This document shows, one piece after another, positions 1 through 64,000 of a stretch of 64,000 nucleotides of DNA; positions within the stretch are counted from its first letter, which is position 1, and each line of letters opens with the position of its first letter. The position numbers and the translations under genes were made by a program. Below the pieces are notes generated by a model. The model was given only the letters and a program-made list of their open reading frames with translations. It was not told the origin of the DNA and made no database searches. The DNA comes from an uncultured Candidatus Saccharibacteria bacterium (GTDB lineage: Bacteria > Patescibacteriota > Saccharimonadia > Saccharimonadales > JAGQNJ01). The DNA is taken from positions 197,053 to 261,052 of the forward strand of contig CAZPAW010000001.1 of NCBI GenBank assembly GCA_964584895.1, written 5' to 3'.

Positions 1-413
1 GTAGCATTAACCAGTTAGAAGAGTTAGGCATAAAACACAGATACCTAAAGGCAGTAGAGCAGTTTTGGCCTGGGCCAGTCAGTGTTATTTTGCCTGTTCC
101 TGCAACCCTAGATTATTTGCATTATGGATTAATGACTTTGCCTGTTAGAGTAACGAGTGATAAAAAGTTAGTAAATCTACTTGATAAAACTGGGCCAATA
201 ATCACAACTAGTGCGAATCTGCCAGATCAAAAACCGGCAGAGAATATTGATGAGGCCAAAGAATATTTTGGTAATAAAGTTGATTTTTATGTTGATGGCG
301 GCCAACTCAGTAGCGGTCCTCCATCGACAATCATCAGAATAATCGATGATGCCATCGAGATTGTCAGGCAAGGTGCGGCTAAAATTAACGACAATGGAAG
401 GATAATAAAATGA
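1..413 (+). CDS. tsaC: L-threonylcarbamoyladenylate synthase (YrdC/Sua5 family), C-terminal part; the 5' end lies outside the window
   Basis: The frame is open from the window edge. 'FWPGPVSVILPV' and 'GPIITTSANL' match YrdC-domain motifs. Confidence 0.7.
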   Translation, partial: SINQLEELGIKHRYLKAVEQFWPGPVSVILPVPATLDYLHYGLMTLPVRVTSDKKLVNLLDKTGPIITTSANLPDQKPAENIDEAKEYFGNKVDFYVDGGQLSSGPPSTIIRIIDDAIEIVRQGAAKINDNGRIIK

Positions 414-739
414 CGTTTGATGAATATCAAAAACAATCAAAACAAACCGCTCAGTATAGTGATTTTGTCCCGCCGTTTGTTTATTTAACGATGGGGCTAG
501 CTGGTGAATCTGGTGAGACGATTGACAAGATTAAAAAAGTCGTCAGAAATAACAACGGCAAATTTACTGATGAAGATTTAGTTGAGATAAAAAAAGAGCT
601 AGGCGATGTACTGTGGTATTTAAGCCAACTTGCTACTCAACTGGATATGTCGCTTGAGGATGTAGCCTCAACAAACCTTGATAAACTATTCGATAGATTA
701 AAGCGTAACAAAATTCGCTCTCGTGGCGATAACCGCTAG
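410..739 (+). CDS. MazG-like nucleotide pyrophosphohydrolase (small all-alpha NTP-PPase)
   Basis: 109 aa. 'GLAGESGE...ELGDVLWYL' is a MazG-type EExxE / DxLWY signature. Start overlaps the upstream stop (ATGA). Confidence 0.6.
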   Translation: MTFDEYQKQSKQTAQYSDFVPPFVYLTMGLAGESGETIDKIKKVVRNNNGKFTDEDLVEIKKELGDVLWYLSQLATQLDMSLEDVASTNLDKLFDRLKRNKIRSRGDNR

Positions 740-2016
740 CTTTTTGCGAATTCGTTTCGAATCCATTCGTCTAGACTGCCTCCGCCACCTGCTGAAAAAC
801 AAAGCACTAAATCATTTGCATTGGCGTGGGCTTGGATTTTATTATGCAAATTTTGGTTTAAATCAGCGGTTTCGATGTTTTTAGGTTCGTACATTAAAGC
901 CTTTAGCTTTTCTGGCGTTAAATCTTCAAGTGATTCGTTTTCTCGGGCACGGTAGCTAGGCACAATATAAAGTTTCTTAACCCCACTAAACAGATCCGTT
1001 AAATCTACTTTTATGAAGTGTTGGCGAGTATTGTGTAGCCCCTCATAAATAACCACAATATTGTCAGGGTTCAGTTCTTCAGCTAACTGTAATGCGCCGC
1101 GAATTTTGTCTGGGGTATGAGCATAGTCAGAGTAAGTATTTTTAGAAATTTTTTCGAATCGTCTACTAACGCCGGGAAATTTGTTCACAATATCTGCCAG
1201 TGTCGATATGTCAGGTTTTGCTAGAGCTTTTAGCACCCCTTGAGTAGCTAATGCAGCATCCTCGCGATTAACTTTTCCGGCTAATGTGAACATCGGATAA
1301 TCAGTTTTGTTAATAATGCCTAAAGAATTATTGGATTCGTTTATTCCTAGTTTGTGAGCGTCTTCTTCCCACGCATATGCAAATTTGCTTTGAGATAAAA
1401 ACTGTCTAAACGCAGTATTGTATTCGTCTTTCGTTGGGTAAATATCTGGATGATCCCAATCTATGCCAGTAATTAGGCTAATGTACGGCGTGAATGTTAA
1501 AAAATTCCTATCGTATTCGTCGGCTTCGTATATAAAGTATTCTGACTTATTATCGAATTCGCCCATATCGCCAAAACTAATTTTGGCGCCTACAGAATAA
1601 CTAATTGGTACGCCTAACTGTTTAAACAGCCAGATAACCATTGCAGTCGTAGTGGTTTTGCCGTGAGTACCGGCAACCGCAATTAACTTTAAGTTTTTCT
1701 CACTGATTATTTTGTTAAGCAACTCATCACGCTTACTAACTTTGATATTATTGTTTTTTGCAAATACTATTTCCGGATGATCATTTGTTACGGCAGAAGA
1801 CCGCACTATCCAATCAATTGGATTATTATCGTGGATTTTTTGAATTTGATCTGTTGTCTGACCGATATATACACCATCTATACCACGTGTTTTTAGGTAA
1901 TCTGTATAGTTCGAGCGTTGCTTATCCGATCCTGAAACTTGATAACCAGCCTGTTTTGCAATTAAAGCTAGTGGCCCGATTCCGGTTCCGCCAATCCCGC
2001 TAAAAAATATATGCAT
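736..2016 (-). CDS. murC: UDP-N-acetylmuramate--L-alanine ligase (Mur ligase family)
   Basis: 426 aa. N-terminal 'FFSGIGGTGIGPLA' Rossmann region, 'GTHGKTTTTAM' ATP-binding motif, Mur ligase middle and C domains. Confidence 0.85.
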   Translation of the reverse strand: MHIFFSGIGGTGIGPLALIAKQAGYQVSGSDKQRSNYTDYLKTRGIDGVYIGQTTDQIQKIHDNNPIDWIVRSSAVTNDHPEIVFAKNNNIKVSKRDELLNKIISEKNLKLIAVAGTHGKTTTTAMVIWLFKQLGVPISYSVGAKISFGDMGEFDNKSEYFIYEADEYDRNFLTFTPYISLITGIDWDHPDIYPTKDEYNTAFRQFLSQSKFAYAWEEDAHKLGINESNNSLGIINKTDYPMFTLAGKVNREDAALATQGVLKALAKPDISTLADIVNKFPGVSRRFEKISKNTYSDYAHTPDKIRGALQLAEELNPDNIVVIYEGLHNTRQHFIKVDLTDLFSGVKKLYIVPSYRARENESLEDLTPEKLKALMYEPKNIETADLNQNLHNKIQAHANANDLVLCFSAGGGGSLDEWIRNEFAKS

Positions 2017-2062
2017 AAATATAGTCTATCACTCTCGTGTAAAACGGTTTAACATAAGAAAG

Positions 2063-2683
2063 ATGACAAAAGTAACTAAAACAAATTCGTTTAGGCAAAA
2101 ACTATCGTCGATCAATAATATATATTTTTTACTATTGGCAATATTTTTCGGATTTGTATCGCTCTATGCGTTAAGACAAAATAACTTAACTGCAATCCAA
2201 TTACGTGATGATGTAATTGCTGCTGATAAAGCTAATAAACAGGTAGAAGAAAAACTTCGTTTACTACGTGAATATATTTATACTCACATGAACGCCGATT
2301 TATCTAGTGGAGGGGGTTTATCGCAACCTGTACAGTTAAAATATCGATACGAAAGACTCGTTGCCGCAGAAAAAAAACGGACTGATCAAGTTAACGAATC
2401 AATCTATACAGATGCCCAAAACTATTGTGAGAAAAAATTTCCACTTGGACAGGTTGGCGCATCAGGAGGAGGTAGAATCGGCTGCATTAAAGATTATGTA
2501 ACCAAAAAAGGCGAAGATGCAAAACCAATTCCTGAAGATCTGTACAAATTTGATTTTATCTCTCCTAGATGGTCGCCCGATTTAGCGGGATGGAGCCTGG
2601 TATTTAGCTTTATATTTTTTGGACTATGGGTGTTTGGTCTAATCACTAAAAAACGCTTGCGTCATAGGGTTAAGGATTTGTAG
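2063..2683 (+). CDS. hypothetical membrane protein (N- and C-terminal TM helices)
   Basis: 206-aa ORF with hydrophobic segments at both ends and a Gly-rich middle. No recognisable domain. Confidence 0.5.
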   Translation: MTKVTKTNSFRQKLSSINNIYFLLLAIFFGFVSLYALRQNNLTAIQLRDDVIAADKANKQVEEKLRLLREYIYTHMNADLSSGGGLSQPVQLKYRYERLVAAEKKRTDQVNESIYTDAQNYCEKKFPLGQVGASGGGRIGCIKDYVTKKGEDAKPIPEDLYKFDFISPRWSPDLAGWSLVFSFIFFGLWVFGLITKKRLRHRVKDL

Positions 2684-2697
2684 GCTATACTATTTAT

Positions 2698-3321
2698 ATG
2701 GATAATGAAAAACAACCCCAAGCAGAACGAAAATATAATGTAGTAGCAATTGTTGCATTTTTGATGATGTGGTTTCCGCTAGTCGGCCCAATCTTAGGCA
2801 TTGTCGCGCTTTTTCAGATTAGTAAGACTAAAGAAAAAGGTAAATGGATGGCGATTTTGTCAATAATCTTACCGATTATCTCTACCATACTGATCGGTGT
2901 CGCTATTTATCTGTTTATCACATCGGCAATAAAAAATACCAATGAAAAAGCAAGTAGATTAGGAATTTCATCATCAGAGTACAATCAGATCAATAATGCA
3001 ATAAACGGTAATTGCAATATCGAAGCTCTTGAAACAGGCGCCTATATTTCAGATTTTTCTAATACAAAATCTTCAAATATTGATTATGTCGAAGATGGTT
3101 TCGCGACAGGGTCAAGAGAGTGTTATAGCCCCACCGGCAACAAGGTCTATATTGCTAAGCAAGAGAATAAGTCTAACAAAAATAGTGTTTGGCGAATAAT
3201 TTTCGTCGACTACCCCTCTAATAATCCACCTTGCTCGCTAGAGCAAGATTACGGAGTACCAAGCAGCATGTTAAAAAATTGTGATCTTAACAATAGTTCT
3301 ACCCCCGTTATAGCGATATAA
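2698..3321 (+). CDS. DUF4190-like membrane protein with Cys-containing extracellular tail
   Basis: 'MMWFPLVGPILGIVALFQISKTK...ILSIILPII' is the DUF4190 two-helix pattern. Confidence 0.55.
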   Translation: MDNEKQPQAERKYNVVAIVAFLMMWFPLVGPILGIVALFQISKTKEKGKWMAILSIILPIISTILIGVAIYLFITSAIKNTNEKASRLGISSSEYNQINNAINGNCNIEALETGAYISDFSNTKSSNIDYVEDGFATGSRECYSPTGNKVYIAKQENKSNKNSVWRIIFVDYPSNNPPCSLEQDYGVPSSMLKNCDLNNSSTPVIAI

Positions 3322-3437
3322 AAATTTCAATAACTATATTAATTATTTAAAAAAAGTTAGTAACAGGGTTGACAACTAATTTGCTAACAGAGTATCGTAG
3401 GAGTACTAAAGTAAACCTAAAGAGGAAGATAAGAATT

Positions 3438-3635
3438 ATGGCTTACGAGCACACAAACAGCAAAGGTGTAACATATTACCTAAACTGCAAAGATGTAGTA
3501 CTACGCGGTGGAAAGACACAGACAATTTACTACTTCTCTAAAGATCAACGACCAGAAGCTTGCGATCTACCAGAAGGCAAAGAAGTAACAGAAAATCCAA
3601 GAAACGGATTTCTAACAGTTAAGAAAAAAGTTTAA
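3438..3635 (+). CDS. small hypothetical protein (65 aa from the ATG after an AAGAGGAAG RBS; ORF is open from 3369)
   Basis: RBS-ATG spacing is good and an intrinsic terminator follows immediately. Confidence 0.45.
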   Translation: MAYEHTNSKGVTYYLNCKDVVLRGGKTQTIYYFSKDQRPEACDLPEGKEVTENPRNGFLTVKKKV

Positions 3636-3656
3636 GTTAAATACTTAATCGAGATT

Positions 3657-3695
3657 CACCCCTGAGGTTATATAACATCAGGGGTGTTTTTTTGT
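3657..3695 (+). terminator. rho-independent terminator (CACCCCTGA...TCAGGGGTG followed by T7)
   Basis: Perfect 9-bp GC-rich stem followed by TTTTTTT, directly after the 3438..3635 ORF. Confidence 0.8.
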
Positions 3696-3711
3696 TATAA
3701 TAATTTAGTAA

Positions 3712-4470
3712 ATGGCGGATGTGATATTAAAAGTTACTAACCTACGAAAAAAATACGGCCGAAAATCGGTTGTTAAGGGAATTAGTTTTGAAGTAAATAA
3801 AGGTGAGGTTTTTGGCATATTAGGTCCTAACGGAGCCGGCAAGACCACAACGCTTGAAATGATAGAATCAATGCGACCAATTGATGGCGGCACAGCTATT
3901 TTAGATGGGATTAATGTTGCCGAGTCGCCACAAAAAGTAAAAGACATTATTGGCGTACAATTACAGTCTTCGGCATTTTTTGATAATCTTAATCTAAGTG
4001 AGTTGTTAAAAATGTTTGCTGGTATGTATGGTCAGCGAGCACATCCTAGAAAATTACTTCAAGAAGTACAACTAAGTAATAAATCAAAATCTCAAGTCAA
4101 GGAACTGTCAGGTGGTCAACGTCAACGCTTTAGTATTGCAGCTGCTCTTGTTAATAAACCAAAGGTATTATTTCTTGATGAGCCAACAACCGGTCTCGAT
4201 CCACAAGCACGACGTAATCTATGGGAATTAGTAGAATCGATTAAAAAAAAGAATATTACCGTAATTATAACCACTCACTATATGGAGGAAGCCGAGAGAT
4301 TATGCGATCGCGTCGCGATTATGGATGATGGACGTGTTATTGCGCTAGATTCTCCTGCAAATTTAATTCAGCAATTACTAAAGAGGGGCTTTAAAAAGGC
4401 CCAAAAGGTCGAACAAGCTGATCTCGAGGATGTATTTATTGATCTTACAGGCAAGGATTTACGAGAATGA
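3712..4470 (+). CDS. ABC transporter ATP-binding protein
   Basis: Walker A 'GPNGAGKTT', signature 'LSGGQRQR', Walker B 'VLFLDEPTTGLD'. Confidence 0.9.
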   Translation: MADVILKVTNLRKKYGRKSVVKGISFEVNKGEVFGILGPNGAGKTTTLEMIESMRPIDGGTAILDGINVAESPQKVKDIIGVQLQSSAFFDNLNLSELLKMFAGMYGQRAHPRKLLQEVQLSNKSKSQVKELSGGQRQRFSIAAALVNKPKVLFLDEPTTGLDPQARRNLWELVESIKKKNITVIITTHYMEEAERLCDRVAIMDDGRVIALDSPANLIQQLLKRGFKKAQKVEQADLEDVFIDLTGKDLRE

Positions 4471-5570
4471 TGCGACCTATTAAGACAACACTATCATTGG
4501 CAAGGTTTTTTACGGTTCGATATTTCCGTGATAAGGTAGCGCTATTCTTTACCTTTGTCTTTCCAATAATGTTCTTGGTTATTTTTGGTTTTATTTTCGG
4601 TGGCGAAAACACACCAAGCTTTAATGTTGCTTTGATTAATAATTCTGACACCCCATTTAGTAAACAGTTTGTTGAGCAAGCTAAATCCAGTGAAGTATTT
4701 AAAATCACAGAGACATCTGACTTTGATACAGCGAAACTCGAGATTGAAAGGGGTGAAAAAGATGCAATTATTGAGTTACCAGCAAGTTTCGGAAAGCTTA
4801 ATGCCCAAAAGCAACCTACTGGCACGGTGGTAACCTATAATGATCAAAGTGACGAACAGCTTAACGCAACTTTATCGACCGTTATGCAGGGTACTATTGA
4901 TGGTATTAATGCAGGTATAGTAAAGACGCAGGCGCCGATAAAATTAGAAGCAAAATCACTACAGACCGCCAATTTATCTAGGTTTGATTATTTGATTGCT
5001 GGAATTATTGGTTTTTCATTACTTTCGCTAGGTATTTTTAGTATGAGTGAAGGCTTTACTGGCGATAAAAAGAACGGCTCTCTAAGACGCATGGAAGTAG
5101 CACCTCTAAAACCATGGAATATTATCATAGCAACTGGGATTAATAGAGTATTAGTTGGATTAGTTTCTGTAGCAGCCCTGTTTGTGGTGGCGATTGTGAT
5201 ATTTGATTTTCAGATGAGAGGTGATTATCTATCATTTATTTTGTTTACGATAATAAGTACTTTTTGTTTGTTTGGTTTTGGTATGGCAATTGCCGGCTGG
5301 GCAAAAGATGGCAATCAATCAGCGCCTATAGCTAATCTCGTGACTTTCCCAATGATGTTTTTATCAGGAGTATTTTTTCCGGTGTTTTTAATGCCTCAGT
5401 GGCTACAGAACATCTCTGCATTTATCCCGCTGACTCCAATAGTCGATGGTCTTAGGATGATATTGACTGAAGGCAAAACAATAATTGACTTAGGTCCACA
5501 GTTAGCCGTTATCGGCGTATGGACACTGATTATCTATGTAATAGCTTTTAGGGTGTTCAGATGGGAATAG
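4467..5570 (+). CDS. ABC-2 family transporter permease
   Basis: Translationally coupled to the ATPase (ATGA overlap). 367 aa with a large first extracellular loop and six C-terminal TM helices. Confidence 0.8.
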   Translation: MMRPIKTTLSLARFFTVRYFRDKVALFFTFVFPIMFLVIFGFIFGGENTPSFNVALINNSDTPFSKQFVEQAKSSEVFKITETSDFDTAKLEIERGEKDAIIELPASFGKLNAQKQPTGTVVTYNDQSDEQLNATLSTVMQGTIDGINAGIVKTQAPIKLEAKSLQTANLSRFDYLIAGIIGFSLLSLGIFSMSEGFTGDKKNGSLRRMEVAPLKPWNIIIATGINRVLVGLVSVAALFVVAIVIFDFQMRGDYLSFILFTIISTFCLFGFGMAIAGWAKDGNQSAPIANLVTFPMMFLSGVFFPVFLMPQWLQNISAFIPLTPIVDGLRMILTEGKTIIDLGPQLAVIGVWTLIIYVIAFRVFRWE

Positions 5571-5573
5571 ACA

Positions 5574-5602
5574 TTGCATAAGCATACAAAAGGTGATATA
5601 AT
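5574..5602 (+). promoter_or_regulatory. sigma70-like promoter: TTGCAT, 17-nt spacer, TATAAT
   Basis: Read directly: TTGCAT at 5574-5579, TATAAT at 5597-5602, upstream of the 5609 ORF. Confidence 0.5.
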
Positions 5603-5608
5603 AGATTT

Positions 5609-5842
5609 ATGTCAGATCACATTGAACAAGACCAAGGAAAATTATTCGAAGAAGTTCATGTAGAGCCTTTTGATGTAGAACGATATGCCGGATATATCGC
5701 CGAACATGCTTCACCGGTTGATTTACCTGATAGAGATGGTGTTCATCAAGATGTTACCGGTGTAAAACCTGGTGCCGAAAGAGTTACGATACATGGTCCG
5801 GGTAGCCCAGATTGGGAAGAAATGCGCTCACGAGTAGGATAA
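5609..5842 (+). CDS. small acidic hypothetical protein
   Basis: 77-aa ORF preceded by a promoter-like sequence. No known domain. Confidence 0.45.
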   Translation: MSDHIEQDQGKLFEEVHVEPFDVERYAGYIAEHASPVDLPDRDGVHQDVTGVKPGAERVTIHGPGSPDWEEMRSRVG

Positions 5843-5856
5843 AATAATATCCATAA

Positions 5857-6813
5857 ATGAATAATATTTGGGATGAGATGAAGAAGCCAATATTTGTGTT
5901 GGCGCCAATGGATGATGTAACTGATACGGTTTTTCGTCAAATGATTGCTAGCTTAGCGCCGCCAGATTTGTACTTTTCAGAGTTTGTGAATGTCGACGGG
6001 TTACAGAGTGTAGGTCGAGGTAAGTTGATACATAAACTGCAGTACACAAAAAAAGAGAAGCCAATCATTGCTCAGTTATGGGGCAAAAACCCGAATAATT
6101 ATTACAAAACGACTAAACAGTTAATCGAGATGGGTTTTGATGGCGTTGATATTAATATGGGATGTCCAGTCAAGACCGTGGTTAAGGATGGCTGTTGCGT
6201 AGCACTTGTTGATAATCGCATTTTAGCTAACGAGATAATAAGCCAGACTCAAAAAGCTGCCAATGGTAAGATACCGGTAAGTGTAAAAACGCGTATTGGT
6301 AATAGAACTGTTGATATGAGCTGGATAGAGTTTTTGTTATCACATAATCTAGATGCGCTAACTGTTCATGGTCGAACCGCCAAGCAGATGTCCAAGGTGC
6401 CGGCAGACTGGGACATAATAGGGCAGGCGAGGGAAATGCGCGATCGACTCTCTCCTGCTACAAAAATTATCGGTAACGGCGATGTTATGTCGCGATCGCA
6501 TGGATTAGAGTTAGCAAAAAAACACAAGCTGGATGGAATTATGATTGGTCGAGGTATCTTTCATGATCCGTTTGTCTTTGCTAATTCGTTGTCCAGCGAA
6601 TCACCTTGGCAAGGATATTCAAAATCTCAAAAGATTGAGCTTTATAAAAAACACGTCCAACTATTTGCTAAAACTTGGAAAAAGGGCGAACGACGATCGA
6701 TTGGCCTTAACAAGTTTTGTAAGATATATATTAATGGCTTTGATGGTGCCAAAGAATTGCGGGTTGATTTAATGGACGCGAAAAATACTGAAGAGTTACT
6801 AGAGAAGCTCTAG
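5857..6813 (+). CDS. dus: tRNA-dihydrouridine synthase
   Basis: 'LAPMDDVTDTVFRQM', 'DINMGCPVKTV' (catalytic Cys), 'VSVKTRIG'. TIM-barrel Dus family. Confidence 0.85.
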   Translation: MNNIWDEMKKPIFVLAPMDDVTDTVFRQMIASLAPPDLYFSEFVNVDGLQSVGRGKLIHKLQYTKKEKPIIAQLWGKNPNNYYKTTKQLIEMGFDGVDINMGCPVKTVVKDGCCVALVDNRILANEIISQTQKAANGKIPVSVKTRIGNRTVDMSWIEFLLSHNLDALTVHGRTAKQMSKVPADWDIIGQAREMRDRLSPATKIIGNGDVMSRSHGLELAKKHKLDGIMIGRGIFHDPFVFANSLSSESPWQGYSKSQKIELYKKHVQLFAKTWKKGERRSIGLNKFCKIYINGFDGAKELRVDLMDAKNTEELLEKL

Positions 6814-6831
6814 TTCTGTACAATAGCAGGT

Positions 6832-7320
6832 ATGAGCCAACGGTTAAGACAAGTTAGCTTATTATTCTTGCGAGATGATAAATATATTTGGTTGGCCATG
6901 AAAAAACGTGGTTTTGGAGAAGGGTATTGGAACGGGGTTGGTGGTAAGCCCGATTCGAATGAGCCGATCGAAAACACTGCAGTTCGTGAATGTGAAGAAG
7001 AAATAGAAGTAACCCCGCTTAATCTCGAGCACGTCGCGACGCTTGATTTTTACTTTCCACCAGAAAAATCGGCGCTTGGTTGGGATCAGCAAGTTGTGGT
7101 GTATTTTTCGGATAAATGGGATGGCGAACCAAAAGAGACAGAAGAAATGGCGCCAAAACGATTCTCTATTGAAGATCTTCCATATGAGAATATGTGGGAT
7201 GACGATAAGCTTTGGTTACCAAAAGTAATTGACGGTAAGTTCGTCAGAGCCAAATTTCACTTTGATAATTCAGGTAAAATTGAAAATTACAAAATAATAA
7301 GCGAAAAGCCAAGACAATAA
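6832..7320 (+). CDS. NUDIX hydrolase (MutT-like)
   Basis: Nudix box 'GGKPDSNEPIENTAVRECEEEIEV'. Confidence 0.8.
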   Translation: MSQRLRQVSLLFLRDDKYIWLAMKKRGFGEGYWNGVGGKPDSNEPIENTAVRECEEEIEVTPLNLEHVATLDFYFPPEKSALGWDQQVVVYFSDKWDGEPKETEEMAPKRFSIEDLPYENMWDDDKLWLPKVIDGKFVRAKFHFDNSGKIENYKIISEKPRQ

Positions 7321-7321
7321 T

Positions 7322-7636
7322 TTAGCAGTATTTGGCGCCCCAGTCGGCCATGCTTTCTAGAATTTTGCGGAGCTCTTTGCCCTTTTTTGTTAGTTGATAA
7401 CGATAACGTGGTGGGTGGGCGCAATACTTACATCTTTCTAATACGTCATCTGTTTCGAGTTGTTTTAACCTTTGGCTGAGGGTACGAGGGCTGATGCCAG
7501 TCAGTGATATTTCTAGCTCGCTAAAAGTTTTGGGCTGGTCTGATACATCGCGTAATATTAGGGCGGTCCATTTATCGCCCAATATATCTAATGTTGTTTG
7601 AATACAGCCAGGTTTTTTCTCTATCGATAATTTCAT
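7322..7636 (-). CDS. HxlR-family winged-helix transcriptional regulator
   Basis: 104 aa. 'CIQTTLDILGDKWTALILRDV...PKTFSEL...ISPRTLSQRLKQLE' is the HxlR-type HTH. Confidence 0.75.
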   Translation of the reverse strand: MKLSIEKKPGCIQTTLDILGDKWTALILRDVSDQPKTFSELEISLTGISPRTLSQRLKQLETDDVLERCKYCAHPPRYRYQLTKKGKELRKILESMADWGAKYC

Positions 7637-7656
7637 AATCAGTATTATACAAAAAT

Positions 7657-7697
7657 GGCTTTACAAAGTATAGCTAGTAACTATACAATGTAAAGCC
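7657..7697. promoter_or_regulatory. imperfect 41-bp palindrome (GGCTTTACA...TGTAAAGCC) 20 bp upstream of the HxlR-type regulator; candidate operator
   Basis: 8-bp outer and 6-bp inner arms read directly. Position fits an autoregulatory operator. Confidence 0.4.
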
Positions 7698-7838
7698 AGT
7701 GAGGTGTGGTTCTGGAATGTGCGATAGATATTGATAACAAATGAGCTTGTGATATTGGCACAAAATTGCGATTAATTGTTTTACCACGAGCATTTTTATA
7801 GTATACTTCGGTTAATAATGTATATAAGGGGTAATATA

Positions 7839-9208
7839 ATGCTGAAAAAACTTAAACTACTGGTAATTGCTTCTATTTTGGCGGTGCCGCTAATTATATC
7901 CCCAATGCAAGCTTCTGCTGCTACAACTGTCGCAATCACATCGCCGACTACTGGTGAGGAAATAACGGGAACGAGTTTTACGGTAACTGGCACGGCAACC
8001 GCTGACAGGCTGATCACGGTATCGGTCAACGGTGACGAAGTTGGGACGACAACCTCTGACGGCTCAGGTGATTGGAGCTTAGAAGTAACCGACCAAGACG
8101 CTGGTGCAAAGACAATTACGGCTGTTGCTAGTGCCCACTACGCATACGTCACCAATGGTGGAGATGCAACTATCTCTGTTTTTGACATAAATACTGACCA
8201 GAAAGTCGGCAGCAACATCAGTAGTGGCGTCAATCAATCGAATCTTGTTGTACGCCCTGATGGCACGCAGATGGTTTCAGCCGGTGGTTTTGGTAGTACC
8301 GCACTTAGGGTTTGGGATTTGTCAGACCCCGCGGTCCCAGTCATATTCGATAGCATAGTCGCCCCTTTGGCGCACAACATGGGGTTAGCATACACGCCTG
8401 ATGGCACCGAGTTCTGGGCTGTTTCGACAAATTTTGGGGACTCACTACCATTCGCTCTTACGATGCAGACAACCCAGCGACGACAGCAGACATAACTGGC
8501 TATTCAGGTGCGGCGGGAATTGTTATTGCTTTCAATGAAGCAGGCGATAAAGCATACGTTTCGGACTGTGGCGATAGCAAGGTTCACGTCATTGATGTAG
8601 CTACAAAAGCCGAAACTAGTACTATAAATGGTGTTGGTTGTGGCGGCCTAGTAGTTGGGCCAAACGATGTGGCATTCTTGCTCGATAGTACTAACGATAG
8701 GCTTAAGCCAATAAACTTAGCTGCAGAAACAGCAGGCGCCTATATTGCGGTTGGTGATGCTCCGGGCCCAATATTTTTTAATTCTGATGGCAGCCGAGCA
8801 TATGTATCTAATACAAATAGTAACAATATTAGTGTAATTAACACCAACACAGATACGGTTGTAGATACAATTGCATTAACTGGCGGACCGTTGTCGGGTG
8901 TCTTTAACCCAGAATTTTCCAAGGTTTATATTGCAAGAAGTACTGCCGACCAAATAGTTGTTGCGGATGGAGATACGTTAGCTGAATTGTCTACTATTGC
9001 TGCAGGGGATTCCCCGACCGGTGTAAGACTAGGACCTGTCGAGTCTGCGACAGCGTCAGTTGATTTTACGCTTGCAACAGCTACTGGCACGTCATCAGAC
9101 GAGATCTTGGCTGATACTGGACAGAATACCTACATATTCTTGGCTCTTGCAAGCATGCTGTTAATTAGTCCAGCCGTTTACTTGAGAAAACGATACTCGC
9201 AAAAATAA
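7839..9208 (+). pseudogene. sortase-substrate surface protein with YVTN beta-propeller repeats, interrupted by a frameshift near 8440-8460 (frame 3 to frame 2)
   Basis: Signal peptide starts at 7839 (AAGGGG RBS). YVTN repeats continue across the break: frame 2 is open from 8402 and reads '...KAYVSDCGDSKVHVIDVATK...'. A TTTTGGGGA homopolymer sits at the switch. C-terminus is 'LADTG' + TM + 'RKRYSQK'. Confidence 0.55.
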
Positions 9209-9289
9209 TTATCTACAGTTGTTGGTTTAGCAACGTAGATTGCCAGTTAGTAGCCGGCAAGAATAAATCAGGTTTTTAGGGCATATTAA

Positions 9290-10330
9290 ATGAAAAAATA
9301 CATACATATTGCCATCCTCTTATTGTTAGTTGGAGTTAGTTTCTTTGTCATAGGGATAAATAATGCAGATAACCCAAACACAGTAACTGATACGACGACA
9401 AATACGCCGGTTCAAAGTGATGATGAAGTCCCGTCAACTCGAAAAAAAGATAAAGACGATACGTCACAATCGGTATCTAGTGATAATCTGTTTTATGATT
9501 TGGCCTCTCAAACCACTGATGTAAACATAGATAAAACTTTAATCACGTCAAGCAATTCTGATAGTGATTCGGATGATGGTGAAACTGAGGAGATTTCACC
9601 GTTGGCTGATGCCGCATTACTTTTGAGAGCATCTAATGTGCCACTGGATTGGACGGCTTCTGACGTGTGGGAAAATGAAGGTACATTAGGTGCGGTAGCC
9701 AATGCAGAAGTTAGAGATAGTATCAATGTCCCTAATAGCCATGTTGTAACACCAGAATACCTTCCCTTATTCGCAAATGGGCCAGGATTCAAAGTCGATA
9801 AACCTGACTATTCACCCCAGTATCATGGATTTGAAATCCCAGATAATGACGCATTAGATATACCTAATGCTGGCGCACTAACATTGATTTTTGACGTTAG
9901 TTTGATTGATCCGGATGATCCAACTAATAAATTAGCTCAAAAATACCCTAATATCGACTTGGGTAGTTCTGAGGAAGGTTGGATATTAGAAAATATAAAC
10001 TTGGGTGAATACGAAGGTTCAATATCACTCGTAAATGCAACAAAAGATGAAAATGGGTTTGTTGGTATTTTTACAGAACGTAGAACCACAACAGATAGAT
10101 TCACAGTAGCGATTAGATGGGATAGAGATACTGACACGCTACGGATGTTTATTAATGGGGTAGAGGATTATGTTCAGGCCAACCCCACGTTAACTACGCT
10201 TGGCGATATTAATACCGAGGCTGATTTAGTGCTGTGCGGTGGCAATGTCTTTCATAACGTGGCAATATTTGACAGAGCATTATCTGATAGTGAAATCGCA
10301 GATATAGACCAAATTTTTCGGCAAAATTAA
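9290..10330 (+). CDS. secreted/membrane-anchored protein with C-terminal LamG-like (Laminin_G_3 / concanavalin A-like) domain
   Basis: N-terminal TM. The C-terminal 'LVLCGGNVFHNVAIFDRALSDSEIADI' is the characteristic end of Laminin_G_3 domains. Confidence 0.6.
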   Translation: MKKYIHIAILLLLVGVSFFVIGINNADNPNTVTDTTTNTPVQSDDEVPSTRKKDKDDTSQSVSSDNLFYDLASQTTDVNIDKTLITSSNSDSDSDDGETEEISPLADAALLLRASNVPLDWTASDVWENEGTLGAVANAEVRDSINVPNSHVVTPEYLPLFANGPGFKVDKPDYSPQYHGFEIPDNDALDIPNAGALTLIFDVSLIDPDDPTNKLAQKYPNIDLGSSEEGWILENINLGEYEGSISLVNATKDENGFVGIFTERRTTTDRFTVAIRWDRDTDTLRMFINGVEDYVQANPTLTTLGDINTEADLVLCGGNVFHNVAIFDRALSDSEIADIDQIFRQN

Positions 10331-10427
10331 TTATCTAAATGACATAGATTAGTCATGCTGTACCTACTATTGTCATAAGCATAATTAGTGTATAATGACT
10401 CCGAATGAGGAAGAAGGAAAGAGAAAA

Positions 10428-11471
10428 ATGAAAAAATATTTATTTGGTTGGTTTAGCTTATTATTGATTGGTTTTAGTATTCTAATGCCAACAATAGCTA
10501 GCGCCGCGTCCGCAGTTGAAACCATTAGTCCAACAGCGTGGCAGCCGGCTAGCGGAGGCTTTCTTACTTTTGCTCAGGCCGGTACGTCACTTCCAAATGT
10601 CACCATAGCTTCTCGAGACACTCCGGGTACTATTATTAATCCAGGACTTGATAGTCCTGAGCCAGCTGGTGGATCGGGCAATGAATTATCAATGATAACT
10701 ATTCCGTCCGTTCTTACCACCTGTTCAAGCGATACGCCGGTTGATGTAACTTTTAGTAGCTACACACGCGAATTACAAAATGCTCAACCTGGAAACGATG
10801 AATACACAATCGTGAGTGGATTAATAGATTTGAGTGGGCCGACAATCGTTATTGATAGTTATAATCAGGATTCACTTGATACTGACGGAATGTACAGCGC
10901 ATCAGGCAGTGGACAGACTATCAGTACCACAGTCGGTAATCTTGACAACATTGTATCTTTTGTAAACTTTGAGGCTGCTACATTCTCAGGTGGAAGCCAC
11001 TATCAGGGTACTGCAGTATTAGGTTTACCAACGATTACACTTAGCTACGATAACGCTACTTGCCCATTGCCACCAACTGTTACCAGTGCTAGTGTCGCAA
11101 GGACAATAGTATCCCAGGATACTGCTTCTGGGGATGTTGTTGTTTCAGGTTCTAGCTATGGTGCTTCTGACGCCAACGAGGATACACTAACCTATAGCAT
11201 AAGTGATGGCAATGACGAAGGTTATTTCGCAATCAATTCTGATAGTGGAGATATTTCTACCACTAGAGCAAATATCCCTGTAGGAACGTACACAATGACT
11301 GTTTTGATCGATGATGGTAATGGTGGTACAGTTGAAGTGACGGTTACGATTACCGTCACAGAATCTGGCGAAGCGTTGGCCGATACTGGAGATAATACAT
11401 ATGTTTACTTGGCGATGGTTGGTGGGCTGTTGCTGGGATCCGTGGCCGTCGCTAAGAAATACTATTCTTAA
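10428..11471 (+). CDS. cadherin-like domain surface protein with LADTG sortase sorting signal
   Basis: Signal peptide. 'TYSISDGNDEGYFAINSDSGDISTTRANIPVGTYTMTVLIDDGNGG' is a cadherin-like repeat. C-terminal 'LADTGDNTYVYLAMVGGLLLGSVAVAKKYYS'. Start chosen at the Met after a GGAAGAAGGAAAGAG RBS. Confidence 0.7.
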   Translation: MKKYLFGWFSLLLIGFSILMPTIASAASAVETISPTAWQPASGGFLTFAQAGTSLPNVTIASRDTPGTIINPGLDSPEPAGGSGNELSMITIPSVLTTCSSDTPVDVTFSSYTRELQNAQPGNDEYTIVSGLIDLSGPTIVIDSYNQDSLDTDGMYSASGSGQTISTTVGNLDNIVSFVNFEAATFSGGSHYQGTAVLGLPTITLSYDNATCPLPPTVTSASVARTIVSQDTASGDVVVSGSSYGASDANEDTLTYSISDGNDEGYFAINSDSGDISTTRANIPVGTYTMTVLIDDGNGGTVEVTVTITVTESGEALADTGDNTYVYLAMVGGLLLGSVAVAKKYYS

Positions 11472-11594
11472 TAACGAACGTAAATAAAGTCATTTTCAAG
11501 AACTTGCGGAAATAAAATATTGTAAAATTTGTGTTTAAACATAAGTTAGTTATTTTTTTGGTAAACTGATAGAGGTTAATTTGTGTGAAAGTTA

Positions 11595-14537
11595 ATGTCG
11601 ATCAGAAGGAAGTGGTTTGAGTTGGGGCATTTTTTTAAGAAACTTATCTTTATCAATATTGTAGGGCTATTAGCTCTGCCATTACTGATATCAATCTTTT
11701 TGTCACAGCCTGTTCGAGCCGATATTTCATCCGGACTCACTGCCTACTATTCGTTCGACGATATTAGTGGTTCAACAGCTCCGGATAGTTCTGGCAACGG
11801 ATATGATGGAACTATAACTGGTGGTGCAGTAACAGTTAGTGGTGCTGTGGGTGATGCACTGAGTTTTGATGGAGCTGACGATACAGTAGATATTCCGCAT
11901 CAACTTCTTGCAAGCCAGACGCCAGATTTTAGCTACAGTTTTTATTTCAAAGCTGACGTTGGCGGTGACGACAGCCAATATTTGTTAGCCCAATCTAGTA
12001 GCGGAACAAATAATAACGACTGTTTTAGTGTGGCCTACGATAACGTGGCTGGGTCGCTTAAAGTATTAACAACAAATGCAGCGCAGAACGCTAGAATCAC
12101 GAGCGATATTGACGCAACCGGCTGGACCCATATTGCGGTAACGCATTCGTATTCTACGAACGAGTCTAAATTGTACATAAATGGCGTTGCACAGACTGGC
12201 TATGCTATGTCTTGTTCGCAGGCGTTAGCATCACAGTTTTTATTGGGACGTTCGCCATGGGCTGGCTACAACCAACAACTTCAGGGCTCTTTAGACGAGG
12301 TCAGGATATATAGCCGGATTTTAAGCGATGCTGATATCTACGATTTAGCCACAGCCGGTGATACTAATAGTGTATCAATAACTACACCTACTGAGGGGAC
12401 AGTTGTCCGTGGCTCTACTACACTAGAATCCAGCGTGTCTGGTTCGCCTGCTATTAGCTCGATACAATATTATGCAAACGGAGAGGCAATTGGCGCCCCA
12501 ATTGCAGACGCACCTTATTCTTACAACTGGGACACAACAGCAATTGATCAGGGCGATTATTCTATTACGGCGGTCGGTACAGATAGCAATGGTGATGCAG
12601 TACCGTCTTTAGCGTTAAATGTAGTAGTAGATAATGACCCAGTGATAAACATGAATAATACCAAAAGTATTCAGCAAACTACGGCTGAAATTGTATGGGT
12701 AACGGATGAACAAACCAACGGCCAGATTGAATATGGTTTAACAAGTTCTTATGGCTCACAGAGTGATCTGGTAAGTGACCTAAGTTATTACCACAACCAT
12801 CAATTAACAAATTTATTACCTAATACTACCTATCATTATCAGATTATCTCTCAGGACAATTTTGGTAATGAGGTTACGTCTGGTGATCTGACTTTTTCAA
12901 CCATAACGGATGTAGCCGGTAATCAATGGCATGTCACAACTGATGGGACGTCTGGAGGTGATGGTTCCATTGAAAACCCGTGGGATTTGGCTACTGCCTT
13001 GGCTCAGCCTCTCAGCGTTCAACCGGGCGATACAATTTGGGTTCATGCTGGTACGTATGCCGGTGTTTTTACTAGTACATTAACCGGGACAGCGAGTTCA
13101 CCTATTGTTCTGAGAAACTATAATAACGAGCGAGTAATTATAGATGGAGAGAGCTCTAATAGTAGCGTCATCACGGTATACGGTGCTTATACCTGGTATT
13201 GGGGACTAGAGGTAATCAACTCTGATATGACTCGAACAATAGAGCAGGCGGGTTCTAATCCGATCACGTTACCTCGTGGTCTTGGTTACTACGTTTTAGG
13301 CCCAGGCACTAGATTCATAAATAATGTTGTTCATGATACCGCGGAAGGTTTTGGGTTTTGGACGCCGGCCACAAACTCAGAATTATATGGAAATATCGTG
13401 TACTACAACGGCTGGGAAGGCCCAGATAGGGGGCATGGCCATGGGCTTTATGTACAAAATAATACTGGGCTTAAAAATCTAACAAATAATATTGTATTTA
13501 AAAATTTCGGCTACGGACTGCACGCTTATACAGAGGGCGGGACGCTACACAATATTCTAACTGATAGCAATGTATTTTTTAGTAATGGCGCGCTATCCAA
13601 CACTGGTTACACACAAAATATGCTTCATGGTGGGTATACGGTAGCTAATAATCCGATGATTTTTAACAATAGGGTCTACTCACCTATCGCGTTGGGTGGT
13701 GGTCTAGGTATCGGCTATGCTGCCGGTTGCAACACGCCGACAATAGAAGGTAATTATATTGTCTCGCATTCAGCATTTGATCTTAGTTCAGACTGTAGCC
13801 ATAACATGGTTTCTGGCAATACTTTTTATGGTTCGTATCCTGGCTCGGCCCCAACAAACTACCCAGATAACGAGTATTTTAATGTTACAGTCCCCACAGT
13901 TAATAATGTATATGTGGCACAGAATTATTATGAACCCACAAAATCTTACGTAACAATATATAACTGGGAGGATTTGTCGAGTGTTGATGTGGATGCATCA
14001 AGTGTATTAGAAGCAAATGATACTTATGCGGTTTATGACACACAGGATTATTTTGGTGAATCAATAACTACTGGTACTTTTTCTGGTACGACACTAGCTG
14101 TGCCAATGACAACTACCGGGCTAACAGATACGGTGGGTGTAGTGCCTGTTGCCCCGACACATACTAGTGAAGAATTCGGTTCGTTTATTTTAGTTAAGAC
14201 TGGGCATACCGATCCAGTGCCAGATGAAGAGATTGAAACACCTGTCGATAATAATTCGTCAAATGATTCAGTATCTTCTGAGGCTGATGAATCTGTACAA
14301 ACATCGTTAGCTAGCATTTTATTTACTAGCTCTAATTTGGGTTCGCAAAAACCTGAAAAAAGCGAAGACGTATCCAACCAAGACGGATCTCCTTTACTAG
14401 AAAATGACCAAGACAAGAACAATTCAAATACTAGCTCAGAAAAAAACAAAGGATTTGGTGATTTACAAAAAGTTTTGGGCTTTGCTTTTGTGTTGGTAAT
14501 AATCACAGGTTTATTATGGAGAGTATTTATACATTAA
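11595..14537 (+). CDS. 980-aa surface protein: LamG-like, Ig-like, Fn3/purple-acid-phosphatase-N-like and right-handed beta-helix domains, then a C-terminal TM anchor
   Basis: 'LDEVRIYSRILSDADIYDL' (Laminin_G_3). 'TAEIVWVTDEQTNGQIEYGLTSSYG...TTYHYQI' (Fn3-like). Repeated 'N.I..N.G.G' beta-helix turns. Acidic Ser-rich linker and hydrophobic C-terminus. Confidence 0.7.
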   Translation: MSIRRKWFELGHFFKKLIFINIVGLLALPLLISIFLSQPVRADISSGLTAYYSFDDISGSTAPDSSGNGYDGTITGGAVTVSGAVGDALSFDGADDTVDIPHQLLASQTPDFSYSFYFKADVGGDDSQYLLAQSSSGTNNNDCFSVAYDNVAGSLKVLTTNAAQNARITSDIDATGWTHIAVTHSYSTNESKLYINGVAQTGYAMSCSQALASQFLLGRSPWAGYNQQLQGSLDEVRIYSRILSDADIYDLATAGDTNSVSITTPTEGTVVRGSTTLESSVSGSPAISSIQYYANGEAIGAPIADAPYSYNWDTTAIDQGDYSITAVGTDSNGDAVPSLALNVVVDNDPVINMNNTKSIQQTTAEIVWVTDEQTNGQIEYGLTSSYGSQSDLVSDLSYYHNHQLTNLLPNTTYHYQIISQDNFGNEVTSGDLTFSTITDVAGNQWHVTTDGTSGGDGSIENPWDLATALAQPLSVQPGDTIWVHAGTYAGVFTSTLTGTASSPIVLRNYNNERVIIDGESSNSSVITVYGAYTWYWGLEVINSDMTRTIEQAGSNPITLPRGLGYYVLGPGTRFINNVVHDTAEGFGFWTPATNSELYGNIVYYNGWEGPDRGHGHGLYVQNNTGLKNLTNNIVFKNFGYGLHAYTEGGTLHNILTDSNVFFSNGALSNTGYTQNMLHGGYTVANNPMIFNNRVYSPIALGGGLGIGYAAGCNTPTIEGNYIVSHSAFDLSSDCSHNMVSGNTFYGSYPGSAPTNYPDNEYFNVTVPTVNNVYVAQNYYEPTKSYVTIYNWEDLSSVDVDASSVLEANDTYAVYDTQDYFGESITTGTFSGTTLAVPMTTTGLTDTVGVVPVAPTHTSEEFGSFILVKTGHTDPVPDEEIETPVDNNSSNDSVSSEADESVQTSLASILFTSSNLGSQKPEKSEDVSNQDGSPLLENDQDKNNSNTSSEKNKGFGDLQKVLGFAFVLVIITGLLWRVFIH

Positions 14538-14608
14538 TAATCAAAAAAATATGCAAATTTTACTTCTTGAGAATAAGTACTTATGGTAATATTAACCTAA
14601 GGAAAACT

Positions 14609-17203
14609 ATGGTAGAGTCAGATAATTTTTCAGCAGATTGGTCGCAGTTACTTGATGATATGCCCCACGAACCAGGGGCAGTAGTATCTCCGCATACTCA
14701 ACCCATAACGGCCGGTGCAACTAACTCTGGCGAAATACCAATAAGCTCTAATTTTGCAACAACCAGCAAATCAAGTAGCAATAATAGCGGTACTTCATCT
14801 AGTAGCTTTGGCTCGTCAAAAAATGGCAATAATAAAGGACGCTTCCCTTGGTGGATGTTGTTGCTGTTGTTGCTGTTATTGGGTGGTTCTGCTAGCGCCG
14901 CTGCTGGCTTTAATCCAATATATAGAGCTTTGAAAGTAGTAGGTATAGAAGGCAGAGACGGCAAGGATGGAAACGACGGTCAAGATGGAATAGATGGCCA
15001 GAACGGCAAAATAGTTAAACAAACGAACATAGTAGCGTCGGGCGTTTCAGGATCAGGTTCTGGTGCTGATGGCGCAGACGGTTCAAATGGCGCAGACGGT
15101 GCTGATGGTGCAGATGGCGCCAAAGGCGACACCGGTACGCCTGGTTCTAACGATTGTATCTCTGGTATATGTGTCTCCCGCCAATCTACTACACCCGGCA
15201 CTCAGGAGACTGGCAATATTAACATTGATGGCGCAGTGCTAGCAGCCCAAGTTGGCATCAACGACACGACACCGAGTAACACCCTTACTGTTGACGGCAC
15301 TGTGGATGTTTCTGGTCACTCGGCATTCGGCGGTGCAGCGGTAGACGGATATGTATCTGGTTCTGATGGACTATCGGGCACCTCATCGAGCCTCACAACA
15401 ATGACAGTTAGTGAAGAAATCACATCAATAACTGGGTCAGGCGTCAATCGTCAAGCCCTTGCTGCGGTACTTAAACTCAACCCTGGAGCTGCGCCAGTCT
15501 ATAATCAGATTAACGGTGTCGGCGGTGGTGTCGAAATAGCTTCAGGGAATACGCAGAATTTTACAGGTAATTTAGCTGGTTATGGTGGCGGATTCATACA
15601 CTCTGGGACTGGTACAGTCAATTCTGGCACGTCATTTAACGCCGGCATGCTAAACCTATCTACGGGCACTGTAAGTACTGCAAATGCATTTAATTCAAAT
15701 ATCATTAACCTGAACGCGGGAGGTACTGTAACAAATGCTCACGGACTTCAGACCAATGTTATTAACTTAGGCACAATAACCAATAATTACGGTATAAAAA
15801 TTAATACTCCAACAAACGGTGGTACAGTTACCAATAATTATGGACTGTATGTCGCTGATCAGTCTTCGGTGGGCTCGACAATTTCATTGAATCTGGTTTC
15901 TGCAGGCCTTACCTCTAATAACTGGTTTCAAGGAAGTGTTGGTATAGGGAATATAACTGGACCACTAGATGGACACGTCCACATTGTCAACGATGGAAGT
16001 GGAAATAGCTTTAAAGTCAGCGATACAGCCTATGGAGACACCTCGCCGTTTGTGATTGATTCAGATGGAGATGTAGGCATAGGCACTGCTACCCCTGGAT
16101 ACAAGCTCGATGTCAATGGTGGTGCACGCATGAGCAGTATCAATAATATTACTGGAGATGATTTTTACATTAATAGTGGAGGAAATCAGGTACACATTGC
16201 TGGAAATGGCGGCACAGCATTTAGAGTATACAGTGGTGGCTCAGCGCTTCCGGCTGCATCTGCTTTTGCGGTTGATGCTGCTCAGACAGGGTTGCTGGTA
16301 AAAGGCGCTGCATCACAATCGGCAAATCTTCAGGAGTGGCAGAATTCTATAGGAACTGTACTTAGTTCCATCGATGAGAACGGCTACCTTGGAATCGGAA
16401 CGTCTGATCCTCAGTACGAATTACATATTTCTCAAAACGCTACATGGGCAACGTCGCTTGGGATAACCCAAACGACTTCTGGCAAAACCCTTAACCTATC
16501 TACTACTGGCGGTGCTACAAACAGTTGGAACTTAGAGAACGCAAGTGGCCTACTATACTTCTACAACACTTCACTTTCAGAGACCTCACTTGAGCTTCAA
16601 GATAATGGTAATGTTGGTATAGGCACAAACTTTGGTAGTGCTGGCGCAAAATTGCATGTAAAAGAAGACACCGACACAAATGTGCTGCGATTACAAGACA
16701 GTGATGGTACTTGCGACCTTAATCCAGAATCGGGCTCACTAACAACGACGTGTTCATCCGACGAACGCCTAAAGTCTAACATTCGTGAGGCGGCCAGTGT
16801 GTTGGGTGAAATTAACGGCCTAAAGATTCGTGACTACACTGTTGCTGCCGGTGGACAAGAAACTACCGGCTTGATCGCCCAAGAAGTTTTAGAGACTAAC
16901 CCAGAAATGGTACACATGGGCGAAGATGGCTACTACAAAGTAGACAGCTACAACCCCTGGAAGGTACTAAAGGGGGTCCAAGAACTCAGTGCAAACATCG
17001 ATAATTTACAATCAACGTTTACAACTGCACTAGAGCAAACTAACGGAAACCTTGAAAAAACAAACCAAACGCTTGCTAACTTAGGTTTACGTGTTGACGA
17101 CTTGTCTGCTACTCTTCAAAACTATGCCGATCAATTGTCTGACCACAATCAGAGAATCCAAAGCCTAGAAGCAAAGGTTCAAGAACTAGAACAGGCTAAC
17201 TAG
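14609..17203 (+). CDS. membrane-anchored collagen-repeat, tail-fibre-like protein with C-terminal S74 (endosialidase-chaperone) intramolecular-chaperone domain and coiled coil
   Basis: TM 'WWMLLLLLLLLGGSASAAAG'. G-X-Y tracts 'GIEGRDGKDGNDGQDGIDGQNGK' and 'GADGADGSNGADGADGADGAKGDTGTPG'. Three 'VGIGT..P..KL.V' tail-fibre motifs. 'SDERLKSNIREA...GLKIRDYT' S74 motif, then heptad repeats. Start at the Met after an AAGGAAA RBS; the ORF is open from 14516. Confidence 0.7.
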   Translation: MVESDNFSADWSQLLDDMPHEPGAVVSPHTQPITAGATNSGEIPISSNFATTSKSSSNNSGTSSSSFGSSKNGNNKGRFPWWMLLLLLLLLGGSASAAAGFNPIYRALKVVGIEGRDGKDGNDGQDGIDGQNGKIVKQTNIVASGVSGSGSGADGADGSNGADGADGADGAKGDTGTPGSNDCISGICVSRQSTTPGTQETGNINIDGAVLAAQVGINDTTPSNTLTVDGTVDVSGHSAFGGAAVDGYVSGSDGLSGTSSSLTTMTVSEEITSITGSGVNRQALAAVLKLNPGAAPVYNQINGVGGGVEIASGNTQNFTGNLAGYGGGFIHSGTGTVNSGTSFNAGMLNLSTGTVSTANAFNSNIINLNAGGTVTNAHGLQTNVINLGTITNNYGIKINTPTNGGTVTNNYGLYVADQSSVGSTISLNLVSAGLTSNNWFQGSVGIGNITGPLDGHVHIVNDGSGNSFKVSDTAYGDTSPFVIDSDGDVGIGTATPGYKLDVNGGARMSSINNITGDDFYINSGGNQVHIAGNGGTAFRVYSGGSALPAASAFAVDAAQTGLLVKGAASQSANLQEWQNSIGTVLSSIDENGYLGIGTSDPQYELHISQNATWATSLGITQTTSGKTLNLSTTGGATNSWNLENASGLLYFYNTSLSETSLELQDNGNVGIGTNFGSAGAKLHVKEDTDTNVLRLQDSDGTCDLNPESGSLTTTCSSDERLKSNIREAASVLGEINGLKIRDYTVAAGGQETTGLIAQEVLETNPEMVHMGEDGYYKVDSYNPWKVLKGVQELSANIDNLQSTFTTALEQTNGNLEKTNQTLANLGLRVDDLSATLQNYADQLSDHNQRIQSLEAKVQELEQAN

Positions 17204-17262
17204 CGTATACTTCACAGCCCCTATTATTATTGCTAGAATATAGATAAGAGAGGACAAAAATA

Positions 17263-17775
17263 ATGGATGATTTTAAACGTGTTGATGTAACTACAAAACC
17301 TAAGGTTCCGAGTCCCACAACCGAGAAGAAAGTAAAAAAGCCTGGGAAAAAGCGTCGTCTGCCGAAAGCAAGCACGATTATCATTACGGTACTATTATTT
17401 GCCCTAGCTGGTGGCGGATATTATTTTTACAGTAAATATAGCGAAACAAAACAAGAGGTAGAAAAACTGTCTACTGTTCAAGGCCAACAGGAACTTAACA
17501 AATCCCAGACGGAGCAACTGCTAAGTGAAATGCGTAGTATCATAGTCCTACCTGCTGGGGAGGACCCCGTTGTGGCTACAATTACTGACATAAATCAGCT
17601 CAAGAAAAACGAATTCTACAAGGACGCACAAGATGGAGACCGGGTCATCGTCTTTGCTACCGCCAAAAAGGCATATATTTACAGGCCTAGCACAAGAACC
17701 ATAGTAAATGTAGGCGCTTTTCAGCTAGATCAACAAAGCCAAAAACAACCCAGCCAAGACAATACCACTAATTAG
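17263..17775 (+). CDS. small membrane-anchored hypothetical protein (basic N-terminus, one TM, extracellular tail)
   Basis: 170-aa ORF with AGGAC-type RBS. 'KKVKKPGKKRRLPK' followed by a TM. Sits between two giant surface-protein genes. Confidence 0.5.
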   Translation: MDDFKRVDVTTKPKVPSPTTEKKVKKPGKKRRLPKASTIIITVLLFALAGGGYYFYSKYSETKQEVEKLSTVQGQQELNKSQTEQLLSEMRSIIVLPAGEDPVVATITDINQLKKNEFYKDAQDGDRVIVFATAKKAYIYRPSTRTIVNVGAFQLDQQSQKQPSQDNTTN

Positions 17776-17834
17776 AAAGCCTTTTCTGGCTACTTTCAAG
17801 TTTTGACGTAAGCGTTTCTATAGTATAATTAAAC

Positions 17835-20800
17835 ATGAATCAGAGGGTTATGATAAAGACATTGTCAAAACATAAAAAATATTTGTTTTTCGGCATAATA
17901 ATGTTGGTTGTTTTTGCCGTGCCAATTACAAGGGTAAATGCTGCTGCAACCATTACTGTAAATTCTACAGCCGATGACCAAAATAATGATGGAGAATGTA
18001 CCCTAAGGGAAGCCATAGTTGCATCAAATACAGACACAGCTTCAGGTGCTGCAGTCGGTGAATGTACTGCTGGTTCTGGCGCCGACACAATAGAATTTGA
18101 TATCTCAGGGACTGGCTTGAAGACGATCCATATATCCTCCGGGATGCCGACTATCACTCGAACTGTTACGATTGATGGCTATACTCAGACTGACGCTGTT
18201 GTTAATAATGCTGACTTCCCTGATGCGATGAATGGTACTTTAACTGTCGAGATTGATGCCGCCGGAGAATCTGGCATATATGGCTTTGATATTAATGGCA
18301 GCCAGGCTGATGGGACTGTGATAAAAGGACTGATCGTTAATGATATCCCGTACGAAACATTCTATTTGACTGACGTTGATAACGTATCTTTGGAGGGCAA
18401 CTATATCGGTACGAGTTCAACCGGTACTGTGGCTGATGGTGGTAGCTCACACGGTGTTCGAATTGGCGGCAGTTCTACCGGCAATATGATTGGTGGTGCC
18501 ACGGCCGCAAAACGAAATGTCATATCAGGCAACGGGAACACAGGTGTATTATTTTATGGATCTGCGCTAACAACGGGTAATTTTGTGCAAGGTAATTTCA
18601 TAGGCGTTGGGGCAGATGGAACAACAAGAATCGGTAATTCTCAGCAAGGCGTAGCCTCGTCAGAGGGTCCAACCGGTAACATCATCGGTGGTGATGGAGT
18701 TGGTGAGGGGAACGTAATTTCTGGTAACGGTGGGATAGGTGTTTACTTGTCGGGTACGGGTGGTGCTAATACAGTGCAAGGTAATCATATTGGGACAAAC
18801 GCCGCAGGTTCGGCCGGTGTCTATAATGGTCAGGGCGGAATTGTTGTGTCAAACGCAGATAGTAATACCATTGGTGGTTCAATAGTTGGTGCGCGTAATG
18901 TTATATCTGGAAATTCCGCCCACGGCATTTCGATTATCGATGATTCTGATAATAACGATATATCTGGGAACTATGTTGGTGTTGGCAGTGATGGATCTAC
19001 CGCAATGCCTAACGGAGTTCACGGATTACTCATTGAAGGCGGTTCTGGAAGCAACACGATTGGCGGGACTTCATCTGGTGAACGTAATATTATATCTGGC
19101 AATAGTGAAGCTGGGGTCTTTATATCGGGTCCGACTGTAAATTCAAATATTGTACAGGGTAATTATATCGGTACAGACGATACTGGTGCTGTAGACGTTG
19201 GTAATGGATCATACGGGCTAGTATTGGACAATTCGCCATCTAATACTGTTGGCGGTACAACAGGAGTAACTGTTGGTGGTGATTGTACGGGTTCTTGTAA
19301 CGTAATATCTGGGAATGGCGATGATGCTATATGGCTATATGGCGATAGCGCAGATAATAATGTAATAAAAGGCAATCACATTGGCACAAACGTAGCTGGA
19401 ACGGGAGACTTAGGTAATGGCGGTAGAGGTGTCAATATCACATTTAGTGCTGATGGAACCTTAGTCGGAGGCACAACCGCAAGCGACGCTAATCTAATCC
19501 GATTTAACGATGTCAGGGGTGTTTCGATACCGAATTCTGGCTCGATCAATAATGCGATTATCGGTAACTCTCTATATCAAAATGCTATATCAAATATTGA
19601 TCTTTCTGAGGATGGTGTGACAGCAAATGATGCTAATGATGCTGACAACGGACCAAATGACCTACTTAACTACCCAGAGTGGGGGCTATTTGATGACGAT
19701 AGTGGCGACACCGAAGTAACATATGATCTAGATGTTCCGGCTGGCGATTACCGGATAGAAACATTTAGTGATAATGGAAAAACTTTAGTTGATTCACAAA
19801 ATATTACGCACACTGGCTCAGGAGCAGAAAGTTTTTCCAACACTATTACGGGCAATAATTATTCAAACCTTCGAATGACTGCAACAGAGATTGATGGTGG
19901 ATTGTCCAGTGGTTTTGGATCAACTAGCGAATATAGCGAAGCATACTCTGATGGTACAGAAATAATTACCGTAAACTCTACAGCTGACGATAGTAATGAT
20001 GATGGCGAATGTACCTTGCGCGAAGCCATAACTGCAGCTAATGATAATACTGAATCTGGGATAAGTGACGGCGAGTGTATTGCTGGTGCTGCGACTGATA
20101 CCATAGAATTTGATATTGCAGGTGCTGGACCGCACACGATTCAGCCAGGCGCAGCCTTGCCATCGATAACAGCAGACGGTACGACCATTAATGGCTATAG
20201 TGAAACAGGAGCAGTAGAGAACTCTGGTGACTATAGTGCATGTTTTGTAGGTACGATCATGATAGAAATCGATGGTCAAAATGCCGGTAGCGTATCTGGG
20301 CTGACAATTTCTGCTGAGAATGTGACAATCAGAGGTCTGGCAATCAACAGATTTACATATAGTGGAGTTTATATAGGGTCAGCGAGTGGTACGGTAGTTG
20401 CAGGGAATATTCTTGGACTTGATGACGCAGGGTTGGTTGACCACGGTAATGGCGATGCTGGTGTTGACATAAGAAGTACTGGGGATACTTTGATTGGTGG
20501 TACGACTGCTGCAGATCGGAACCTAATCTCCGGTAATGAAGGGTTTGGCGGGATAAGTTCTTATGCAGATACAGGCACGATAACAATTAGTGGGAATTGT
20601 ATCGGCACTGACGCAACTGGTGATACTGCAATCCCGAATAACCATAGCGGGATTAATTTATATCAAGCCGAGGCGAATATGGTTATCGGCGGCGACACCA
20701 CTCACGAGCGCAATATTATATCTGGTAACGACGAAAACGGTATCAGCATTTCAGAGAGTAATGTGGGTGATATAAAAGGCAACTATATCGGAGTGGATGC

Positions 20801-22934
20801 GGATGGTGAGGCTGATTTGGGCAATGGCATGAGCGGAATATCGGCTGACGCTACTTCCAGCGTGTCCTATATTGGTGGGCTAACTAGCGGAGAGCGTAAT
20901 ATTATATCTGGTAACGACAGCGATGGTATATATTTGGCCGATGGAACTGGCGATACCAGAATCCGCGGTAACTACATTGGCGTTGATGCTACAGGGGCAG
21001 TAGACCTAGGTAATACAGATGATGGAATAATTGCTGGCTCGACCGACATTATTATCGGTGGAACAGCAAGTGGAGCACGAAACGTTGTATCCGGGAATGG
21101 TGCAGAGGGTATAGAATTATCTTCTACCGCAACAACTGCTTTGGTCCAAGGTAATTATATTGGACTTAGCGCTAGTGGCAGTAGCGGTATCGGGAATACT
21201 AATATTGGTCTTAGCACAATGGGTATCAATACGATAGTTGGCGGTACGGCAAGCGGGGCAGAAAATGTCGTCTCAGATAACGGTGCTGGTGGAATTTCGG
21301 TCGATGGCGACGATACGACAGTAATCGGAAACCTAGTCGGAACAAGCGCAGATGGCTTGAGTGAAATTGGCAATACTAGTGTTGGTATTAAATCTGGTGG
21401 TGACAATGTAATTATTGGCGGAGATTCAGCCACCGAGCGTAATGTAGTAGCCGGCACAATAGTAGGTGGAAATTATGCTGGATCAGGTATCGTTCTGCTC
21501 AGTTTTGGATCAGGCGGAAGTGGTGGGGTTGTTAAGGGTAATTACGTTGGGACAAATATTAACGGTACAGTTGGTGGCGGGTTTGGCAACGGCGGATTCG
21601 GAATATTCGCAATCGGGGACTATTCAAATGGAGTTATCGGCGGTACAGCTAGTGGCGAGGGTAACAAAGTTGTGAGTAGCGGAATGAACGGAATAGGCGC
21701 GAACGGGTTCGCTGGCTTTGGTCTGTACACGAATAATATATCAATCTTAGGTAACCAAGTATATCAAAGTACCTCGACCGGCATTAGATTAATGGCAGAT
21801 ACTAATGGTGATTTTCAACCTGATACTCCGATTCCGTTCCCCAATGATGCGGGCGATGGTGATGTTGGGCCTAATGATTATCTTAACTTCCCAGTTCTTA
21901 ATAGTTCTTCGGCTTCTGCGGGCTCGTTGGATGTTAATTTTGATCTAGATATTCCTAATACTAATACTGGAGTAACCGGCTATAGACTAGAGTTTTTTGC
22001 TAACGACACAGGTGATGCGTCCGGTAATGGCGAGGGGCAGATATATCTTGGTTCGGCAAATGTGTCAGGAGATGTATCAAGCCATTCGGAGACAATAACT
22101 TTAGATCCTGGTGTCATCACCACCGGTGACTACGATATTTCGGCAACTGTCACTGAAATCGATGGTAGTGCTGATGGGTTTGGATCGACTAGCGAGTTTA
22201 GTGCATTCCTAGATAACCAAGAGATTATTCAGCCACTAGATAATGACGATGACGGAGTCAATGATGCTGTTGAAGATGCTGGCCCTAATGGTGGCGATGG
22301 TAATGACGATGGAACGCAGGATAGTGAACAAGCTAGCGTGGCAACAATTCTTGATGCCGAAAGCGACGATTACGTTACACTAGCACTTGATTCGGCTGGC
22401 GTGTGCGATCAGATAGATGATTTTGCATCAAAGCTTGAAAGCGAGCTATCTGAATCTGACCCTGACTTTATCTATCCGCTAACACTAGTAGAATTTACTA
22501 TTCCGTGTGAAGACAGCGTAGATGGAACATTATTCTGGCACGGCGAGGAAGAGTTCACTACTCAAATCTATCGTAAATTTGGCCCGACCACACCTGGCGA
22601 TGTTTCTTCGACAAGTTGGTACACGTCTGAACAATTTATAACGAGCACTGTAGATATTGACGGGAATGCTACAGCAACAGCTTCATTTACGTTGACCGAT
22701 GGTGAAGCAGGTGACGATACAGGCAATGATAATGTAATTGTAGATGCCAATGGTCCAGGCCTAGAAGTAGAAACAACTGACTCTGTAGTAGATAGTATCT
22801 CTAGCGCTGTATCAGACGCACTGTCGGCTACTGGAATGAACCAATACGGCATTTATGCAATAGCCGGCGCGTTAATTATCGGTGGATCGGTGTTTATTGT
22901 AAAACGAAAGTATCAAAGCAGAACTTCAAAGTAA
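17835..22934 (+). CDS. 1699-aa giant surface protein: two CTLREA-type N-terminal modules plus long parallel beta-helix (PbH1/NosD-like) repeat arrays, with C-terminal LSATG sorting signal
   Basis: Signal peptide. 'DGECTLREAIVASN' at residue ~50 and again at ~720. Dozens of 'N.ISGN...G(I/V)' beta-helix repeats. C-terminal 'LSATGMNQYGIYAIAGALIIGGSVFIVKRKYQSR'. Confidence 0.75.
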   Translation: MNQRVMIKTLSKHKKYLFFGIIMLVVFAVPITRVNAAATITVNSTADDQNNDGECTLREAIVASNTDTASGAAVGECTAGSGADTIEFDISGTGLKTIHISSGMPTITRTVTIDGYTQTDAVVNNADFPDAMNGTLTVEIDAAGESGIYGFDINGSQADGTVIKGLIVNDIPYETFYLTDVDNVSLEGNYIGTSSTGTVADGGSSHGVRIGGSSTGNMIGGATAAKRNVISGNGNTGVLFYGSALTTGNFVQGNFIGVGADGTTRIGNSQQGVASSEGPTGNIIGGDGVGEGNVISGNGGIGVYLSGTGGANTVQGNHIGTNAAGSAGVYNGQGGIVVSNADSNTIGGSIVGARNVISGNSAHGISIIDDSDNNDISGNYVGVGSDGSTAMPNGVHGLLIEGGSGSNTIGGTSSGERNIISGNSEAGVFISGPTVNSNIVQGNYIGTDDTGAVDVGNGSYGLVLDNSPSNTVGGTTGVTVGGDCTGSCNVISGNGDDAIWLYGDSADNNVIKGNHIGTNVAGTGDLGNGGRGVNITFSADGTLVGGTTASDANLIRFNDVRGVSIPNSGSINNAIIGNSLYQNAISNIDLSEDGVTANDANDADNGPNDLLNYPEWGLFDDDSGDTEVTYDLDVPAGDYRIETFSDNGKTLVDSQNITHTGSGAESFSNTITGNNYSNLRMTATEIDGGLSSGFGSTSEYSEAYSDGTEIITVNSTADDSNDDGECTLREAITAANDNTESGISDGECIAGAATDTIEFDIAGAGPHTIQPGAALPSITADGTTINGYSETGAVENSGDYSACFVGTIMIEIDGQNAGSVSGLTISAENVTIRGLAINRFTYSGVYIGSASGTVVAGNILGLDDAGLVDHGNGDAGVDIRSTGDTLIGGTTAADRNLISGNEGFGGISSYADTGTITISGNCIGTDATGDTAIPNNHSGINLYQAEANMVIGGDTTHERNIISGNDENGISISESNVGDIKGNYIGVDADGEADLGNGMSGISADATSSVSYIGGLTSGERNIISGNDSDGIYLADGTGDTRIRGNYIGVDATGAVDLGNTDDGIIAGSTDIIIGGTASGARNVVSGNGAEGIELSSTATTALVQGNYIGLSASGSSGIGNTNIGLSTMGINTIVGGTASGAENVVSDNGAGGISVDGDDTTVIGNLVGTSADGLSEIGNTSVGIKSGGDNVIIGGDSATERNVVAGTIVGGNYAGSGIVLLSFGSGGSGGVVKGNYVGTNINGTVGGGFGNGGFGIFAIGDYSNGVIGGTASGEGNKVVSSGMNGIGANGFAGFGLYTNNISILGNQVYQSTSTGIRLMADTNGDFQPDTPIPFPNDAGDGDVGPNDYLNFPVLNSSSASAGSLDVNFDLDIPNTNTGVTGYRLEFFANDTGDASGNGEGQIYLGSANVSGDVSSHSETITLDPGVITTGDYDISATVTEIDGSADGFGSTSEFSAFLDNQEIIQPLDNDDDGVNDAVEDAGPNGGDGNDDGTQDSEQASVATILDAESDDYVTLALDSAGVCDQIDDFASKLESELSESDPDFIYPLTLVEFTIPCEDSVDGTLFWHGEEEFTTQIYRKFGPTTPGDVSSTSWYTSEQFITSTVDIDGNATATASFTLTDGEAGDDTGNDNVIVDANGPGLEVETTDSVVDSISSAVSDALSATGMNQYGIYAIAGALIIGGSVFIVKRKYQSRTSK

Positions 22935-23009
22935 GCGGTATTAGTAGTTGTAATATTAGTTAAACTGACAGATAATATACATAAGCATTTTATAAGGGGA
23001 GTTAGAATT

Positions 23010-25469
23010 GTGGGAGTAGGTTTATCCCAGATTGTAGATAATCAAAATAATAAATTATTTGCGATATCGTTATTACTCGGCGTCAGTATAATCTCGGTGT
23101 TAATCTTTAGCGGACAAGTAGTTAGGGCTGCTGCAGATACTTGTACCTGGACGGGCTCTGGAGCAGATACGAATATTAGTACAGCTGGAAATTGGAGTGG
23201 GTGCGATAATGGCAATGTCCCTCAGGACGGGGACACACTAGTATTCCCATCTGGCCCCACTAACAAAGCAGTTACGGTTGACTCGGATATGGGATTTAAT
23301 GGTATTACATTTAATGGTAGTGGTTACACTGTTGCATCTGTGGCGTTTGAATCTCTCGGTGTCTATACCAGCCTGACTATTAGTGGCAACAACAACATAT
23401 TTAGTGGATATGTTCGGTTATATCCAACAACCACAGCCACCATAAATCACAGTGGTACTGGGACAAGTTTTTCTCATTATATTGTCATACAACCTTTAGC
23501 TGATAATACGGATGTTGTATTGAACACTGTAACAGACCTAGCTGTTCCAATGATTTCACAGACTGCGGTAGGGGCTGGAAGTTCAGTCGACACAGTCGCA
23601 AAATCAGGTGCTGGGACGCTAGATATCACTGGGACTGCGATTTCAGGTGTTATTACTAGCGGTGGTATTCACATTGAAGAAGGTCGCTGGCAATGTGATT
23701 CAACAAATTGCCTTGGCAATAGTGCAAACGAAATTATCCTAGATGAAGGTGGCGATGAAGACGGTGCTGAACTAAAGATTAATCATGGCGGAACAGTCAG
23801 TAACCCTATTACTTCTGCAGCGGTCACGGGAGAAAACGGCTCTGTAATTATTTCTGCAAGCGCGACACTAAATGGCGATATTACTGTCACTGATAGTTTG
23901 AATATGTTTGTGACTGGCTCTACAAGTGCCAATATTGATTCTGATATAGCGGTCGCTGATGGCAAAAATCTTGTAAGTTATGGCTCGGAAGGTTATGCGA
24001 CAAACGCTTACGATTACGGCGGTATCATATCTGGCGATGGGGGTTTGATTATTGATAATGCCCATGTGACGTTGAGCGGAATGTCTAATACTTATACTGG
24101 TTCGACAGAGCTAAATAACGCCGCATTGCTTACCGTGACAAATAATAATTCACAGGGCGCACAAACATCAGGAACTGTCGTCAATAATGGCACAACACTA
24201 GAATATGACGCAGGGAGTAGCATCGGTTTTGGAGAGCCAATTACTGTTGAGGGTACTGGTGTGGGTGGTAGCTATCCGGGAGCGTTAGTTAAAACTGGTC
24301 AAAACATGCAGATTGAAGGTGGTATTACCTTGACTGATGATACAACGTTCCATAATGCGACAAGCGAGTTATTTGAAATCACCTCTGTAATTACCGGTAA
24401 TTATAACTTAACATTAACTAACGTCGAAGACGATGGTGGATTCAATATGCAACCAGGTGCGGAAAATTACTTTGGTAACCTAATTGCAACCGGTACAGAA
24501 CTCACGATAGCAGGTTCTGGCAATACAGCGATTCCAAATAATCTAACCATCAATGCTGTAGACGGCAAGTCTTCTTATGTACTATTAAACAGCGACAATG
24601 TCATTGCAGATGATTCGGTAATTACGCTTAATAACGATAGTACCGAAATCGCCAAACTGATAAGCAGTGGAGTAGCGGATTCAGTAGGCACAATTATAGG
24701 CGACGGCACCATTTCGATGCTGGATTCTGATTCACGCTTTAACATTGGATACGGCGACACTGACGGCACTTTTGAAGGTGTTGTAGAAGGCTATACTAAT
24801 TCTCAATTTCAGATCACTGATGGTATATGGACCTTTTCTGGTGATAATACGGACGTTGGTAATGGGTTCTCTAGTTACTATGTTAACGGCGGGAAATTTG
24901 TTGCTGATGCTATTAATACAAGTCTTGGATTCTCCCCGTTTAGCATTAGCTCGGGTGTGCTGGGCGGAACCGATGTAATAGGGCAAGTCAGCGTATATGG
25001 TGGTACAATCGCCCCTGGAAACAGCCCAGGTTGCTTAAACCCTGCCGGTGACGTGGCCTTTACAGATGAGCTTTCTATTTTGAATGTCGAGCTTAACGGC
25101 ACTACTGTCTGCAGTGAATATGACAAGCTTGCAGCCAGTGGAATTGTCTACCTTAATGATGCGACGCTAAATGTAGACTTAGGTTTTGTTCCATCAGCCG
25201 GCGACACATTTACAATTGTAGAGGGTTCTTCAATTGTTGGTACATTTTCTGGTCTTGCTGATGACGATACATTTACTGTTGGCAGCAGAACAATGAAGAT
25301 TAACTACAATGCTACTTCGGTTGTTGTAACTGATGTCACAGCAGATTCAGCAAGCTCTTCAACAACAGATTCGTTAGCAAATACAGGTGTTAGCCAACTG
25401 TTCTTTTTTGGTTTAGTAATTGTATTATTTGGTGGGTCAGCTCTGGTACTCAAGAAGAAAAATCTGTAA
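23010..25469 (+). CDS. autotransporter-passenger-like surface protein (PATR repeats, pertactin-like beta-helix) with LANTG sortase signal in place of a beta-barrel
   Basis: GTG start after a GGGGAG RBS. 'CTWTGSGADTNISTAGNWSG...VPQDGDTLVF' (PATR). 'GGTIAPGNSPGCLN' SPG motif. C-terminal 'LANTGVSQLFFFGLVIVLFGGSALVLKKKNL'. Confidence 0.65.
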   Translation: MGVGLSQIVDNQNNKLFAISLLLGVSIISVLIFSGQVVRAAADTCTWTGSGADTNISTAGNWSGCDNGNVPQDGDTLVFPSGPTNKAVTVDSDMGFNGITFNGSGYTVASVAFESLGVYTSLTISGNNNIFSGYVRLYPTTTATINHSGTGTSFSHYIVIQPLADNTDVVLNTVTDLAVPMISQTAVGAGSSVDTVAKSGAGTLDITGTAISGVITSGGIHIEEGRWQCDSTNCLGNSANEIILDEGGDEDGAELKINHGGTVSNPITSAAVTGENGSVIISASATLNGDITVTDSLNMFVTGSTSANIDSDIAVADGKNLVSYGSEGYATNAYDYGGIISGDGGLIIDNAHVTLSGMSNTYTGSTELNNAALLTVTNNNSQGAQTSGTVVNNGTTLEYDAGSSIGFGEPITVEGTGVGGSYPGALVKTGQNMQIEGGITLTDDTTFHNATSELFEITSVITGNYNLTLTNVEDDGGFNMQPGAENYFGNLIATGTELTIAGSGNTAIPNNLTINAVDGKSSYVLLNSDNVIADDSVITLNNDSTEIAKLISSGVADSVGTIIGDGTISMLDSDSRFNIGYGDTDGTFEGVVEGYTNSQFQITDGIWTFSGDNTDVGNGFSSYYVNGGKFVADAINTSLGFSPFSISSGVLGGTDVIGQVSVYGGTIAPGNSPGCLNPAGDVAFTDELSILNVELNGTTVCSEYDKLAASGIVYLNDATLNVDLGFVPSAGDTFTIVEGSSIVGTFSGLADDDTFTVGSRTMKINYNATSVVVTDVTADSASSSTTDSLANTGVSQLFFFGLVIVLFGGSALVLKKKNL

Positions 25470-25548
25470 ATAACTAAGTTAGTTTGTTATAATCACATCT
25501 GTTACGTAGTAATTTTTTTAGTTACTCGTTGACGAGGGGATGTAGCTC

Positions 25549-25597
25549 GGTGTGAGAATTGCCTGTGGTAATTCGTAAGGGAATCAACTTCTCAAAA
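25549..25597 (+). repeat. copy 1 of a ~50-90 nt hairpin-containing repeat flanking a tRNA; diverged counterpart at 25787..25836
   Basis: The two copies align at ~75% identity. The internal hairpin carries compensatory changes: GAATTGCC/GGTAATTC versus AAATGCCA/TGGCATTT. Confidence 0.45.
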
Positions 25598-25678
25598 CTT
25601 GATTTGATGAAGTTGTGACTGGGTCGCCAGAGGTGACTAGATCACTATTAACATTTTTTAACAAAATTCATCTTTGGG

Positions 25679-25754
25679 GGGGCTGTAGCTCAGGGGTTAG
25701 AGCAGTCGGCTCATAACCGATTGGTCGCAGGTTCAAATCCTGCCAGCCCCACCA
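25679..25754 (+). tRNA. tRNA with CAT anticodon, elongator-type (Met, or Ile2 if lysidine-modified); CCA encoded
   Basis: Cloverleaf read directly: acceptor GGGGCTG/CAGCCCC, D-arm GCTC-AGGGGTTA-GAGC, anticodon loop CTCATAA, T-arm GCAGG-TTCAAAT-CCTGC, then A-CCA. C11:G24 is the elongator type. Confidence 0.8.
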
Positions 25755-25786
25755 TAGCTGAGTTTTGTTTTAACCGATTGGTCGAA

Positions 25787-25836
25787 GGTGAGAAATGCCT
25801 TGAATGGCATTTCGCAAGGCAGTCAACTCTTGCAAA
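25787..25836 (+). repeat. copy 2 of the tRNA-flanking hairpin repeat
   Basis: Preceded by 'AACCGATTGGTCGAAGGT', a near-copy of the anticodon-to-T-arm segment of the adjacent tRNA. Alignment to copy 1 is given in that entry. Confidence 0.45.
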
Positions 25837-26194
25837 TTTGTTTGCAAAGATGTTGCTACGGGGTTGCAGAATGTGACCAATTCCTACCACCCCCACCATC
25901 CATCTAATGGCGATTATTGGATATCCGATGACTACTGGAGAATTATAGATCTAACAACACAGCCTCAAAAACTCGAAGAAGAGGACGGAGAACGCCTAAC
26001 TCGCTCGATAGTCAGGCTAAATGACAATTATAACTTGATAGCAAGCAGACTCGGGCCAACCCTACAAAAAGCTTATGATGGCGTTGCTGAACAAATAAAT
26101 GACTTAAACCATGATGACCCAAATAGACGCATGATTCCTCCTATGCAGCAAAAGCGCTAAATTTGCTTTAATTCTTGATACAATTAAGCTGTAG

Positions 26195-26650
26195 ATGCTT
26201 GAAGAAATAAAAAATAGAATTATTAATTATTCAAAATCTTTGACCGACATTAGGGTGCTTGGCCAAACATTATTTGTGTTGATTATTTTATTGGTAAGTT
26301 GGAGTGGTATAAAAGCGATTCAAAAAAATTATGAATTGCAAAAACAGATATCAAAATTAGAACAAGAGGTTGAGATTGCACAATTAGAGAACGAAAATCA
26401 AAAACTAAATAATTTGTATCTAGAGACGGATCAATTCTTAGAATTATCTGCTCGACGGCAATTTGGACTTGGTGCCCCAGGCGAAAAATTATTAGTCGTT
26501 CCTAAAGAGGTTGCGCTGGCAAATTCAGTAAAGCTGGTGGCTAAATCAGATAATGTGAAAAAAGTAGAAAAACCAAAGTATCAACAAAATTTAGAAGCAT
26601 GGATTAGCTTTTTTTTCAGAGGCTCACAGAATAGGTTGACAGAGGAATGA
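26195..26650 (+). CDS. FtsB/DivIC-like septum formation initiator (N-terminal TM plus coiled coil)
   Basis: TM 'LGQTLFVLIILLVSWSG', then 'NYELQKQISKLEQEVEIAQLENENQKLNN' leucine-zipper-like coiled coil. Confidence 0.5.
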   Translation: MLEEIKNRIINYSKSLTDIRVLGQTLFVLIILLVSWSGIKAIQKNYELQKQISKLEQEVEIAQLENENQKLNNLYLETDQFLELSARRQFGLGAPGEKLLVVPKEVALANSVKLVAKSDNVKKVEKPKYQQNLEAWISFFFRGSQNRLTEE

Positions 26651-26655
26651 GCCTA

Positions 26656-28230
26656 CTAAAGTTGCATGCGATCTTTTAGAGGCGAGATGCGTGCGTCCAC
26701 CCGTCCTACGATATATTGAATATCTATCGGACCGTTAATTCTAGAATCTAGTGATTCAGGTCTATTATCTCCGCTAACAAAAACTTCATTTTCGGCTAAT
26801 GTAATATCGATATTATCTTCATCGCCGATATTATAGGTATCTTCCCAATCACTACTTTTATCTGGGTTAAATCCTTTTGGATTTTCTTGATTGTAGACAA
26901 GCACTATGCCTTTGTTTACGGTTATACGCTCTCCTGGTAAACCAAGTACTCGTTTGACTACATATTCGGGACCTTCTTTTTCATTATCATCTACTAACGA
27001 AGGAGAAGGTTTTTGAAATATAATCACTTCACCTCGCTTCGGTATATATTTTTGGCTATTGATATTTGCCCATGTCCTTGATGATTTGTTGACCAGCAGT
27101 TTGTCATCATCTTTTAAGGTGTTTTCCATACTAATACCGTCAACCCTAAAAATCTCGACTATATAATAATCTACAATAATAATAAACAAAGAAATCGAGG
27201 CTATTGCAAACACTGGCATAGCAACTTTCACAACCCTCACTAAATTATCTTTGGCTTTGGTGATAGTAGCTGGTTGAGATGGGATATCGTTGGTTGGAAT
27301 AATGTCGTCAGGGCTCGCGATAGAATTATTGTCTGTCGATACTGGGGTTGGCTGTACTATTCCATGGTTAATCTTCCATTGTCGTTTGCGGTTAATAATT
27401 CGGATTATCATTAATGTAATAAATATTAGTAATGTAGCGAAAAATAGTACGACAACGACTTGAATCCAAACACGATTACTATTAAAAGTACGGTAAATTA
27501 AATTTCCAAAGTCTTTGGTAAAACTAACATATACTTTATCTTCGATGACTACTTTTTGCCCGGATTTATAGATGATAACTCTAGAGAGTGTTTGATTACC
27601 AGCCGGTACTAGGCGTAAATTAAAATCCTCAATACCTGTAGTGGTGTATTGGTATTTACTTCCGACGTAGTATTCAACTTTTTCAATCTTGTCATCTTTA
27701 GGATCAGTAACCTGAGCAATCACAAGATCATTTTCAGCTAGTGATGTGTATTTCGGTTCAATAAAGCCTGATTGACCAGATATTTTAACAAAACACTGTT
27801 TCTCTGGAATACAGGGCGGGTTTTGTTTTGGGACTATTAATACTCTAGGACGATTTGCGTCCGGCATGTTATAAAAAATTTCTGACGACAAAATAAAACG
27901 ATAAGAGTTATCTTTAGTATTATTCCAGCTACCAATCTTTGTCCATTTTTCGCCACTGGCTGTAGTTGATCCAATTTTTTTACATGATGTCTCGCCCTCT
28001 ATTTCTAAACTAACCTTAGATGATTGACCTCGCTTACCTAGTTTTACATAAATATCATATGATCCTGTTCTAGTATCTGTCCTGCCATCATAATAATTAA
28101 TTGTATTTTGATTACATTGATCGTCTTGGGTTTGTTGTGCGCTGGCTATTGATGACGATAATGTGCTACTCGCTAAAAGCAAAAATAAACAAATTAATAA
28201 TGCTCGAATCGAGATTTTTTTAGCAATCAT
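26656..28230 (-). CDS. lepB: signal peptidase I (S26) with an unusually long (~330 aa) N-terminal extracellular extension
   Basis: Box B 'DGISMENTL', box D 'VKRVLGLPGERI', box E 'GDNRPESLDSR'. N-terminal signal peptide plus large domain plus TM ahead of the catalytic domain. Confidence 0.8.
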   Translation of the reverse strand: MIAKKISIRALLICLFLLLASSTLSSSIASAQQTQDDQCNQNTINYYDGRTDTRTGSYDIYVKLGKRGQSSKVSLEIEGETSCKKIGSTTASGEKWTKIGSWNNTKDNSYRFILSSEIFYNMPDANRPRVLIVPKQNPPCIPEKQCFVKISGQSGFIEPKYTSLAENDLVIAQVTDPKDDKIEKVEYYVGSKYQYTTTGIEDFNLRLVPAGNQTLSRVIIYKSGQKVVIEDKVYVSFTKDFGNLIYRTFNSNRVWIQVVVVLFFATLLIFITLMIIRIINRKRQWKINHGIVQPTPVSTDNNSIASPDDIIPTNDIPSQPATITKAKDNLVRVVKVAMPVFAIASISLFIIIVDYYIVEIFRVDGISMENTLKDDDKLLVNKSSRTWANINSQKYIPKRGEVIIFQKPSPSLVDDNEKEGPEYVVKRVLGLPGERITVNKGIVLVYNQENPKGFNPDKSSDWEDTYNIGDEDNIDITLAENEVFVSGDNRPESLDSRINGPIDIQYIVGRVDARISPLKDRMQL

Positions 28231-28396
28231 TGTGTATATAATATGCTTTTTTATCGTCAGTACTAAAAAATAATTGCGATAAAGACCGAGATTTATCCAC
28301 AGCTACGGTTGCGCATATGCTTATAATCGCGTATAAATATCAGTGAATATCAAAGCGTAACTATAAAAAGTGCAAAAATAAATAAAGGAAAAAAGT

Positions 28397-29566
28397 ATGA
28401 AATTTTTTAGCTCTATTAAAAAATTAAACCAAAAAGGTTTCAGCCACGTTGAGTTTTTTCTAGTGTTGGTTGTTGTAGTTGCAGTAGGAGGGATAGGTTT
28501 TTATGTATATAAAAACTCAACTGACAGCACAAAAGAAAGTAGCGCAGCTTCAGAACCTGTGATTGCAGTTGCGGCTCCTATTCCAAATAGATTAGAATCT
28601 GGTCCAATCCGAACTGCATTTAAAGATCAGATTAATGCTAGGGCAGCTGTTGAGGCACCGCGAACTACCGTTATGCCAACATGCGATGGCGACAAGGGTA
28701 CCCGAGGCGCAAGAGTCGAGTTAGTTTGGGTAGATGGCAAAAACTTCCTGGATAAACAAGCGAATATACGGGAAGCAAAAAGCGATATTCGTAAGATTGC
28801 CGCCGGTGTAGATTCTGTTTTCATAGAGTCAGCAAAAACTCAAAATACACGCTATATGGTACGTTGGCCACGAGACAGCAAGTGCAATATTAAGGTCAGG
28901 ACACTCGGCCTCAAACAAAAAGATTTTGAAAAACTGCAGTTTGCACTTAAGGGAGGTCCTCAAAACAAAAACCCAGAAAAAGCTTACAAAATCCTTCGTC
29001 GAGCAGGGCTTGACCAAAATAGTCGTAAATACATGGTATTCACAAGGGTAACTAACAAAATAAAAATGTGTGGTTATGACTTTATGCCATTCCAAGATGA
29101 TCGACCTGGGCAAGAGAATAAAAACAATCGATTAAGTAGTATGCAGATTATTAATAGACAGTGTTGGATTGGGAAGGGCGATGCAGATCAAGCAAAAAAA
29201 ATCGATATGTTTGTGCAAAATGCTGCCTTTCAGCTAGTGCATACACTAGGCGGACCACAAAAGAGTGCGCCAAATGCCTTTAAGATTGATGGATCATTCT
29301 TGGGCGACGGTGCTGAAAAACTAAAATTCGTCTACAACGTAACACAGTATGATGATCTACTAGGATACTATGGTCCGCTTGAGCATGAAAAAAGTGAAGA
29401 TTGTGAAACGACTGCCACCAATCTACGAGCTGTAATGCTAGATTGTGGTAATGACGACTACTTCAATACATTAGGTGATACTATCAGCGATGAAAACTAT
29501 CTGAAAACACACTGGAATATAGCCAACAGTCGCTTTATCGAAAAAGTACCTAACAATACGCCTTAA
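28397..29566 (+). CDS. type IV pilin-like protein with large C-terminal domain
   Basis: Class III signal 'KKLNQKG|FSHVEFFLVLVVVVAVGGIGFYVY' (G-1, E+5) followed by a 350-aa Cys-containing domain. Confidence 0.65.
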   Translation: MKFFSSIKKLNQKGFSHVEFFLVLVVVVAVGGIGFYVYKNSTDSTKESSAASEPVIAVAAPIPNRLESGPIRTAFKDQINARAAVEAPRTTVMPTCDGDKGTRGARVELVWVDGKNFLDKQANIREAKSDIRKIAAGVDSVFIESAKTQNTRYMVRWPRDSKCNIKVRTLGLKQKDFEKLQFALKGGPQNKNPEKAYKILRRAGLDQNSRKYMVFTRVTNKIKMCGYDFMPFQDDRPGQENKNNRLSSMQIINRQCWIGKGDADQAKKIDMFVQNAAFQLVHTLGGPQKSAPNAFKIDGSFLGDGAEKLKFVYNVTQYDDLLGYYGPLEHEKSEDCETTATNLRAVMLDCGNDDYFNTLGDTISDENYLKTHWNIANSRFIEKVPNNTP

Positions 29567-29587
29567 GTGTACTAACCAAGTCATTAA

Positions 29588-29625
29588 TAAAGAGCCTAGC
29601 AAAACTGCAGGCTCTTTATTAATTA
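29588..29625 (+). terminator. rho-independent terminator (AAAGAGCCT...AGGCTCTTT followed by a T-rich run)
   Basis: Perfect 9-bp stem with an 11-nt loop, then ATTAATTATT. Confidence 0.6.
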
Positions 29626-29652
29626 TTCTAACCATATGAGATAATTATTATA

Positions 29653-31440
29653 ATGAGTAAAATCTTCAAATGTGCCACAATATTTCTATTAGTATTCAGT
29701 TTTTTAATAGGTCCATCACTTAGCGCGTTAGATACAAATAATTTTGTAATAAATTCGTTTGATACAAATTATTACTTGCAGAAATCCAACAAAAACGTAG
29801 CATCAATGCGTGTTGTCGAAAAGATTGTCGCTACCTATCCTGATTATGACCAAAATCACGGCATTATCCGGGCTATCCCAAATGAATATAAAGACAATGA
29901 TTTGAATATTAAAATCCAAGCCGTTGTTAACGAGCAAGGTCGACCGTACCAATATTCAACTAGTGAATCAAATAATAATACCGTATTAAAGATTGGTGAT
30001 CCAAATACGTATGTTCATGGTAAAACAACTTATATAATTAGCTATTTAGTATCAAACTTTATTACTTTTGAAGGTTCTCATGATGAGTTTTACTGGGATG
30101 TTAATGGCGACGAGTGGGCTCAGCCGATTGATAAAGTTAGTGCGACTATTCATGTGCCAAAATCAGTTGGCAAACTTAAAGAAACCTTAAAAAAATGTTA
30201 CGAGGGAGCTTACGGTGAACAGGACAGCAATTGTAAAATCAAAATTTCAAACTCTGACAATATGCAGACAGTAAAAGTGTCTGCGTCAAAATTAAATCCT
30301 TATCAAACGCTAACATTTGTACTGGGTTTTGAAAAAGGGACATTTCAACCAGACAAACTGGCGTTAATTTATAAGAGAATTTTTATGCTTTTAATTATTG
30401 CTTCAGCCTTGCTACCGATTTTTATTACATTATTAGTTGTGATACTAAAATGGCGCAAACGCGGGCGTGACCCAAAGGGCAGGGGTGTGATTGTGCCTCA
30501 ATATATTGCTCCAAAAGATCTAGATGTTATTTTGGCGGACGTAATTCTTAATGAAAGATTAACCACTAACGCAATCTCCGCCGGTATTATTGAATTAGCG
30601 ATTTCAAAATTTATTATCATCCACGAGATAAAAAAAGATAAGTTAATTGGGAGTAAAACAGAGTATGAGTTAGAGTTAATAAAAAAAGAATATCCTCACT
30701 CTGCTCAACTTAAAGAAATAATTGTCATGTTGTTCGGATCGACTAGCAGTATTGGCGATAAGGTAAATATGTCAGAAAAAAAGAACGCGTATTATAAAGA
30801 TGTACAATCGCTTGGCAAATCGACAACAAGCAAAGCGTCGAGTGAAGGCTATTTTGCAGTCGACCCATCAAAAGCGAAGACAAGCTTTAATACGGTTGCG
30901 ATCTTGATGCTGGTGATTGGGATACTTGTAATGTTTACTGGTATCGGCATACCTCTAGGGATTGGATTAATTGTATCCAGTATTATCACATTCATCGCGT
31001 CTAATGCTATGCCTGCAAGAACAATTAAGGGTGTCGAAGTGCGTGATTGTCTATTGGGACTTAAAGAATATATTAAGCTAGCTGAGGCGGAGCGATTGAA
31101 GTACCTTCAAAGTCCAAAAGGAGTCAAACAGTACGGTAATCCAAAATCAACTAAATCAAAGGTAAAATTATTTGAAAAATTACTGCCATACGCAATGCTG
31201 TTTGGGTTAGAAAAGGATTGGGCAAAAGAATTTGAAGATATCTATAATCAACCACCGGATTGGTATCAGGGTAATTACAGAAACTTTAATGCTGCGTATC
31301 TTGCATCATCTCTTAATAGTTTTAGTGCAAATAGCACAAGCTCGTTTAGTCCTCCATCCAGCTCAGGATCAAGTGGATTTTCGAGCGGTGGTGGATTTTC
31401 TGGCGGTGGTGGTGGCGGTGGCGGCGGTGGTGGCTGGTAA
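29653..31440 (+). CDS. DUF2207-family membrane protein with C-terminal poly-Gly tail
   Basis: Signal peptide, ~230-aa extracellular domain, TM helices, and C-terminal 'SSGGGFSGGGGGGGGGGGW' typical of DUF2207. Confidence 0.6.
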   Translation: MSKIFKCATIFLLVFSFLIGPSLSALDTNNFVINSFDTNYYLQKSNKNVASMRVVEKIVATYPDYDQNHGIIRAIPNEYKDNDLNIKIQAVVNEQGRPYQYSTSESNNNTVLKIGDPNTYVHGKTTYIISYLVSNFITFEGSHDEFYWDVNGDEWAQPIDKVSATIHVPKSVGKLKETLKKCYEGAYGEQDSNCKIKISNSDNMQTVKVSASKLNPYQTLTFVLGFEKGTFQPDKLALIYKRIFMLLIIASALLPIFITLLVVILKWRKRGRDPKGRGVIVPQYIAPKDLDVILADVILNERLTTNAISAGIIELAISKFIIIHEIKKDKLIGSKTEYELELIKKEYPHSAQLKEIIVMLFGSTSSIGDKVNMSEKKNAYYKDVQSLGKSTTSKASSEGYFAVDPSKAKTSFNTVAILMLVIGILVMFTGIGIPLGIGLIVSSIITFIASNAMPARTIKGVEVRDCLLGLKEYIKLAEAERLKYLQSPKGVKQYGNPKSTKSKVKLFEKLLPYAMLFGLEKDWAKEFEDIYNQPPDWYQGNYRNFNAAYLASSLNSFSANSTSSFSPPSSSGSSGFSSGGGFSGGGGGGGGGGGW

Positions 31441-31457
31441 TTAGTTTACCGCTATCA

Positions 31458-32447
31458 TTAGACCCCGTACTTTACACTTTCTTCCATTTTTTTAATGAAT
31501 CCTTCGTTTGCATCAAAAACTTCATCCGTGAAAATATACATGAATTCGTAAGCGCGCTTTCCAATCATATTAAATACCATTACACCTTTGGCTGGGATAT
31601 TTTTTTGATCTGTTTTCGGGGAAGCAATTTCTAAAGTAATCTCTGCTCTTAATGTAGTGTTATCGCTTGATACATATTTATTGACTATTTTTGCGTTTTT
31701 GATTCTTGGATCAGTTATTTGCCATTTAGAATCGAATGAATCATCTTTGAATTCATCTGCAATTTCTTTTTTTTGGTTTTCTGTCACATCAAATGTGTAA
31801 GAGATTGTTTGAATATTTGCTGCAACAATTCCTAGAGACTGCTCAGAATTATTTTTTGATTTTTCTTTATGTACATAGTCAGCGGATAAGTCAGTTTTTA
31901 TTGTTTCTTCCATTTCGATAGGTATATCAAAACTCATCCCAGAATTTTCATCAGTCGAAAAACCGGTTAGCTCTACATTCTTGGTTTCAGAATATTTCGG
32001 TACATTAGAATTTAGCCTGCCAATAAAAATAATTGCCACAATAGCAATAAGAGCAACAATAAATACTGCACCCAATAATATTAATAATCTTTTTATAGGA
32101 AAATTCTTTTTAGGTGCATTAGATATTGGGGCTTGTGGTTGCATTGGTTGAGGCGGTTGTGGTGAATCCGCAAATGTAGGTGTTGATGATTGATTCAATG
32201 GAGAGGGTTGAGGACTAGGTATTGGTACTTGTGGTGTAGGAGTTGGTGGTGGCGGCGCAGTAGGAGAGATATTATGTTGTGGTATGTTTTGTGGCGGGGC
32301 AAGAGTTTGATTACTAAAGTTTGGCATGGGTTGAGCTGGTTCTGGTATTGGATTATTTGTTGGGTATTGTTGAGGAGGTATCTGTGGTTCGGGTTGCGGA
32401 ATAGGATTTGGATTTTGATTAGGTTGATTAGGATCGTTAGGTTGCAT
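31458..32447 (-). CDS. hypothetical membrane protein with Pro/Gln-rich N-terminal region
   Basis: ~120 aa of P/Q-rich low complexity, one TM, ~190-aa C-terminal domain. Confidence 0.5.
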   Translation of the reverse strand: MQPNDPNQPNQNPNPIPQPEPQIPPQQYPTNNPIPEPAQPMPNFSNQTLAPPQNIPQHNISPTAPPPPTPTPQVPIPSPQPSPLNQSSTPTFADSPQPPQPMQPQAPISNAPKKNFPIKRLLILLGAVFIVALIAIVAIIFIGRLNSNVPKYSETKNVELTGFSTDENSGMSFDIPIEMEETIKTDLSADYVHKEKSKNNSEQSLGIVAANIQTISYTFDVTENQKKEIADEFKDDSFDSKWQITDPRIKNAKIVNKYVSSDNTTLRAEITLEIASPKTDQKNIPAKGVMVFNMIGKRAYEFMYIFTDEVFDANEGFIKKMEESVKYGV

Positions 32448-32517
32448 TAGAGGCCTCTTATTTTTTAAATAACTTTATCTAATCATAACATGCTTATGCT
32501 ACAATTTAGATTAAGCT

Positions 32518-35298
32518 ATGAGGTTAAAAAAGAGTAAGAGGGATACTGTTATTAACAATGGTGATTACGGTAATAATTCGAAGCATGCAAAGAGAACCAG
32601 ACACCTTAAGTTAATAATTGTTAGCCTGACGGGTTTGGTTGCAGTACTTGTTATCGGGTTGTACCTGTCGCAGGCTAGAACAAAAAATACTAACGGTGAT
32701 TCGGACCAGGCTTTCCAAGAAGTTTTACAAGTTGAACCGCAAGGTAATAATGACGTAACAGTAAATTCAACTCTTGGATTTTCGACAACTTATAACAAAA
32801 AGCTATTTGAAGGCCAAGGTTGGATAATTGCAGAAAACGATAAATTGGACTACGTAACAGGTGAAGATCTTTGGAATAATAAAGATAAGTACAGCCCATT
32901 ATTTTTGAGCTATATTGAACCAGAGACACCGACAGCTAATGTGCTTTCAGATGATTTTGATATTAGAAATACAAATATGTATGTTAGCTCTAGTACGGTG
33001 AAAGATTTTTTTGTAAAACGAAAAAAAGAATTCGGAGCATCATTATCTGATACAGAGCTTGCGACGAAATTTTTTGCACCTAAATCAAGCGACAAGATAA
33101 CTTATAAAGCGACATCACCAACAAAAGTGAAGATTGGTGAAACTGAGTATACAAAAATTGTCTATAAAGCATCAAAACAATATAGCTACAAAGAAAGTGA
33201 ACCAGTTGGATCGCCTGACGGTGGACAAGTAAATTACATCACTATTCAAAATGGTCGTCCTTACGTAATGAAATTGACCTACTACGAATTTACGTCATCC
33301 CAAACTCTGGCATTATTTGAACAGATAATTGCGCAAACTAAATATACAAAACCAGATGCAAATTCGGGAGTTCTCGGTGCAAAAACTTCTGCCTCTGACA
33401 TGTTGTTGCCTACATCAATATTCTCTATTTTTGGCGCTACGACTGTTAACGAAGACTCTATTAATAAGGATATTAATGTGCCAGATGATTTGGTTGGTAA
33501 GACCGCTTTAGAGGTTGTTGCAAAAAATCAACCTTCCGTAGTGCGGGTTGGTTCGATTGATTGTAAAGACTTCAATCTTTTACTGAGTGGCGGGAAGGTT
33601 GGACTGAAGGTAGTTGATGCTTGTTCAGTTGCAGTAGGAACCGGTACGATTATTTCTGAAGATGGATATGTTAGTACTAATGGACATGTCGTAAAACATG
33701 GTTTTGTTCCGGCCTTGCAACAATACTTGGCGATTAATGTTGAAGCAAAAAACTACAAGCCGTTTCAAACATATCTTCAATACCTTTTAGACTCAAAACT
33801 AATAACCGAGTCTGGCTTAAATACTCTGATACAAGGAATTAAAGCTGGAGACGAAGACGCAATTTATACGATTCTTGATTTAGCATATGAAATACCTCAA
33901 TCTAACGTTAAAGTCACAAAAGAAAAAACAGAACTTGCTATTCAATTATCTGATGAACCGATTAAACTAAAGGATTTAAAAACTGCATCAGATTTTGTCT
34001 ATTCAGATAAAGTTGTCAGCGCAAAATTAATTGATTTTGACTTTGATCAGTATAGTCCTGATAATGGCGAAACTGATATTAATAAATCCAAAACATCAGA
34101 TGTGGCATTGTTAAAGATTGAAGGCAGCTCGTTCCCGGTGGCAAGTCTAGGGTCTATTAATTCCGTAAAAACTGGCGACTTAGCTACATCTATCGGTTTT
34201 CCTGGGTTTGTTGATGGTGGTTTAGAGACAAAAAAGGCAAGAACAATTCCTTCTGCGACTCAAGGTGTTGTCCAAGAGATAGTAAAAGAATCTGCAAAAT
34301 CGAATCGTTTGCTAGGAATTACTACTATCCCTACAGCTCAAGGAAATAGTGGCGGGCCTGTTTTTGATACTAACTCGCAAGTAGTTGGTATAACAACTTA
34401 TGCTTCAAGTAAGGGGGATCCGGAAGAGGGAGTGTCAAAATTTGCAGGCACTGGCGTAATGCGGGATGTCGCTGATCTATCTGCGTTAGTGACAAAGAAT
34501 AAAATCACATTAGATACTCAAAGTTCTATCGACGATATTTGGGACTCGGCAATTACAGAGTTTAGTAATGCTAATTATCAAAAATCAAAGGATCTATTTA
34601 ATCAAGTCGCAGAACAATACCCAGCTAATTATTTAGCATCTAGTTTTATAAAAGTTGCGGATACCAAGATTGCAAATGGAGAAGATAAAAGTAGCTCTAG
34701 CCCAATAAAAGTTATAACTAGCGAAAAGCTATTTAGCGCATCTAACCCTGTGACGTTAGCACTTACATTATTAATATTAATTACTATAATAATGATAATT
34801 ATTACGCTTATCTTATTGATTGTTCATAAAAAACGGGGAAAGCAACTACAGCAACCTAATCCACTAAACTCACCAGTCGATGGTTCAACTGCTGATAATG
34901 TGTTTCAGGGAAATCCGCAGACTCAATTGAATCGACCGATTAATCAAACAGCGACTAATTCTATGCCTCCATTGGGTCAATCGATGGTTGCCCAGTCTTT
35001 TCGGCAAGGAATTTCAAATAGCTACATTAATGCTAATAGCAATACCAACAGTAGCGTTATTAATCCCGCTCCACCACCACCGCTTCCTAGAGTTGCGCCG
35101 CCAGCTCCATCACAAAAACCCGTTTCTCCGACTGTAGTTTCTACTCCAATACAAAAACCAGAACTGTCAGTCGTAGCTCCTGATAATAGTCAGTCAAATC
35201 AAGTAGGTCAACCAATTAGCGATGTCAAACCTGTTGCTATTCAGCAATCTCCTGAACAGAGTCCAACAATCGAAGTTAGATTTGACCATGATCAATAA
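32518..35298 (+). CDS. membrane-anchored trypsin-like (S1/HtrA-type) serine protease domain protein with C-terminal TM and Pro-rich tail
   Basis: N-terminal TM. 'GTGTIISEDGYVSTNGHVV' (catalytic His region), 'TAQGNSGGPVFD' (catalytic Ser GNSGGP). Second TM and a 'PPPPLPRVAPPAPS' tail. Confidence 0.7.
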   Translation: MRLKKSKRDTVINNGDYGNNSKHAKRTRHLKLIIVSLTGLVAVLVIGLYLSQARTKNTNGDSDQAFQEVLQVEPQGNNDVTVNSTLGFSTTYNKKLFEGQGWIIAENDKLDYVTGEDLWNNKDKYSPLFLSYIEPETPTANVLSDDFDIRNTNMYVSSSTVKDFFVKRKKEFGASLSDTELATKFFAPKSSDKITYKATSPTKVKIGETEYTKIVYKASKQYSYKESEPVGSPDGGQVNYITIQNGRPYVMKLTYYEFTSSQTLALFEQIIAQTKYTKPDANSGVLGAKTSASDMLLPTSIFSIFGATTVNEDSINKDINVPDDLVGKTALEVVAKNQPSVVRVGSIDCKDFNLLLSGGKVGLKVVDACSVAVGTGTIISEDGYVSTNGHVVKHGFVPALQQYLAINVEAKNYKPFQTYLQYLLDSKLITESGLNTLIQGIKAGDEDAIYTILDLAYEIPQSNVKVTKEKTELAIQLSDEPIKLKDLKTASDFVYSDKVVSAKLIDFDFDQYSPDNGETDINKSKTSDVALLKIEGSSFPVASLGSINSVKTGDLATSIGFPGFVDGGLETKKARTIPSATQGVVQEIVKESAKSNRLLGITTIPTAQGNSGGPVFDTNSQVVGITTYASSKGDPEEGVSKFAGTGVMRDVADLSALVTKNKITLDTQSSIDDIWDSAITEFSNANYQKSKDLFNQVAEQYPANYLASSFIKVADTKIANGEDKSSSSPIKVITSEKLFSASNPVTLALTLLILITIIMIIITLILLIVHKKRGKQLQQPNPLNSPVDGSTADNVFQGNPQTQLNRPINQTATNSMPPLGQSMVAQSFRQGISNSYINANSNTNSSVINPAPPPPLPRVAPPAPSQKPVSPTVVSTPIQKPELSVVAPDNSQSNQVGQPISDVKPVAIQQSPEQSPTIEVRFDHDQ

Positions 35299-35335
35299 TA
35301 TTCAATATATCAGATACTGTAATCTAATTAATTAA

Positions 35336-35365
35336 AAATACCTCTTATTGCTAAGAGGTATTTTT
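35336..35365. terminator. bidirectional rho-independent terminator (12-bp perfect stem AAATACCTCTTA/TAAGAGGTATTT flanked by A/T runs)
   Basis: Lies between the convergent genes ending at 35298 and 35385. Confidence 0.7.
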
Positions 35366-35384
35366 GTAAGATTAGAAAGACTAT

Positions 35385-35729
35385 TTATTCTAGTTCTTTC
35401 ATTTCTCCACCGTGGACTGCAACTGCCCAGATTACAAGTACATCAATGACGATAATCATCAAAGACCATACAGGATATACTGGTACGAAAGCCATGTTAG
35501 CTATTGCGCTAGCCATTGCTACTAAAATTGCTATTGTTCGCCCAAAGCCTTTGCCTTGCATTAATGAGCCGGATGCAACAAGTGCTAAGAATCCGCCAAG
35601 GATATGTATCCAGCCCCATTGGCTATAATCAAATACCCATAAAGCGTTTGGTGCTGCAACATATACGTCTTCTTGAAACAATGCTACAAAACCAGCAATA
35701 ATGTGAAATACTCCTGCAAGCATCAGCAT
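35385..35729 (-). CDS. small integral membrane protein (3-4 TM)
   Basis: 114-aa hydrophobic ORF. The only good RBS (AGGAGG) lies ~60 nt upstream of the first ATG, so a non-ATG start is possible. Confidence 0.45.
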   Translation of the reverse strand: MLMLAGVFHIIAGFVALFQEDVYVAAPNALWVFDYSQWGWIHILGGFLALVASGSLMQGKGFGRTIAILVAMASAIANMAFVPVYPVWSLMIIVIDVLVIWAVAVHGGEMKELE

Positions 35730-35926
35730 TAAGCTAGCAAATCCAATCCAACCAACCCAACCAGTTACTTCTTTACTTTGTTTTGCTATGATAGAACCTC
35801 CTCTATTAATTTATACTTATATTATACTCCAAATTGTCAAAATATTAACAATGACTAAAAAGAAAAATACTCAACTTACATAACGTGGTAGTGTTTAATT
35901 CTGATATAGTATCTAATAGGTATACC

Positions 35927-36625
35927 ATGCAAACTCTACCATCTAGTCTTATTCCGTATTTTATAGGTACGATTGTTTTTGCCATATTTGCATGGAGGGC
36001 ATATAGGAATTATCGTAAACTACACAATCCACTATCGGGTTATTTTGGACTAATAGCGGGTTCTATATCGATTGCATTTGGTACATGGTCTATTCCGCTT
36101 TTTTTCACTCGTGACGTTCAATTTGTTAAATTTGCAAATATTGTCGGAGATTTTTTTCTTTACGTTTTTTTTGTTATATGCGCAGACTTTGTTTACTACT
36201 TAGCACTCCAAAACCATATTTCTAAAAAATTGTACCGTGGGGTTATTGGTTTGTTGGCATTAGTAGGCTGGTGTGCACATGTTTACGGTTATCAGCAATA
36301 CGGTATTGTTGTTACAGACTTAGCAGTCGATTACAAATTACCAACTCTTGCATCTGTAGTCGAATTATTTTTTCTCGTAGATGTATTGCTGGTTGGTATA
36401 TTAGTTTTAAAAAAATTACCTGAACAATCTGGGGTTCGTGGGCGTCAAGGATTGATTGGGATTTCAGTTTTATTTATATTGTCGAGTTTGGCTGGTGCAG
36501 CGAATATTGTGATGTCAGAAGGCTATAGTAATTCGCCGTTGATTGTTGGTACTTACATGGGTGCATTTATATTCTTTGTGGCTGTTTTAGTATTAGTCAG
36601 GCTTGGTACCAAAAAATCTAGATAG
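35927..36625 (+). CDS. polytopic membrane protein, function unknown
   Basis: ~7 hydrophobic helices. Start placed at the first ATG (MQTLPSS); the ORF is open from 35885. Confidence 0.5.
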   Translation: MQTLPSSLIPYFIGTIVFAIFAWRAYRNYRKLHNPLSGYFGLIAGSISIAFGTWSIPLFFTRDVQFVKFANIVGDFFLYVFFVICADFVYYLALQNHISKKLYRGVIGLLALVGWCAHVYGYQQYGIVVTDLAVDYKLPTLASVVELFFLVDVLLVGILVLKKLPEQSGVRGRQGLIGISVLFILSSLAGAANIVMSEGYSNSPLIVGTYMGAFIFFVAVLVLVRLGTKKSR

Positions 36626-37982
36626 AGTTAGCGAAATCTTTAATTTCTGCTGTAGTTACTTTCTTTGCATCGCTCGGCAAGCCACCTACTGGTGGCACTT
36701 CCAGGTAGAATGTAGCACCTTTTTTGAGCTCACTAACACACCATACTTTAGCGCCAATCCGTTCAGCCATTATCTTTGATATGTATAGACCCAATCCTGT
36801 ACCATCGGTTTCTCTCGTACGCCAATCTTCAGCTCTAAAGAATTTTGTGAATAGTTTAGTTTGATCGGATTGACTAATTCCTGCGCCACTGTCTTGTACC
36901 CAAAACCTTACGCTATTATTTTCTCCATTCTCGGCACCGACAGTCACTACTCCTTCCTTCGTATATGTGACAGCATTATCTAGAAAATTATTAAGTATTT
37001 CGCGAACATAGGTTGGGCTCGTTAGAACGGGATGAATATCAATAATTGGACTTGAGAGTAGGTTCAAACCTTTTTTCGATGCCTTATCTTGATGCAGAGC
37101 TTTTACTTGAGCAACAAGAGCTTTGGGGTCGATAGGTTGAATATCGATGTCTAAAAATTCGCCTTGAGCTTTGGCTAGGGTTGCCAAGTCTCGGACTAAC
37201 TGACCGAGATGAATTATTCTTTCATGAACAGTGTTTAATAATTTTATTGCATCTGGTTTCATAGAACTTTTTAACGGTTCTGACAAAAGGGTAGATAGCC
37301 CGGCTTCTACAACGGCAAGTGGTGTTCGTAACTCGTGAGAGGTTACAGAAACGAATTCGCTACGCTCATCATCAAGTGTCTTTGCTTTTGTTATATCTTG
37401 TATAACGATAATATAGCCATTACTGGGTCGGCCATTATCAGCTGTGATTGGATTAACGGCGACACGGATATTAATAGTTTCATTATCGCTAATTGCCATC
37501 GACAGATCGCTTCGCTCAACAGGACTTTTTGTAGATGATATATCGTGAAGAATGTCGATATGATTTTTCTTATTATCAAAAATATTAAATACCTTTGAAA
37601 AAATATTGTCGCGAATTTGAGTCTGTGGATTACATAATTTTTCAGTAGCTTTGTTAAAGAACTTAATATTTCCATTTTCGTCTGTTACGATTATCGCCAT
37701 ATCCAATGAATTAATAAGTGAGTTAGAAATGTTATGTTCTTGTTCGTATTGATGTAACATATGACTCAATTTGTCTTTAGTCTTTTGATCACTGCGTAGG
37801 ACGAAAAATACAAATGCAGTTAAAAACGATGCTACAATTACCGAAATAGCGATAGATGCCCCCGAGCTAATCAGTATCGCGCATGCAATTATTAATGCCG
37901 CCAAAATAACTACAAATTGTATTGTCCGTTTATCTAGAATATTTTTGTCTGGTAGGTCGTCTCCACCAAAATTCTTATCCAT
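36618..37982 (-). CDS. sensor histidine kinase (TM, PAS-like, HisKA, HATPase_c)
   Basis: H-box 'SHELRTPL', N-box 'LNNFLDNAVTYT', G-boxes 'DSGAGI' and 'GTGLGLYISK'. Confidence 0.85.
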   Translation of the reverse strand: MDKNFGGDDLPDKNILDKRTIQFVVILAALIIACAILISSGASIAISVIVASFLTAFVFFVLRSDQKTKDKLSHMLHQYEQEHNISNSLINSLDMAIIVTDENGNIKFFNKATEKLCNPQTQIRDNIFSKVFNIFDNKKNHIDILHDISSTKSPVERSDLSMAISDNETINIRVAVNPITADNGRPSNGYIIVIQDITKAKTLDDERSEFVSVTSHELRTPLAVVEAGLSTLLSEPLKSSMKPDAIKLLNTVHERIIHLGQLVRDLATLAKAQGEFLDIDIQPIDPKALVAQVKALHQDKASKKGLNLLSSPIIDIHPVLTSPTYVREILNNFLDNAVTYTKEGVVTVGAENGENNSVRFWVQDSGAGISQSDQTKLFTKFFRAEDWRTRETDGTGLGLYISKIMAERIGAKVWCVSELKKGATFYLEVPPVGGLPSDAKKVTTAEIKDFANSI

Positions 37983-38016
37983 ATAAATATCATACCAAAA
38001 TAACTTGATCTAAAGT

Positions 38017-39201
38017 TTAGCTATTATTCGAAGTTCGGATTTTTGTAGCATTAAAAGCAATCAGCGCCATAAATACAGCAACCACTAAAAACGCTGCCCT
38101 GTCAGACAATATAGCCAAACCTATACCGACACCGAGTCTAGCCAAGGTACTCCCGATCATGCTGGATGTACCATAAATGGGATAGGTCTTCTCCTCTTCA
38201 ATTTTTGTTACTTGATCGAAAAAGAACAGTTCGCTAATTGGTTCAATAAAACTGAGCGATATCGAACCAACTGAAAGCGCAATCATTGCAAATGCAAAAT
38301 TATCAGTAAAAAAACAATATATACATATAGCAGCTAATATTGCGTAGGATCCTACAAAAACGTTACGATAGCCAACTTTTGAAATAATATTCACGGTTTT
38401 GAACTCTAATAAAAATAATGGCAACTGGGTTAGACTGATGAATAGCCCAATACTTGCTACGCTGTAGCCTTCTCGTGCCATAAAAATTGGTATAAAAGTC
38501 CATATAAATCCCCACCAGACGGTAATTCCCATTCTTTGGATGTAGGCAATCTTAAGGTTTAAACGCGATAAGTAAAAACGAAGATTTTCTTTAACGCTGA
38601 CGTCTAATCTTTCCCGTTTTTTTATAACAGTTTTTATAGGCATGATCATAAGGTAGGCAGCACTAATTATGCAAAGCGATCCAGACAGAATAAACAAGCC
38701 ATTTACGCCAGCATAGTTGAGTGTCAGTCCGCCAAGTAATGGTCCGATAAACCAACTCAGATTTACTAAGGATCCCATCAGACCGGTGTCTCGGGTGAAC
38801 TCTTGTTTGTTTCGTGTTGAATCTTTGAATAAAATACTCAACGAATTAACACTGACAGTAATGCAAAGGTTAGTTACAAAGATTAGCACAGTTGCCATAA
38901 TTATGCTCTTTGTATACCCAAAAAAAACATAAGATAATCCAGTCAAGATAGAGCTGATAATTAATAACCTTAATTGATTAAATTTCTCAAGCAGAGGTGG
39001 CATAAATAGTGACATCACTGCTATTAACAGTGCGCTCAGACCAATAAATATCCCGATTTGGGAGTCTGGCATACCTAGACTTATTAAATATAACGGAACG
39101 CCTACAGTCGTTGCAGCTACCCCCAGTGTATATAGCATTCTGTTAGATACTAGTTCATGAGTAGGTTTTAAATGTAGTGCAGATTTTGCATGATATGGCA
39201 T
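38017..39201 (-). CDS. MFS transporter
   Basis: 394 aa with ~12 TM helices and the charged inter-helix loop pattern typical of the major facilitator superfamily. Confidence 0.7.
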   Translation of the reverse strand: MPYHAKSALHLKPTHELVSNRMLYTLGVAATTVGVPLYLISLGMPDSQIGIFIGLSALLIAVMSLFMPPLLEKFNQLRLLIISSILTGLSYVFFGYTKSIIMATVLIFVTNLCITVSVNSLSILFKDSTRNKQEFTRDTGLMGSLVNLSWFIGPLLGGLTLNYAGVNGLFILSGSLCIISAAYLMIMPIKTVIKKRERLDVSVKENLRFYLSRLNLKIAYIQRMGITVWWGFIWTFIPIFMAREGYSVASIGLFISLTQLPLFLLEFKTVNIISKVGYRNVFVGSYAILAAICIYCFFTDNFAFAMIALSVGSISLSFIEPISELFFFDQVTKIEEEKTYPIYGTSSMIGSTLARLGVGIGLAILSDRAAFLVVAVFMALIAFNATKIRTSNNS

Positions 39202-39238
39202 TAAGCTAATTATATATGGTTTTTGAACTAATCAGTAT

Positions 39239-39988
39239 TTAGTTATGTATAGGTATCAATTCAAAATAATCTGCATACTCTCCCAGTGAGTCAATATATA
39301 TATCATCAACTGCTTTCGGATTGAAACAAATACTTAGCCGATCCTCTGATGAATTAATAGTTGCATGAGCGAACACAGGATTCCACATCGTGCCATAAGA
39401 ATGTAGTGCTAAATAATCTCCCTTTCTCAGATCAACTGTCTCGCCTTTCAGGGTGTTCTCGATAGGATTCGTATGTAGATAACTGTTGGCATCTTTGGGC
39501 TGTCCCGCAATTAACTTTCTTGTCTCCGATACGCTTAATCTATCCATCAAGAAAGTAGTAGTCCCAGCAAGGGTCAGGTGGTGTGAAACTCCTGGGTAAA
39601 TGTCTGGGTGTAGAAGTGGTATCCTGACAAAAGTATTGAGAGATCCATCATCGGCTGCCTCTTCGTAATCGAAAAGGCCATCAATATGCTTAGGAATATC
39701 TTTTTTAAAGAATGTGATATTTCCTCTGCTCTGGGCAGTACGGGTTCTTGGTAGATGACGCAGGTTTAGTTCGATATCGTCAACTTGGACACCTTTTGTT
39801 ACTCTAGATGCTTCGTAGGCAAATCTTCGAAGCTCTGATTCGTGCGCCCAATATTCACGTGCTCGTCCAATGACAACTCCTTTTATACAAATTGCTCCGA
39901 TTTTTCGACAAGCAAGATTATCTAATAGGTCTCGGGCTTCTGAAAAAGTCTCAACTGTTTGAATCAATGCTCGCCGATTCAGATACAT
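39239..39988 (-). CDS. hypothetical protein (possible HxD...H 2OG/Fe(II)-oxygenase-like fold; weak)
   Basis: 249 aa. 'KHIDGLFD' then a distal 'LHSYGTMWNPVFAH'. No confident domain. Confidence 0.4.
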   Translation of the reverse strand: MYLNRRALIQTVETFSEARDLLDNLACRKIGAICIKGVVIGRAREYWAHESELRRFAYEASRVTKGVQVDDIELNLRHLPRTRTAQSRGNITFFKKDIPKHIDGLFDYEEAADDGSLNTFVRIPLLHPDIYPGVSHHLTLAGTTTFLMDRLSVSETRKLIAGQPKDANSYLHTNPIENTLKGETVDLRKGDYLALHSYGTMWNPVFAHATINSSEDRLSICFNPKAVDDIYIDSLGEYADYFELIPIHN

Positions 39989-40041
39989 ACTATATAGATA
40001 ATACCATAAAAGGAGAAATTATTCAATGTTAATGTACTGTG

Positions 40042-40491
40042 TTACCAGTTAACTTGAAAGCTAGATTTTAAATAGCCAATCTCGCTCCAGTATTCGTATT
40101 TTGGGCTTGGGGGTTCAGTATATATTGTGGTTGTATCCGGATTGCAAGTTACATTAAATCCTTCGTTGACTAGCCTAGCTGAAAGTGTGGTGTTAATTGT
40201 ATGCAAGATCGATCTATCGAATTCAATATCACGTGCAACAGGCTCATCTCTAAAACTACAGTAAGAGGTTGACCACCCCCGCATAGCATCTTGAAATATG
40301 CATTGCGTGATTCTTGCGTACCTGCTTTCGATCTCGGCTTCAACAGTTAAGGCTAAAGTAATTAAGTCTTGCTCTGTTCTTGAAAACTCGCCGGTTTTAG
40401 CGATCGCTGTCAACGATAATGCTCTGGTTAGCAAAGGTGTTGATGGTTCGATGACCATGCCTAATTCCTTATCATTCTTTCGTTTTTCCAT
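40042..40491 (-). CDS. hypothetical protein
   Basis: 149-aa ORF with no recognisable motifs. Confidence 0.4.
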   Translation of the reverse strand: MEKRKNDKELGMVIEPSTPLLTRALSLTAIAKTGEFSRTEQDLITLALTVEAEIESRYARITQCIFQDAMRGWSTSYCSFRDEPVARDIEFDRSILHTINTTLSARLVNEGFNVTCNPDTTTIYTEPPSPKYEYWSEIGYLKSSFQVNW

Positions 40492-40693
40492 AAATAATAT
40501 CCTTTCTTTTGATGGTTATTTAATTGTTATGTTTATTTTATAAAGGGGATGGCAATTTTTGATTTGCTCGGCTTTCGCATTGGAATAGCCGCACTTACAA
40601 AAAATGCGCACAGAATCTACTATATAATAGCAAAAAAATCAAAATATGTCAAGTACATAGTAGTTATGCCGGGCCGTACTGTAAAATATTGAT

Positions 40694-41044
40694 ATGGTAG
40701 AAGAAAAAGGTGAAAAGTTAAAACGTCAACCAGACCCAACTCCAGAAGATAGAGTATTTTTAAATGAAATCGTGCAATCACATCTCGGAGAGAGAGCAAC
40801 TGGAGAATTCTTTGGGGTTATGTCGCGCGGTGTTAGGGGAGACGAAGGTCATTATGGGCACGCGGTTTTGGTCGTAGACCCTGATATTGCTGAGCGATTT
40901 AGTCAAGATCCAGAAGGTTATCCAGACCTTTTAGCGACCATGTCTACCACTATCACTAATAAGATTAAAGTTGCTGGTAATGTAATTATAGATTTAGCAG
41001 GTCACGCTTTTGATAGTAAAACCGCGAATAGATCTAATAAATAA
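40694..41044 (+). CDS. hypothetical protein
   Basis: 116-aa ORF, His-rich core 'GHYGHAVLVVDPD', no recognisable domain. Confidence 0.4.
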   Translation: MVEEKGEKLKRQPDPTPEDRVFLNEIVQSHLGERATGEFFGVMSRGVRGDEGHYGHAVLVVDPDIAERFSQDPEGYPDLLATMSTTITNKIKVAGNVIIDLAGHAFDSKTANRSNK

Positions 41045-41066
41045 TGGATTATAATAAATTCAAAGT

Positions 41067-41327
41067 ATGGCCAAGAATATGAAGTCTACCCAAGAAGAGC
41101 AATTAGAGCTAGGCAAAAAGCTTCAGCAATTTTATGATTCAGGATATATAAATAAAAAGCAAACATTATTATTTTCGTTTTATAAAGGCATAGCATCAGG
41201 ATTTGGAGTTGTTATAGGAGGCACGATTGTAATCGCTTTACTTATATGGCTGCTTGGTCTATTTGATGAACTGCCTTTTTTAGGCGATCTAGTAGATTCC
41301 ATCAACAGAACAATTCAATCAAAATAA
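41067..41327 (+). CDS. small membrane protein
   Basis: 86 aa. Amphipathic N-terminus then a TM 'GVVIGGTIVIALLIWLLGLF'. Confidence 0.45.
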   Translation: MAKNMKSTQEEQLELGKKLQQFYDSGYINKKQTLLFSFYKGIASGFGVVIGGTIVIALLIWLLGLFDELPFLGDLVDSINRTIQSK

Positions 41328-41489
41328 TCATAATATTTTATCGACGATGCCGAAGTATTTCTTGGTTATCTATAAATTGTTGTAGTGCGGATCTTCAGCA
41401 CTATATAAAAGTAAAAATTTCTAATCAGCCAATCATAATAAAAAGTCTAGAGATAAAATATGTCGAGTTATGTAGTCAAGACTATTATT

Positions 41490-42038
41490 TTAGCTCGCCC
41501 GATTTCCGTTGGGTTGAATTACCCACCATAGTCCGCCATGGGTGCTGATGTTGTGGCATTTTACTTCACCTGGTTTTTCATGAGCATAATAGTATAACGG
41601 GTGATTGTTATAGGTAACTTGGGTAGTACCGTCAGTCCGCTCGGTAGTGCCTAGTAATTTTTCATTTACTTCACCGGACGCTATTGGAGTCCCGTTGGTA
41701 AGTACAGGTGGCCATGCTTCGGCACAATCATCGTAACATTCGGCTTTTTTTGATTCCTCTAATTCCCATATGTATATTGCTTGATTATTGTCATCGAAAA
41801 GCATTGTGCCAAAATCACTTTCGCCGGTCGTAATAATTGTTCCTTTAGATTTTTTCACTGAATCATCAGAACTTGTTTTTGGTTGCACTTCTTGTTGTAC
41901 TGTTTGTTTTTCTGCAGTAGGTTCTGATTCATTATTGTTATTTGTGTATACTTTGTACCCGATAAAACCTAATGCACCAACTAAAACAATTATCAGAACA
42001 ACACCGATTATTCCAAAACCTTTATTTCGTGATACCAT
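41490..42038 (-). CDS. secreted-repeat protein (COG4315 / PF03640-like lipoprotein repeat)
   Basis: N-terminal TM. 'CYDDCAEAWPPVL...GTTERTDGTTQVTYNNHPLYYYAHEKPGE..C......GGLWWVIQPNG' matches the family consensus. Confidence 0.65.
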   Translation of the reverse strand: MVSRNKGFGIIGVVLIIVLVGALGFIGYKVYTNNNNESEPTAEKQTVQQEVQPKTSSDDSVKKSKGTIITTGESDFGTMLFDDNNQAIYIWELEESKKAECYDDCAEAWPPVLTNGTPIASGEVNEKLLGTTERTDGTTQVTYNNHPLYYYAHEKPGEVKCHNISTHGGLWWVIQPNGNRAS

Positions 42039-42235
42039 ATTCTACCCTTAATTTATCTTGTTAATAGTAATGACTATTATAAACAATAATTTATATGTAG
42101 CCCAATTCAAGGTATGGTTTTTTACCAGCTTGTTGGCTATTGTTTTTGTAAGGTTCTAAATATTGTATTGAATCAACTGCTTATAAAATCTTTTGACAAT
42201 AAATAAAAACACCGTAAATAAATTGATTTAGATTA

Positions 42236-42694
42236 TTATCGGCCAATGTCAGAAATATTTTCGTAGTACGAGCCAGCATCTGGGAAATTATTATCTATTC
42301 TATCAACAAATTTTTTTGAAAAACCAAACTTAGTTAGCTCATTTATAGGAATAAATTTTACTGTGTGTAATTTATTTGATTCCGAGTCAGTAAGTTTTAA
42401 ATTTTGGCCAGGTTTTCCTGATATATATTTACATTCTAAAAAAACGTTAATAACGTGTTTATTTTCTAAAAATCTCTCGGCAATATATAACAGTCTTGTT
42501 GATTTTACTTTAAGACCGGTTTCTTCTTTGACTTCACGTTCAACGGCTTCCATGATTGTTTCACCCTCTTCAACTTTGCCCCCTGGTAATGACCAAAATG
42601 TATCCATGTCGGAGAACGATTGTTTTATCAATAATAATTTATTGTCATATATGCAGACGGCTGTAGCGCGAATAACCATATCAATACTATACAT
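42236..42694 (-). CDS. NUDIX hydrolase
   Basis: Nudix box 'GGKVEEGETIMEAVEREVKEETGL'. Confidence 0.8.
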   Translation of the reverse strand: MYSIDMVIRATAVCIYDNKLLLIKQSFSDMDTFWSLPGGKVEEGETIMEAVEREVKEETGLKVKSTRLLYIAERFLENKHVINVFLECKYISGKPGQNLKLTDSESNKLHTVKFIPINELTKFGFSKKFVDRIDNNFPDAGSYYENISDIGR

Positions 42695-42743
42695 CCACTC
42701 GCGAAACTGAAGGGTTAATTGTGTCCCTGATGCTTTAAGATTA

Positions 42744-42771
42744 GGACGTAGTGCAAGGGGAGCCGACTAGC
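42744..42771. repeat. degenerate copy (D) of the conserved intergenic/leader element family (see 43445..43600)
   Basis: 'GGACGTAGTGCAAGGGGAGCCGACTAGC' aligns with 'GGATGGAGCTTAGTGCTAGGAGAGTTGACTAG' of copies A-C. Same position relative to flanking genes. Confidence 0.35.
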
Positions 42772-42789
42772 TAAAAATATATATCTCAG

Positions 42790-43437
42790 TTATAGAAATT
42801 TTATAGAGTTAACAATACTTTCAAATTCTTGAGTAAGATTTGACGCATCAAAATCATATTCATTGTTTGTAGTATTGTTGCTGTAACTTTCTCTGAAGCT
42901 AAGTGTCACCAAATCCTTGCCATTTAATACCCTATACTCAATATCCTTATATTTTTCGGCCTCACTAGGGCCAACAAAATCGGTCGTATGCTTTAGCGCC
43001 TTATATCCATCTATTGTCACTTTTTCGTAGGTATTAAATTGGTCTTTATCGATATCATCGATTTCTTTTTCTATTGTTGTGTCTACATCAGTAAAACCAT
43101 AGATGAACACTTCGGCTTTTTGATTATCTTTATTGCGAAGTGTTATGGGTTGCGTATCTTTGGTCCAATCAGGAGTTGGCTTAGTAGGTCCATCGGTGTC
43201 TGGTTCTTCGTATGGTATTTTTGACCAAGTATTTGGGTATTCGACAGAAAAAGTTTTCGAAGAGTCTGTTATTTCTGATTTAGTAGAGCTTGGTGTCGTA
43301 TTAGTAGAATTATATGAATTATCACTATCACTCCTATTATTTACGACATACCACCCAACACCTGCAATTAATCCAACAATAACAAATATTAGTAATCCCT
43401 CTACTACACTAAAGCCTTTGGTGTTCAACTTTTTCAT
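42790..43437 (-). CDS. type IV pilin-like protein
   Basis: Class III signal 'MKKLNTKG|FSVVEGLLIFVIVGLIAGVGWYVV' followed by a 180-aa Ser/Thr/Asn-rich domain. Confidence 0.65.
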   Translation of the reverse strand: MKKLNTKGFSVVEGLLIFVIVGLIAGVGWYVVNNRSDSDNSYNSTNTTPSSTKSEITDSSKTFSVEYPNTWSKIPYEEPDTDGPTKPTPDWTKDTQPITLRNKDNQKAEVFIYGFTDVDTTIEKEIDDIDKDQFNTYEKVTIDGYKALKHTTDFVGPSEAEKYKDIEYRVLNGKDLVTLSFRESYSNNTTNNEYDFDASNLTQEFESIVNSIKFL

Positions 43438-43444
43438 TTCTTAG

Positions 43445-43600
43445 TTCCTGCTTATGCTTATTAAATCAAGATTAATTATATACCTATTTCAATATAAAAG
43501 AGCTCCTTTTGTAGAGACCAAAGTGCTAATGTTTACACAGGTGTGTTCGTCCGCTATACAACGGATGGAGCTTAGTGCTAGGAGAGTTGACTAGAGGTGG
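43445..43600 (-). promoter_or_regulatory. copy A of a ~155-nt conserved leader/intergenic element (includes RBS and 5'UTR of the downstream minus-strand gene, plus a covarying hairpin)
   Basis: Aligns with copy B (44139..44281) at ~75% over ~155 nt, including 'CATAAGCAGGA' directly before the ATG. Hairpin TCCGC-N7-GCGGA (A/B) versus CTCG-N8-CGAG (C) shows a compensatory change. Confidence 0.5.
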
Positions 43601-43614
43601 AACAGATTATTTCG

Positions 43615-44121
43615 TCACTCTATTGAATTTTCTTGAATTTTACCTTTTGAATCTTCACACTCAGGTTCAGCAATCTTATTAATATTATATTTCTCTAGCT
43701 GTTGACAGAGAGGATTTTCTCCGCTTCCGCTATACTCAGTCGGCGGTATCAATGTCCAGTCGCCATTATCCTGTTTTACTGCAACAATAGTAACTTCTTC
43801 AATTAAATTATCTGAGCATCCATATGACATCCTAGCATATCTATCGTCAACATTAGCTTGTACTGCGTATAGTGCTACTCCGTCGGGTGTGTCTGTGCCT
43901 CGATATTGTTTACAGTCATCGTCAGAGTTCTTTTCAAGATAAGATTCTAGTCCTGACGGTATAACAACACTATCATCGACTGCCCAAACCTTTACATTCT
44001 CACTATCTTTATTTAAAAGGTTATTAGTTAGATAACCCAATGCGAAAGCTGTAACTACTATTGCTAAAAGTATTAAATAATTTTTTGACCGCATTGTATT
44101 CTTCTTTTTTGGTTTTGGCAT
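43615..44121 (-). CDS. hypothetical secreted/membrane-anchored protein
   Basis: 168 aa, basic N-terminus plus TM, 4 Cys in the C-terminal domain. Confidence 0.5.
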   Translation of the reverse strand: MPKPKKKNTMRSKNYLILLAIVVTAFALGYLTNNLLNKDSENVKVWAVDDSVVIPSGLESYLEKNSDDDCKQYRGTDTPDGVALYAVQANVDDRYARMSYGCSDNLIEEVTIVAVKQDNGDWTLIPPTEYSGSGENPLCQQLEKYNINKIAEPECEDSKGKIQENSIE

Positions 44122-44138
44122 TTTTTTGGTCCTGCTTA

Positions 44139-44281
44139 TGTTATTAAATTAAGTATAAGTATACTCCTATTTTTCATAAAAAACTTATATTTTTACAGAG
44201 GCCAAAGTACTAATGGTAAACAGGTGTATTCGTCCGCCATACAGCGGATGGAGCACTATGCTAGAAGAATTGACTAGGTGG
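44139..44281 (-). promoter_or_regulatory. copy B of the conserved leader/intergenic element
   Basis: Alignment to copy A is given in that entry. Sits upstream of an unrelated gene (43615..44121). Confidence 0.5.
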
Positions 44282-44287
44282 AAAGAA

Positions 44288-44719
44288 CTAGCTCTGGCTA
44301 TCTAGGTATTCTTGCAAGCCTTTAAGCCAGCCTCCCGTAAAGTATTCTTCGGGTTTGAAAGTTGCAATATCTACCCACTCATACTTATCGTGGTTGCCGC
44401 CGAGTTTGATGTCTCCGTTTTTGTATATTGCATCGTAACCGACTGCAAAAATTCGTACAGGTAGCTTAGTTGTGTGCTCAGTTCTTTCGTGCCTAAAGAA
44501 TATTACTGGCTTTTCGAGCTCATACTCTACGTCATGGCCCAACTCTTCATTTATCTTACGTTTAACAATTTTCTCAAGAGGCTTCTCGAATTCGTCGGGT
44601 TTAATGCGTCCACCAGGAATATCCCATTCACCGAAGACATCATGTGTTATCAAAAGGTTGCCACCCTTCCGAAGCAGTACCTTTACTGCAATGTGATAAA
44701 GGTCTTTTGGCTCATTCAT
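44288..44719 (-). CDS. NUDIX hydrolase
   Basis: 'GGRIKPDEFEKPLEKIVKRKINEELG' Nudix box. Confidence 0.75.
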   Translation of the reverse strand: MNEPKDLYHIAVKVLLRKGGNLLITHDVFGEWDIPGGRIKPDEFEKPLEKIVKRKINEELGHDVEYELEKPVIFFRHERTEHTTKLPVRIFAVGYDAIYKNGDIKLGGNHDKYEWVDIATFKPEEYFTGGWLKGLQEYLDSQS

Positions 44720-44794
44720 ATCATCATAATACCAAAATCAAGAAAAGAGACATCTACTTATTACAGAACTCACAGTGTTTATTGTTGGTTGCCT

Positions 44795-44843
44795 AGGTAC
44801 GCTCGGATTGGAACGAGTTGCTAGGAGAGTTGACAGGATGGAC
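44795..44843 (-). promoter_or_regulatory. partial copy C of the conserved element (hairpin plus 'TTGCTAGGAGAGTTGACAGGATGG' core)
   Basis: Core aligns with copies A and B. The stem carries compensatory substitutions. Confidence 0.4.
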
Positions 44844-44857
44844 ACCGACTTAACCAG

Positions 44858-45595
44858 TCATAAATACTTTGTAATTAATTTCTCTAGTGATTCTTCTACG
44901 GCTTTTATTGCTTCTGGATAAAGCCTGTAATCGTGTGTGCAATCAATCTCAAGAAAAATCTTTGGTTCAGATAATTCATCAAAGATTTCTTTAACACGAC
45001 TAGACGGCACAAATTTGTCCTTTGTTGCATACACCAATAGTTTTGCACCCTTAAAGTTTTTCAAAGCTTGTATGGGGTCATGTTTGGCACCGTCTTCAAA
45101 GTATTTCATAGGAAGACTAAACTTGCGTTGTTCTTTGGTTCTTTTGTTTCCTGGTGGAATGTCTCGTGATTCTTGTAACGTATTGTTTTTGATTTTTTCT
45201 AGTTCAGGCGCTGACGGCTTGCCGTAAGCTGCATTAATAAGTGCCAATCCTATAACAGAAGGGTTGTCTGAAGCTAGCATTGCGGTTGCACCACCACGAC
45301 TATGCCCTAATAGTAGAGTAGGGCGATTACCTAGCAAATCTATAAGCTCATTGATTGCATTAATGTATGTAGTAGTTGTGTAGTTTTCTAATTCGCCTAG
45401 GCTATCCCAAGTTCCTGGTGCATCAATTGCGATAGCGTAATAACCGTGCTTAGCAAAGAAGTCAAGGTGACTAACAAAGTTTGCATAATCTTTCGTATCA
45501 AGACGGCCTGGCATCAATATGGCGACCTTGGTCGCGTCAGTGTCTCCAGCTTCGTTGGCTGCGATTGTAAAGTTCTTGGTTTTAATCAGTTTCAT
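44858..45595 (-). CDS. alpha/beta hydrolase (dienelactone-hydrolase/esterase-like)
   Basis: Nucleophile elbow 'GHSRGG', 'ILMPGRLD' oxyanion region, 245 aa. Confidence 0.7.
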   Translation of the reverse strand: MKLIKTKNFTIAANEAGDTDATKVAILMPGRLDTKDYANFVSHLDFFAKHGYYAIAIDAPGTWDSLGELENYTTTTYINAINELIDLLGNRPTLLLGHSRGGATAMLASDNPSVIGLALINAAYGKPSAPELEKIKNNTLQESRDIPPGNKRTKEQRKFSLPMKYFEDGAKHDPIQALKNFKGAKLLVYATKDKFVPSSRVKEIFDELSEPKIFLEIDCTHDYRLYPEAIKAVEESLEKLITKYL

Positions 45596-45657
45596 ATTTC
45601 AATAATAACAGAGAGACTAAAAAGACCCCAGCTTCCTAGGGTCATAGTGCTTATGCT

Positions 45658-45732
45658 TGGTTGCGGGACCAGGACTCGAACCTGGGACCTCGTGGTTATG
45701 AGCCACGCGAGCTGCCGCTGCTCCATCCCGCA
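45658..45732 (-). tRNA. tRNA-CAT with initiator-like features (candidate tRNA-fMet)
   Basis: Read on the minus strand: TGCGGGA-TG-GAGC-AGCGGCA-GCTC-G-CGTGG-CTCATAA-CCACG-AGGTC-CCAGG-TTCGAGT-CCTGG-TCCCGCA-A-CCA. Features: weak U1-A72 pair, A11:U24, two G:C pairs closing the anticodon loop. Confidence 0.75.
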
Positions 45733-45831
45733 TATCGTCTGGATGACGATCAAAAACTATCCAGAGCAGTTCAAATACTAACATTACAGATAACAGATGT
45801 CAATAAGCATGCTATGAAATAAAAAAAGTAT

Positions 45832-45860
45832 TTGACAAATTAAAGTTCTTATGTATAATG
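45832..45860 (+). promoter_or_regulatory. near-consensus sigma70 promoter TTGACA, 17-nt spacer, TATAAT in a gene-poor region
   Basis: Exact hexamers read directly, followed by an A-rich leader and an AAGGAG RBS. Confidence 0.6.
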
Positions 45861-45931
45861 TTAAGTACAGTTTTAAATTAAAACAAAACAAAAAATTAAC
45901 AAACTAACAAAACAAAAAAGGAGTCCGAAAA

Positions 45932-46009
45932 ATGGGCGATCTTACTTATGAAGTTGTCGAGACAGACAACGTAGCAATAAGAGAAGTAGACAGCATACTT
46001 TTCAGTTAA
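45932..46009 (+). CDS. candidate 25-aa small ORF (MGDLTYEVVETDNVAIREVDSILFS) behind the strong promoter and a consensus RBS
   Basis: AAGGAG 9 nt upstream of the ATG. Acidic peptide. No homology assessable by eye. Confidence 0.35.
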   Translation: MGDLTYEVVETDNVAIREVDSILFS

Positions 46010-46088
46010 TTCATCAAGAGCTAAAGCTCTAAAAAACGATGGGCTAGCCGGTGCAAAAAATGTACCGGCTATTTTTGGTAACAACAAT

Positions 46089-46181
46089 ATGTTGTCAGGC
46101 TGGAGTTTGCCTTGTTGTTTTATCAGCACTATTATCGGAATTTGGGTTGGTTATAAGGTTGGACAATATATATACGACTAA
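46089..46181 (+). CDS. candidate 30-aa hydrophobic peptide (MLSGWSLPCCFISTIIGIWVGYKVGQYIYD), type-I-toxin-like
   Basis: Single predicted TM with an aromatic/charged C-terminus. The frame is open from 45990. No obvious SD. Confidence 0.25.
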   Translation: MLSGWSLPCCFISTIIGIWVGYKVGQYIYD

Positions 46182-46281
46182 ATATCTTTTCTATTGCGAG
46201 CTAAAGCTCGCGCTTTAAATACTTTTTACCTGAAAAAGTAGTAGCAAAAGCAGGCAAGCGGCTGAAAGAACAAGATGTTAA

Positions 46282-46389
46282 TTTTAGTAATATGTATCGT
46301 GCCTGCGGAACGTAAGCGATCCGATTCATTAATTCTAGAGTAAGGAATCGGATTAGTCCTCGGCATTGACCCGATACATATTACTAAAA
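46282..46389. repeat. nested perfect inverted repeats: outer 18 bp (TTTTAGTAATATGTATCG / CGATACATATTACTAAAA) and inner 9 bp (ATCCGATTC / GAATCGGAT) with symmetric 18-nt internal loops
   Basis: Read directly. The 108-nt element could form a long stem-loop in RNA or a cruciform in DNA. Confidence 0.6.
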
Positions 46390-46514
46390 TTAAATCTGTT
46401 TTTCAGAGCTTGGAAACTAAGCGATAATTTACTCATCAATTTCTGGTCATTGTCCAGAGAATAATAATGAAACATTACGTTGATTTGGGTATCTTTTAAC
46501 AGACTAGAATTAGC

Positions 46515-46949
46515 CTAATCAGTTTTGAGCCAGTTTTCGAGTGATTTTAAGTCTGGAAAAATCTCATCAAAAATACCATACAGAGTTTCTGTCTTTTCTG
46601 GTATGCCCAATGCATAACATTTTTTGCCCATGCCATATGCTGCACCAGCCTCTATGTGTCCAGAGATCCCCGCTGGTAAAACTAATAGGAAGTTATCGCT
46701 ATCTCGTTGAGCCTGCATATCATTTTCGAAAATATGTCTTATGAAATCATCGTCTTTGGGTAGCGATTCGAGCGTTTGCATAATCGACTCAATGCTAGCA
46801 TCTTGTTTGAACTCAACTTTCGATCCCTTATACAAGTTCTCAATGAAACAATAGGCAACTTTGTTGTGAGCTCTTACAGAATCAAGGGCTTTTTTTACTT
46901 CTGGATAATTTCGCCAACGTCCAACTATGAAGAAATCGTACTTTGCCAT
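46515..46949 (-). CDS. nucleoside 2-deoxyribosyltransferase-like protein (Rossmann-like)
   Basis: 'FLLVLPAGISGHIEAGAAYGMGKKCYAL' resembles the 'DsGTafEiGyAyalGKPv' motif of PF05014-type proteins. Confidence 0.55.
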   Translation of the reverse strand: MAKYDFFIVGRWRNYPEVKKALDSVRAHNKVAYCFIENLYKGSKVEFKQDASIESIMQTLESLPKDDDFIRHIFENDMQAQRDSDNFLLVLPAGISGHIEAGAAYGMGKKCYALGIPEKTETLYGIFDEIFPDLKSLENWLKTD

Positions 46950-47318
46950 GGAATAATTATATCAATTTAGTTGATGAAGGCTCTAACTTACTAATTGGTC
47001 AACCTAACTCATATGGATATGGAATGACTTTGTTGGGTATCTGACTGATCCTAAACAGATGTTGTGAAAAAAAGGTGACCTTGGACGCGAGGACTGTTTG
47101 AGATATGAATTTGCTTAGTAGCATATTCATATAGAGTTCCACAGAGAGCTAACTTTATACTAACAGATATATAAAGACTGTGTAGTAAGTCCGAGCTTTT
47201 GGTTTACTTTGGGCGGTTAAAAGTAATAAATTAATAGTTTTTAATAAAATAGATATGCCTACATTGAATCTAGTAACTTGGGTTGAGATGTGGTATATTT
47301 ACCCCTGTCGGTAACTAT

Positions 47319-47395
47319 GTCGGTGTAGCTCAGTTGGTTAGAGCGCAGGACTCATAAGCCTGAGGTCGTTGGTTCAATTCCAACCACCGACACCA
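47319..47395 (+). tRNA. tRNA with CAT anticodon, elongator-type (Met or Ile2-lysidine); CCA encoded
   Basis: GTCGGTG-TA-GCTC-AGTTGGTTA-GAGC-G-CAGGA-CTCATAA-GCCTG-AGGTC-GTTGG-TTCAATT-CCAAC-CACCGAC-A-CCA. C11:G24. A31/G39 mismatch at the loop-proximal pair. Confidence 0.75.
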
Positions 47396-47445
47396 AAAAA
47401 AGTTTTGCAAAGATTAAAATGCTGATGGTATAATAAAGTCTCAGT

Positions 47446-48105
47446 ATGGCAACAACCCAAAGTCCAGCTGAAACAGGTTCATCTCCGCAAGGAGATGTTT
47501 TTTTATCACAAGATTATTTAGGCCAAATACCTCCTCAAGTTCATGAAAATAGATTTTCACGACAGTTGCACGACTTAACTACTTTGGATATTGTGCGCAG
47601 TGACGTCGCGGTTGCCACGCAGACTCTCAACGGCGAAAGAACATTTAGATATGACGCATGTGGTGTTTTGATCTCGGGCTTGAAAGAAATTACAGATACA
47701 ATTTTTAGAGCAAGAGAAGGTGTGCTCGAGATTGAGGCAAAAGGCCTATTCAGGTTGGGCCGAGGGTTGTCTAGACTTTTCGAGGAATATGGTGTGGGTG
47801 AAAATGATGATGATGACAGCTTCCTTAGAATGCCGGTTGAGCGTATTACTGATGTGAGGCCTGGTTATGGCACAGGTCGAGTCCTAAATAGGGATATGAT
47901 TGTATATAATCCGTTTTTGGATTTGAGAATACAATTTGAAGATGATCTTGCTCCAGCAAATGTTGGGGTTTCTCCTCATCTCAAACATCTTTTTAGAGAA
48001 GACAGGCCAGGGGAATTTCATAGGATAGGATTAGCAGGTATTACAAGATTGAGTTTGCTTGAGCCAATGGAGTCGTTGAGAGCAAGGACTAATCCTGTTA
48101 AATGA
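47446..48105 (+). CDS. hypothetical protein, first gene of a coupled two-gene cassette
   Basis: 219-aa ORF, no recognisable motif. Stop overlaps the next start (ATGA). Confidence 0.5.
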   Translation: MATTQSPAETGSSPQGDVFLSQDYLGQIPPQVHENRFSRQLHDLTTLDIVRSDVAVATQTLNGERTFRYDACGVLISGLKEITDTIFRAREGVLEIEAKGLFRLGRGLSRLFEEYGVGENDDDDSFLRMPVERITDVRPGYGTGRVLNRDMIVYNPFLDLRIQFEDDLAPANVGVSPHLKHLFREDRPGEFHRIGLAGITRLSLLEPMESLRARTNPVK

Positions 48106-48680
48106 CCGAGTCCAAATCTGTCGATACACCGCCCAATGAAGGCGGTATTTTTTTGTCAAAAGAAGAATATGAAAAAGTAAGCGAGCTAGTCGCCGAATTC
48201 CCAAGAATAGCAGACAAAGGATTACAAAAACGGCAGGCCTATCCTTTTATTAATTTGTATCTGATCATGTGGATTCTGTCGCGAGAAAAACGATCTAATA
48301 ATCAAGATGGCTTTGATCGTGAGCCCTATCGTGATTTTTGTAGGAATTGGATGCAACAAATGAGAGAAGAGGCCCTATATCCAATCGATGTTTCTGGAAT
48401 CGTAAGAAGAGTGTCATCCATCTTCCAAAACAGACTACTATACTCCAGTAGCGTCGATGACGCCCCAGTAATTTTTGATCTTGCGGGCAAAGAGTACATA
48501 GCCTTATGCCACCCATCGCTTAAATCATTGTATCTATGCACAGAGGAAGAAGGTACTGGTAGAATCGTTAGTTTTACGGAAGCACAGTTGTCGGCTGAGC
48601 ATGATCGATCAGCACGCTACGCTAGTACCGAGGACCACATAGCTTTTTTGAGCGCCTGTGTTTTATCTGTTGAATTCTGA
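48102..48680 (+). CDS. hypothetical protein, second gene of the cassette
   Basis: 192-aa ORF, no recognisable motif. Translationally coupled to 47446..48105. Confidence 0.5.
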   Translation: MTESKSVDTPPNEGGIFLSKEEYEKVSELVAEFPRIADKGLQKRQAYPFINLYLIMWILSREKRSNNQDGFDREPYRDFCRNWMQQMREEALYPIDVSGIVRRVSSIFQNRLLYSSSVDDAPVIFDLAGKEYIALCHPSLKSLYLCTEEEGTGRIVSFTEAQLSAEHDRSARYASTEDHIAFLSACVLSVEF

Positions 48681-48693
48681 TACCATATCGATA

Positions 48694-49566
48694 ATGAAAA
48701 TCGTAATTAAACCAGGAAAATATATAGTTGCGGTTTCTGGTGGCGTGGATTCAATTGTTTTACTTGATTTGTTATCAAAAAACAAAGATCTTGAATTGGT
48801 AGTTGCACATTTTGATCATGGTATAAGACGAGAGTCTGAAAAAGACAAAAATTTTGTCGTTGAATTAGCTGGCCGATATGGGCTACCAATCCGAATAGGA
48901 GAGGGGAGGCTTGGTAGCGGTACTAGTGAAGAGCGTGCGCGGAGGACTAGATATGACTTCTTGCATGAAGTTATGAAAAGTGAAGGCGCCGATGCAATCA
49001 TAACTGCGCATCATCAAGATGACTTGGTTGAAACCGTAATATTCAATATCTTGCGCGGGACAGGTCGAAAAGGCATCACTTCGTTATCGAATAATAAAAA
49101 TATCCAAAGACCACTACTTGGTATAAGTAAAAATGAAATTATTAAATACGCCAAAACAAACAATCTTGCTTGGGTTGTAGATTCTACTAATTACGATACG
49201 CAATATACACGTAACTGGATCAGACATATTCTAATTCCAAAAATGGATGACGAGAAAAAAGATCAAATTTTAATGCTATATCAATCACATCAACCAATTA
49301 ATTCCGAGGTGGATGAGGCAATCAAGCGAATTATTGATTTTGAACAAGATCTAAAAAAATCAACCCTGTTGAACTTACCATATTCAATCAGTTGTGAATT
49401 GGTTGCGGGTTGGCTACGAGATAAGGGTTTGGCAGAATTTGACAAAAAAACAATAGACAGAATAGTGCGAGGCGTAAAGACTTTGCCGACAGGAAAAACT
49501 ATAGATATATATGATAATAATCAAGTTATTATTGGCGATAAAAAACTAGAAATAGTAAAAAGGTAA
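48694..49566 (+). CDS. tilS: tRNA(Ile)-lysidine synthetase
   Basis: PP-loop 'VAVSGGVDSIVLLDLL', 'DHGIRRESEKD'. Short TilS form (~290 aa). Start set at the MKIVIKPG Met; the ORF is open from 48658. Confidence 0.8.
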   Translation: MKIVIKPGKYIVAVSGGVDSIVLLDLLSKNKDLELVVAHFDHGIRRESEKDKNFVVELAGRYGLPIRIGEGRLGSGTSEERARRTRYDFLHEVMKSEGADAIITAHHQDDLVETVIFNILRGTGRKGITSLSNNKNIQRPLLGISKNEIIKYAKTNNLAWVVDSTNYDTQYTRNWIRHILIPKMDDEKKDQILMLYQSHQPINSEVDEAIKRIIDFEQDLKKSTLLNLPYSISCELVAGWLRDKGLAEFDKKTIDRIVRGVKTLPTGKTIDIYDNNQVIIGDKKLEIVKR

Positions 49567-49612
49567 CTCTTGCCTATAAAAATCCAAAATTATAGGTATA
49601 ATAATTGTTTGT

Positions 49613-51481
49613 ATGGATAAAAAGTTGAAACAGCGCCCAGGTGGGAACGGCTACAATGGTAAGCGCGGGCTCAAAAATCTGGGCTTTATCGTTATTATTA
49701 TTTTAATAGGGTTAATTGTTTACGCCTCTTTTAATAAACCGAGTGAATTAACTTCGGTGCCATTTAATGACGTAGTAACGAGAGCAAACAATGGCGAAAT
49801 CCAAAAAATTGAATTAACTGGCGATGAACTCGTAATTACCAAGAAAGGTGATAGTGAGCCAACTGAAGAATCAAGAAAAGAGCCAGAAACATCTCTGAGC
49901 GAACAGGGTCTTGATACAACAAAAGTCGAGCTGGTAGTAAAACCGGCTGATTCTAATGCTACCTGGACAAATATAGGCGTTTCTTTATTGCCCGTGATAA
50001 TTATTACAGGTGTTTTGTTTTTTATGCTCAAGAGTGCTCAAGGCCAAGGTAATCAGGCAATGAGCTTTGGTAAAAGTAAGGCTAGATTATATGGTAACGA
50101 AAAGGACAAAGTAACTTTTAAGAATATTGCAGGCACAGAAGAGGCAAAGCAAGATTTGTCTGAAGTTGTTGATTTTTTGAAACATCCAAAGAAATTTATT
50201 GGTGTAGGTGCTCGTATACCTCAGGGCGTGCTACTAGTGGGTCCACCTGGTACCGGTAAAACAATGCTAGCGCGGGCCGTTGCCGGCGAGGCAGGAGTGC
50301 CATTTTTTAGTATTTCTGGTTCTGAATTTGTCGAAATGTTTGTCGGAGTAGGTGCTTCGCGGGTTAGAGATTTGTTTGCCAAGGCTAAGAAGAATGCACC
50401 TTGCATAATTTTTATAGATGAAATAGATGCTGTGGGCCGAAAACGTGGTAGTGGTATGGGAGGTGGTCATGACGAGCGCGAGCAAACACTGAATCAAATC
50501 CTTGTTGAGATGGATGGTTTCGAGCAAGGTCAAAATGTTATTGTTTTGGCTGCTACTAACAGGGCGGATGTGCTTGACCCAGCGTTACTTCGTCCTGGAC
50601 GATTTGATAGGCGAGTAAAAATTGATCTACCTGATCGAAAAGCTCGAAAGGCTATACTTGAAGTACACTTTGAGAAAAAACCGCTAGACTCTCATGTTGA
50701 TCTTGATGCGCTTGCTGCAAAAACTGCAGGTTCATCTGGTGCCGATCTTGGCAATATCGTTAACGAGTCTGCGATTATTGCTGCAAGAGAAAATCGAAAA
50801 ATTATTAAGCAAGCTGATGTTACTGCGGCTTTTGAAAAAGTAGCAATTGGGCCAGAGCGAAAAAGCAAGATCATGAGCGATAAAGAAAAAGAACTTTCAG
50901 CCTATCATGAGGGCGGTCATGCTGTCGTTGGTCATGTATTGCCCGATAGCGATCCTATTCATAAAGTTACGATTATCTCTCGTGGAAATACTGGGGGCGT
51001 TACTTGGTCAATTCCGCCCGAGGACAAAAGTTATCATAGTATCGTTGAATTTAAAGATGCACTAGCTAGGATGTTAGGCGGGCGTATTGCAGAAGAACTA
51101 ATATACGGCAAAGATCATGTTACTACAGGCGCAGGTTCTGACTTACCTAGTGCTGCAGAGCTTGCACGCGATATGATTATCAATCAGGGAATGGGTAGTG
51201 GCCGACTTCGTAATCAAGTTTTTCATGTTGATGAAGGTATTATGATGGATAAGCTTATGCACGAGAGACAATATTCTGAAGATACCGCCAAATTAATTGA
51301 CGACGAAGTAGAGAACTTAATTACTGAGGCTGCTAATCGTGCCCGAGATGTTCTAAAAGCTAATAAGGCAGGCCTTGAAAAACTAAAAGACGTATTATTA
51401 GAAAAAGAAACAGTTGAATCTGAAGAAGTGCTTGAGATCCTAAAGGATAGTGTTATGCCAAAATCCGCTATGCTTTATTGA
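49613..51481 (+). CDS. ftsH: ATP-dependent zinc metalloprotease FtsH
   Basis: Walker A 'GPPGTGKT', Walker B 'IIFIDEID', SRH '[19 protein letters not shown]', zinc site 'HEGGHAV'. Confidence 0.95.
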
Positions 51482-51627
51482 TTTTTTATCGTTTCAAAAA
51501 ACAAATATACACCTTATAATAAGCGGTAAATGAATGCTTTTATGTTAAATAATTTTATGGTTGCATTTTTGACGCTTATAGATGCACAGAGGTTGATGAT
51601 TGTTGGCCTTCGTAAAGGTCAAGTGGA

Positions 51628-53226
51628 ATGAATCGGTTTTTGAAACGCGCAAGCAAGAGCATGTCAATTGGCGGTGCGGCAACTCTACTTATTTCTATCT
51701 CATTACTTGGTCAAGTATTGGGTTTTTTAAAAGTAAAGTTGATCAATGCAAACTTTCCTGCTACCGGTCTTCAGAGTACCGATGCATATTTTGCTGCATT
51801 TAAAATTCCGGATTTTTTCTTTCTTACGATTGCTGCTGGTGCTCTCGGGGTTGCTTTTATCCCATATCTATCAGACAAGTTAGAGAAAGGTGATAAAAAA
51901 GGTGCCTGGCAAATATCTTCGAGCTTACTTAACTTATTAATGATTTTCATGTTTGTTGTAGGTCTGGTTATCTTTATTTTTGCCGAGCAGTTAATAGAAC
52001 TATTGGTTGCGCCTGGGTTAACGCCAGAACAGCTAAGTAATGCTGTGATGATTATGCGTCTAGTTTGTCTGAATCCATTAATGTTTACGATATCTGGAAT
52101 ACTTATGAGTGTTCAGCAAACTATTGGACGATTTTTCTTTTTTGCTATCGCACCATTATTTTATAGTCTTGCCATCATTGCTAGTACGCTAATATTTCGC
52201 AATAATGTAGGAATTGTAGGCCTTGGAATCGGTGCGGCAGTCGGGGCTGCGCTACAGTTGATTATCGCACTTTTGGGAATGTGGGGTACAAAATTCCGAT
52301 ACGAAACTATGATTAGATGGGAGAATGCGGCTTTCCGTGGAGTGCTTAGGCAATTACCGGCACGATCAGTTGACCAGGGGATAGATGCGATTAACTCGAT
52401 TGCAGAAACGAACTTCGCTAATAGACTCGGTCCGGGCAATGTTACTTATTATGAGAATGCTTACGTCATACACACAACCCCAATATTATTACTTGGAAGC
52501 GCCATATCAACAGCAGCATATCCAAAATTAACCGAAAGATTGTCACAGGGCAGGCCGGATCTATTTAGAAAAGATTTCATTGACGTGTTACGAGCTATGA
52601 TATGGATTTTGATGCCGGTCGTTATTGTGGCATTTTTTGCTCGAGGATATTTGGCGAGAATTATTTACGCTCGACCCGATGATGCAAACCAGATTGCATT
52701 AATTCTTGGCTTTTTGTGTGTAGCGATTTTTTTCAGAACTATCTATCAAATAATCTCGAGATATTTTTACGCACATAAAGATTCCATGACACCGTTACTC
52801 GTTTCAATCTTTATTATTGCTCTCAACGTTTTCTTGGCCTGGAAACTCTCCCAACGAGATTCGTACAGCGTGGCCGGTCTAGCGATAGCACAAAGCATTG
52901 CTGCTACTACAGAGGTATTAATACTAATATTATTAATGATGATCAGAGATAAAAAAATATTTACCTTGAAATTTTTAGGCGATTTAACAAGGATAATGTC
53001 TGTTTCTGGTTTTGCAGTTGTAGCTGCATACATTGCGATTTCGTTCTTGCCTCTCAACGCTACAGACGTAGGATTTCTTACGCTTGGGACAAAGCTAGTT
53101 GCGATTAGCCTTGTTACGTTTGGCGTATATATATTCATGTCATCTTTATTTAGTATCGAAGAATCTAAAGCTGTCACTGATAGAATAAAAAAGATTGTTT
53201 TCAAGCCAGTAAAAATTGATTGGTGA
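51628..53226 (+). CDS. murJ: lipid II flippase MurJ (MviN family)
   Basis: 532 aa, 14 TM. N-terminal 'GAATLLISISLLGQVLGFLKVKLINANF...DAYFAAFKIPDFFF' is the MurJ signature. Confidence 0.85.
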   Translation: MNRFLKRASKSMSIGGAATLLISISLLGQVLGFLKVKLINANFPATGLQSTDAYFAAFKIPDFFFLTIAAGALGVAFIPYLSDKLEKGDKKGAWQISSSLLNLLMIFMFVVGLVIFIFAEQLIELLVAPGLTPEQLSNAVMIMRLVCLNPLMFTISGILMSVQQTIGRFFFFAIAPLFYSLAIIASTLIFRNNVGIVGLGIGAAVGAALQLIIALLGMWGTKFRYETMIRWENAAFRGVLRQLPARSVDQGIDAINSIAETNFANRLGPGNVTYYENAYVIHTTPILLLGSAISTAAYPKLTERLSQGRPDLFRKDFIDVLRAMIWILMPVVIVAFFARGYLARIIYARPDDANQIALILGFLCVAIFFRTIYQIISRYFYAHKDSMTPLLVSIFIIALNVFLAWKLSQRDSYSVAGLAIAQSIAATTEVLILILLMMIRDKKIFTLKFLGDLTRIMSVSGFAVVAAYIAISFLPLNATDVGFLTLGTKLVAISLVTFGVYIFMSSLFSIEESKAVTDRIKKIVFKPVKIDW

Positions 53227-53262
53227 CGATCGTAATAGCATCTCTGTTATAATTACACGTCG

Positions 53263-55041
53263 ATGAACCAAGAACATATTAGGAATTTTTGCATTATCGC
53301 ACATATTGATCACGGCAAGAGCACGCTGGCCGATAGATTATTAGAATTGACCGGAACAATTGAAAAACGGAATATGAAAGCTCAACTTTTAGACCGTATG
53401 GATCTAGAGCGCGAAAAAGGTATAACCATAAAACTTCAGCCAGTCAGAATGAAGTATCAAGACTGCGAACTGAATTTAATTGATACACCAGGCCACGTGG
53501 ATTTTAGCTACGAAGTATCTCGTAGTCTGCAAGCTTGTGAAGGCGCGTTGTTGGTTGTTGATGCAAGTCAAGGGATTCAGGCGCAGACTTTAGCGAATGT
53601 ATACCTAGCTTTAGAACAAGACCTGAAAATTATCCCAGTTTTAAATAAAATTGATTTGCCGGCTAGTGATGTAGAACGAGTTAGTGCGGAAGTAATATCG
53701 TTACTTGGTTGCAGTAAAGATGAGATTATCAAGATATCTGCAAAGACTGGCGAAGGCGTCGACCAAGTTTTAGACAGAATCATCGCTGATGTTCCACCAC
53801 CAATAGGAAGTGAAAATAAAGATACCAGAGCTTTGATATTCGATAGTTATTACGATGAATATCGAGGAGTTATTTTGTATGTTCGAGTAGTAGATGGCAC
53901 AATTGAAAAAAATAACGAGATACGAATGATTGCCGCTGAGGCTAATGGGATTGCGTTAGACGTTGGTCACCTAAGCCCAGATATGTCATCTGACCAATCA
54001 TTAAATACTGGTGAAATTGGCTTTGTCGTCACTAACCTAAAAAGTACACAGGAAGCAAAAGTTGGTGATACGGTAACGTTGAAGGATCATCCATCTATCG
54101 AACCACTGCCCGGGTATAAAGAAGTTTTACCATTTGTTTATGCTGGGTTTTTCCCGACTAGCAACGAAGACTATAGTGATCTCAAGGATGCGATAGAAAA
54201 ATTAGCCCTGTCAGATTCGGCCTTAAGATATGAACCTGAAAATTCTCCGGTATTAGGTTTTGGGCTACGAGTGGGTTTTTTGGGATTACTACATATGGAT
54301 ATCGTCAAAGAAAGATTAGAACGCGAATACGACTTAGAATTAATTGTCACCAATCCATCGACGGACTATAAAGTTGTTCTTAGTAGTGGTGAAGAATTGG
54401 ATATCAAATCGGCATCCGAATTGCCGGATGTGTCAAAAGTAGCTGAGATAAAAGAGCCATGGATTAACGGTGAAATTGTCGTGCAAAATAATTTCGTTGG
54501 TGGCGTTATTCAGTTGATTTCTTCAAAGCGAGGTTTACAAAAAAATATTAGCTATGTTGACGAATTAGCGGTGGTCAATTTTGAAGCGCCACTAGCAAAT
54601 CTTCTAACTGATTTTTACGATCAACTAAAAAGTGTCACTAGTGGGTACGGATCATTTAATTATGAACTGGCAGACTATCGCACAGAAGATCTAGTACGTG
54701 TTGATTTCTATGTGGCCGGTGAAATTGTAGAATCATTATCGGTTATGACTCATAGATCTGAGGCTGTTAGTTTTGGTAGAGAAATTGTGGGTAAATTAAA
54801 AGAAGTGATTCCGCGCCAGCAGTTTAAGGTGAGTTTGCAGGCAGCTATTGGAGGAAACTTTATAGCACGCGAAGACATTAGCGCTTATCGCAAAGATGTA
54901 ACAGTTGGTTTGTATGGCGGTGATGTATCGCGTAAGAAAAAACAACTAGCTAAACAAAAAAAAGGCAAAGCTAGAATGAAAAAATTTGGTAATGTCGAAA
55001 TCCCTCCAGAAGCATTTACTGTAATGTTAAAACGTGACTGA
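53263..55041 (+). CDS. lepA: elongation factor 4 (LepA)
   Basis: 'IRNFCIIAHIDHGKSTLADR', 'DTPGHVDF', 'NKID'. The LepA-specific C-terminal domain is present. Confidence 0.95.
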   Translation: MNQEHIRNFCIIAHIDHGKSTLADRLLELTGTIEKRNMKAQLLDRMDLEREKGITIKLQPVRMKYQDCELNLIDTPGHVDFSYEVSRSLQACEGALLVVDASQGIQAQTLANVYLALEQDLKIIPVLNKIDLPASDVERVSAEVISLLGCSKDEIIKISAKTGEGVDQVLDRIIADVPPPIGSENKDTRALIFDSYYDEYRGVILYVRVVDGTIEKNNEIRMIAAEANGIALDVGHLSPDMSSDQSLNTGEIGFVVTNLKSTQEAKVGDTVTLKDHPSIEPLPGYKEVLPFVYAGFFPTSNEDYSDLKDAIEKLALSDSALRYEPENSPVLGFGLRVGFLGLLHMDIVKERLEREYDLELIVTNPSTDYKVVLSSGEELDIKSASELPDVSKVAEIKEPWINGEIVVQNNFVGGVIQLISSKRGLQKNISYVDELAVVNFEAPLANLLTDFYDQLKSVTSGYGSFNYELADYRTEDLVRVDFYVAGEIVESLSVMTHRSEAVSFGREIVGKLKEVIPRQQFKVSLQAAIGGNFIAREDISAYRKDVTVGLYGGDVSRKKKQLAKQKKGKARMKKFGNVEIPPEAFTVMLKRD

Positions 55042-55042
55042 T

Positions 55043-55738
55043 CTAAATCAAAGAAAATAACGATTCAATAATATTGCTGAAAATAATTTCTTCTGATGGT
55101 CTACCATTAATTTTGATTAATAGACCTTTAGATTCGTAATATTCAATAACTGGCTCTGTTTTTTCTTTGAACTCTTTTAGTCTAACTGCTAGCGTTCCAT
55201 GTGCATCGTCTGCGCGCCTTCCTCTGTCGCCGAGTTTTTTTGCAATCTCCCAACGCTCTTTGACGTCATTTTCAGTAATCTCTAAATAAATCACTGCTTT
55301 TAGTGGATGATTCGCCGATTCTAAAGCCTGTATCACTCCTGTTTCCTCGCCCTTCCATCGTCCTACAGAGCTCAAGATTAATGGTCTGCCTATCAGTGAA
55401 TCTTGGCTTAGATACGGCAATACTATTTTTATATAATCCTCGGTTGGGATTAATTCTCCACTACTCATAATATCCTTAACAGTTTCGGGAATTTCGCTAG
55501 CTCGAAGTATGTCGCCACCACCAATGAGGGGTGCGTTGAAAAGTTGTGCTAGCCTTTTACCTTGAGTGTCTTTGCCAGAAAATGGTCGACCAAAAATATT
55601 AATAGATCCACTACCTAGCCAGTTTTTGAGTCTATCAATATTTGCCGACGATAATTCCATAGTGTAATTATAGCGGAAAAGGGAAATACTTGTTATATTC
55701 GCCTTTTTGCTGGTGTCAAGTGTGTCAAGTATGTCCAT
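55043..55738 (-). CDS. P-loop nucleoside-monophosphate kinase family protein (adenylate-kinase-like); the true start may be the internal Met at 55660
   Basis: 'IFGRPFSGKDTQGKRLA' P-loop and 'LIGGGDILRA' resemble Adk/NMPK motifs, with a longer N-terminus than canonical Adk. Confidence 0.55.
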   Translation of the reverse strand: MDILDTLDTSKKANITSISLFRYNYTMELSSANIDRLKNWLGSGSINIFGRPFSGKDTQGKRLAQLFNAPLIGGGDILRASEIPETVKDIMSSGELIPTEDYIKIVLPYLSQDSLIGRPLILSSVGRWKGEETGVIQALESANHPLKAVIYLEITENDVKERWEIAKKLGDRGRRADDAHGTLAVRLKEFKEKTEPVIEYYESKGLLIKINGRPSEEIIFSNIIESLFSLI

Positions 55739-55763
55739 CCGCTAGCACTGCCGAACAAACATA

Positions 55764-55790
55764 TTGGCACTCTTGACATGAGAGTGCCAA
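55764..55790. promoter_or_regulatory. CIRCE-like operator TTGGCACTC-N9-GAGTGCCAA, overlapping a TTGACA -35 box
   Basis: Perfect 9-bp inverted repeat with 9-nt spacer, matching the CIRCE layout (TTAGCACTC-N9-GAGTGCTAA) except A to G. It sits 24 bp upstream of hrcA. Confidence 0.75.
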
Positions 55791-55801
55791 GTTTGATACA
55801 C

Positions 55802-55826
55802 TAGCACTTACAAATGACAAGTGCTA
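55802..55826. promoter_or_regulatory. second CIRCE-like inverted repeat TAGCACTT-N9-AAGTGCTA, overlapping the hrcA start codon
   Basis: 8-bp arms with 9-nt spacer. The hrcA ATG at 55814 lies within the spacer. Confidence 0.6.
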
Positions 55827-56533
55827 ATTTATCACCAAGACAAGAAAAGATTTTGGCCTCTATAGTAGAGCAATATGCAGAGGTTGCTAGTCCTGTTGGT
55901 AGTAGCTTGCTGTCAAAAGCCTTTAATGTTTCATCAGCAACAATACGATCAGAAATGGCAGAACTAGAAAAACTTGGCTATATTAAGCAACCCTATACTA
56001 GCGCTGGACGAATACCGACTGATAAAGGCTATCGACATTATGTAAACTTACTACAAGATCAAGACGAGCCAATGACTAGTAAAAGGGCAGAAAGGGCTTT
56101 GTCGGCGCGAGTCGATAATGCGGGATTGCCAAAACAGACTATCCGAAATGCTGTTGATACTCTTGTCGAGCTAACAAGTAATCTAGGAATAGGCACAATC
56201 GGCGATCAATTATATATGAGTGGGCTTAGTAATTTGTTTGGTCAACCAGAATTTATTCAGCCGGGACAGGTCCAGGAGGTTGCGAGGCTTCTGGACAATC
56301 TTCAGCCATGGCTTAAAGAAACAGCACCAAACGAACCTTTGAATGTTTATATCGGACGAGAAAATCCAATCGGCGGTAGCGCAGGATGTAGCTTAATTAT
56401 TAGCAGATTCCGAAGTCCGTATTCTGATCATAGTTATGTTGGTGTGCTTGGTCCAACTAGGCAGAGTTACCGTGGAGTCATTAGTCTAGTTCGCCAAACA
56501 GGCGAAGCATTAGAGGAGGCTTTGTATGAGTAA
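55814..56533 (+). CDS. hrcA: heat-inducible transcription repressor HrcA (short form)
   Basis: N-terminal winged helix 'RQEKILASIVEQYAEVASPVGSSLLSKAFNVSSATIRSEMAELEKLGYIKQPYTSAGRIPTDKGYRHYV'. Heads the hrcA-grpE-dnaK operon. Confidence 0.8.
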   Translation: MTSANLSPRQEKILASIVEQYAEVASPVGSSLLSKAFNVSSATIRSEMAELEKLGYIKQPYTSAGRIPTDKGYRHYVNLLQDQDEPMTSKRAERALSARVDNAGLPKQTIRNAVDTLVELTSNLGIGTIGDQLYMSGLSNLFGQPEFIQPGQVQEVARLLDNLQPWLKETAPNEPLNVYIGRENPIGGSAGCSLIISRFRSPYSDHSYVGVLGPTRQSYRGVISLVRQTGEALEEALYE

Positions 56534-57014
56534 AAAACCAACGCTTAAAGATCTGCAACAGCAAGTCGGTGAGTTAACAGAGGCTCTTCAGCGAGAACGC
56601 GCAGATTCGCTGAATATTAGGCGACGTCATGACGAGCAGATTGCAAGTCTAAAAGATCTAGTTAAAGTTAGTGTAGTCGAAGATTTGTTGCCAGTAATTG
56701 ATAACTTTGAAAGAGCCTTAAAACACGTACCAAAAGATCTAGAAAATAATGATTATGTGAAAGGTGTATCCGGAGTAGTAAAACAATTTGAGAATACTCT
56801 CAAGCAAATGGGCGTCGAGAAGATAAAGACAGTTGGTGAACAATTTGATCCTAATCTACATGAAGCAGTTGGCGTCGAAGGTGATGAGAGTGAATTGTCG
56901 GTAGGCGTTGAAGTTGTCAGCGAGGAACTTCAATCTGGATATAAGTTAAACGATGTGATTATTCGTCATGCAATGGTAAAAGTTAAAAAATCAAACCTTA
57001 AAGGAGGTAAATAA
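56526..57014 (+). CDS. grpE: nucleotide exchange factor GrpE
   Basis: Coiled-coil N-terminus and 'DPNLHEAV' C-terminal beta-domain. Overlaps the hrcA stop. Confidence 0.85.
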   Translation: MSKKPTLKDLQQQVGELTEALQRERADSLNIRRRHDEQIASLKDLVKVSVVEDLLPVIDNFERALKHVPKDLENNDYVKGVSGVVKQFENTLKQMGVEKIKTVGEQFDPNLHEAVGVEGDESELSVGVEVVSEELQSGYKLNDVIIRHAMVKVKKSNLKGGK

Positions 57015-58925
57015 ATGGGAAAAATAATAGGAATCGATTTAGGAACAACAAACAGCGCAATGGCTGTAATGCAATCAGGTAAGCCGGAAATTATTGCTAA
57101 TACAGAGGGTAACCGAACGACTCCTTCAGTCGTGGCGATCAACAAAAATGGTGAGCGACTTGTTGGGCAGGTGGCAAACAGACAGCGCGTAACTAATCCA
57201 AATAATACTATTTTTGGAATAAAAAGATTAATTGGACGGAAGTTTGATAGTAAAGAAGTTCAGCGTGATATCGAACTAATGCCGTACGAAATCGAAAAAA
57301 GTGGCAATGGCGTCAAAGTTCAGATGTCAGATAAGCAATATAGCCCTGAAGAAGTCAGCGCGATGATTCTAGGCAAACTAAAAGCTGATGCCGAGAAGTT
57401 TTTGGGCGAGCCGGTAACAGAAGCTGTAATAACTGTGCCTGCATACTTTGACGATAGTCAAAGACAGGCGACAAAGGATGCTGGAAAAATTGCCGGGCTA
57501 GAAGTAAAGCGAATCATTAACGAGCCGACTGCAGCTGCTCTTGCTTATGGGTTAGACAAGGGTAAAGAAGAAAAAATCGCTGTGTTTGACCTTGGTGGTG
57601 GTACTTTTGATGTATCAATATTACAACTTGGTGACGGTGTTTTTGAAGTGCTGTCAACCAACGGCGATACTCACCTTGGGGGTGAAGACTTTGACCTAAA
57701 GATTGTTAACCACTTCGTTGATGAGTTCAAAAAAGAAACTGGTGTTGATGTAAAAACTGATAAAGCTGCGATGCAACGTCTAAAAGAAGAGGCTGAAAAA
57801 GCTAAAAAAGAACTTTCAACTACAGAAGTCGCCGATATTAATCTGCCATTCTTGACTGCTGATGCTGAGGGTCCAAAACACTTTGAATACAAATTAACTC
57901 GGGCAAAATTAGTTGATCTTGTTCAAGATTACATCGACAAAACTGCCGAGCCATGCAAAAAAGCCTTAAAAGATGCCAAGTTGGAAGCTAAAGACATTAA
58001 CGAGGTGATTTTAGTCGGCGGAATGACTAGGATGCCAGCAGTTATTGAAAAAGTGAAAGAAATTTTTGGTAAGGAGCCAAAAAAAGGTGTTAATCCTGAT
58101 GAGGTTGTTGCCGTGGGTGCGGCAATTCAAGGTGGTGTATTACAAGGTGATGTTAAGGACGTATTGTTACTAGATGTTACTCCACTAAGTCTTGGTATAG
58201 AAACATTAGGTGGAATTACTACAAAGTTAATAGAGCGAAACACAACAATCCCTTCAAGTAAAAGCGAGACATTCTCGACCGCAGCCGATAATCAACCACA
58301 GGTAGAGATTCATGTATTGCAAGGCGAGCGCGAGATGGTGGCTGATAACAAATCGCTAGGTCGATTTGTGCTTGACGGCATTCCACCTGCTCCTCGAGGT
58401 GTTCCGCAGATTGAAGTAACCTTTAATATCGACGCTAACGGTATATTAAATGTTAGCGCAAAGGACAAAGGATCTGGCAAAGAACAGAGCATCACTATTC
58501 AAAACAGTGGTAATTTGGACAAAGAAGAAGTCGAAAAAGCGGCTAAAGAAGCTGAAGCGCATGCCGAGGAAGACAAGAAAAAGCGCGAAGCAATTGAAGT
58601 ACGAAACCAACTAGACAGTGCTGTCTATCAGGCCGAAAAGTTAAAAACAGATAATAAAGACAAGATTAGTGATGAAGATGTCAAAAATATTGACAAAGCG
58701 GTCGAAGAAGCCAAAAAAGTTCTAGCTGATGACAAAGCAGACAAAGATAAGATTGAAACAGCTGCTAAGGAACTTAACGACCGGATAATGCCAATCGGTG
58801 CAAAAATGTACGAGCAAGCGCAAAAAGACGAAAAATCTAGCGACAAAGAAGGTGAAGAAGCTAAAAAAGATAAAGATGAACCGGTAGAAGGCGAAGTCGT
58901 AGACGAAGACAAGAAAGAAAAATAG
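57015..58925 (+). CDS. dnaK: molecular chaperone DnaK (Hsp70)
   Basis: '[10 protein letters not shown]', 'DLGGGTFD', '[13 protein letters not shown]', acidic C-terminus. Confidence 0.97.
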
Positions 58926-59233
58926 TGAGTAGTTATCCTGGTGTACCACCAAGTGAACGCAGCCCGTTATCTGAAAATGAACAATTGTTATGGAATTCCT
59001 CAGTCCTATATCTAACGGTTGATTACCAGGAGCTTGATCCCATAGAACAAGCTGTAGAAGATCATAGACTCGGACAGGCTTATGATCTAATGCATTCTGA
59101 TTTGGATGTAGATCCCGAAAGAGGTGCTGAATTTTTGGCACAAGTTGGCCATGAGTATATTTTGCGGCCGAACGAGTTAGACATAGCCTTGGAGATACAT
59201 CGTGATAGATCGCTAAGAGAAAGGCATCAATAA
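58925..59233 (+). CDS. hypothetical small acidic protein (GTG start overlapping the dnaK stop)
   Basis: 102-aa ORF. Coding status uncertain. Confidence 0.35.
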   Translation: MSSYPGVPPSERSPLSENEQLLWNSSVLYLTVDYQELDPIEQAVEDHRLGQAYDLMHSDLDVDPERGAEFLAQVGHEYILRPNELDIALEIHRDRSLRERHQ

Positions 59234-59308
59234 TACATTTGACAATGGAGTATTGCGCTAAAAAATAATCTACCATACCTAACGTCGTAAAAAAGGTACA
59301 ATAAAAAG

Positions 59309-59902
59309 ATGAAAACATTAAATAACACATCAAAATTATCAAAAATATGGGCATGGGTATTAACTGTTGGCGGGTTGTCTGGCGTGATTGCTATGACAAT
59401 GCAGGCTAGTGAGAGAATTACAATGCTCAAGAATCCGACTGTTCCACTCAGTTGTAATTTAAATCCAATCATTGATTGCGGGACAGTGCTTGATAATCGA
59501 TTGGCTGCACTTTTTGGTTTTCCTAATGCATTCATCGGTATGATTGTTTTTGCCGGACTAGCGCTTAGTGGATTATTTTTGATAACAGGAACTAAGCCAA
59601 ACAAAGCGTATCGCAATATTGTGATGGCGCTCAGTACAATTCTATTAGGTTTTAGTATCTGGTTTTATAGCGTAAGTCTCTACGTTATTGCTAAAATTTG
59701 TATTTTTTGTTTAGTAGGATGGTTCGTCAGCATCCCAATTTTTGTTTACTCGTTTGCACAATGGGCAAGCGGGTCTAATAATAAATCGCTTCAAAAAGCA
59801 GGTGAGTTTTTCCAAAAAAATCACATCAATATAATTGTTGTTTCGTACGTGATAATGGCGTTAATGTACGTATTAAAATTTCAAGAATATTATTTTGGAT
59901 AA
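59309..59902 (+). CDS. vitamin K epoxide reductase (VKOR)-family membrane protein
   Basis: Loop cysteines 'CNLNPIIDCG' and TM4 active site 'CIFCL' (CxxC), 4-5 TM. Adjacent to dnaJ. Confidence 0.6.
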   Translation: MKTLNNTSKLSKIWAWVLTVGGLSGVIAMTMQASERITMLKNPTVPLSCNLNPIIDCGTVLDNRLAALFGFPNAFIGMIVFAGLALSGLFLITGTKPNKAYRNIVMALSTILLGFSIWFYSVSLYVIAKICIFCLVGWFVSIPIFVYSFAQWASGSNNKSLQKAGEFFQKNHINIIVVSYVIMALMYVLKFQEYYFG

Positions 59903-59910
59903 AAAAATAA

Positions 59911-60996
59911 ATGGCTAAGAAAGATTACTATGAAGTACTAGGGGTAGGAAAGTCGGCAAGCGCTGACGAGATAAAGAAAGCTTTTAGGCGTGCTGCTGTT
60001 GAGCATCATCCAGATAAGGGGGGCGATGAAGCAAAATTTAAAGAAATTAATGAAGCTTATGAAGTTTTAAAAGATCCCAGCAAACGTCAGCGTTATGATC
60101 AGTTTGGCCATGCGGGAGTTGGTGGTGCGTCAAGTGGTGGTCCGGCTGGTGGTGGTTTTGGAGGTTTTGGTCAAGGTCAAGAAATGCACTTTGATTTTGG
60201 CGATTTGGGCTTAGGCGATATTTTTGGGAGTTTTTTTGGTGGAGGCCAGAGACCCGGTGGTCAACGCCAAAGACGAGGTAATGATATTCAAACCAGCGTT
60301 GATCTAACTTTTGATCAGGCTGTGTTTGGTACTGAGATTGATTTAAACATGAATATTGATGATGCTTGTGAACACTGCAAAGGTAGTACCGTCGAACCAG
60401 GCTATGAGTTAAAAAATTGCCCAACCTGTAAGGGTAGCGGTCAAGTGCTGAGGGTAACCCGGACAGTTTTTGGCAATATTCAGCAGGCGACAATTTGTGA
60501 TGAATGTAAGGGAAGCGGAAAAGTTCCTGAAAAATTATGTAGCGTGTGTCGAGGCAAAGGCATAAAGCAAAAAAGACAAGACATAAAATTAAAAGTTCCA
60601 GCAGGGATTGATGATGGAGCAACAATAAGACTTCGTGAACACGGAGAAGCAGTGGCTCGGGGCGAAAAAGGCGATTTATATGTAAATGTACGAGTCAAAC
60701 CTCATAAAAAATTTACTCGTGAAGGCGATATAATTCTTAGCGAAGAGGCAATCGGAATGGTGGATGCAACACTGGGGACTGAAATTGAAGTGGACACAGT
60801 TGATGGCCCGATTACCATGAGAATACCGGCCGGAACCCAGAGTGGTACGGATTTTAAATTATCTGATCATGGCGTACCACACATAAAATCAAAATCTCGT
60901 GGACCTCATATAGTCACTATTATTGTAGAAACCCCCGAAAAACTTAACAAGCATCAAAAGAAGCTGTTTGAAAATTTGAGAGAACACGGTCTTTAA
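59911..60996 (+). CDS. dnaJ: molecular chaperone DnaJ
   Basis: J-domain 'HPDKGGDE' (HPD), G/F-rich region, four CxxCxGxG zinc-finger repeats. Confidence 0.95.
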
Positions 60997-61047
60997 GCAC
61001 AAAAAATAATTGGCGAATGACCACATAAATAGTTAGAATATAAACTC

Positions 61048-61713
61048 ATGGCAAAAAATAAAGTTCAGTATGTTCATGGTGAAAAACTAGTAAAAAAGAG
61101 CAAATGGCGACGTAGAGTAGCGTTAATAATTGCCCTTGTATTATTTATATCAGGAATATATCTACTTTTATTGACATTGTCACCAAAAGCCCCTGTGCCG
61201 TCAAAGATTGACTTAAATACCAAGGACGATACTGAAGACCATCGAGACAGAATACAAATTGAGAAAATTAATTTAGAGGTTCCATTTTTTGCAGGTACAG
61301 ATGCCAGTACTTTAGAAAAAGGAGTATGGTGGCGGTTTCCTGATAGAGGTAGCCCTACGACCGGCGGTAACTTTATTTTGAGTGCTCATAGATTTTTCTT
61401 AGGCTATACGCCTCAAGGTACGCGCGAGAGATCTCCGTTTTATAAATTAAATGAAGTTCAGCCAGGCGATAAGATTAAAGTGTATTATAAAGATAAGTGG
61501 TACGAATACGAAGTAACTAAAAACTATGCTGTAGACCGAACGGCTGTGGAAATAGAGAATAAAACCGAAGACGCAAAAATGACACTGTATACTTGTTCGC
61601 TTGCTGGTGAGGCAGACGGCAGGGCGGTTATTGATGCCAAGCCGTTATTTGAAACATCTGGCTCTCTAGAAGAAAATGGCAGTGGCTCACCACTCCTACG
61701 AGTGGTCAATTAA
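61048..61713 (+). CDS. sortase (class E-like transpeptidase)
   Basis: N-terminal TM. 'ILSAHRFF' (catalytic His), 'TLYTCS' (TLxTC Cys), 'GRAVID' (Arg). Confidence 0.8.
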   Translation: MAKNKVQYVHGEKLVKKSKWRRRVALIIALVLFISGIYLLLLTLSPKAPVPSKIDLNTKDDTEDHRDRIQIEKINLEVPFFAGTDASTLEKGVWWRFPDRGSPTTGGNFILSAHRFFLGYTPQGTRERSPFYKLNEVQPGDKIKVYYKDKWYEYEVTKNYAVDRTAVEIENKTEDAKMTLYTCSLAGEADGRAVIDAKPLFETSGSLEENGSGSPLLRVVN

Positions 61714-62352
61714 ATCAGTATATGCAACCACTTGGTTGCCACCGGCTTTTTTAGCGGCGTAAAGTGCTAGGTCTCCCTGCTCATACAATTCTTCGAACTG
61801 AGTGTGTTGTTCGAATTGTACAACACCTACACTTGTAGAGATATCAACACCCCTAGAGTCAACCTCTTGAATCCCGTTAATAAGCTCACATATGACTTTT
61901 GCACGTTCTATTGCGACTTCTTCTGTTGCACCATCAAGCATAATAACTAATTCGTCGCCCCCAAATCTTGCAACTGCGTCGTCATCGCGCACAGAACTAA
62001 GGATTGCAACGATACCTTTCAGTAGCTTGTCTCCAATAGGATGACCATGCGTATCGTTTACGGGTTTGAATCTATCGATGTCAAAAAAGAGCATACTGCC
62101 ACTAGGTGTTTCCCTTTTATTGTATCTCTCTTCGAGGCCTTCACGATTAAGTGCACTAGTGAGCTTGTCGCGATAAAGCCTCTGTTGCAAATCGTTTGTT
62201 TCCCCACGGAGTAAATAGTTAGAGAAAGCAGTAATTGCATGATTGTAGCTTGTGTCCGCCATGGCTCGATCTATGGGGTTATCAAATTCGGACCGTTTTA
62301 ATGGCCCGCTATAAAACTCTTCTTGTTGTCTCGAAGATGGAGTAAATGACAT
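61696..62352 (-). CDS. GGDEF-domain protein with non-canonical GGDEL motif
   Basis: 'FFDIDRFKPVNDTHGHPIGDKLL' and 'RFGGDELVIML'. The F to L change may affect activity. Confidence 0.7.
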   Translation of the reverse strand: MSFTPSSRQQEEFYSGPLKRSEFDNPIDRAMADTSYNHAITAFSNYLLRGETNDLQQRLYRDKLTSALNREGLEERYNKRETPSGSMLFFDIDRFKPVNDTHGHPIGDKLLKGIVAILSSVRDDDAVARFGGDELVIMLDGATEEVAIERAKVICELINGIQEVDSRGVDISTSVGVVQFEQHTQFEELYEQGDLALYAAKKAGGNQVVAYTDLIDHS

Positions 62353-62596
62353 ATATTTATATTAACACAAACTGACTAAACAGTCAATGTATGCACATGT
62401 GTGTGCTTGTGGTTATAATATATTTGAATTATGAAAAAGATAAAAAATAATCAAGAAGGTTTTATCCCGCTAATGATATTTATGATTTCAGTGCTTTTGT
62501 TTGCAATAATTTTTGTTTTTCTGAGAGTCATTAAGTCGACTTGAAAGGTTCGAAAATCATTGCATAAGTATATAAACAATGATATAATAATTTTTA

Positions 62597-63904
62597 ATGA
62601 TGTCACCACCTTTACCAGAAGTTAAAGTTAATGTTGGCTTAACCCCTGATCAGGACGGCTCCGATACTATTACGTACGGCAAGTTACGCAGTGAAATTGA
62701 TAGACAAGCTGAATATCTCGATGGTCGTTGGGATTTGCTTTTCAACTCCCCAGAAGGCGATATAGAAGAGTCTTTACAAGCGCGACGTCTTGCCGAAACA
62801 TATTTATTGCAAACTGCAATTCGAGGACTACAATCATGGGATAATCCCGAAAAAGAACGATTGTGGCAAGAACGATTTACTCAGGCAAGCATAGAGCTAT
62901 ATGGTGAGCCAGACGAAAAGATTGTACGAGAGCTTGCAGCTAATGAGCGTAATTTGTTATCAGAGTTTTTCGATGACCCAAGAGTTGATCAGGATATTCT
63001 ACGTGAAGTAATTGATGTATATGATTATGTCGCTGGACACAGCGAAGGAGAAGCCATACCAGAACTTAGCCATGAAGCTTTTGAAGTTGTTGATGCATTC
63101 TTTTCGAGTGAAACTAACTCTAAAGTATTAGAGATGACTGATAGTTTAGAGGACAGACCATATGCACCTAAAGAACTGGTCGGGATATTTAGAGAAGCTA
63201 TTAACATACTTAAATCTAATGATTCTAATTGGGATGTTTGGAAAGTTGAACTGGTCGATCAATCAGGCTTATCTATCAACCCAGAGGAGAAAATTGTTCG
63301 TATTGGAGAACGAAGAAGTAGTGCATACCCTGCTGAAGTAAAAAAACTTTTAGGCCATGAACTATTAATTCATGCTCTTAGAGCGACTAATGCCTTGAGG
63401 CAGTCTGACGAACTTCTTCACGAAACCTTACCTGAATATGGCGTATTTGAAGAGGGTCTTGGTATTGTTGCTGAGGTCGTTATATCTGGAGAAAGATCTG
63501 AAAAAGCTATAAATCGATATGTTGATATAGCGCTGGCGCTCGGGACAAATCATTATTTGTTAAGTAGGAAAGAACTATTCGAGTTTGCCTATAATCGTCA
63601 AATATTAGCAAATCAGATTAAGGGAAAACCTATTGATTATAAAGCAATAGAAAAAGAGACATGGACACACATCGATAGAATTTTTCGGGGAGGCGATGGC
63701 GATGAAGATTCAAAAGCAGTATATACAATGTATAGCTATTACTACGCAGGATACGTAAAAGCGGTCAATTATTTAAACGAGGCATTAGCTAGTGGTGTAA
63801 GTGCCGACAAATTAATTGAATATACCATGCAGGCAAAATTCGACCCTACAAACCCTACCCATAAAAAACATATTAGAGAAAACGGATTAGTCCCTAGTCT
63901 GTAA
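62597..63904 (+). CDS. DUF1704 / QEGLA-motif family protein (predicted HExxH zinc-dependent carboxypeptidase-like)
   Basis: 'GHELLIHALR' (HExxH) and 'FEEGLGIVAEV' (QEGLA-like motif). ~435 aa, the typical family size. Confidence 0.5.
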   Translation: MMSPPLPEVKVNVGLTPDQDGSDTITYGKLRSEIDRQAEYLDGRWDLLFNSPEGDIEESLQARRLAETYLLQTAIRGLQSWDNPEKERLWQERFTQASIELYGEPDEKIVRELAANERNLLSEFFDDPRVDQDILREVIDVYDYVAGHSEGEAIPELSHEAFEVVDAFFSSETNSKVLEMTDSLEDRPYAPKELVGIFREAINILKSNDSNWDVWKVELVDQSGLSINPEEKIVRIGERRSSAYPAEVKKLLGHELLIHALRATNALRQSDELLHETLPEYGVFEEGLGIVAEVVISGERSEKAINRYVDIALALGTNHYLLSRKELFEFAYNRQILANQIKGKPIDYKAIEKETWTHIDRIFRGGDGDEDSKAVYTMYSYYYAGYVKAVNYLNEALASGVSADKLIEYTMQAKFDPTNPTHKKHIRENGLVPSL

Positions 63905-64000
63905 TAACTCGAACGTTTTCGTTGACGAAATCTAAGTCTTTTTCAAATTGTTTTGGATTTGGATTGTGCAAGATTATGATCGCGCACATTTTGTATCCGT

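What the first reader, a model, noticed from the sequence alone, without database searches (positions are those of the whole stretch)
7839..25469. 17.6-kb island of eight consecutive, very large and architecturally distinct surface/adhesin-like proteins
All eight + strand genes from 7839 to 25469 encode secreted or anchored proteins built from different adhesion-type folds: a YVTN beta-propeller, LamG jellyrolls, a cadherin-like domain, Ig/Fn3, parallel beta-helix arrays, collagen triple-helix tracts and autotransporter-passenger PATR repeats. No enzymes are interspersed. Anchoring is mixed. Four end in L[AS]xTG + TM + basic tail, one has a C-terminal TM and one has an N-terminal TM. The only non-giant gene, a 170-aa basic membrane protein at 17263, sits between two giants. 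If the organism is an epibiont, as its gene content suggests, this would be its host-contact surface. Individual proteins are expected to have only remote homologues.
Basis: partly seen in the sequence, partly recalled or inferred. Interest (0 to 1): 0.7.

Follow-up and report, generated by a model that had tools for sequence, protein, structure and literature searches.

The report
Conserved Saccharibacteria surface-protein gene cluster
This 17.6-kb stretch is a real run of eight same-strand genes for exported, wall- or membrane-anchored proteins in a Saccharibacteria bacterium (a group that lives attached to other bacteria), but related genomes carry most of it in the same place, so it is a useful list of candidate attachment genes and not a new kind of system.

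Summary
The cluster is real. Eight + strand genes (7839-25469, spacers 59-123 nt) each start with a hydrophobic export segment. Four end in L[A/S]xTG + TM + basic tail, and a sortase lies at 61048-61713.

Most domain calls hold: YVTN propeller, LamG, cadherin/Ig-like, Ig/Fn3, right-handed beta-helices, short collagen tracts, and an autotransporter-passenger-like beta-helix (AF2 pLDDT 88).

Corrections:
- Only four proteins exceed 800 aa.
- Gene 1 is split by a -1 frameshift in a GGGG run (8436-8439).
- The 170-aa gene belongs to a family of about 5,600 clusters.
- The proteins are not orphans: 19 to about 37 near-full-length Saccharibacteria relatives for g5, g7 and g8.
- It is not a foreign or strain-specific island. 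GC3 matches the flanks, and one relative has 7 of the 8 genes in the same order between the same Dus/HxlR and DivIC/S26 anchor genes. Other relatives lack, move or duplicate members.

Most interesting is g5: a membrane-anchored, collagen-stalked, phage-tail-fibre-like protein with a Peptidase_S74 chaperone domain. Its segments are shuffled between lineages (N-terminus 100%, centre 18-28% identical in one relative).

Best reading: a sortase- and membrane-displayed adhesion/glycan-binding surface set. A host-contact role is plausible but untested. I class it as a new member of a known kind, interest about 0.4.

The parts
7839..9208 (+). g1: signal peptide, Ig-like domain, YVTN beta-propeller and an LADTG sorting signal (9107-9121) followed by a TM segment and a basic tail. 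The gene is interrupted by a -1 frameshift in the GGGG run at 8436-8439, giving ORFs 7839-8495 and 8669-9208. The repaired product is 456 aa.
   Evidence: TIGR02276, 55.9 bits; intact orthologues in L006 and L023.
9290..10330 (+). g2: 346 aa. N-terminal membrane anchor, a Ser/Asp/Thr-rich linker and a weak LamG-like C-terminal domain. It has no C-terminal anchor. It is present in L006 (79% identity) and absent from L023, L024 and L025.
   Evidence: (PF13385, E 1.2e-3, below the cut-off).
10395..11471 (+). g3: signal peptide (probable start 10428), an unassigned N-terminal domain of about 220 aa, a cadherin/Big_9 Ig-like domain, and LADTG + TM + basic tail.
   Evidence: PF00028 29.4 bits vs cut-off 28.8; PF17963 25.8 vs 23.6; N-terminal domain has no Pfam hit.
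11595..14537 (+). g4: 980 aa. N-terminal hydrophobic segment, LamG, Big_7 Ig domain, Fn3-like domain, right-handed beta-helix, an acidic/Ser-rich linker and a C-terminal TM anchor with no sortase motif next to it.
   Evidence: PF13385 E 7e-23; PF17957 E 3e-13; PF16656 E 5e-7; PF13229 E 2e-8; precomputed Pel9A-like_beta_helix hit on this product and its orthologues.
14516..17203 (+). g5: tail-fibre-like trimer candidate. The probable true start is M32 at 14609. In order it has a cytoplasmic N-terminus, one TM segment, two GXY collagen tracts (14942-15013 and 15062-15151), a conserved Cys-containing neck, a repetitive beta-rich central part that is shuffled between lineages, a Peptidase_S74 intramolecular-chaperone domain (about 16757-16912, motif SSDERLK) and a C-terminal coiled coil.
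   Evidence: PF13884 E 2e-8; phrog_5668 tail fiber, E 2e-14, aa 366-836.
17263..17775 (+). g6: 170-aa single-pass membrane protein with a basic cytoplasmic N-terminus and an outside domain of about 100 aa. It belongs to a very large unannotated family and is not specific to this locus.
   Evidence: 5,629 representatives at E<=1e-3; 10 of 31 members also carry LytR_C.
17835..22934 (+). g7: 1699 aa. Signal peptide, then two tandem modules of a CSLREA motif (17952-18115 and 19965-20128) each followed by a right-handed beta-helix of roughly 63-aa repeats. After these come an acidic linker, a weak choice-of-anchor-U-like domain, and LSATG + TM + basic tail.
   Evidence: TIGR04214 E 3e-18, 2 copies; homologues carry PF13229/PF05048 and are named 'CSLREA domain-containing protein'; the two halves are 41% identical.
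23010..25469 (+). g8: 819 aa. Signal peptide, a conserved Cys-containing N-terminal cap (DTCTWTG...NWSGCDNGNVP), a long beta-helix resembling autotransporter passengers and PATR proteins, and LANTG + TM + basic tail.
   Evidence: AF2 pLDDT 88, pTM 0.78; top PDB matches are SepA, Hbp, Ssp, EspC, Hap and pertactin.
61048..61713 (+). Sortase (221 aa; TLYTC catalytic-Cys motif). It is the inferred enzyme that anchors g1, g3, g7 and g8 to the wall. It lies 35 kb downstream and is not part of the cluster.
   Evidence: PF04203 E 5e-22; TIGR01076 47.2 bits vs cut-off 39.35; no sortase class cut-off reached.
26656..28230 (-). Signal peptidase I (524 aa, with an N-terminal extension of about 330 aa). 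It is a conserved right-hand neighbour of the locus, together with DivIC at 26195-26650. It is the inferred processing enzyme and marks the right edge of the conserved chromosomal frame.
   Evidence: TIGR02227 E 1e-28; same DivIC-S26 pair after the locus in L024.

Best explanation
This is a lineage-conserved cell-surface protein locus of a Saccharibacteria (Patescibacteria) bacterium.

How it would work:
- The eight co-directional genes encode proteins exported through Sec.
- g1, g3, g7 and g8 carry an L[A/S]xTG-TM-basic-tail sorting signal. They would be cut after Thr and linked to peptidoglycan by the genome's sortase (61048-61713).
- g4 would be held by a C-terminal TM helix. g2, g5 and g6 would be held by N-terminal TM helices.
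- Displayed outside are lectin-type jelly rolls (LamG), Ig/Fn3/cadherin-like spacers, a beta-propeller and three kinds of beta-helix.
- g5 adds a collagen-stalked trimeric fibre. It would be folded by a C-terminal intramolecular chaperone of the kind described for phage tail fibres, and that chaperone would then be cleaved off.

The most likely job is binding, and possibly cutting, glycans or proteins on the surface of the host bacterium or the surrounding matrix. The shuffled central part of g5, and to a lesser degree g8, would act as the specificity determinant.

Shown here: the gene order, the anchoring signals, the domains and fold, the conservation and mosaicism, and the presence of a sortase.

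Inferred: export, sortase cleavage of LAxTG, trimerisation and self-cleavage of g5, and any adhesion or host role.
For: - Anchors and export segments were read directly and checked with a hydropathy scan.
- A sortase, a signal peptidase I and peptidoglycan genes (a Mur ligase and MurJ) are in the window.
- LAxTG is the prevailing signal across the g8 homologues in alignment A1.
- g8 gives a confident all-beta helix model (pLDDT 88). Its best matches are autotransporter passengers and a PATR protein. It shares an N-terminal cap and a C-terminal module with a PF12951 protein.
- g5 matches a phage tail-fibre PHROG over aa 366-836 (E 2e-14) and the S74 domain. The residues S-D-x-R-L-K are invariant in all 19 family members.
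- The locus sits in the same Dus/HxlR ... DivIC/S26 frame in L023, L024, L025, L006 and L007.
- g5 is mosaic and g8 is mildly mosaic, as expected for surface proteins under diversifying pressure.
- In the cultivated Saccharibacteria species S. epibionticum, Tn-seq found several predicted extracellular proteins with lectin-like, dockerin or Fn3 domains to be essential for epibiotic growth (PMC10633639). Close-range surface adhesins acting after type IV pili have been proposed (PMC11623550).
Against: - There is no functional data for any of these proteins.
- No homology was shown to the S. epibionticum adhesins.
- The sortase reaches no class-specific cut-off, so its motif preference is unknown.
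- The LPXTG-anchor HMM did not fire on any of the four tails.
- g1 is frameshifted in this genome, so it is dispensable or an assembly error.
- g6 is a broadly conserved envelope protein and not an adhesin.
- The beta-helix domains could be enzymes and not binders.
- Relatives with much smaller versions of the locus (L019 and L021 have only g8, with or without the propeller) show that most members are not universally required.
Confidence: 0.55

Rival explanations
1. The locus builds a general envelope coat. The proteins would form a constitutive protective or structural outer layer (S-layer-like or glycocalyx scaffold) of the monoderm cell. They would have no specific role in recognising a host.
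For: - The locus lies among envelope housekeeping genes: DivIC, signal peptidase I, DUF2207, a membrane trypsin-like protease and the broadly conserved g6.
- Its core is conserved in position across relatives.
- Caulobacter S-layer RsaA appears among the weak fold matches of g8 (E about 0.4-3).
Against: - The eight architectures are different from one another, whereas an S-layer usually has one dominant self-assembling subunit.
- Members are gained, lost and shuffled between close relatives, which suits interaction proteins better than a structural lattice.
- The RsaA matches are far weaker than the autotransporter-passenger matches.
Confidence: 0.2
2. The locus is a surface-tethered degradative toolkit. 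The beta-helix proteins (g4, g7 and perhaps g8) would be polysaccharide lyases or hydrolases, with LamG/Ig/Fn3 acting as carbohydrate-binding modules. They would digest host cell-wall glycans or environmental polymers for nutrient acquisition, and adhesion would be secondary.
For: - g4 has PF13229 Beta_helix and a precomputed Pel9A-like (pectate-lyase-type) beta-helix hit, next to LamG and Fn3-like modules. This is the usual layout of carbohydrate-active enzymes.
- g7 orthologues hit NosD/Beta_helix.
- Wang et al. also considered degradative roles for the essential extracellular proteins of S. epibionticum.
Against: - No catalytic family or active-site signature was matched in Pfam, NCBIfam or PDB sequence searches.
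- CSLREA and PATR beta-helix proteins have no demonstrated enzymatic activity that I know of (own knowledge).
- This rival does not account for g1, g3 or g5.
Confidence: 0.15
3. The block is a horizontally acquired genomic island or prophage remnant inserted next to tRNA-Met, and g5 is a leftover phage tail fibre.
For: - tRNA-Met lies 209 nt after g8.
- GC is higher than in the flanks.
- g5 matches phage tail-fibre families.
Against: - GC3 and four-fold-site usage match the flanks. The GC rise is in codon position 2 and comes from amino-acid composition.
- There is no integrase and no other phage gene.
- No att-like repeat of 12 nt or more was found: the longest exact match between the tRNA region and 7000-10000 is 11 nt. 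No long direct repeats were found either.
- The locus occupies the same chromosomal frame in several relatives.
- Viral contigs share only the S74 domain, at 33% identity.
- All 19 g5 family members have the cellular layout of N-terminal TM plus collagen.
Confidence: 0.03

Closest known systems
Sortase-anchored surface proteins of monoderm bacteria, especially the LAxTG substrates of class E 'housekeeping' sortases in Actinobacteria
   Same: - The tail has the same three parts: a pentapeptide, a hydrophobic helix and a basic end.
- There is an N-terminal export signal.
- A sortase gene is in the genome.
- The motif has Ala or Ser at position 2, as in actinobacterial LAxTG substrates (own knowledge of class E sortases). 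LAxTG is conserved across the g8 family.
   Different: - The sortase here reaches no class cut-off: class D 57 bits vs 165, class E 47 bits vs 160.
- The passengers are beta-helices, a propeller and LamG modules, not the IgG-like fold of MSCRAMM adhesins.
- No pilin-type isopeptide domains or pilus-specific sortase were seen.
- The organism is a Patescibacterium.
Essential extracellular adhesin-like proteins of Southlakia epibionticum (SEML1_0890, 0891, 0315; Wang et al. 2023, PMC10633639)
   Same: - Same phylum.
- Predicted extracellular proteins built from lectin-like, Fn3 and glycan-binding modules.
- Proposed to bind or degrade host glycans.
   Different: - Homology was not tested because the sequences were not at hand.
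- The domain sets named in the paper (VCBS, dockerin) were not found here.
- This organism appears to be an environmental lineage, not an oral G1 strain. That is inferred from the sources of the relatives.
Phage tail fibres and endosialidase tailspikes with a C-terminal intramolecular chaperone domain (Peptidase_S74)
   Same: - g5 has the S74 domain with the conserved S-D-x-R-L-K start, followed by a helical coiled coil.
- It matches a tail-fibre PHROG over 470 residues.
- It shows modular shuffling of its central part, as phage receptor-binding proteins do.
   Different: - g5 is a cellular protein with a cytoplasmic N-terminus, a TM helix and a collagen stalk in place of a virion attachment domain.
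- No phage genes are nearby.
- It is only 33% identical to viral S74 domains.
Autotransporter (type Va) passenger domains and PATR (PF12951) beta-helix proteins
   Same: - g8 is predicted to be a long single-chain beta-helix. Its best structural matches are SepA, Hbp, Ssp, EspC, Hap and pertactin and a phage-encoded PATR protein.
- Its N-terminal cap and C-terminal module align with a PF12951 protein.
   Different: - There is no beta-barrel translocator, and this monoderm lineage has no outer membrane. Anchoring is by a sortase signal.
- PF12951 itself is not detected in g8.
- TM-scores are low (0.24-0.27 against the query length).
CSLREA domain-containing right-handed beta-helix proteins (TIGR04214), common in Planctomycetota, Chloroflexota and others
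   Same: - g7 has two CSLREA motifs, each followed by a beta-helix array.
- Thousands of homologues carry PF13229/PF05048, and sources name several of them 'CSLREA domain-containing protein'.
   Different: - The whole module is duplicated in tandem within g7.
- g7 has an LSATG sortase anchor.
- The family has no established function.
Streptococcal collagen-like adhesins Scl1/Scl2
   Same: GXY tracts in a surface protein that probably forms a trimer. There are weak NCBIfam hits (E 5e-6 and 2e-4).
   Different: - Only 8 + 10 triplets.
- The score is far below the cut-off (25.7 bits vs 325).
- The protein is anchored by an N-terminal TM helix, not a C-terminal LPXTG.
- Its globular part is tail-fibre-like.

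Membership tests
Sortase substrates (cell-wall sorting signal proteins): g1, g3, g7, g8 | C-terminal pentapeptide (LPXTG or a variant) followed by a hydrophobic segment and a positively charged tail | tested here: met
   The tails are LADTG (g1, g3), LSATG (g7) and LANTG (g8), each followed by a 19-aa hydrophobic segment and then RKRYSQK / KKYYS / KRKYQSRTSK / KKKNL. The motif is the variant L[A/S]xTG, not LPXTG.
Sortase substrates (cell-wall sorting signal proteins): g1, g3, g7, g8 | N-terminal signal peptide | tested here: met
   An N-terminal hydrophobic segment is present in all four, with AxA-like sites readable in the sequence. No dedicated signal-peptide predictor was available.
Sortase substrates (cell-wall sorting signal proteins): g1, g3, g7, g8 | A sortase encoded in the genome | tested here: met
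   The product of 61048-61713 matches PF04203 (E 5e-22) and TIGR01076 above its cut-off, and has the TLYTC motif.
Sortase substrates (cell-wall sorting signal proteins): g1, g3, g7, g8 | Match to a curated LPXTG-anchor model | tested here: not met
   No LPXTG-anchor family appeared in the NCBIfam scan at E<=0.01. This is expected for a short, divergent LAxTG tail, but it is recorded as not met.
Sortase substrates (cell-wall sorting signal proteins): g1, g3, g7, g8 | Cleavage between Thr and Gly and covalent linkage to peptidoglycan | not testable with these tools
   This needs biochemistry or mass spectrometry.
Class E sortase system (LAxTG-specific) | The sortase scores as class E | tested here: not met
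   NF033747 class_E_sortase scores 47 bits against a cut-off of 160. Class D scores slightly higher (57 vs 165). Neither is reached.
Type Va autotransporter (g8) | C-terminal beta-barrel translocator domain and outer-membrane insertion | tested here: not met
   There is no Autotransporter (PF03797) hit. The AF2 model ends in a sorting signal and a TM helix.
Type Va autotransporter (g8) | Right-handed beta-helical passenger | tested here: met
   The AF2 model has pLDDT 88 and is all-beta with regular short strands. The top Foldseek PDB hits are autotransporter passengers, E 1e-4 to 3e-3, probability 0.7-1.0, but with low TM-scores.
PATR (PF12951) repeat proteins (g8) | Detectable PF12951 repeats | tested here: inconclusive
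   PF12951 is not detected in g8 even at E<=5. However, PF12951 proteins are significant homologues (P0038 at E 1e-20; N-terminal cap and C-terminal module align), and the top BFVD fold hit is a PATR protein (TMt 0.55).
Peptidase_S74 intramolecular-chaperone fibres (g5) | S74 domain at the C-terminus of a fibrous protein, with a conserved Ser-Asp start | tested here: met
   PF13884 scores 34.7 bits against a cut-off of 22, at aa 748-799. S717, D718, R720, L721 and K722 are invariant in 19 sequences. A coiled coil follows the domain.
Peptidase_S74 intramolecular-chaperone fibres (g5) | Trimerisation and autoproteolytic release of the chaperone | not testable with these tools
   The monomer AF2 model is poor (pLDDT 46). 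No multimer prediction was available.
Bacterial collagen-like proteins (Scl type) (g5) | A long uninterrupted GXY region and a family-level match | tested here: not met
   There are only 8 + 10 triplets. PF01391 scores 19 bits against a cut-off of 27.2, and NF038329 scores 25.7 against 325.
CSLREA domain-containing proteins (g7) | CSLREA N-terminal motif followed by right-handed beta-helix repeats | tested here: met
   TIGR04214 scores 65.2 bits against a cut-off of 25, with two copies. Beta_helix in g7 itself is only E 1.7e-3, but it is clear in orthologues and homologues.
YVTN beta-propeller repeat proteins (g1) | TIGR02276 repeats | tested here: met
   55.9 bits against a cut-off of 27.85, two repeats scored in the C-terminal part. 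YncE-like hits are below their cut-offs.
Cadherin-like domain proteins (g3) | Cadherin or Big_9 domain above the curated cut-off | tested here: met
   PF00028 scores 29.4 vs 28.8 and PF17963 scores 25.8 vs 23.6. Both pass only marginally, and there is a single domain.
Horizontally acquired genomic island | Atypical synonymous composition, a mobility gene, flanking repeats, and absence from relatives at the same site | tested here: not met
   GC3 is 0.348 vs 0.311, within the range of the flanking genes. There is no integrase. There is no att-like repeat. The locus is syntenic in relatives. Only the adjacency to a tRNA is met.
Diversity-generating retroelement target | Template/variable repeat pair and a reverse transcriptase nearby | tested here: not met
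   There are no direct repeats of 30 nt or more other than the beta-helix and collagen repeats. No RT was found among the window proteins scanned.

The most novel reading that the evidence does not exclude
g5 would be a cell-anchored counterpart of a phage receptor-binding fibre. It would be a trimeric, collagen-stalked fibre matured by an S74 chaperone and planted in the epibiont's membrane. Its central cassettes would be exchanged between Saccharibacteria lineages by recombination, and they would set which host bacterium the epibiont can attach to. If so, host range in these ultrasmall epibionts would evolve by the same modular tail-fibre swapping that sets host range in phages.
Probability: 0.2. 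Interest if true: 0.7.

Novelty: new member of a known kind. Interest (0 to 1): 0.4.

Why it matters
How Saccharibacteria and other Patescibacteria recognise and hold on to their host bacteria after the first pilus contact is still largely unknown.

This locus gives a concrete, position-conserved set of candidates:
- four sortase-type wall-anchored proteins;
- one tail-anchored lectin/beta-helix protein;
- one tail-fibre-like fibre with swapped cassettes.

The same set can be found in related genomes by its Dus/HxlR and DivIC/S26 anchor genes. That makes comparative tests (cassette type against host) and genetic tests feasible. It does not by itself reveal a new mechanism.

Tried and rejected
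- **Foreign island or prophage: rejected.** Position-specific GC and four-fold-site usage match the flanks. No att repeat with the adjacent tRNA-Met was found. There are no phage genes apart from the tail-fibre-like g5. The locus is syntenic in relatives.
- **Diversity-generating retroelement or repeat-driven hypervariation: rejected.** There are no template/variable repeats.
- **Promoter and terminator scan: uninformative.** Counts are at or below the shuffle expectation.
- **PDB sequence searches with g4, g5, g7 and g8:** nothing useful, best E 8e-4 on a 59-residue stretch.
- **AF2 of the g5 monomer failed** (pLDDT 46), so no fold search was run on it.
- **Exact-sequence look-up of g2** to see whether other assemblies have an intact g1: not on record. 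Whether the frameshift is real therefore stays open.
- **Viral contig scan with the g5 family** found only S74-domain similarity. The apparent 3-kb match spanned separate phage fibre ORFs.
- **The weak NCBIfam hit of the g1 Ig domain to 'CPR pilus PamR'** (23 bits vs a cut-off of 300) was treated as generic Ig similarity.
- **Literature searches** for Saccharibacteria or Patescibacteria sortase substrates, S-layers and collagen/tail-fibre proteins found nothing specific.

Full report
**1. What is in the sequence**

Between 7839 and 25469 every substantial ORF lies on the + strand. The genes are:

| Gene | Coordinates | Size |
|---|---|---|
| g1 | 7839-9208 | about 456 aa if repaired |
| g2 | 9290-10330 | 346 aa |
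| g3 | 10395-11471 | 358 aa (probable start 10428) |
| g4 | 11595-14537 | 980 aa |
| g5 | 14516-17203 | 895 aa |
| g6 | 17263-17775 | 170 aa |
| g7 | 17835-22934 | 1699 aa |
| g8 | 23010-25469 | 819 aa |

- The probable true start of g5 is Met32 at 14609. It has an AAGGA ribosome-binding site, matches the starts called in relatives, and gives a 71-nt spacer.
- Spacers between genes are 59-123 nt.
In this window g1 is split into 7839-8495 and 8669-9208 by a -1 frameshift in the GGGG run at 8436-8439. The alternative frame continues the propeller sequence, and orthologues in L006 and L023 are intact at 454-465 aa.
- Only four of the eight products exceed 800 aa, so 'very large' and 'giant' are overstated.

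**2. Export and anchoring**

- A hydropathy scan finds an N-terminal hydrophobic segment in all eight products.
- C-terminal sorting signals are LADTG (g1, g3), LSATG (g7) and LANTG (g8). Each is followed by a hydrophobic helix and a Lys/Arg tail.
- g4 has a C-terminal TM helix without a motif next to it. g2, g5 and g6 have only N-terminal TM helices.
- A sortase gene lies in the window at 61048-61713 (PF04203 E 5e-22; TIGR01076 above its cut-off; TLYTC motif). It reaches no class-specific cut-off.
- Across the near-full-length g8 homologues in alignment A1 the signal is mostly LAxTG, with occasional LSxTG, LPxTG and LVxTG. L[A/S]xTG is therefore the lineage's normal sorting motif.

**3. Domains**

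- **g1:** an Ig-like domain plus YVTN propeller repeats (TIGR02276, 55.9 bits).
- **g2:** only a weak LamG match (E 1.2e-3).
- **g3:** one cadherin/Big_9 Ig-like domain, just above the cut-offs. Its N-terminal region of about 220 aa has no match.
- **g4:** LamG (E 7e-23), Big_7, an Fn3-like domain, and a right-handed beta-helix (PF13229, E 2e-8 when the C-terminal half is scanned alone; also a precomputed Pel9A-like hit).
- **g5:**
  - two GXY runs of 8 and 10 triplets;
  - a conserved Cys-containing neck;
  - a repetitive beta-rich middle;
  - a Peptidase_S74 intramolecular-chaperone domain (E 2e-8), with S-D-x-R-L-K invariant in 19 sequences;
  - a terminal coiled coil;
  - a match to a phage tail-fibre PHROG over aa 366-836 (E 2e-14).
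- **g7:** two tandem modules (41% identical). Each is a CSLREA motif (TIGR04214, 65 bits) followed by beta-helix repeats of about 63 aa.
- **g8:**
  - no direct Pfam or NCBIfam hit;
  - a 32-sequence alignment gives a confident AF2 model (pLDDT 88, pTM 0.78) that is all beta-helix;
  - the best PDB matches include the autotransporter passengers SepA, Hbp, Ssp, EspC, Hap and pertactin;
  - the best viral-structure match is a PATR protein;
  - its N-terminal cap and C-terminal module align with a PF12951 protein.
- PDB sequence searches found no close solved relatives for g4, g5, g7 or g8.

**4. Organism and homologues**

- The close relatives of g6, g7 and g8 that carry organism labels are Candidatus Saccharibacteria MAGs.
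- Identical DNA from this locus occurs in Logan assemblies of four sequencing runs. A fifth run carries a 96-98% identical strain with an indel of about 290 nt inside g5.
- The proteins are not orphans:
  - g8 has about 37 near-full-length homologues (26-80% identity).
  - g7 has about 20 Saccharibacteria orthologues plus thousands of beta-helix/CSLREA relatives in other phyla.
  - g5 has 19, all with the same layout of TM, collagen and S74.
  - g6 belongs to a family of 5,629 50%-identity clusters, and some members also carry LytR_C. g6 is thus a common envelope protein sitting in the locus and not an island-specific gene.

**5. Is it an island?**

The GC rise sits in codon position 2 (0.465 vs 0.362). 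It reflects Gly/Thr/Ser/Asn enrichment and Lys/Arg/Glu depletion. GC3 (0.348 vs 0.311) and four-fold-site usage match the flanks. There is a tRNA-Met 209 nt after g8, but no integrase, no att-like repeat and no long repeats.

Synteny settles the question:

| Locus | Content |
|---|---|
| L023 (120-kb contig) | ABC2 ... Dus-HxlR-FMN_red-g1-g3-g4-g5-g6-g7-g8 |
| L024 (700-kb contig) | Dus-HxlR-FMN_red-g1-g4-g5-g6-g3-g7, three small ORFs (268, 39 and 183 aa), then DivIC-S26 |
| L025 | g1-g3-(extra 1499-aa CSLREA paralogue)-g4-g5-g6-g7-DUF2207 |
| L006 | g1-g2-g3-g4-g5-g6-DUF2207 |
| L007 | g3-g1-(291 aa)-g6 |
| L019, L021 | between DivIC and Dus, g8 (inverted, next to DivIC), in L021 also a propeller, among unrelated genes |

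The locus is therefore an old, position-conserved feature of this clade with moderate gene flux.

**6. Mosaicism**

g5 is strongly modular:

| Homologue | N-terminus | Centre | C-terminus |
|---|---|---|---|
| P0176 (L023) | 100% | 18-28% | 77% |
| P0170 | 12-53% | 92-96% | not noted |
| P0171, P0173 | not noted | first part 82%, second part 42-44% | not noted |
| P0172 | not noted | first part 39%, second part 67% | not noted |

- At the DNA level the 5' part of g5 is 96.4% identical to L023, while neighbouring genes are 68-87% identical and the centre has no match.
- g8 shows a milder version of the same pattern, for example 99/92/60/71% identity by quarter against P0004.
- No DGR-type repeats exist, so the mechanism is most likely homologous recombination between lineages.
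- Viral contigs share only the S74 domain, at 33% identity. g5 is therefore tail-fibre-like in design but not a recent phage gene.

**7. Interpretation**

The best-supported reading is a Sec-exported, sortase- and membrane-anchored set of binding modules displayed on a monoderm Saccharibacteria cell. The modules are lectin folds, Ig-type spacers, a propeller, beta-helices and a trimeric fibre.

By analogy with S. epibionticum, a role in host or matrix binding is the most likely function. In that species, Tn-seq found several lectin/Fn3/dockerin-type extracellular proteins essential for epibiotic growth (PMC10633639). Close-range adhesins acting after type IV pili have also been proposed (PMC11623550). 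This role remains untested here.

Three rivals were considered:
- A general coat role is possible.
- A degradative-enzyme role for the beta-helix proteins is possible.
- A foreign-island or prophage origin is essentially excluded.

**8. Verdict**

- The locus is a new member of a known kind: a surface-adhesin gene cluster with sortase-type anchoring.
- The most interesting element is g5, a cassette-swapping, tail-fibre-like fibre.
- Interest is about 0.4.

Noticed in passing
window 8436-8439 (within g1, 7839-9208): A -1 frameshift in a GGGG run splits the YVTN-propeller gene, while orthologues are intact. It could be an assembly error, a pseudogene or slipped-strand phase variation. The 5' fragment also has unusually high GC3 (0.466, against 0.30-0.39 for the other locus genes).
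   Followed up: partly
window 17263-17775 (g6): The 170-aa membrane protein belongs to a very large family without any Pfam or NCBIfam model: 5,629 50%-identity representatives at E<=1e-3 and 2,356 at E<=1e-10. Its conserved motif is LP..E.P.VATV.D...L...FF..A.NGDKV.IY..AKKA.IYRPS. Ten of 31 sampled members also carry a LytR_C domain.
   Followed up: partly
window 14516-14608: The longest ORF of g5 overlaps the end of g4 by 22 nt. Relatives and an AAGGA ribosome-binding site point to Met32 (14609) as the real start. Public gene calls use the long form (895 aa).
   Followed up: partly
window 25679-25754, 45658-45732 (-), 47319-47395; ORF 48658-49566: There are three tRNA genes with anticodon CAT in 64 kb. 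The third sits just upstream of a PP-loop ATPase (PF01171, the TilS-type family) and FtsH. One CAT tRNA may therefore be the lysidine-modified tRNA-Ile2.
   Followed up: no
window 26656-28230 (-): The signal peptidase I is unusually long (524 aa). It has its own signal-like N-terminus and an extra domain of about 330 aa before the S26 catalytic domain. A 505-aa (incomplete) counterpart sits at the same position in L024.
   Followed up: no
window 28397-35298: The envelope-related neighbourhood continues past the finding: a 389-aa N-terminally anchored protein with no family, a DUF2207 membrane protein ending in a poly-Gly tail, a 329-aa protein with a Pro/Gln-rich N-terminus and one TM segment, and a 926-aa membrane protein with a trypsin-like domain and a Pro-rich tail.
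   Followed up: no
window 61048-61713: The only sortase seen in the window fits no established class. Class D, E and C models score 42-58 bits against cut-offs of 140-165. It may represent a Patescibacteria-specific sortase type that recognises LAxTG.
   Followed up: partly
window 62597-63904: A 435-aa protein gives a partial match (E 2e-12, about 50 residues) to MATCAP, a eukaryotic microtubule-associated tyrosine carboxypeptidase family. This is odd for a bacterium and was not examined.
   Followed up: no
L019 10001-12406; L021 10001-12478: In two relatives the g8 orthologue lies in the opposite orientation, directly next to DivIC. Most other locus genes are replaced there by unrelated small ORFs or metabolic genes. 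This implies inversion and turnover within the same chromosomal frame.
   Followed up: partly
L002 1049-1281 vs window 16287-16347: A 96-98% identical strain from another sequencing run carries an insertion of about 290 nt inside the g5 fibre region. This suggests that repeat number varies at strain level.
   Followed up: partly

Follow-up and report, generated by a model that had tools for sequence, protein, structure and literature searches.

The window analysed here, a stretch of 64,000 nt (positions 197,053-261,052 of contig CAZPAW010000001.1, assembly GCA_964584895.1) from an uncultured Candidatus Saccharibacteria (TM7) bacterium, carries at 14609..17203 a gene for a fibre protein of 864 amino acids plus stop codon. 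This gene and all other features of the window given with coordinates below lie on the plus strand. The reading frame is open over 14516..17203, corresponding to 895 amino acids, and an ATG at 14516 would add 31 residues. We preferred the start at 14609 because it is preceded at a distance of 7 nt by the Shine-Dalgarno sequence AAGGA, whereas a start at 14516 overlaps the upstream gene. MVE(S/T)DNF is also the N-terminus of most homologues, and the start assumed in an earlier sequence-only reading of this DNA is thus the better one. The encoded protein comprises, in this order, a hydrophilic N-terminus, a hydrophobic segment, two G-X-Y tracts, a neck with two cysteines, a beta shaft, loop motifs and an S74 chaperone.

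Alignment of homologues delimited the hydrophilic N-terminal region (aa 1-78, 14609..14842), presumably a cytoplasmic tail, in which a conserved acidic and aromatic motif, DNFSADWSQLLDD, is followed by a Ser/Asn/Gly-rich linker. The motif WSxL(I/L)D(D/E) was also found in the proteins P0075, P0076 and P0080. The residues K/K/R directly precede the hydrophobic segment FPWWMLLLLLLLLGGSASAAAGF (aa 79-101, 14843..14911), which is the sole stretch exceeding 1.6 in a Kyte-Doolittle window of 19 aa (maximum 2.08) and is present in all 19 aligned homologues. After its Leu run the same alignment revealed a conserved GG(S/T)ASAxAG, which could be taken for a signal peptidase I site, and the segment may serve as a type II signal anchor or be cleaved off as a signal peptide. 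The single hydrophobic segment of the N-terminal transmembrane anchor originally proposed was thus found, and it is a putative anchor.

Two collagen-like tracts, defined by triplet counts and alignment, follow with 8 G-X-Y triplets in aa 112-135 (14942..15013) and 10 in aa 152-181 (15062..15151). G-X-Y runs of at least 7 triplets occurred in only 3 of 2000 shuffled sequences. The glycines of the tracts are invariant over 19 homologues while X and Y vary: G121, G124 and G127 are invariant in tract 1, with G130 and G133 nearly so, and in tract 2 every Gly from G155 to G179 is invariant. The DNA of tract 2 contains a 9/18-nt tandem repeat (15061-15117). Both tracts had been recognised from the sequence and were borne out here; the search with the Pfam model Collagen (PF01391) gave a divided answer, with 19.8 bits for the fibre protein, below the cut-off of 27.2, and scores above it for homologues (29.3 bits for P0075), most of the family being so annotated in precomputed results. 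The tracts of the fibre protein itself are short and Pro-poor.

The neck module (aa 180-212, 15146..15244), SNDCISGICVSRQ..PGTQExGNINIDGxxLA, was defined by invariant columns, among them C183 and C188. It is rare: the region aa 176-260 was matched by only 44 representative proteins among 1.84 billion (E<1e-3). A VKOR gene within the window is consistent with disulfides being formed outside the cytoplasm by the conserved Cys pairs.

Residues 213-716 (15245..16756), delimited by identity comparisons, DNA similarity and PHROG matches, form a variable shaft and tip and would constitute the mature fibre distal to the neck. The long Gly/Thr/Asn-rich beta region noted before lies here, between neck and chaperone. 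Within it, aa 270-410 (15416..15838) adopt a beta-solenoid-like fold in the AF2 monomer model and are its sole part with a pLDDT of 65-88, the mean of the whole model being 47.8. The motif TNNYGLY(I/V)xDQS in this region is shared with the fibre-like proteins P0023 and P0027, which lack an S74 domain. The three copies of a tail-fibre motif that had been described were clearly recognisable. Copy 1, VGIGTATPGYKLDV (V489-V502, 16073..16114), aligns to the Bdellovibrio fibre Bd1334 (8on4), copy 2, LGIGTSDPQYELHI (L594-I607, 16388..16429), was identified by motif reading, and copy 3, VGIGTNFGSAGAKLHV (V669-V684, 16613..16660), the last before the chaperone, lacks the Pro and has a 2-residue insertion. 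Two degenerate copies of VGIGT..P..KL are located at V215 and V444. The motif region aligns to the solved structure 8on4 with E 7.7e-4 and to 8ond (Bd2133) with E 1.3e-5, all three motif copies of 8ond matching copy 3, and the tail-fibre family phrog_5668 matches aa 335-806 (E 1.5e-14). The 11 best Foldseek matches were fibres of the Bdellovibrio MAT family, none of them significant (E of 0.023 or higher) for a query model of this poor quality.

The C-terminal S74 intramolecular chaperone (aa 717-864, 16757..17200) was assigned by Pfam, invariant residues, structure alignments, helices and heptads. PF13884 (Peptidase_S74) matched aa 717-768 over profile positions 1-57 of 58 with 34.8 bits (gathering score 22, E 2e-8), so that this model supports the S74 domain, and phrog_5668 the tail-fibre character, assigned from the sequence. 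The expected Ser-Lys dyad is present in the motif S717-D-E-R-L-K722, of which S717, D718, R720, L721 and K722 are invariant in alignments of 19 and of 12 homologues; SSDERLK of the fibre aligned with SSDRRIK of 6f45 and ASDERLK of 8jov, in agreement with the catalytic motif S-D-x-x-x-K (PMC10769870). The predicted scissile bond is S716|S717. Just ahead of it lies an invariant pair, Cys702...Cys715 (16712..16753), which also occurs in P0020, an S74 protein outside the family. In the chaperone part, the AF2 model showed strands at 725-778 and helices at aa 782-863. The heptads of aa 826-864 have hydrophobic residues at 8 of 11 a/d positions, a count reached in none of 5000 shuffles, and the only indel of the family in this region comprises exactly 7 residues, one heptad; the protein thus ends in a coiled coil (...ELEQAN). 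The chaperone of endosialidase K1F (endoNF) has about 150 aa including its helical bundle. As the 148 aa from S717 to N864 correspond to a complete chaperone of normal size, the heptad coiled coil, previously seen as following the S74 domain, does exist but belongs to the chaperone and is no added element. Family membership suggests that the fibre trimerises and cleaves itself.

Immediately upstream, at 11595..14537, Pfam, precomputed annotations and locus comparison revealed a surface protein of 980 aa with a signal peptide, a Laminin_G_3 lectin-like domain, Big_7, an FN3-like domain, a parallel beta-helix and a C-terminal transmembrane segment; the beta-helix is annotated as Pel9A-like in this protein and its orthologues. 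These orthologues directly precede the fibre gene in loci L002, L010, L011 and L013 (62-85% identity) and are absent in L014 and L015, so it is in the nearer relatives that lectin/beta-helix protein and fibre are linked. Downstream, at 17263..17775, locus comparison and AF2 identified a partner gene for a single-pass membrane protein of about 170 aa with a basic N-tail, a transmembrane segment continued as a long helix, and a small beta ectodomain. It lies directly 3' of the fibre gene in the window and in 7 of 8 other loci with a visible downstream gene (L002, L004, L010, L011/L012, L013, L014 and L015/L016; absent there in L005). Its AF2 model reached a pLDDT of 72 overall and >90 in the ectodomain, and a fold search with this model gave no match. 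One source names a homologue of this protein 'RodZ'.

The window consists throughout of housekeeping or surface-protein genes, including Mur ligase, Dus, DivIC, S26 signal peptidase, FtsH, MurJ, LepA, HrcA-GrpE-DnaK-DnaJ and sortase. Pfam and PHROG scans of its 46 ORFs of at least 150 aa detected neither capsid nor terminase, portal or integrase. Phage genes for structure, lysis or integration are missing from the 14 kb upstream and the 47 kb downstream of the fibre gene, and neither the window nor the surroundings of the gene in seven homologous loci showed a cluster of genes for phage structure, packaging, lysis or integration. The homologues in the genome collection all belong to Saccharibacteria or Patescibacteria. 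In Candidatus Saccharibacteria genomes they occupy the same chromosomal locus, with neighbours kept where flanking proteins are 62-85% identical, and the locus with DivIC and Dus nearby is kept even in lineages with only 32-43% fibre identity. The closest phage matches, annotated as tail fibre, are 25-31% identical and restricted to aa ~460-817, that is, the distal 40%; three IMG/VR loci match only aa 708-804, at 33%. That the gene belongs to a prophage is contradicted by the 64 kb of housekeeping and surface-protein genes and by the locus shared among Saccharibacteria. The tail-fibre architecture is thus located among cellular genes as first described, and the search for flanking capsid or terminase genes had a negative outcome in the ORFs scanned. 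Of the domesticated trimeric fibre postulated at that time, the non-phage chromosomal locus is substantiated, while the direction of a phage-to-cell transfer is not established by these data.

Comparison of related loci revealed a mosaic organisation of the fibre gene. The fibre and its counterpart in L013 share 97% identity over residues 1-212 (96.4% in the DNA, for 673 nt) and the flanking genes 79-85%, and the centre is unrelated, with no DNA similarity between L013 and the window within 15244-16756. Likewise, P0008 reaches 97% identity in the first 212 aa and only 15-27% in aa 213-716; P0002 shows a pattern opposite to that of L013 with its nearly identical N-terminus. At the 5' side, DNA similarity stops at 15243 for L013 and L010, at 15263 for L002 and at 15302 for L011, and for L013 and L011 it restarts exactly at 16757, the S717 codon. 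Between close relatives two handles are 90-100% identical and the distal 500 aa are replaced. By these comparisons the conserved handles are the anchor-collagen-neck part (aa 1-212) and the chaperone from S717 onwards, and aa 213-716 vary among related strains in the manner of an exchangeable cassette. The breakpoints are the end of the neck, which marks the 5' boundary of the cassette, and the S717 codon.

The neck also defines a rare wider family carrying other tips. On the same TM-collagen-neck scaffold we found S74, FGE-sulfatase/DGR, PF11962-like and other tips. The sister proteins P0081 and P0091 combine this scaffold with a C-terminal FGE-sulfatase-like domain (GFRVAR). Adjacent to such a lectin-like tip lie genes for a reverse transcriptase and bAvd as well as a VR/TR pair of 111 nt whose differences are mostly adenine-specific, and P0081 accordingly has the features of a DGR target (reverse transcriptase, Avd, template repeat). 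RVT and Avd gave no match among the ORFs of at least 150 aa in the window; the diversity of the fibre described here comes from cassette exchange, not from mutagenic retrohoming. Shaft and tip exchange as well as DGR-diversified sister tips are signatures of ligand-recognition arms races.

With its domain composition, catalytic motif, conserved chromosomal locus, mosaic exchange and linked partner gene, the locus probably encodes a surface-exposed homotrimeric fibre of Candidatus Saccharibacteria which is built on phage tail-fibre principles and inherited chromosomally. The best reading is a cell-surface trimeric adhesin that sets host specificity. Sec would insert its chain such that the N-terminus stays in the cytoplasm and everything else comes to lie outside, the hydrophobic segment serving as a type II anchor. 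Outside the cell, three S74 domains with their coiled coil would align three chains and nucleate the folding of the shaft, an interdigitated beta-helix; folding would proceed towards the N-terminus as far as the two short collagen triple helices, which are probably locked by the two-Cys neck. The S717/K722 dyad would then cut S716|S717, release the 148-aa chaperone and expose the distal tip. The resulting mature fibre (aa ~102-716), standing on a collagen stalk of about 15 nm (54 residues x 0.286 nm per residue), would remain on the surface and bind a surface structure of the host bacterium bearing the epibiont. Specificity would reside in aa 213-716, the apparently exchanged cassette, which is flanked by a conserved handle on either side.

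The fibre is therefore a candidate means of host recognition by tiny Saccharibacteria epibionts. Only tentatively do we extend this proposal to a family of cell-anchored trimeric fibres peculiar to Saccharibacteria, and to Patescibacteria at large, in which a collagen-stalked TM-collagen-Cys-neck scaffold would carry interchangeable receptor-binding ends, namely phage-type S74 cassettes, DGR-mutagenised lectin tips and others. In the lineage studied here, the S74 fibre would then be the primary determinant of the host bacterium to which the epibiont can attach. It would act together with the 170-aa membrane protein and with the linked lectin/beta-helix protein, which is depolymerase-like, and cassette exchange between strains would re-target it; a phage-like adsorption apparatus would thus have been built into the cell. 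None of the terms S74, collagen and endosialidase occurs in the annotation tables of Southlakia epibionticum, a cultivated epibiont, indicating that such a fibre is no universal requirement of the epibiotic lifestyle.

Alternatively, the fibre might be secreted, with the hydrophobic segment as a cleavable Sec signal peptide of unusually long, conserved n-region and a mature start near AAGFNPIYRALKVVGIEG. As cleavage of the segment requires other means of retention if the fibre is not to be released, it would have to be held by, for example, the 170-aa membrane protein or the cell wall. We regard this as less likely than anchoring, albeit as the strongest competitor. It agrees with the helix-breaking GG and the conserved A-S-A motif after the Leu run, with the short basic n-region and textbook signal peptide (VGVSA|QSG) of P0002 and P0078, with the regular position of the membrane protein gene 3' of the fibre gene, and with the Bdellovibrio MATs, in which the signal peptide is cleaved and docking falls to a separate N-terminal domain (PMC10769870). 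However, the 78-aa N-terminal region with its WSxL(I/L)D(D/E) is kept at 52-100% identity despite the diverging shaft, which would be odd for a discarded leader. In the wider family, moreover, the N-terminal hydrophobic helices are long (17-21 aa), followed by charged residues and devoid of an A-x-A motif, as is typical of uncleaved anchors; this favours true anchors.

More doubtful still is a structural role in the envelope, as for example a spacer, a sheath or a tether between cells or at the division site, instead of a host-recognition adhesin. The collagen-like BclA-type surface filaments of Bacillus are structural, DivIC is encoded close to the locus in both lineages, and the name 'RodZ' given to the partner homologue would suit such a role. 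From a purely structural role, however, one would expect neither that close relatives differ in the entire distal 500 aa while their handles are nearly identical, nor that sister proteins bear DGR-diversified lectin-fold tips. Finally, a tail fibre of a phage, tailocin or contractile injection system, either a prophage remnant or acting in trans for a particle whose genes lie elsewhere, is very improbable: phage tail fibres typically have an S74 chaperone, collagen-like tracts and the VGIGT loop motif, and the PHROG and phage-database matches are all annotated as such, but the surroundings free of phage genes, the locus and neighbours kept across lineages and the low, distally confined identity to phages speak against it, and a Sec-type hydrophobic leader would be incompatible with cytoplasmic virion assembly, to which extracytoplasmic-type Cys pairs would also be unsuited.

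For the surface-anchored adhesin preferred here, the nearest known system, N-terminal module apart, is the S74 fibres among the Bdellovibrio MATs, for which surface location, autocleavage (Bd3182 S782A) and involvement in the handling of prey were published (PMC10769870). Like the fibre described here, the MAT fibres (Bd3182; 8ONC, 8OND, 8ON4) are encoded by chromosomal genes of a bacterium living on other bacteria, have a C-terminal S74 chaperone with SDxxxK and give direct sequence matches. Both share the capping-loop motif V-G-x-G-x-x-x-P-x-x-K-L of a phage-like beta-helical shaft; of the MAT form, V-G-(G/N)-pi-x-x-P-x-x-x-L, the fibre has three clear copies, its trimeric beta-helix being predicted only. 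The MAT family likewise combines a conserved N-terminal module with mosaic exchangeable tips, including non-S74 ones (PMC10769870). Beyond loop motif and S74 domain, no sequence similarity was detectable. All 21 MATs possess a cleaved signal peptide and a common, conserved beta-rich docking domain of ~130 aa and lack collagen (PMC10769870), whereas in the fibre a hydrophilic N-tail is followed by the hydrophobic anchor or leader and then by the two collagen tracts and the two-Cys neck; compared with this published description, no MAT N-domain follows the hydrophobic segment, as aa 102-212 consist of G-X-Y and Cys neck. The organisms also differ in phylum (Patescibacteria versus Bdellovibrionota), probably in envelope type, and in copy number, with one fibre per locus versus 21 paralogues in Bdellovibrio.

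Phage tail fibres and tailspikes with S74 chaperones (K1F endosialidase, the L-shaped fibre pb1 of T5, the long tail fibre 6F45 of S16, 8JOV) have the same auto-cleaving chaperone with Ser-Lys dyad and helical bundle, preceded by a trimeric beta-helix as proposed here, and many contain collagen-like tracts. Their modular logic is alike: attachment end and chaperone are conserved, and the receptor-binding part varies. Unlike the fibre, they lack a signal peptide or transmembrane segment and are assembled cytoplasmically onto a baseplate; the fibre gene in turn lacks phage neighbours, is vertically conserved in a cellular lineage and is at most 31% identical to any deposited phage.

In the eukaryotic protein MyRF (myelin regulatory factor), the membrane anchor is C-terminal, and cleavage sets free the transcription factor that forms the N-terminal part. 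In the fibre, by contrast, the anchor would be N-terminal and only the chaperone released, hence no signalling role is implied. MyRF (7DC3), which is membrane-associated and uses its S74/ICA domain for trimerisation and self-cleavage, gave a weak profile match (E 0.14), and the same loop motif was reported for it (PMC10769870). Scl1/Scl2 of Streptococcus and BclA of Bacillus resemble the fibre in that a collagen triple-helix stalk presents a distal domain, globular or fibrous, on the surface. Scl proteins differ by their C-terminal LPXTG anchor and N-terminal variable domain; no LPXTG sorting signal was found at the C-terminus of the fibre, and the Scl1/Scl2 models of NCBIfam (NF038329/NF038330) matched the G-X-Y tracts weakly, with 25.8 and 21.1 bits, far below their cut-offs of 325 and 400 bits. 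The likeness to animal type II transmembrane collagens is one of architecture only. The DGR-diversified surface proteins of CPR bacteria with C-type-lectin/FGE-sulfatase fold are connected to the fibre through P0081 and P0091, which share its scaffold and carry the lectin-like tip where the fibre has S74.

The gene at 14609-17203 (+ strand) likely encodes a Sec-exported, collagen-stalked homotrimeric S74 fibre, probably anchored at its N-terminus, which would be an adhesin for host recognition whose specificity cassette can be exchanged. In the ORF list, the frame is open over 14516-17203 (+ strand). An AAGGA ribosome-binding site precedes the start at 14609 by 7 nt, while the alternative ATG at 14516 lies within the tail of the gene before it; in the alignment, most homologues begin with MVE(S/T)DNF. 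The 864-aa product is high in Gly (14%), Ser, Thr and Asn and comprises an anchor, collagen and neck region (aa 1-212), a shaft and tip cassette (aa 213-716) and an S74 chaperone (aa 717-864).

The sole hydrophobic segment of the protein is found at aa 79-101, directly after K/K/R. The N-terminal region includes the peptide NPIYRALKVVGIE and the WSxLLDD tail, and the conserved acidic/aromatic motif DNFSADWSQLLDD (window 14609-14660, aa 1-17; consensus WSxL(I/L)D(D/E)), located before the leader or anchor, is common to distant family members. We lean towards a retained anchor. A cleaved signal peptide is a possible alternative, as a conserved GG(S/T)ASAxAG after the Leu run resembles a signal peptidase I site and the short-leader members of the family resemble classical signal peptides. 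This alternative is at odds with the conserved motif at the extreme N-terminus and with the helices of the wider family, which are long and look uncleavable. The N-terminal membrane anchor claimed previously is thus upheld as a single hydrophobic segment, but its retention is less certain given the possible cleavage site that follows.

Two collagen-like tracts had also been proposed and were recovered as 8 and 10 consecutive G-X-Y triplets, with Gly columns unvarying over 19 homologues; a run of at least 7 triplets arose in 3 of 2000 shuffles. The Pfam Collagen model, suggested as a check, was passed by homologues, whereas the window protein scored 19.8 bits and stayed below the cut-off of 27.2. 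Cys183 and Cys188, directly after the last G-X-Y triplet, are invariant, as are Cys702 and Cys715, which bracket 12 residues before the predicted cleavage position. Together with VKOR (vitamin K epoxide reductase family), which is encoded in the window, these pairs make extracytoplasmic disulfides plausible. The VKOR gene (59309-59902, + strand) occupies an unusual position between dnaK and dnaJ of the hrcA-grpE-dnaK-dnaJ cluster and is relevant to disulfides in Cys-bearing surface proteins.

The presence of an S74 intramolecular chaperone was confirmed by Pfam, with PF13884 (Peptidase_S74) matching aa 717-768 at 34.8 bits against a gathering score of 22. S717, D718, R720, L721 and K722 do not vary among the homologues, and the C-terminal profile matches solved phage chaperones with the motif aligned (SSDRRIK in 6f45, ASDERLK in 8jov), so that the expected Ser-Lys dyad is found in S717 and K722; MyRF was matched as well, weakly. 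Three clear copies of the tail-fibre loop motif VGIGTxxPxxKLxV were found as claimed, together with two degenerate ones. The heptad coiled coil noticed at the C-terminus is likewise real by two measures, a significant heptad periodicity of the terminal helical region and a sole indel in the family of exactly seven residues. From S717 to N864 the domain has 148 aa, as long as a full S74 chaperone such as that of endosialidase K1F (endoNF), and the coiled coil therefore belongs to the S74 domain and is not an addition to it. By homology, cleavage between S716 and S717 would free the 148-aa chaperone once the trimer is folded. Bd3182 and phage proteins contain an SDxxxK motif with chaperone and protease function, and substitution of the serine by alanine blocks their cleavage (PMC10769870).

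The only direct PDB sequence match of the whole fibre, obtained via the loop motif, was 8on4 ('cell wall surface anchor family protein'), listed in the Foldseek table as the Bdellovibrio fibre Bd1334; the fibre profile also matches Bd2133 (8ond), with three motif copies aligned. The mosaic adhesive trimeric (MAT) fibres of Bdellovibrio are chromosomally encoded, surface-exposed trimeric adhesins of a predatory bacterium, whose tips are of S74 and non-S74 type and which have a consensus capping loop (PMC10769870); cell-borne S74 fibres are thereby already established. MAT fibres possess a conserved domain rich in beta structure, ~130 aa long, after the signal peptide, whereas the window fibre has in its place the hydrophilic tail, hydrophobic segment, collagen tracts and neck. 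Because this defining domain is missing, strict MAT membership was rejected, and the protein would act like a MAT S74 fibre from outside that family. Scl-type membership was rejected in membership tests as well. The phage proteins matched are all annotated tail fibres, but they are 25-31% identical and cover only aa ~460-817; the PHROG tail fibre family phrog_5668 spans aa 335-806. An AF2 monomer model of the full fibre (19-sequence alignment) had a mean pLDDT of 47.8 and was confident only at aa 270-410, and its low pLDDT and monomeric nature do not allow fold and trimer to be confirmed. Foldseek found no PDB match to this low-confidence model at E <= 0.001; the best 11 matches were all MAT fibres, none significant, a ranking which is suggestive only.

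Scanned with Pfam, the 46 ORFs of the window with 150 aa or more gave cellular families, namely Mur ligase, ABC transporter, Dus, NUDIX, DivIC, S26 signal peptidase, histidine kinase, MFS, TilS-like PP-loop, FtsH, MurJ, LepA, adenylate kinase, HrcA-GrpE-DnaK-DnaJ, VKOR and sortase, and none for capsid, terminase, portal, tail, lysis, integrase or reverse transcriptase. PHROGs added nothing phage-like among the neighbours of the fibre gene. The reading as a prophage gene was therefore rejected for this window, in agreement with the cellular setting proposed before. Large surface-protein genes follow each other in a row at 9.3-25.5 kb, and the G+C content at 8000-26000 is 0.41-0.46, compared to 0.34-0.40 in most other bins, which may reflect proteins rich in Gly, Ala and Thr or a foreign origin. 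As promoter and terminator sites at 9-26.5 kb were fewer than in shuffles, no operon boundaries were drawn; Rfam identified three tRNAs only in the window.

In a scan of one genome per species, relatives of the fibre occurred only in uncultured Candidatus Saccharibacteria assemblies and one 'Patescibacteria group bacterium', and the 19 full-length homologues (777-1132 aa) have an identical architecture. Homologous loci were read only where long contigs exist. In L002, L010, L011/L012 and L013, the gene of a lectin/beta-helix protein (62-85% identical to that encoded at 11595-14537) is followed by the fibre gene and that of a ~170-aa single-pass membrane protein (62-79% identical to the window partner at 17263-17775); in L011, this order is kept though the wider neighbourhood differs. 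A distant lineage represented by the homologues P0018/P0019, with fibres 32-43% identical to that of the window, lacks the upstream protein and retains the pair of fibre and 170-aa protein, again near DivIC and Dus. The pair is present in the window and in 7 of 8 other loci with a visible downstream side, L005 being the exception. The fibre locus is thus old and chromosomal and no mobile island. With the lack of phage genes, this supports the cellular surface fibre of the sequence-only reading, apart from the anchor, for which the cleaved leader is a competitor. The module may have passed from phage to cell, as domestication would imply, or in the opposite direction.

Identity along the fibre protein is strongly block-wise among homologues. 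P0008 matches the window fibre at 100% identity over aa 1-120 and at 82-90% from there to aa 200, drops to 10-57% over aa 201-720 (15-27% at aa 241-560) and climbs back to 85-91% over the final 100 residues. P0002 differs in the leader and is 97-100% identical over aa 281-600 and 85-100% up to aa 720, and P0005 shows 90% at the N-terminus, 17-47% in the centre and 82-95% in the distal part. At the DNA level, the upstream gene of L013 is 86.8% identical to that of the window and the 5' end of the fibre gene (14571-15243) 96.4%, above its flanks; positions 15244-16756 gave no alignment, and similarity restarts at 16757 with 68%. The neck (aa 212) ends at 15244, and the S717 codon begins with base 16757. 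Comparison with L002, L010 and L011 placed the breaks at 15243-15302 and 16706-16786, the same two places. With breaks at these two points, the replaced unit is what is predicted as the mature fibre beyond the neck, and the anchor-collagen-neck region and the chaperone are conserved recombination handles. Such replacement is the pattern expected of a receptor-binding protein pressed to change specificity. A purely structural role is hard to reconcile with it. An IMG/VR scan returned three loci, all matching the S74 domain only with 33% identity, and no Saccharibacteria phage source of the cassette was found there.

Among 1.84 billion representative proteins, only 44 matched the neck (aa 176-260) at E<1e-3. 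Those whose neck is equally placed possess a hydrophobic helix at the N-terminus plus collagen tracts, and their ends differ: S74 domains (P0075, P0076, P0078, P0080), FGE-sulfatase-like lectin folds terminating in GFRVAR (P0081, P0091), a tip whose DLAEKY... segment is similar to the PF11962-annotated P0022 (P0102) and other beta tips (P0085, P0093, P0109). An RVT_1 gene and bAvd are found near the P0081 gene in locus L018 (GCA_002793885.1, PFEG01000042.1; 338-2512, 3888-4379, 4412-4522, 4738-5094). A repeat pair of 111 nt with 79% identity links the 3' end of the target gene (VR, 2399-2509) to a template beside the reverse transcriptase gene (TR, 4412-4522), and the differences are almost all at template adenines. 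By these sequence hallmarks, the locus is a diversity-generating retroelement (DGR). Since the neck carries both exchanged S74 cassettes and DGR tips, one display scaffold is joined to two ways of diversifying tips. The window fibre itself was rejected as a DGR target, as no reverse-transcriptase family was found in the scanned window ORFs.

The means by which ultrasmall epibiotic CPR bacteria locate and grip specific host bacteria are largely unexplained, the candidates in the literature consulted being type IV pili and a few glycan-binding surface proteins; the fibre locus is a concrete further candidate. In the literature searched, neither S74 nor endosialidase-chaperone nor collagen fibres were linked to Saccharibacteria or Patescibacteria, and fibres of this kind were not described from Saccharibacteria or CPR (Candidate Phyla Radiation) bacteria; the supplementary annotation tables of the cultivated Southlakia epibionticum listed no S74, collagen or endosialidase-chaperone term. 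The S74 fibre seems to be confined to a subset of Saccharibacteria, probably environmental ones. It shares its design logic with phage receptor-binding proteins and the prey-recognition fibres of Bdellovibrio, with aa 213-716 as a sharply bounded specificity cassette exchanged in nature. If the adhesin reading is true, host range could be predicted from metagenomes by cassette typing, and recombinant cassettes could be used to fish hosts of uncultivated Saccharibacteria. This would be a second, independent bacterium-on-bacteria lifestyle with S74 tail-fibre modules on its own surface, and the TM-collagen-neck scaffold, common with DGR-diversified proteins, would tie two known diversification strategies to one platform.

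The 170-aa partner forms a family of its own with 38 database clusters; Pfam gave sub-threshold matches only and NCBIfam none. Its AF2 model shows a confident small beta ectodomain, and no Foldseek match was better than E 0.64. Distant relatives of 222-233 aa carry an additional C-terminal LytR_C-type domain (PF13399), and one source labels a homologue 'RodZ'. A role in docking or assembly would be a guess. The 980-aa upstream protein had no match in the PDB sequence search, and its Pel9A-like beta-helix comes from precomputed tables and was not reproduced by our own Pfam scan.

Downstream, a giant surface protein of 1699 aa (17835-22934, + strand) without Pfam match bears two CSLREA N-terminal domains (TIGR04214, 65 bits, 2 stretches) as well as a choice-of-anchor U domain. 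Its aa ~711-1120 duplicate aa ~40-456 with 42% identity, NVISGN-type beta-helix repeats are visible, and the C-terminus ...LSATGMNQYGIYAIAGALIIGGSVFIVKRKYQSRTSK resembles a variant sortase sorting signal; a sortase gene is located at 61048-61713. The S26 signal peptidase (26656-28230, - strand) has 524 aa with the catalytic domain only at aa 342-514, and its N-terminal extension of ~340 aa matched no family. Unexpectedly for a bacterium, a 435-aa protein (62597-63904, + strand) matched Pfam MATCAP (microtubule-associated tyrosine carboxypeptidase) with 47.3 bits against a cut-off of 27, over the short stretch of aa 246-296 only. In NCBIfam, the ORF at 7776-8495 (+ strand) resembles a PGS Ig-like domain and the CPR pilus system protein PamR only weakly and below threshold, PamR with 23 bits where the cut-off is 300; in L010 and L013, one 465-aa gene covers the counterparts of this ORF and that at 8669-9208.

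Follow-up and report, generated by a model that had tools for sequence, protein, structure and literature searches.

In a 64-kb stretch of a Saccharibacteria genome (64,000 nt, hereafter the window), several intergenic elements had been taken for conserved leaders of unrelated minus-strand genes. Judged by their sequence, these 'leaders' are eroded copies of a neighbouring tRNA-Met gene, namely of its 3' half together with its downstream flank. The source gene lies 0.8 kb upstream of the elements, an origin that the earlier sequence-only reading had missed, and the elements delimit variable insertions of a single gene each. As decayed copies of the tRNA 3' half plus flank, they mark a small hotspot of gene gain and loss at the tRNA gene. 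Of the explanations considered here, we regard as probable an origin of the elements as direct repeats of the tRNA-Met(CAT) gene next to them, left as junctions by repeated insertion at its 3' part. The hotspot is a known kind of structure and is unusual only in having one gene per unit and no integrase in sight. The elements are not a new regulatory RNA.

Anatomy of the elements and the locus

Each element is composed, in this order, of block 1, a decayed copy of the tRNA 3' part and a copy of the tRNA 3' flank (Table 1). Block 1 is a conserved, non-tRNA stretch of ~20-40 nt with the pattern TTTCC.YCT.GTCAACT. The tRNA-derived part begins no later than the T arm, perhaps as early as the anticodon loop, and ends with the CCA; the flank-derived part contains the terminator followed by a -10 box, to which A and B add a short 5'UTR with a Shine-Dalgarno (SD) motif. 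The TATTAT of the tRNA flank lies 7 nt ahead of the hydrolase ATG; C also holds a relic of the flank and terminator, with TGGTATTAT (-10) 6 nt ahead of the NUDIX ATG. The locus reads tRNA, hydrolase, C, NUDIX, B, 168-aa gene, A, pilin and, possibly, D, in units of 572-872 bp with one co-oriented gene each.

Table 1. Features of the tRNA-Met locus, listed from the tRNA gene downstream (positions in the window)
Feature	Position	Strand	Evidence and remarks
tRNA-Met(CAT), intact, source of the repeats	45658..45732	minus	ARAGORN; Rfam tRNA 64.4 bits; orthologous tRNA in L006, L016
tRNA 3' flank: AAGCATAAGCACT, intrinsic terminator (45624-45643), -10-like TATTAT	45596..45657	minus	Terminator scan; homologous to 3' parts of C, A, B
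Alpha/beta hydrolase, 245 aa, cassette gene 1	44858..45595	minus	Pfam; between tRNA and NUDIX, unlike in L103, L107
Element C	44720..44857	minus	z=8.6 vs tRNA plus flank; nhmmer E=1.5e-11; z=7.1 vs L107 tRNA flank
C, block 1	44819-44836	minus	
C, T-loop relic TTCCAATCCGAG	44802-44813	minus	
C, acceptor end GCAACCA	44786-44792	minus	Same as that of the tRNA
NUDIX hydrolase, 143 aa	44288..44719	minus	Pfam; 390 homologues at E<1e-10; loci L099-L107
Element B	44122..44287	minus	nhmmer E=6.9e-6; 79% to A; counterparts after NUDIX stop in L099, L103, L105
B, block 1	44259-44276	minus	
B, hairpin insertion specific to A/B	44229-44251	minus	
B, acceptor relic TTACCA	44214-44219	minus	
B, block 3 (relic of terminator left arm)	44197-44215	minus	
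B, 5'UTR with CATAAGCAGGA	44130-44140	minus	TATACT -10-like box also in B
Membrane-anchored Cys-containing protein, 168 aa, cassette gene	43615..44121	minus	No Pfam family
Element A	43438..43614	minus	nhmmer E=4e-4; 79% to B
A, block 1	43576-43593	minus	
A, hairpin insertion	43546-43568	minus	
A, acceptor relic GTAAACA	43530-43536	minus	
A, block 3	43513-43531	minus	
A, weak terminator relic	43496-43519	minus	
A, TATAAT	in 43475-43484	minus	
A, 5'UTR with CATAAGCAGGA	43446-43456	minus	
Type IV pilin-like protein, 215 aa, cassette gene	42790..43437	minus	Prepilin motif G|FSVVE
Possible degenerate distal copy D, block-1-like TAGTCGGCTCCCCTTGCA	42695..42789	minus	Conserved spacing; without statistical support
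Second NUDIX, 152 aa, after D	42236..42694	minus	Pfam; in segment missing from closest relative L099

The repeat is real. A and B are alike over their whole length, as the sequence-only reading had it: in an end-to-end alignment, 131 of 165 positions are identical (79%), a score 37 standard deviations above shuffles, and a shared 61-nt ungapped core is 84% identical. Their placement was also described correctly, since both begin 6-14 nt past the upstream stop codon and end in CATAAGCAGGA, followed by ATG. C, which had been reported as a partial copy at 44795-44843, does belong to the family; it is not a 49-nt fragment but a full-length third copy that aligns with A up to the -10 box (z=11.6). 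The case for D as a further partial copy did not survive, with z=2.4 and 1.4 against shuffles and nhmmer E=0.2 and 9.8; it does retain GTC..CT-N13-G in register.

The three sequence blocks have no further matches in the rest of the 64-kb window and are unique to the copies, and within the 64 kb of genome seen every copy lies at most 3 kb downstream of the tRNA-Met(CAT) gene. A dispersed small repeat (MITE, REP or BOX-like) finds no support in these 64 kb, given this confinement and the lack of terminal inverted repeats at the elements. A small ORF within the elements was rejected, since 1- and 2-nt indels between A and B disrupt every frame.

The proteins encoded downstream of the elements are unrelated (BLASTP E=1.9), and the two NUDIX proteins are remote paralogues only (29% over 63 aa). 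This confirms that the downstream genes are unrelated and that the similarity of the elements is not a by-product of coding-gene duplication. The 168-aa protein has only two homologues in a database of 5.8 billion proteins, and its orthologous gene in L006 likewise has an element ahead of it. No element was found upstream of the pilin homologues of other Saccharibacteria (L008-L015), which instead adjoin repeats of other tRNA 3' ends and mobile/defence islands. The 144-aa ORF adjoining the tRNA and the 144-aa ORF of L010 are unrelated.

Origin of the repeats from tRNA-Met

To search the window, we used an nhmmer profile that was built only from the elements of five other Saccharimonadales genomes (L006, L016, L099, L103 and L105), with the window sequence and the true tRNA excluded. 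In the 64-kb window, this profile recovered C (E=1.5e-11), B (E=6.9e-6), positions 45594-45681 (E=4.4e-5) and A (E=4e-4), with no other match below E=2. The stretch 45594-45681 is the 3' part of the tRNA plus its flank, and the boundary of similarity falls at about the T arm.

C can also be aligned with the tRNA directly. The window tRNA plus flank matches C at z=8.6, with a 23-nt repeat that is 83% identical and includes GCAACCA, and among 1704 tiles C is the top non-tRNA tile in similarity to the tRNA. The flank of C matches the tRNA flank of the window (z=7.0) and that of L107 (z=7.1). A and B alone give no significant alignment with the tRNA (z=2.9 and -0.5), and their tRNA origin therefore follows from transitivity and the profile rather than from direct alignment.

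Repeats of the tRNA are also present in related loci. In L016, a 55-nt repeat that is 84% identical spans the tRNA 3' end plus the terminator (z=19.7). In L006, 25 nt of the tRNA 3' end recur without a mismatch, with block-1-like sequence ahead of this repeat, and its flank matches the second element (z=9.7). L105 has a CCCGCAACCA repeat and a copy of the tRNA 3' part, L105b. Direct repeats of the tRNA 3' part, in the same orientation and 3' of an intact tRNA, are thus found in the window, L006, L016 and L105. The acceptor end tracks the host's own tRNA, being GCAACCA in the window tRNA, C, the L105 tRNA and L105b, and GCTACCA or GGTACCA in L006, L103 and L016. A 1:72 mismatch in the orthologous tRNAs of the relatives suggests that this is the initiator tRNA.

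Gene content of related loci

NUDIX is a widely conserved Saccharimonadales gene with a basal position directly 3' of tRNA-Met. In L103 and L107, the true tRNA lies immediately upstream of the NUDIX orthologue; in the window, the hydrolase gene lies between the two and C takes the place of the tRNA. L103 and L107, which come from different species than the window, look like an 'empty' tRNA-NUDIX junction. The gene upstream of NUDIX is the hydrolase in the window, an APH kinase in L099 and a HAD gene in L105, and the genes downstream of NUDIX differ genome by genome. L099 has no counterpart of the window segment with the 168-aa, pilin, second NUDIX and Lipoprotein_15 genes: its NUDIX element is followed directly by the orthologue of window positions 40694-41044 (116-aa gene, 74.5% identity), and synteny is restored from that gene onward (MFS, DUF7144 and a trypsin-like gene).

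What is invariant across the loci is the location downstream of the tRNA-Met gene and the orientation of the elements. Being the leader of a downstream gene, which had been proposed as their defining property, is not invariant: in L099, the element 3' of NUDIX faces a convergent gene, and the element of L016 has a gene on the opposite strand upstream of it. A real tRNA beside NUDIX in relatives, C in the place of the tRNA and the variable content in between together bear the hallmarks of DNA having inserted repeatedly at the 3' end of a tRNA gene, i.e. att-like direct repeats and tandem accretion.

We also looked for the elements more widely. A block-1/T-loop pattern scan of a genome collection gave 13 matches, one of them real (L016), and two metagenome pattern scans gave 0 and 8 matches, all 8 by chance. 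Viral scans with block-1 patterns gave no match. The 25-mer of the tRNA 3' end had 62 viral matches; those inspected in full are complete phage tRNAs, the others keep the anticodon loop upstream, and block 1 lies beside none of them, so these scans found no parent phage or attP.

Probable repeated insertion and its alternatives

In the reading that we favor, DNA would insert repeatedly at the 3' part of the tRNA-Met gene, leaving the elements as junctions. Each insertion would rebuild the tRNA and shift its former 3' half plus flank downstream, and the outcome would be the row of genes and elements described above. The intact tRNA-Met would be the attL-side copy, D the outermost attR-like end and block 1 the conserved end of the incoming DNA (the element-side arm). 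Today, the junctions may serve at most as spacers with a promoter (-10), plus an RBS in A and B, for the next gene, and they could act as recombination substrates through which cassettes are added, deleted or homogenised. We infer that the insertions were made by a site-specific integrase acting in trans, rather than by homologous recombination of excised circles.

Several observations count against repeated insertion. No integrase or recombinase domain was found by Pfam in the large ORFs of the 64-kb window, nor any such gene in the gene tables of L006, L099, L103, L105 and L107. The units, with their one gene, are far below the usual size of an island, and similarity runs ~70-100 nt past the tRNA into the flank, beyond a typical att core. 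The direct alignments of A and B with the tRNA fall short of significance, as given above. Neither an excised circle nor a polymorphism between strains was observed; L001-L005 are the same strain. Finally, block 1 is ~65-70% conserved between distant genomes, which plain decay does not explain and which hints at a present-day function.

This last point would be accounted for if the locus were an integron-like gene-capture platform of the Saccharimonadales at tRNA-Met, an idea to which we give a small chance. Its single-gene cassettes (tRNA 3' half, terminator/promoter, ORF and block 1) would leave as circles through recombination between adjacent junctions and would enter again at the tRNA or at any of the junctions, and a recombinase encoded in trans would recognise block 1 and the T-loop relic, with block 1 and GTTCCAATTCGAATG as candidate binding sequences. 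Besides the conservation of block 1 across distant genomes, such a platform would explain the one gene per unit, the promoter-bearing junctions and the homogenisation within genomes.

That homogenisation is seen in the higher similarity of copies within a genome (A-B 74%, L99up-L99dn 65%) compared with positional counterparts (B vs L99dn, L103dn or L105dn, 54%), and it points to recombination between copies. It would also be expected had a truncated tRNA-Met plus flank been tandemly duplicated without any mobile element, for example by unequal crossing-over, and then decayed under gene conversion, the unrelated genes having come otherwise. The inclusion of the terminator and promoter flank in the repeats and the absence of an integrase also fit such a local segmental duplication. 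We nevertheless consider it unlikely: all 12 copies (12/12) lack the tRNA 5' half and have the same non-tRNA block 1 in its stead, a pattern more in keeping with a recombination junction than with repeated duplication. It also leaves unexplained the different, unrelated gene in each interval and why the tRNA is exactly one gene farther from NUDIX than in L103 and L107, and in L006 a pristine 25-nt repeat adjoins a decayed one, which speaks for separate events.

Terminator, promoter and regulatory signals

The sequence-only reading had offered three candidate roles, namely a shared promoter/operator, a leader RNA and a terminator-promoter cassette between tandem genes. The last of these came nearest, given that the 3' two-thirds of the elements are tRNA flank with its terminator and -10 box. 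The terminator hairpin (-14.2 kcal/mol at the window tRNA), whose left arm corresponds to block 3, has stayed intact next to the tRNA and in six copies from relatives (-8.9 to -15.4 kcal/mol). In the window elements it has decayed: A keeps a weak hairpin (-3.4 kcal/mol), and B and C have lost it. From their sequence, the 3' parts could plausibly serve as promoter and RBS, and the -10 and SD motifs are presumably in use. Resemblances to sigma-54 and DnaA boxes, noted by eye, were too weak to keep.

A shared promoter/operator or leader RNA could in principle co-regulate the small secreted and accessory genes, the likeness to the tRNA flank being incidental or co-opted. A and B do have -10-like boxes and an identical CATAAGCAGGA RBS context, TTTGGTAT.ATGAT stands shortly before the start codon in C, the tRNA flank and the L107 flank, block 1 and GTTCCAAT.CGA are kept across distant genomes, and an 8-bp palindrome in L006 and L016, ATTCGAAT, may be a protein-binding site. 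We judge this reading improbable all the same. The conserved 5' part is not tied to the downstream gene, which is unrelated from copy to copy, convergent in L099 and differently arranged in L016; block 3 and the -10 box lie anywhere between 13 and 32 nt apart; and a strict sigma-70 scan of A, B and C yielded no -35/-10 pair. Conserved structure, covariation and Rfam matches are all absent (see below), and with no other copy in the 64 kb this is not a regulon-wide motif.

RNA structure

The proposal of a structured leader RNA (riboswitch, thermometer or attenuator) finds no support in the aligned copies. RNAalifold returned 0 conserved pairs, in 4 copies as well as in 9, no covariation was found in the elements, and fold energies were no better than those of shuffles on either strand (z from -1.0 to +1.1). 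At E<=10, Rfam matched only tRNAs and chance hits in window positions 41000-47500, and at the gathering score only tRNAs in seven related loci.

The hairpin said to show compensatory changes in C does not do so. In A and B, it sits in a 12-13-nt insertion that C lacks, and the CTCG...CGAG of C occupies other, non-homologous alignment columns. The insertion is lineage-specific, missing from five of nine copies (C, L006, L016, L103 and L105), and in the two L099 copies that have it, 4 of 12 stem cells are unpaired. In favor of a structured non-coding RNA (riboswitch, thermometer, attenuator or small RNA) from the region of block 1, hairpin and block 3, one can cite the 6-bp A/B stem, where two substitutions (G.U to G-C and U-A to U.G) preserve the pairs, though only when read in the transcript sense; both are one-sided, with no double-sided change. 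The structured RNA reading is largely refuted, and we regard it as very improbable.

Implications

Saccharibacteria are episymbionts with very small genomes, and to our knowledge little has been established about the routes by which they acquire genes. With the present analysis, one candidate for a new riboswitch or leader drops out, and in its stead stands an origin that is documented, the tRNA 3' half plus flank. It also identifies the region 3' of this tRNA-Met gene as a hotspot of gene gain and loss in a clade of Saccharibacteria. The surface and accessory genes of the hotspot (pilin-like, secreted Cys protein, NUDIX and hydrolases) are plausibly host-interaction genes. If the single-gene units were mobile, they would constitute a minimal cassette system distinct from integrons.

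Comparison with known systems

The concept of sublocation, with crossover in the anticodon loop or the T loop, is said to go back to work by Williams in 2002. The closest parallel to the present locus is the ssrA gene of Dehalococcoides, where islands are arranged in tandem downstream, 3'-end repeats lie at the borders, a conserved non-ssrA motif is adjacent and the insertion point is in the T-loop (PMC3146451). As in those islands, several co-oriented repeats of the 3' part of one RNA gene follow the intact gene, the likeness to that gene has its limit at about the T arm, a conserved motif foreign to the RNA gene (here block 1) lies directly upstream of each repeat, and variable accessory genes fill the intervals. 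The Saccharibacteria units differ in measuring 0.57-0.87 kb with a single gene, compared with multi-kb islands, and in having no integration module in or near them. In addition, the repeats are decayed and reach into the terminator/promoter flank, and one 'cargo' gene, NUDIX, is a widely conserved gene of the lineage.

CIMEs (cis-mobilizable elements) are att-bounded remnants without an integrase, and site-specific accretion is known at tRNA genes (Pavlovic 2004, Bellanger 2011, reviewed in PMC5704250). Here too, att-like repeats bound segments without integrase and transfer genes, whether these were lost or never present, and the arrangement is in tandem at a tRNA 3' end. Unlike in those cases, no functional ICE or IME partner is seen at this site, and the segments are much smaller and only putatively mobile.

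Integron cassette arrays are alike in how they work, with one co-oriented ORF per unit, a repeated junction and a cassette content that varies among relatives. The chance that the locus is a strict integron-type array with the repeats as attC sites is nonetheless negligible, and membership was rejected: the junctions are tRNA-derived, unstructured and endowed with promoter-like signals (the cassettes have their own -10 boxes), there is no long imperfect inverted repeat spanning the element or bottom-strand attC hairpin (folds of both strands being like shuffles), no R''/R' core pair and, in the 64-kb window, no intI-like gene or attI platform. Finally, the elements resemble spacers made of an intrinsic terminator plus promoter, in that a terminator, intact or as a relic, and then a -10 box make up their 3' two-thirds; they differ from such spacers in being paralogous copies of one tRNA flank, fused to the tRNA 3' half and a conserved extra block.

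Repeat family between the genes

The window belongs to a Candidatus Saccharibacteria (Saccharimonadales) genome, in line with the names that NCBI gives to homologues of its proteins and with the one real match of a genome scan (L016, below). The spacers A and B, which separate genes of a co-oriented row headed by a tRNA-Met gene (see table), belong to a real repeat family. As a sequence-only reading had proposed, they are alike end to end, with 131 of 165 bases identical (79%; 37 sd above shuffles), and protein comparison confirmed that the proteins encoded downstream of them are unrelated to each other. Two further, partial copies had been suggested: C proves to be full-length and joins the family as its third member (A-C z = 11.6, z being sd above shuffles), whereas D shows no significant similarity (z = 2.4; nhmmer E = 0.2 and 9.8). 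The 64 kb contains no further occurrence of the characteristic blocks of the elements.

Features of the gene row downstream of the tRNA-Met gene, with units of 572-872 bp
Feature	Position	Strand	Remark
tRNA-Met(CAT) gene	45658-45732	minus	head of row
-10-like TATTAT	45596-45605		before hydrolase ATG
Alpha/beta hydrolase gene	44858-45595	minus	
C	44720-44857		repeat element
-10-like TGGTATTAT	44720-44733		before NUDIX-143 ATG
NUDIX-143 (143 aa)	44288-44719	minus	
B	44122-44287		repeat element
Cys-containing membrane-anchored protein (168 aa)	43615-44121	minus	
A	43438-43614		repeat element
Type IV pilin-like protein	42790-43437	minus	
D	42695-42789		doubtful copy
-10-like TAGTAT	42695-42710		before NUDIX-152 ATG
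NUDIX-152 (second NUDIX, NUDIX2)	42236-42694	minus	

The family is not a leader RNA: Rfam matched tRNAs only, neither strand folded more stably than shuffles, as RNA or as DNA, and RNAalifold found zero conserved pairs among four and likewise among nine members. The hairpin once named in A and B (TCCGYT-GTAT-RGCGGA) sits within a 12-13-nt insertion that is missing from C and from the L006, L016, L103 and L105 copies (L numbers denote loci from related Saccharibacteria genomes), and is partly unpaired in the two L099 copies that have the insertion. No pair in it shows a double-sided change, and the supposed compensatory change in C is not real, since its CTCG...CGAG hairpin occupies other alignment columns.

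tRNA origin of the elements

The elements originate from the tRNA-Met gene, and their position follows a rule: in the window, L006 and L016 alike, the same tRNA gene is followed, 0.8-1 kb downstream, by an element on its own strand. L006 carries the one distant orthologue of the 168-aa protein (54% identity), and the spacer upstream of it retains TTTCCGTCTAGTCAACT and GGTCTCT. L016, from a Saccharimonadales MAG, was the only further member and sole real match when a genome collection was scanned with a pattern of B, C and L006. The 3' part of its element reproduces 55 nt of the tRNA T loop, acceptor end and terminator at 84% identity (z = 19.7). In L006, the tRNA 3' end recurs as a perfect 25-nt repeat. 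It is preceded by sequence like block 1 (TTTCC.YCT.GTCAACT), a motif with no resemblance to the tRNA, and the flank after it matches the second element (z = 9.7). Only 167 nt, free of ORFs, separate the tRNA-Met gene from this repeat (L006 1170-1436), possibly a minimal insertion or one that has been emptied.

The alignment of C with the window tRNA begins near the anticodon loop and continues past GCAACCA into the flank (z = 8.6). The two share a 23-nt repeat that is 83% identical, and C is the best non-tRNA tile among 1704. The decisive nhmmer profile was built from the elements of other genomes only. In the 64-kb window, it matched C (E = 1.5e-11), B (6.9e-6), A (4e-4) and the tRNA 3' part with its flank (45594-45681; 4.4e-5), the last from around position 52 of the tRNA, within the T arm; no other match fell below E = 2. 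Block 3, in the 3' part of the elements (CATTAGYACTTTGGYCTCT), is a relic of the tRNA's flank together with the left arm of its intrinsic terminator. This terminator remains intact next to the tRNA and in six copies from relatives but has decayed in A, B and C.

The relatives' orthologues of this tRNA gene have a 1:72 mismatch. The window gene is one of three tRNA(CAT) genes within a 22-kb stretch (also 25679-25754 and 47319-47395, both plus strand), presumably initiator, elongator Met and Ile2 in some order; a TilS-like PP-loop gene lies nearby (48658-49566, plus).

Comparison with relatives

NUDIX-143 is widespread in Saccharimonadales (390 homologues), and its surroundings vary, as do the genes between the repeats. 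In L103 and L107 (77-78% identity), the real tRNA stands immediately upstream of the NUDIX gene, and the C flank aligns with this tRNA flank (z = 7.1); the window hydrolase therefore sits between the tRNA and a displaced tRNA 3' half. L099 (85%) has the order APH kinase, element, NUDIX, element and convergent gene; it lacks the 168-aa/pilin/NUDIX2/Lipoprotein_15 segment, and synteny picks up beyond it. In L105 (79%), a tRNA is followed by a short CCCGCAACCA repeat, a HAD gene, NUDIX, an element, other genes and a further element carrying CAACCAAGCATAAGC, identical to the flank of the window tRNA. Copies within a genome are more similar than positional counterparts between genomes.

Pilin-like homologues in other Saccharibacteria adjoin repeats of other tRNA 3' ends, by conjugation or defence islands. 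In L008 (7555-9010) and L009, a homologue (61% identity) immediately beside T4SS/conjugation genes is flanked by direct repeats, each about 180-260 nt long and starting with the tRNA 3'-end-like ATTCCCCGTGAGGTCACCA (three copies); the fetched stretch contains no intact tRNA. In L013 (3622-3947; no Rfam match), the intact tRNA-Glu has a partial copy of its 5' part, reaching the anticodon arm (24 nt at 96%), 251 nt upstream; the interval is G+C-rich and apparently hairpin-rich, and the pilin homologue begins 66 nt after the tRNA. In L010 (1-8000), L011 and L012, the homologue stands at the edge of an island with a serine recombinase, an NgoPII-type restriction-modification pair and a SIR2/HerA-like defence pair. 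L101 (2235-7843) has five tandem pilin-like paralogues (208-246 aa; N-terminal parts 35-62% identical) around the NUDIX orthologue.

Promoter-like signals and other features

The -10-like boxes of the hydrolase and both NUDIX genes lie just 4-7 nt from the ATG, with no Shine-Dalgarno sequence, which suggests leaderless mRNAs; A and B, by contrast, would give a 5'UTR of ~35 nt with AGGA. The -10 and Shine-Dalgarno signals within the elements are plausibly in use. Two distant spacers (5572-5608 and 62558-62594) have in common a 37-nt promoter-like sequence (CATTGCATAAG...TGATATAAT; 81% identical). GCATAAG, also found after the tRNA CCA end and before the RBS in A, may be a common promoter or UTR word of the genome. 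Four very large ORFs (11595-25469; 980, 895, 1699 and 819 aa) with internal repeats at ~190-nt spacing (GG.N.I.GN-like units) are probably giant surface proteins.

Mechanism and comparison with known systems

A classical island is disfavoured by the lack of an integrase in the window and related loci, the small units, the extension of the repeats into the flank, and a conservation of block 1 above what decay predicts. A recombinase acting in trans may have made the insertions, or excised circles may have entered by homologous recombination. Under repeated insertion, each internal junction would consist of the end of one insert, the core and the start of the next, which would account for the similarity of A and B across 165 nt, for the tRNA having just the 3' part in common with them, and for D, if genuine, having just the 5' part.

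The locus combines an intact tRNA with repeats of its 3' part in the same orientation, each with a conserved non-tRNA motif on its upstream side, and with variable genes between the repeats. Together these features form the signature of tandem accretion through repeated insertions at the 3' end of a tRNA gene, with parallels in the Dehalococcoides ssrA islands (PMC3146451) and integrase-less CIMEs (PMC5704250). We take the elements to be direct-repeat junctions, anchored at a tRNA, of an insertion hotspot. The kind is known and the example new, from an under-studied phylum, and single-gene, integrase-less units add an unusual twist.
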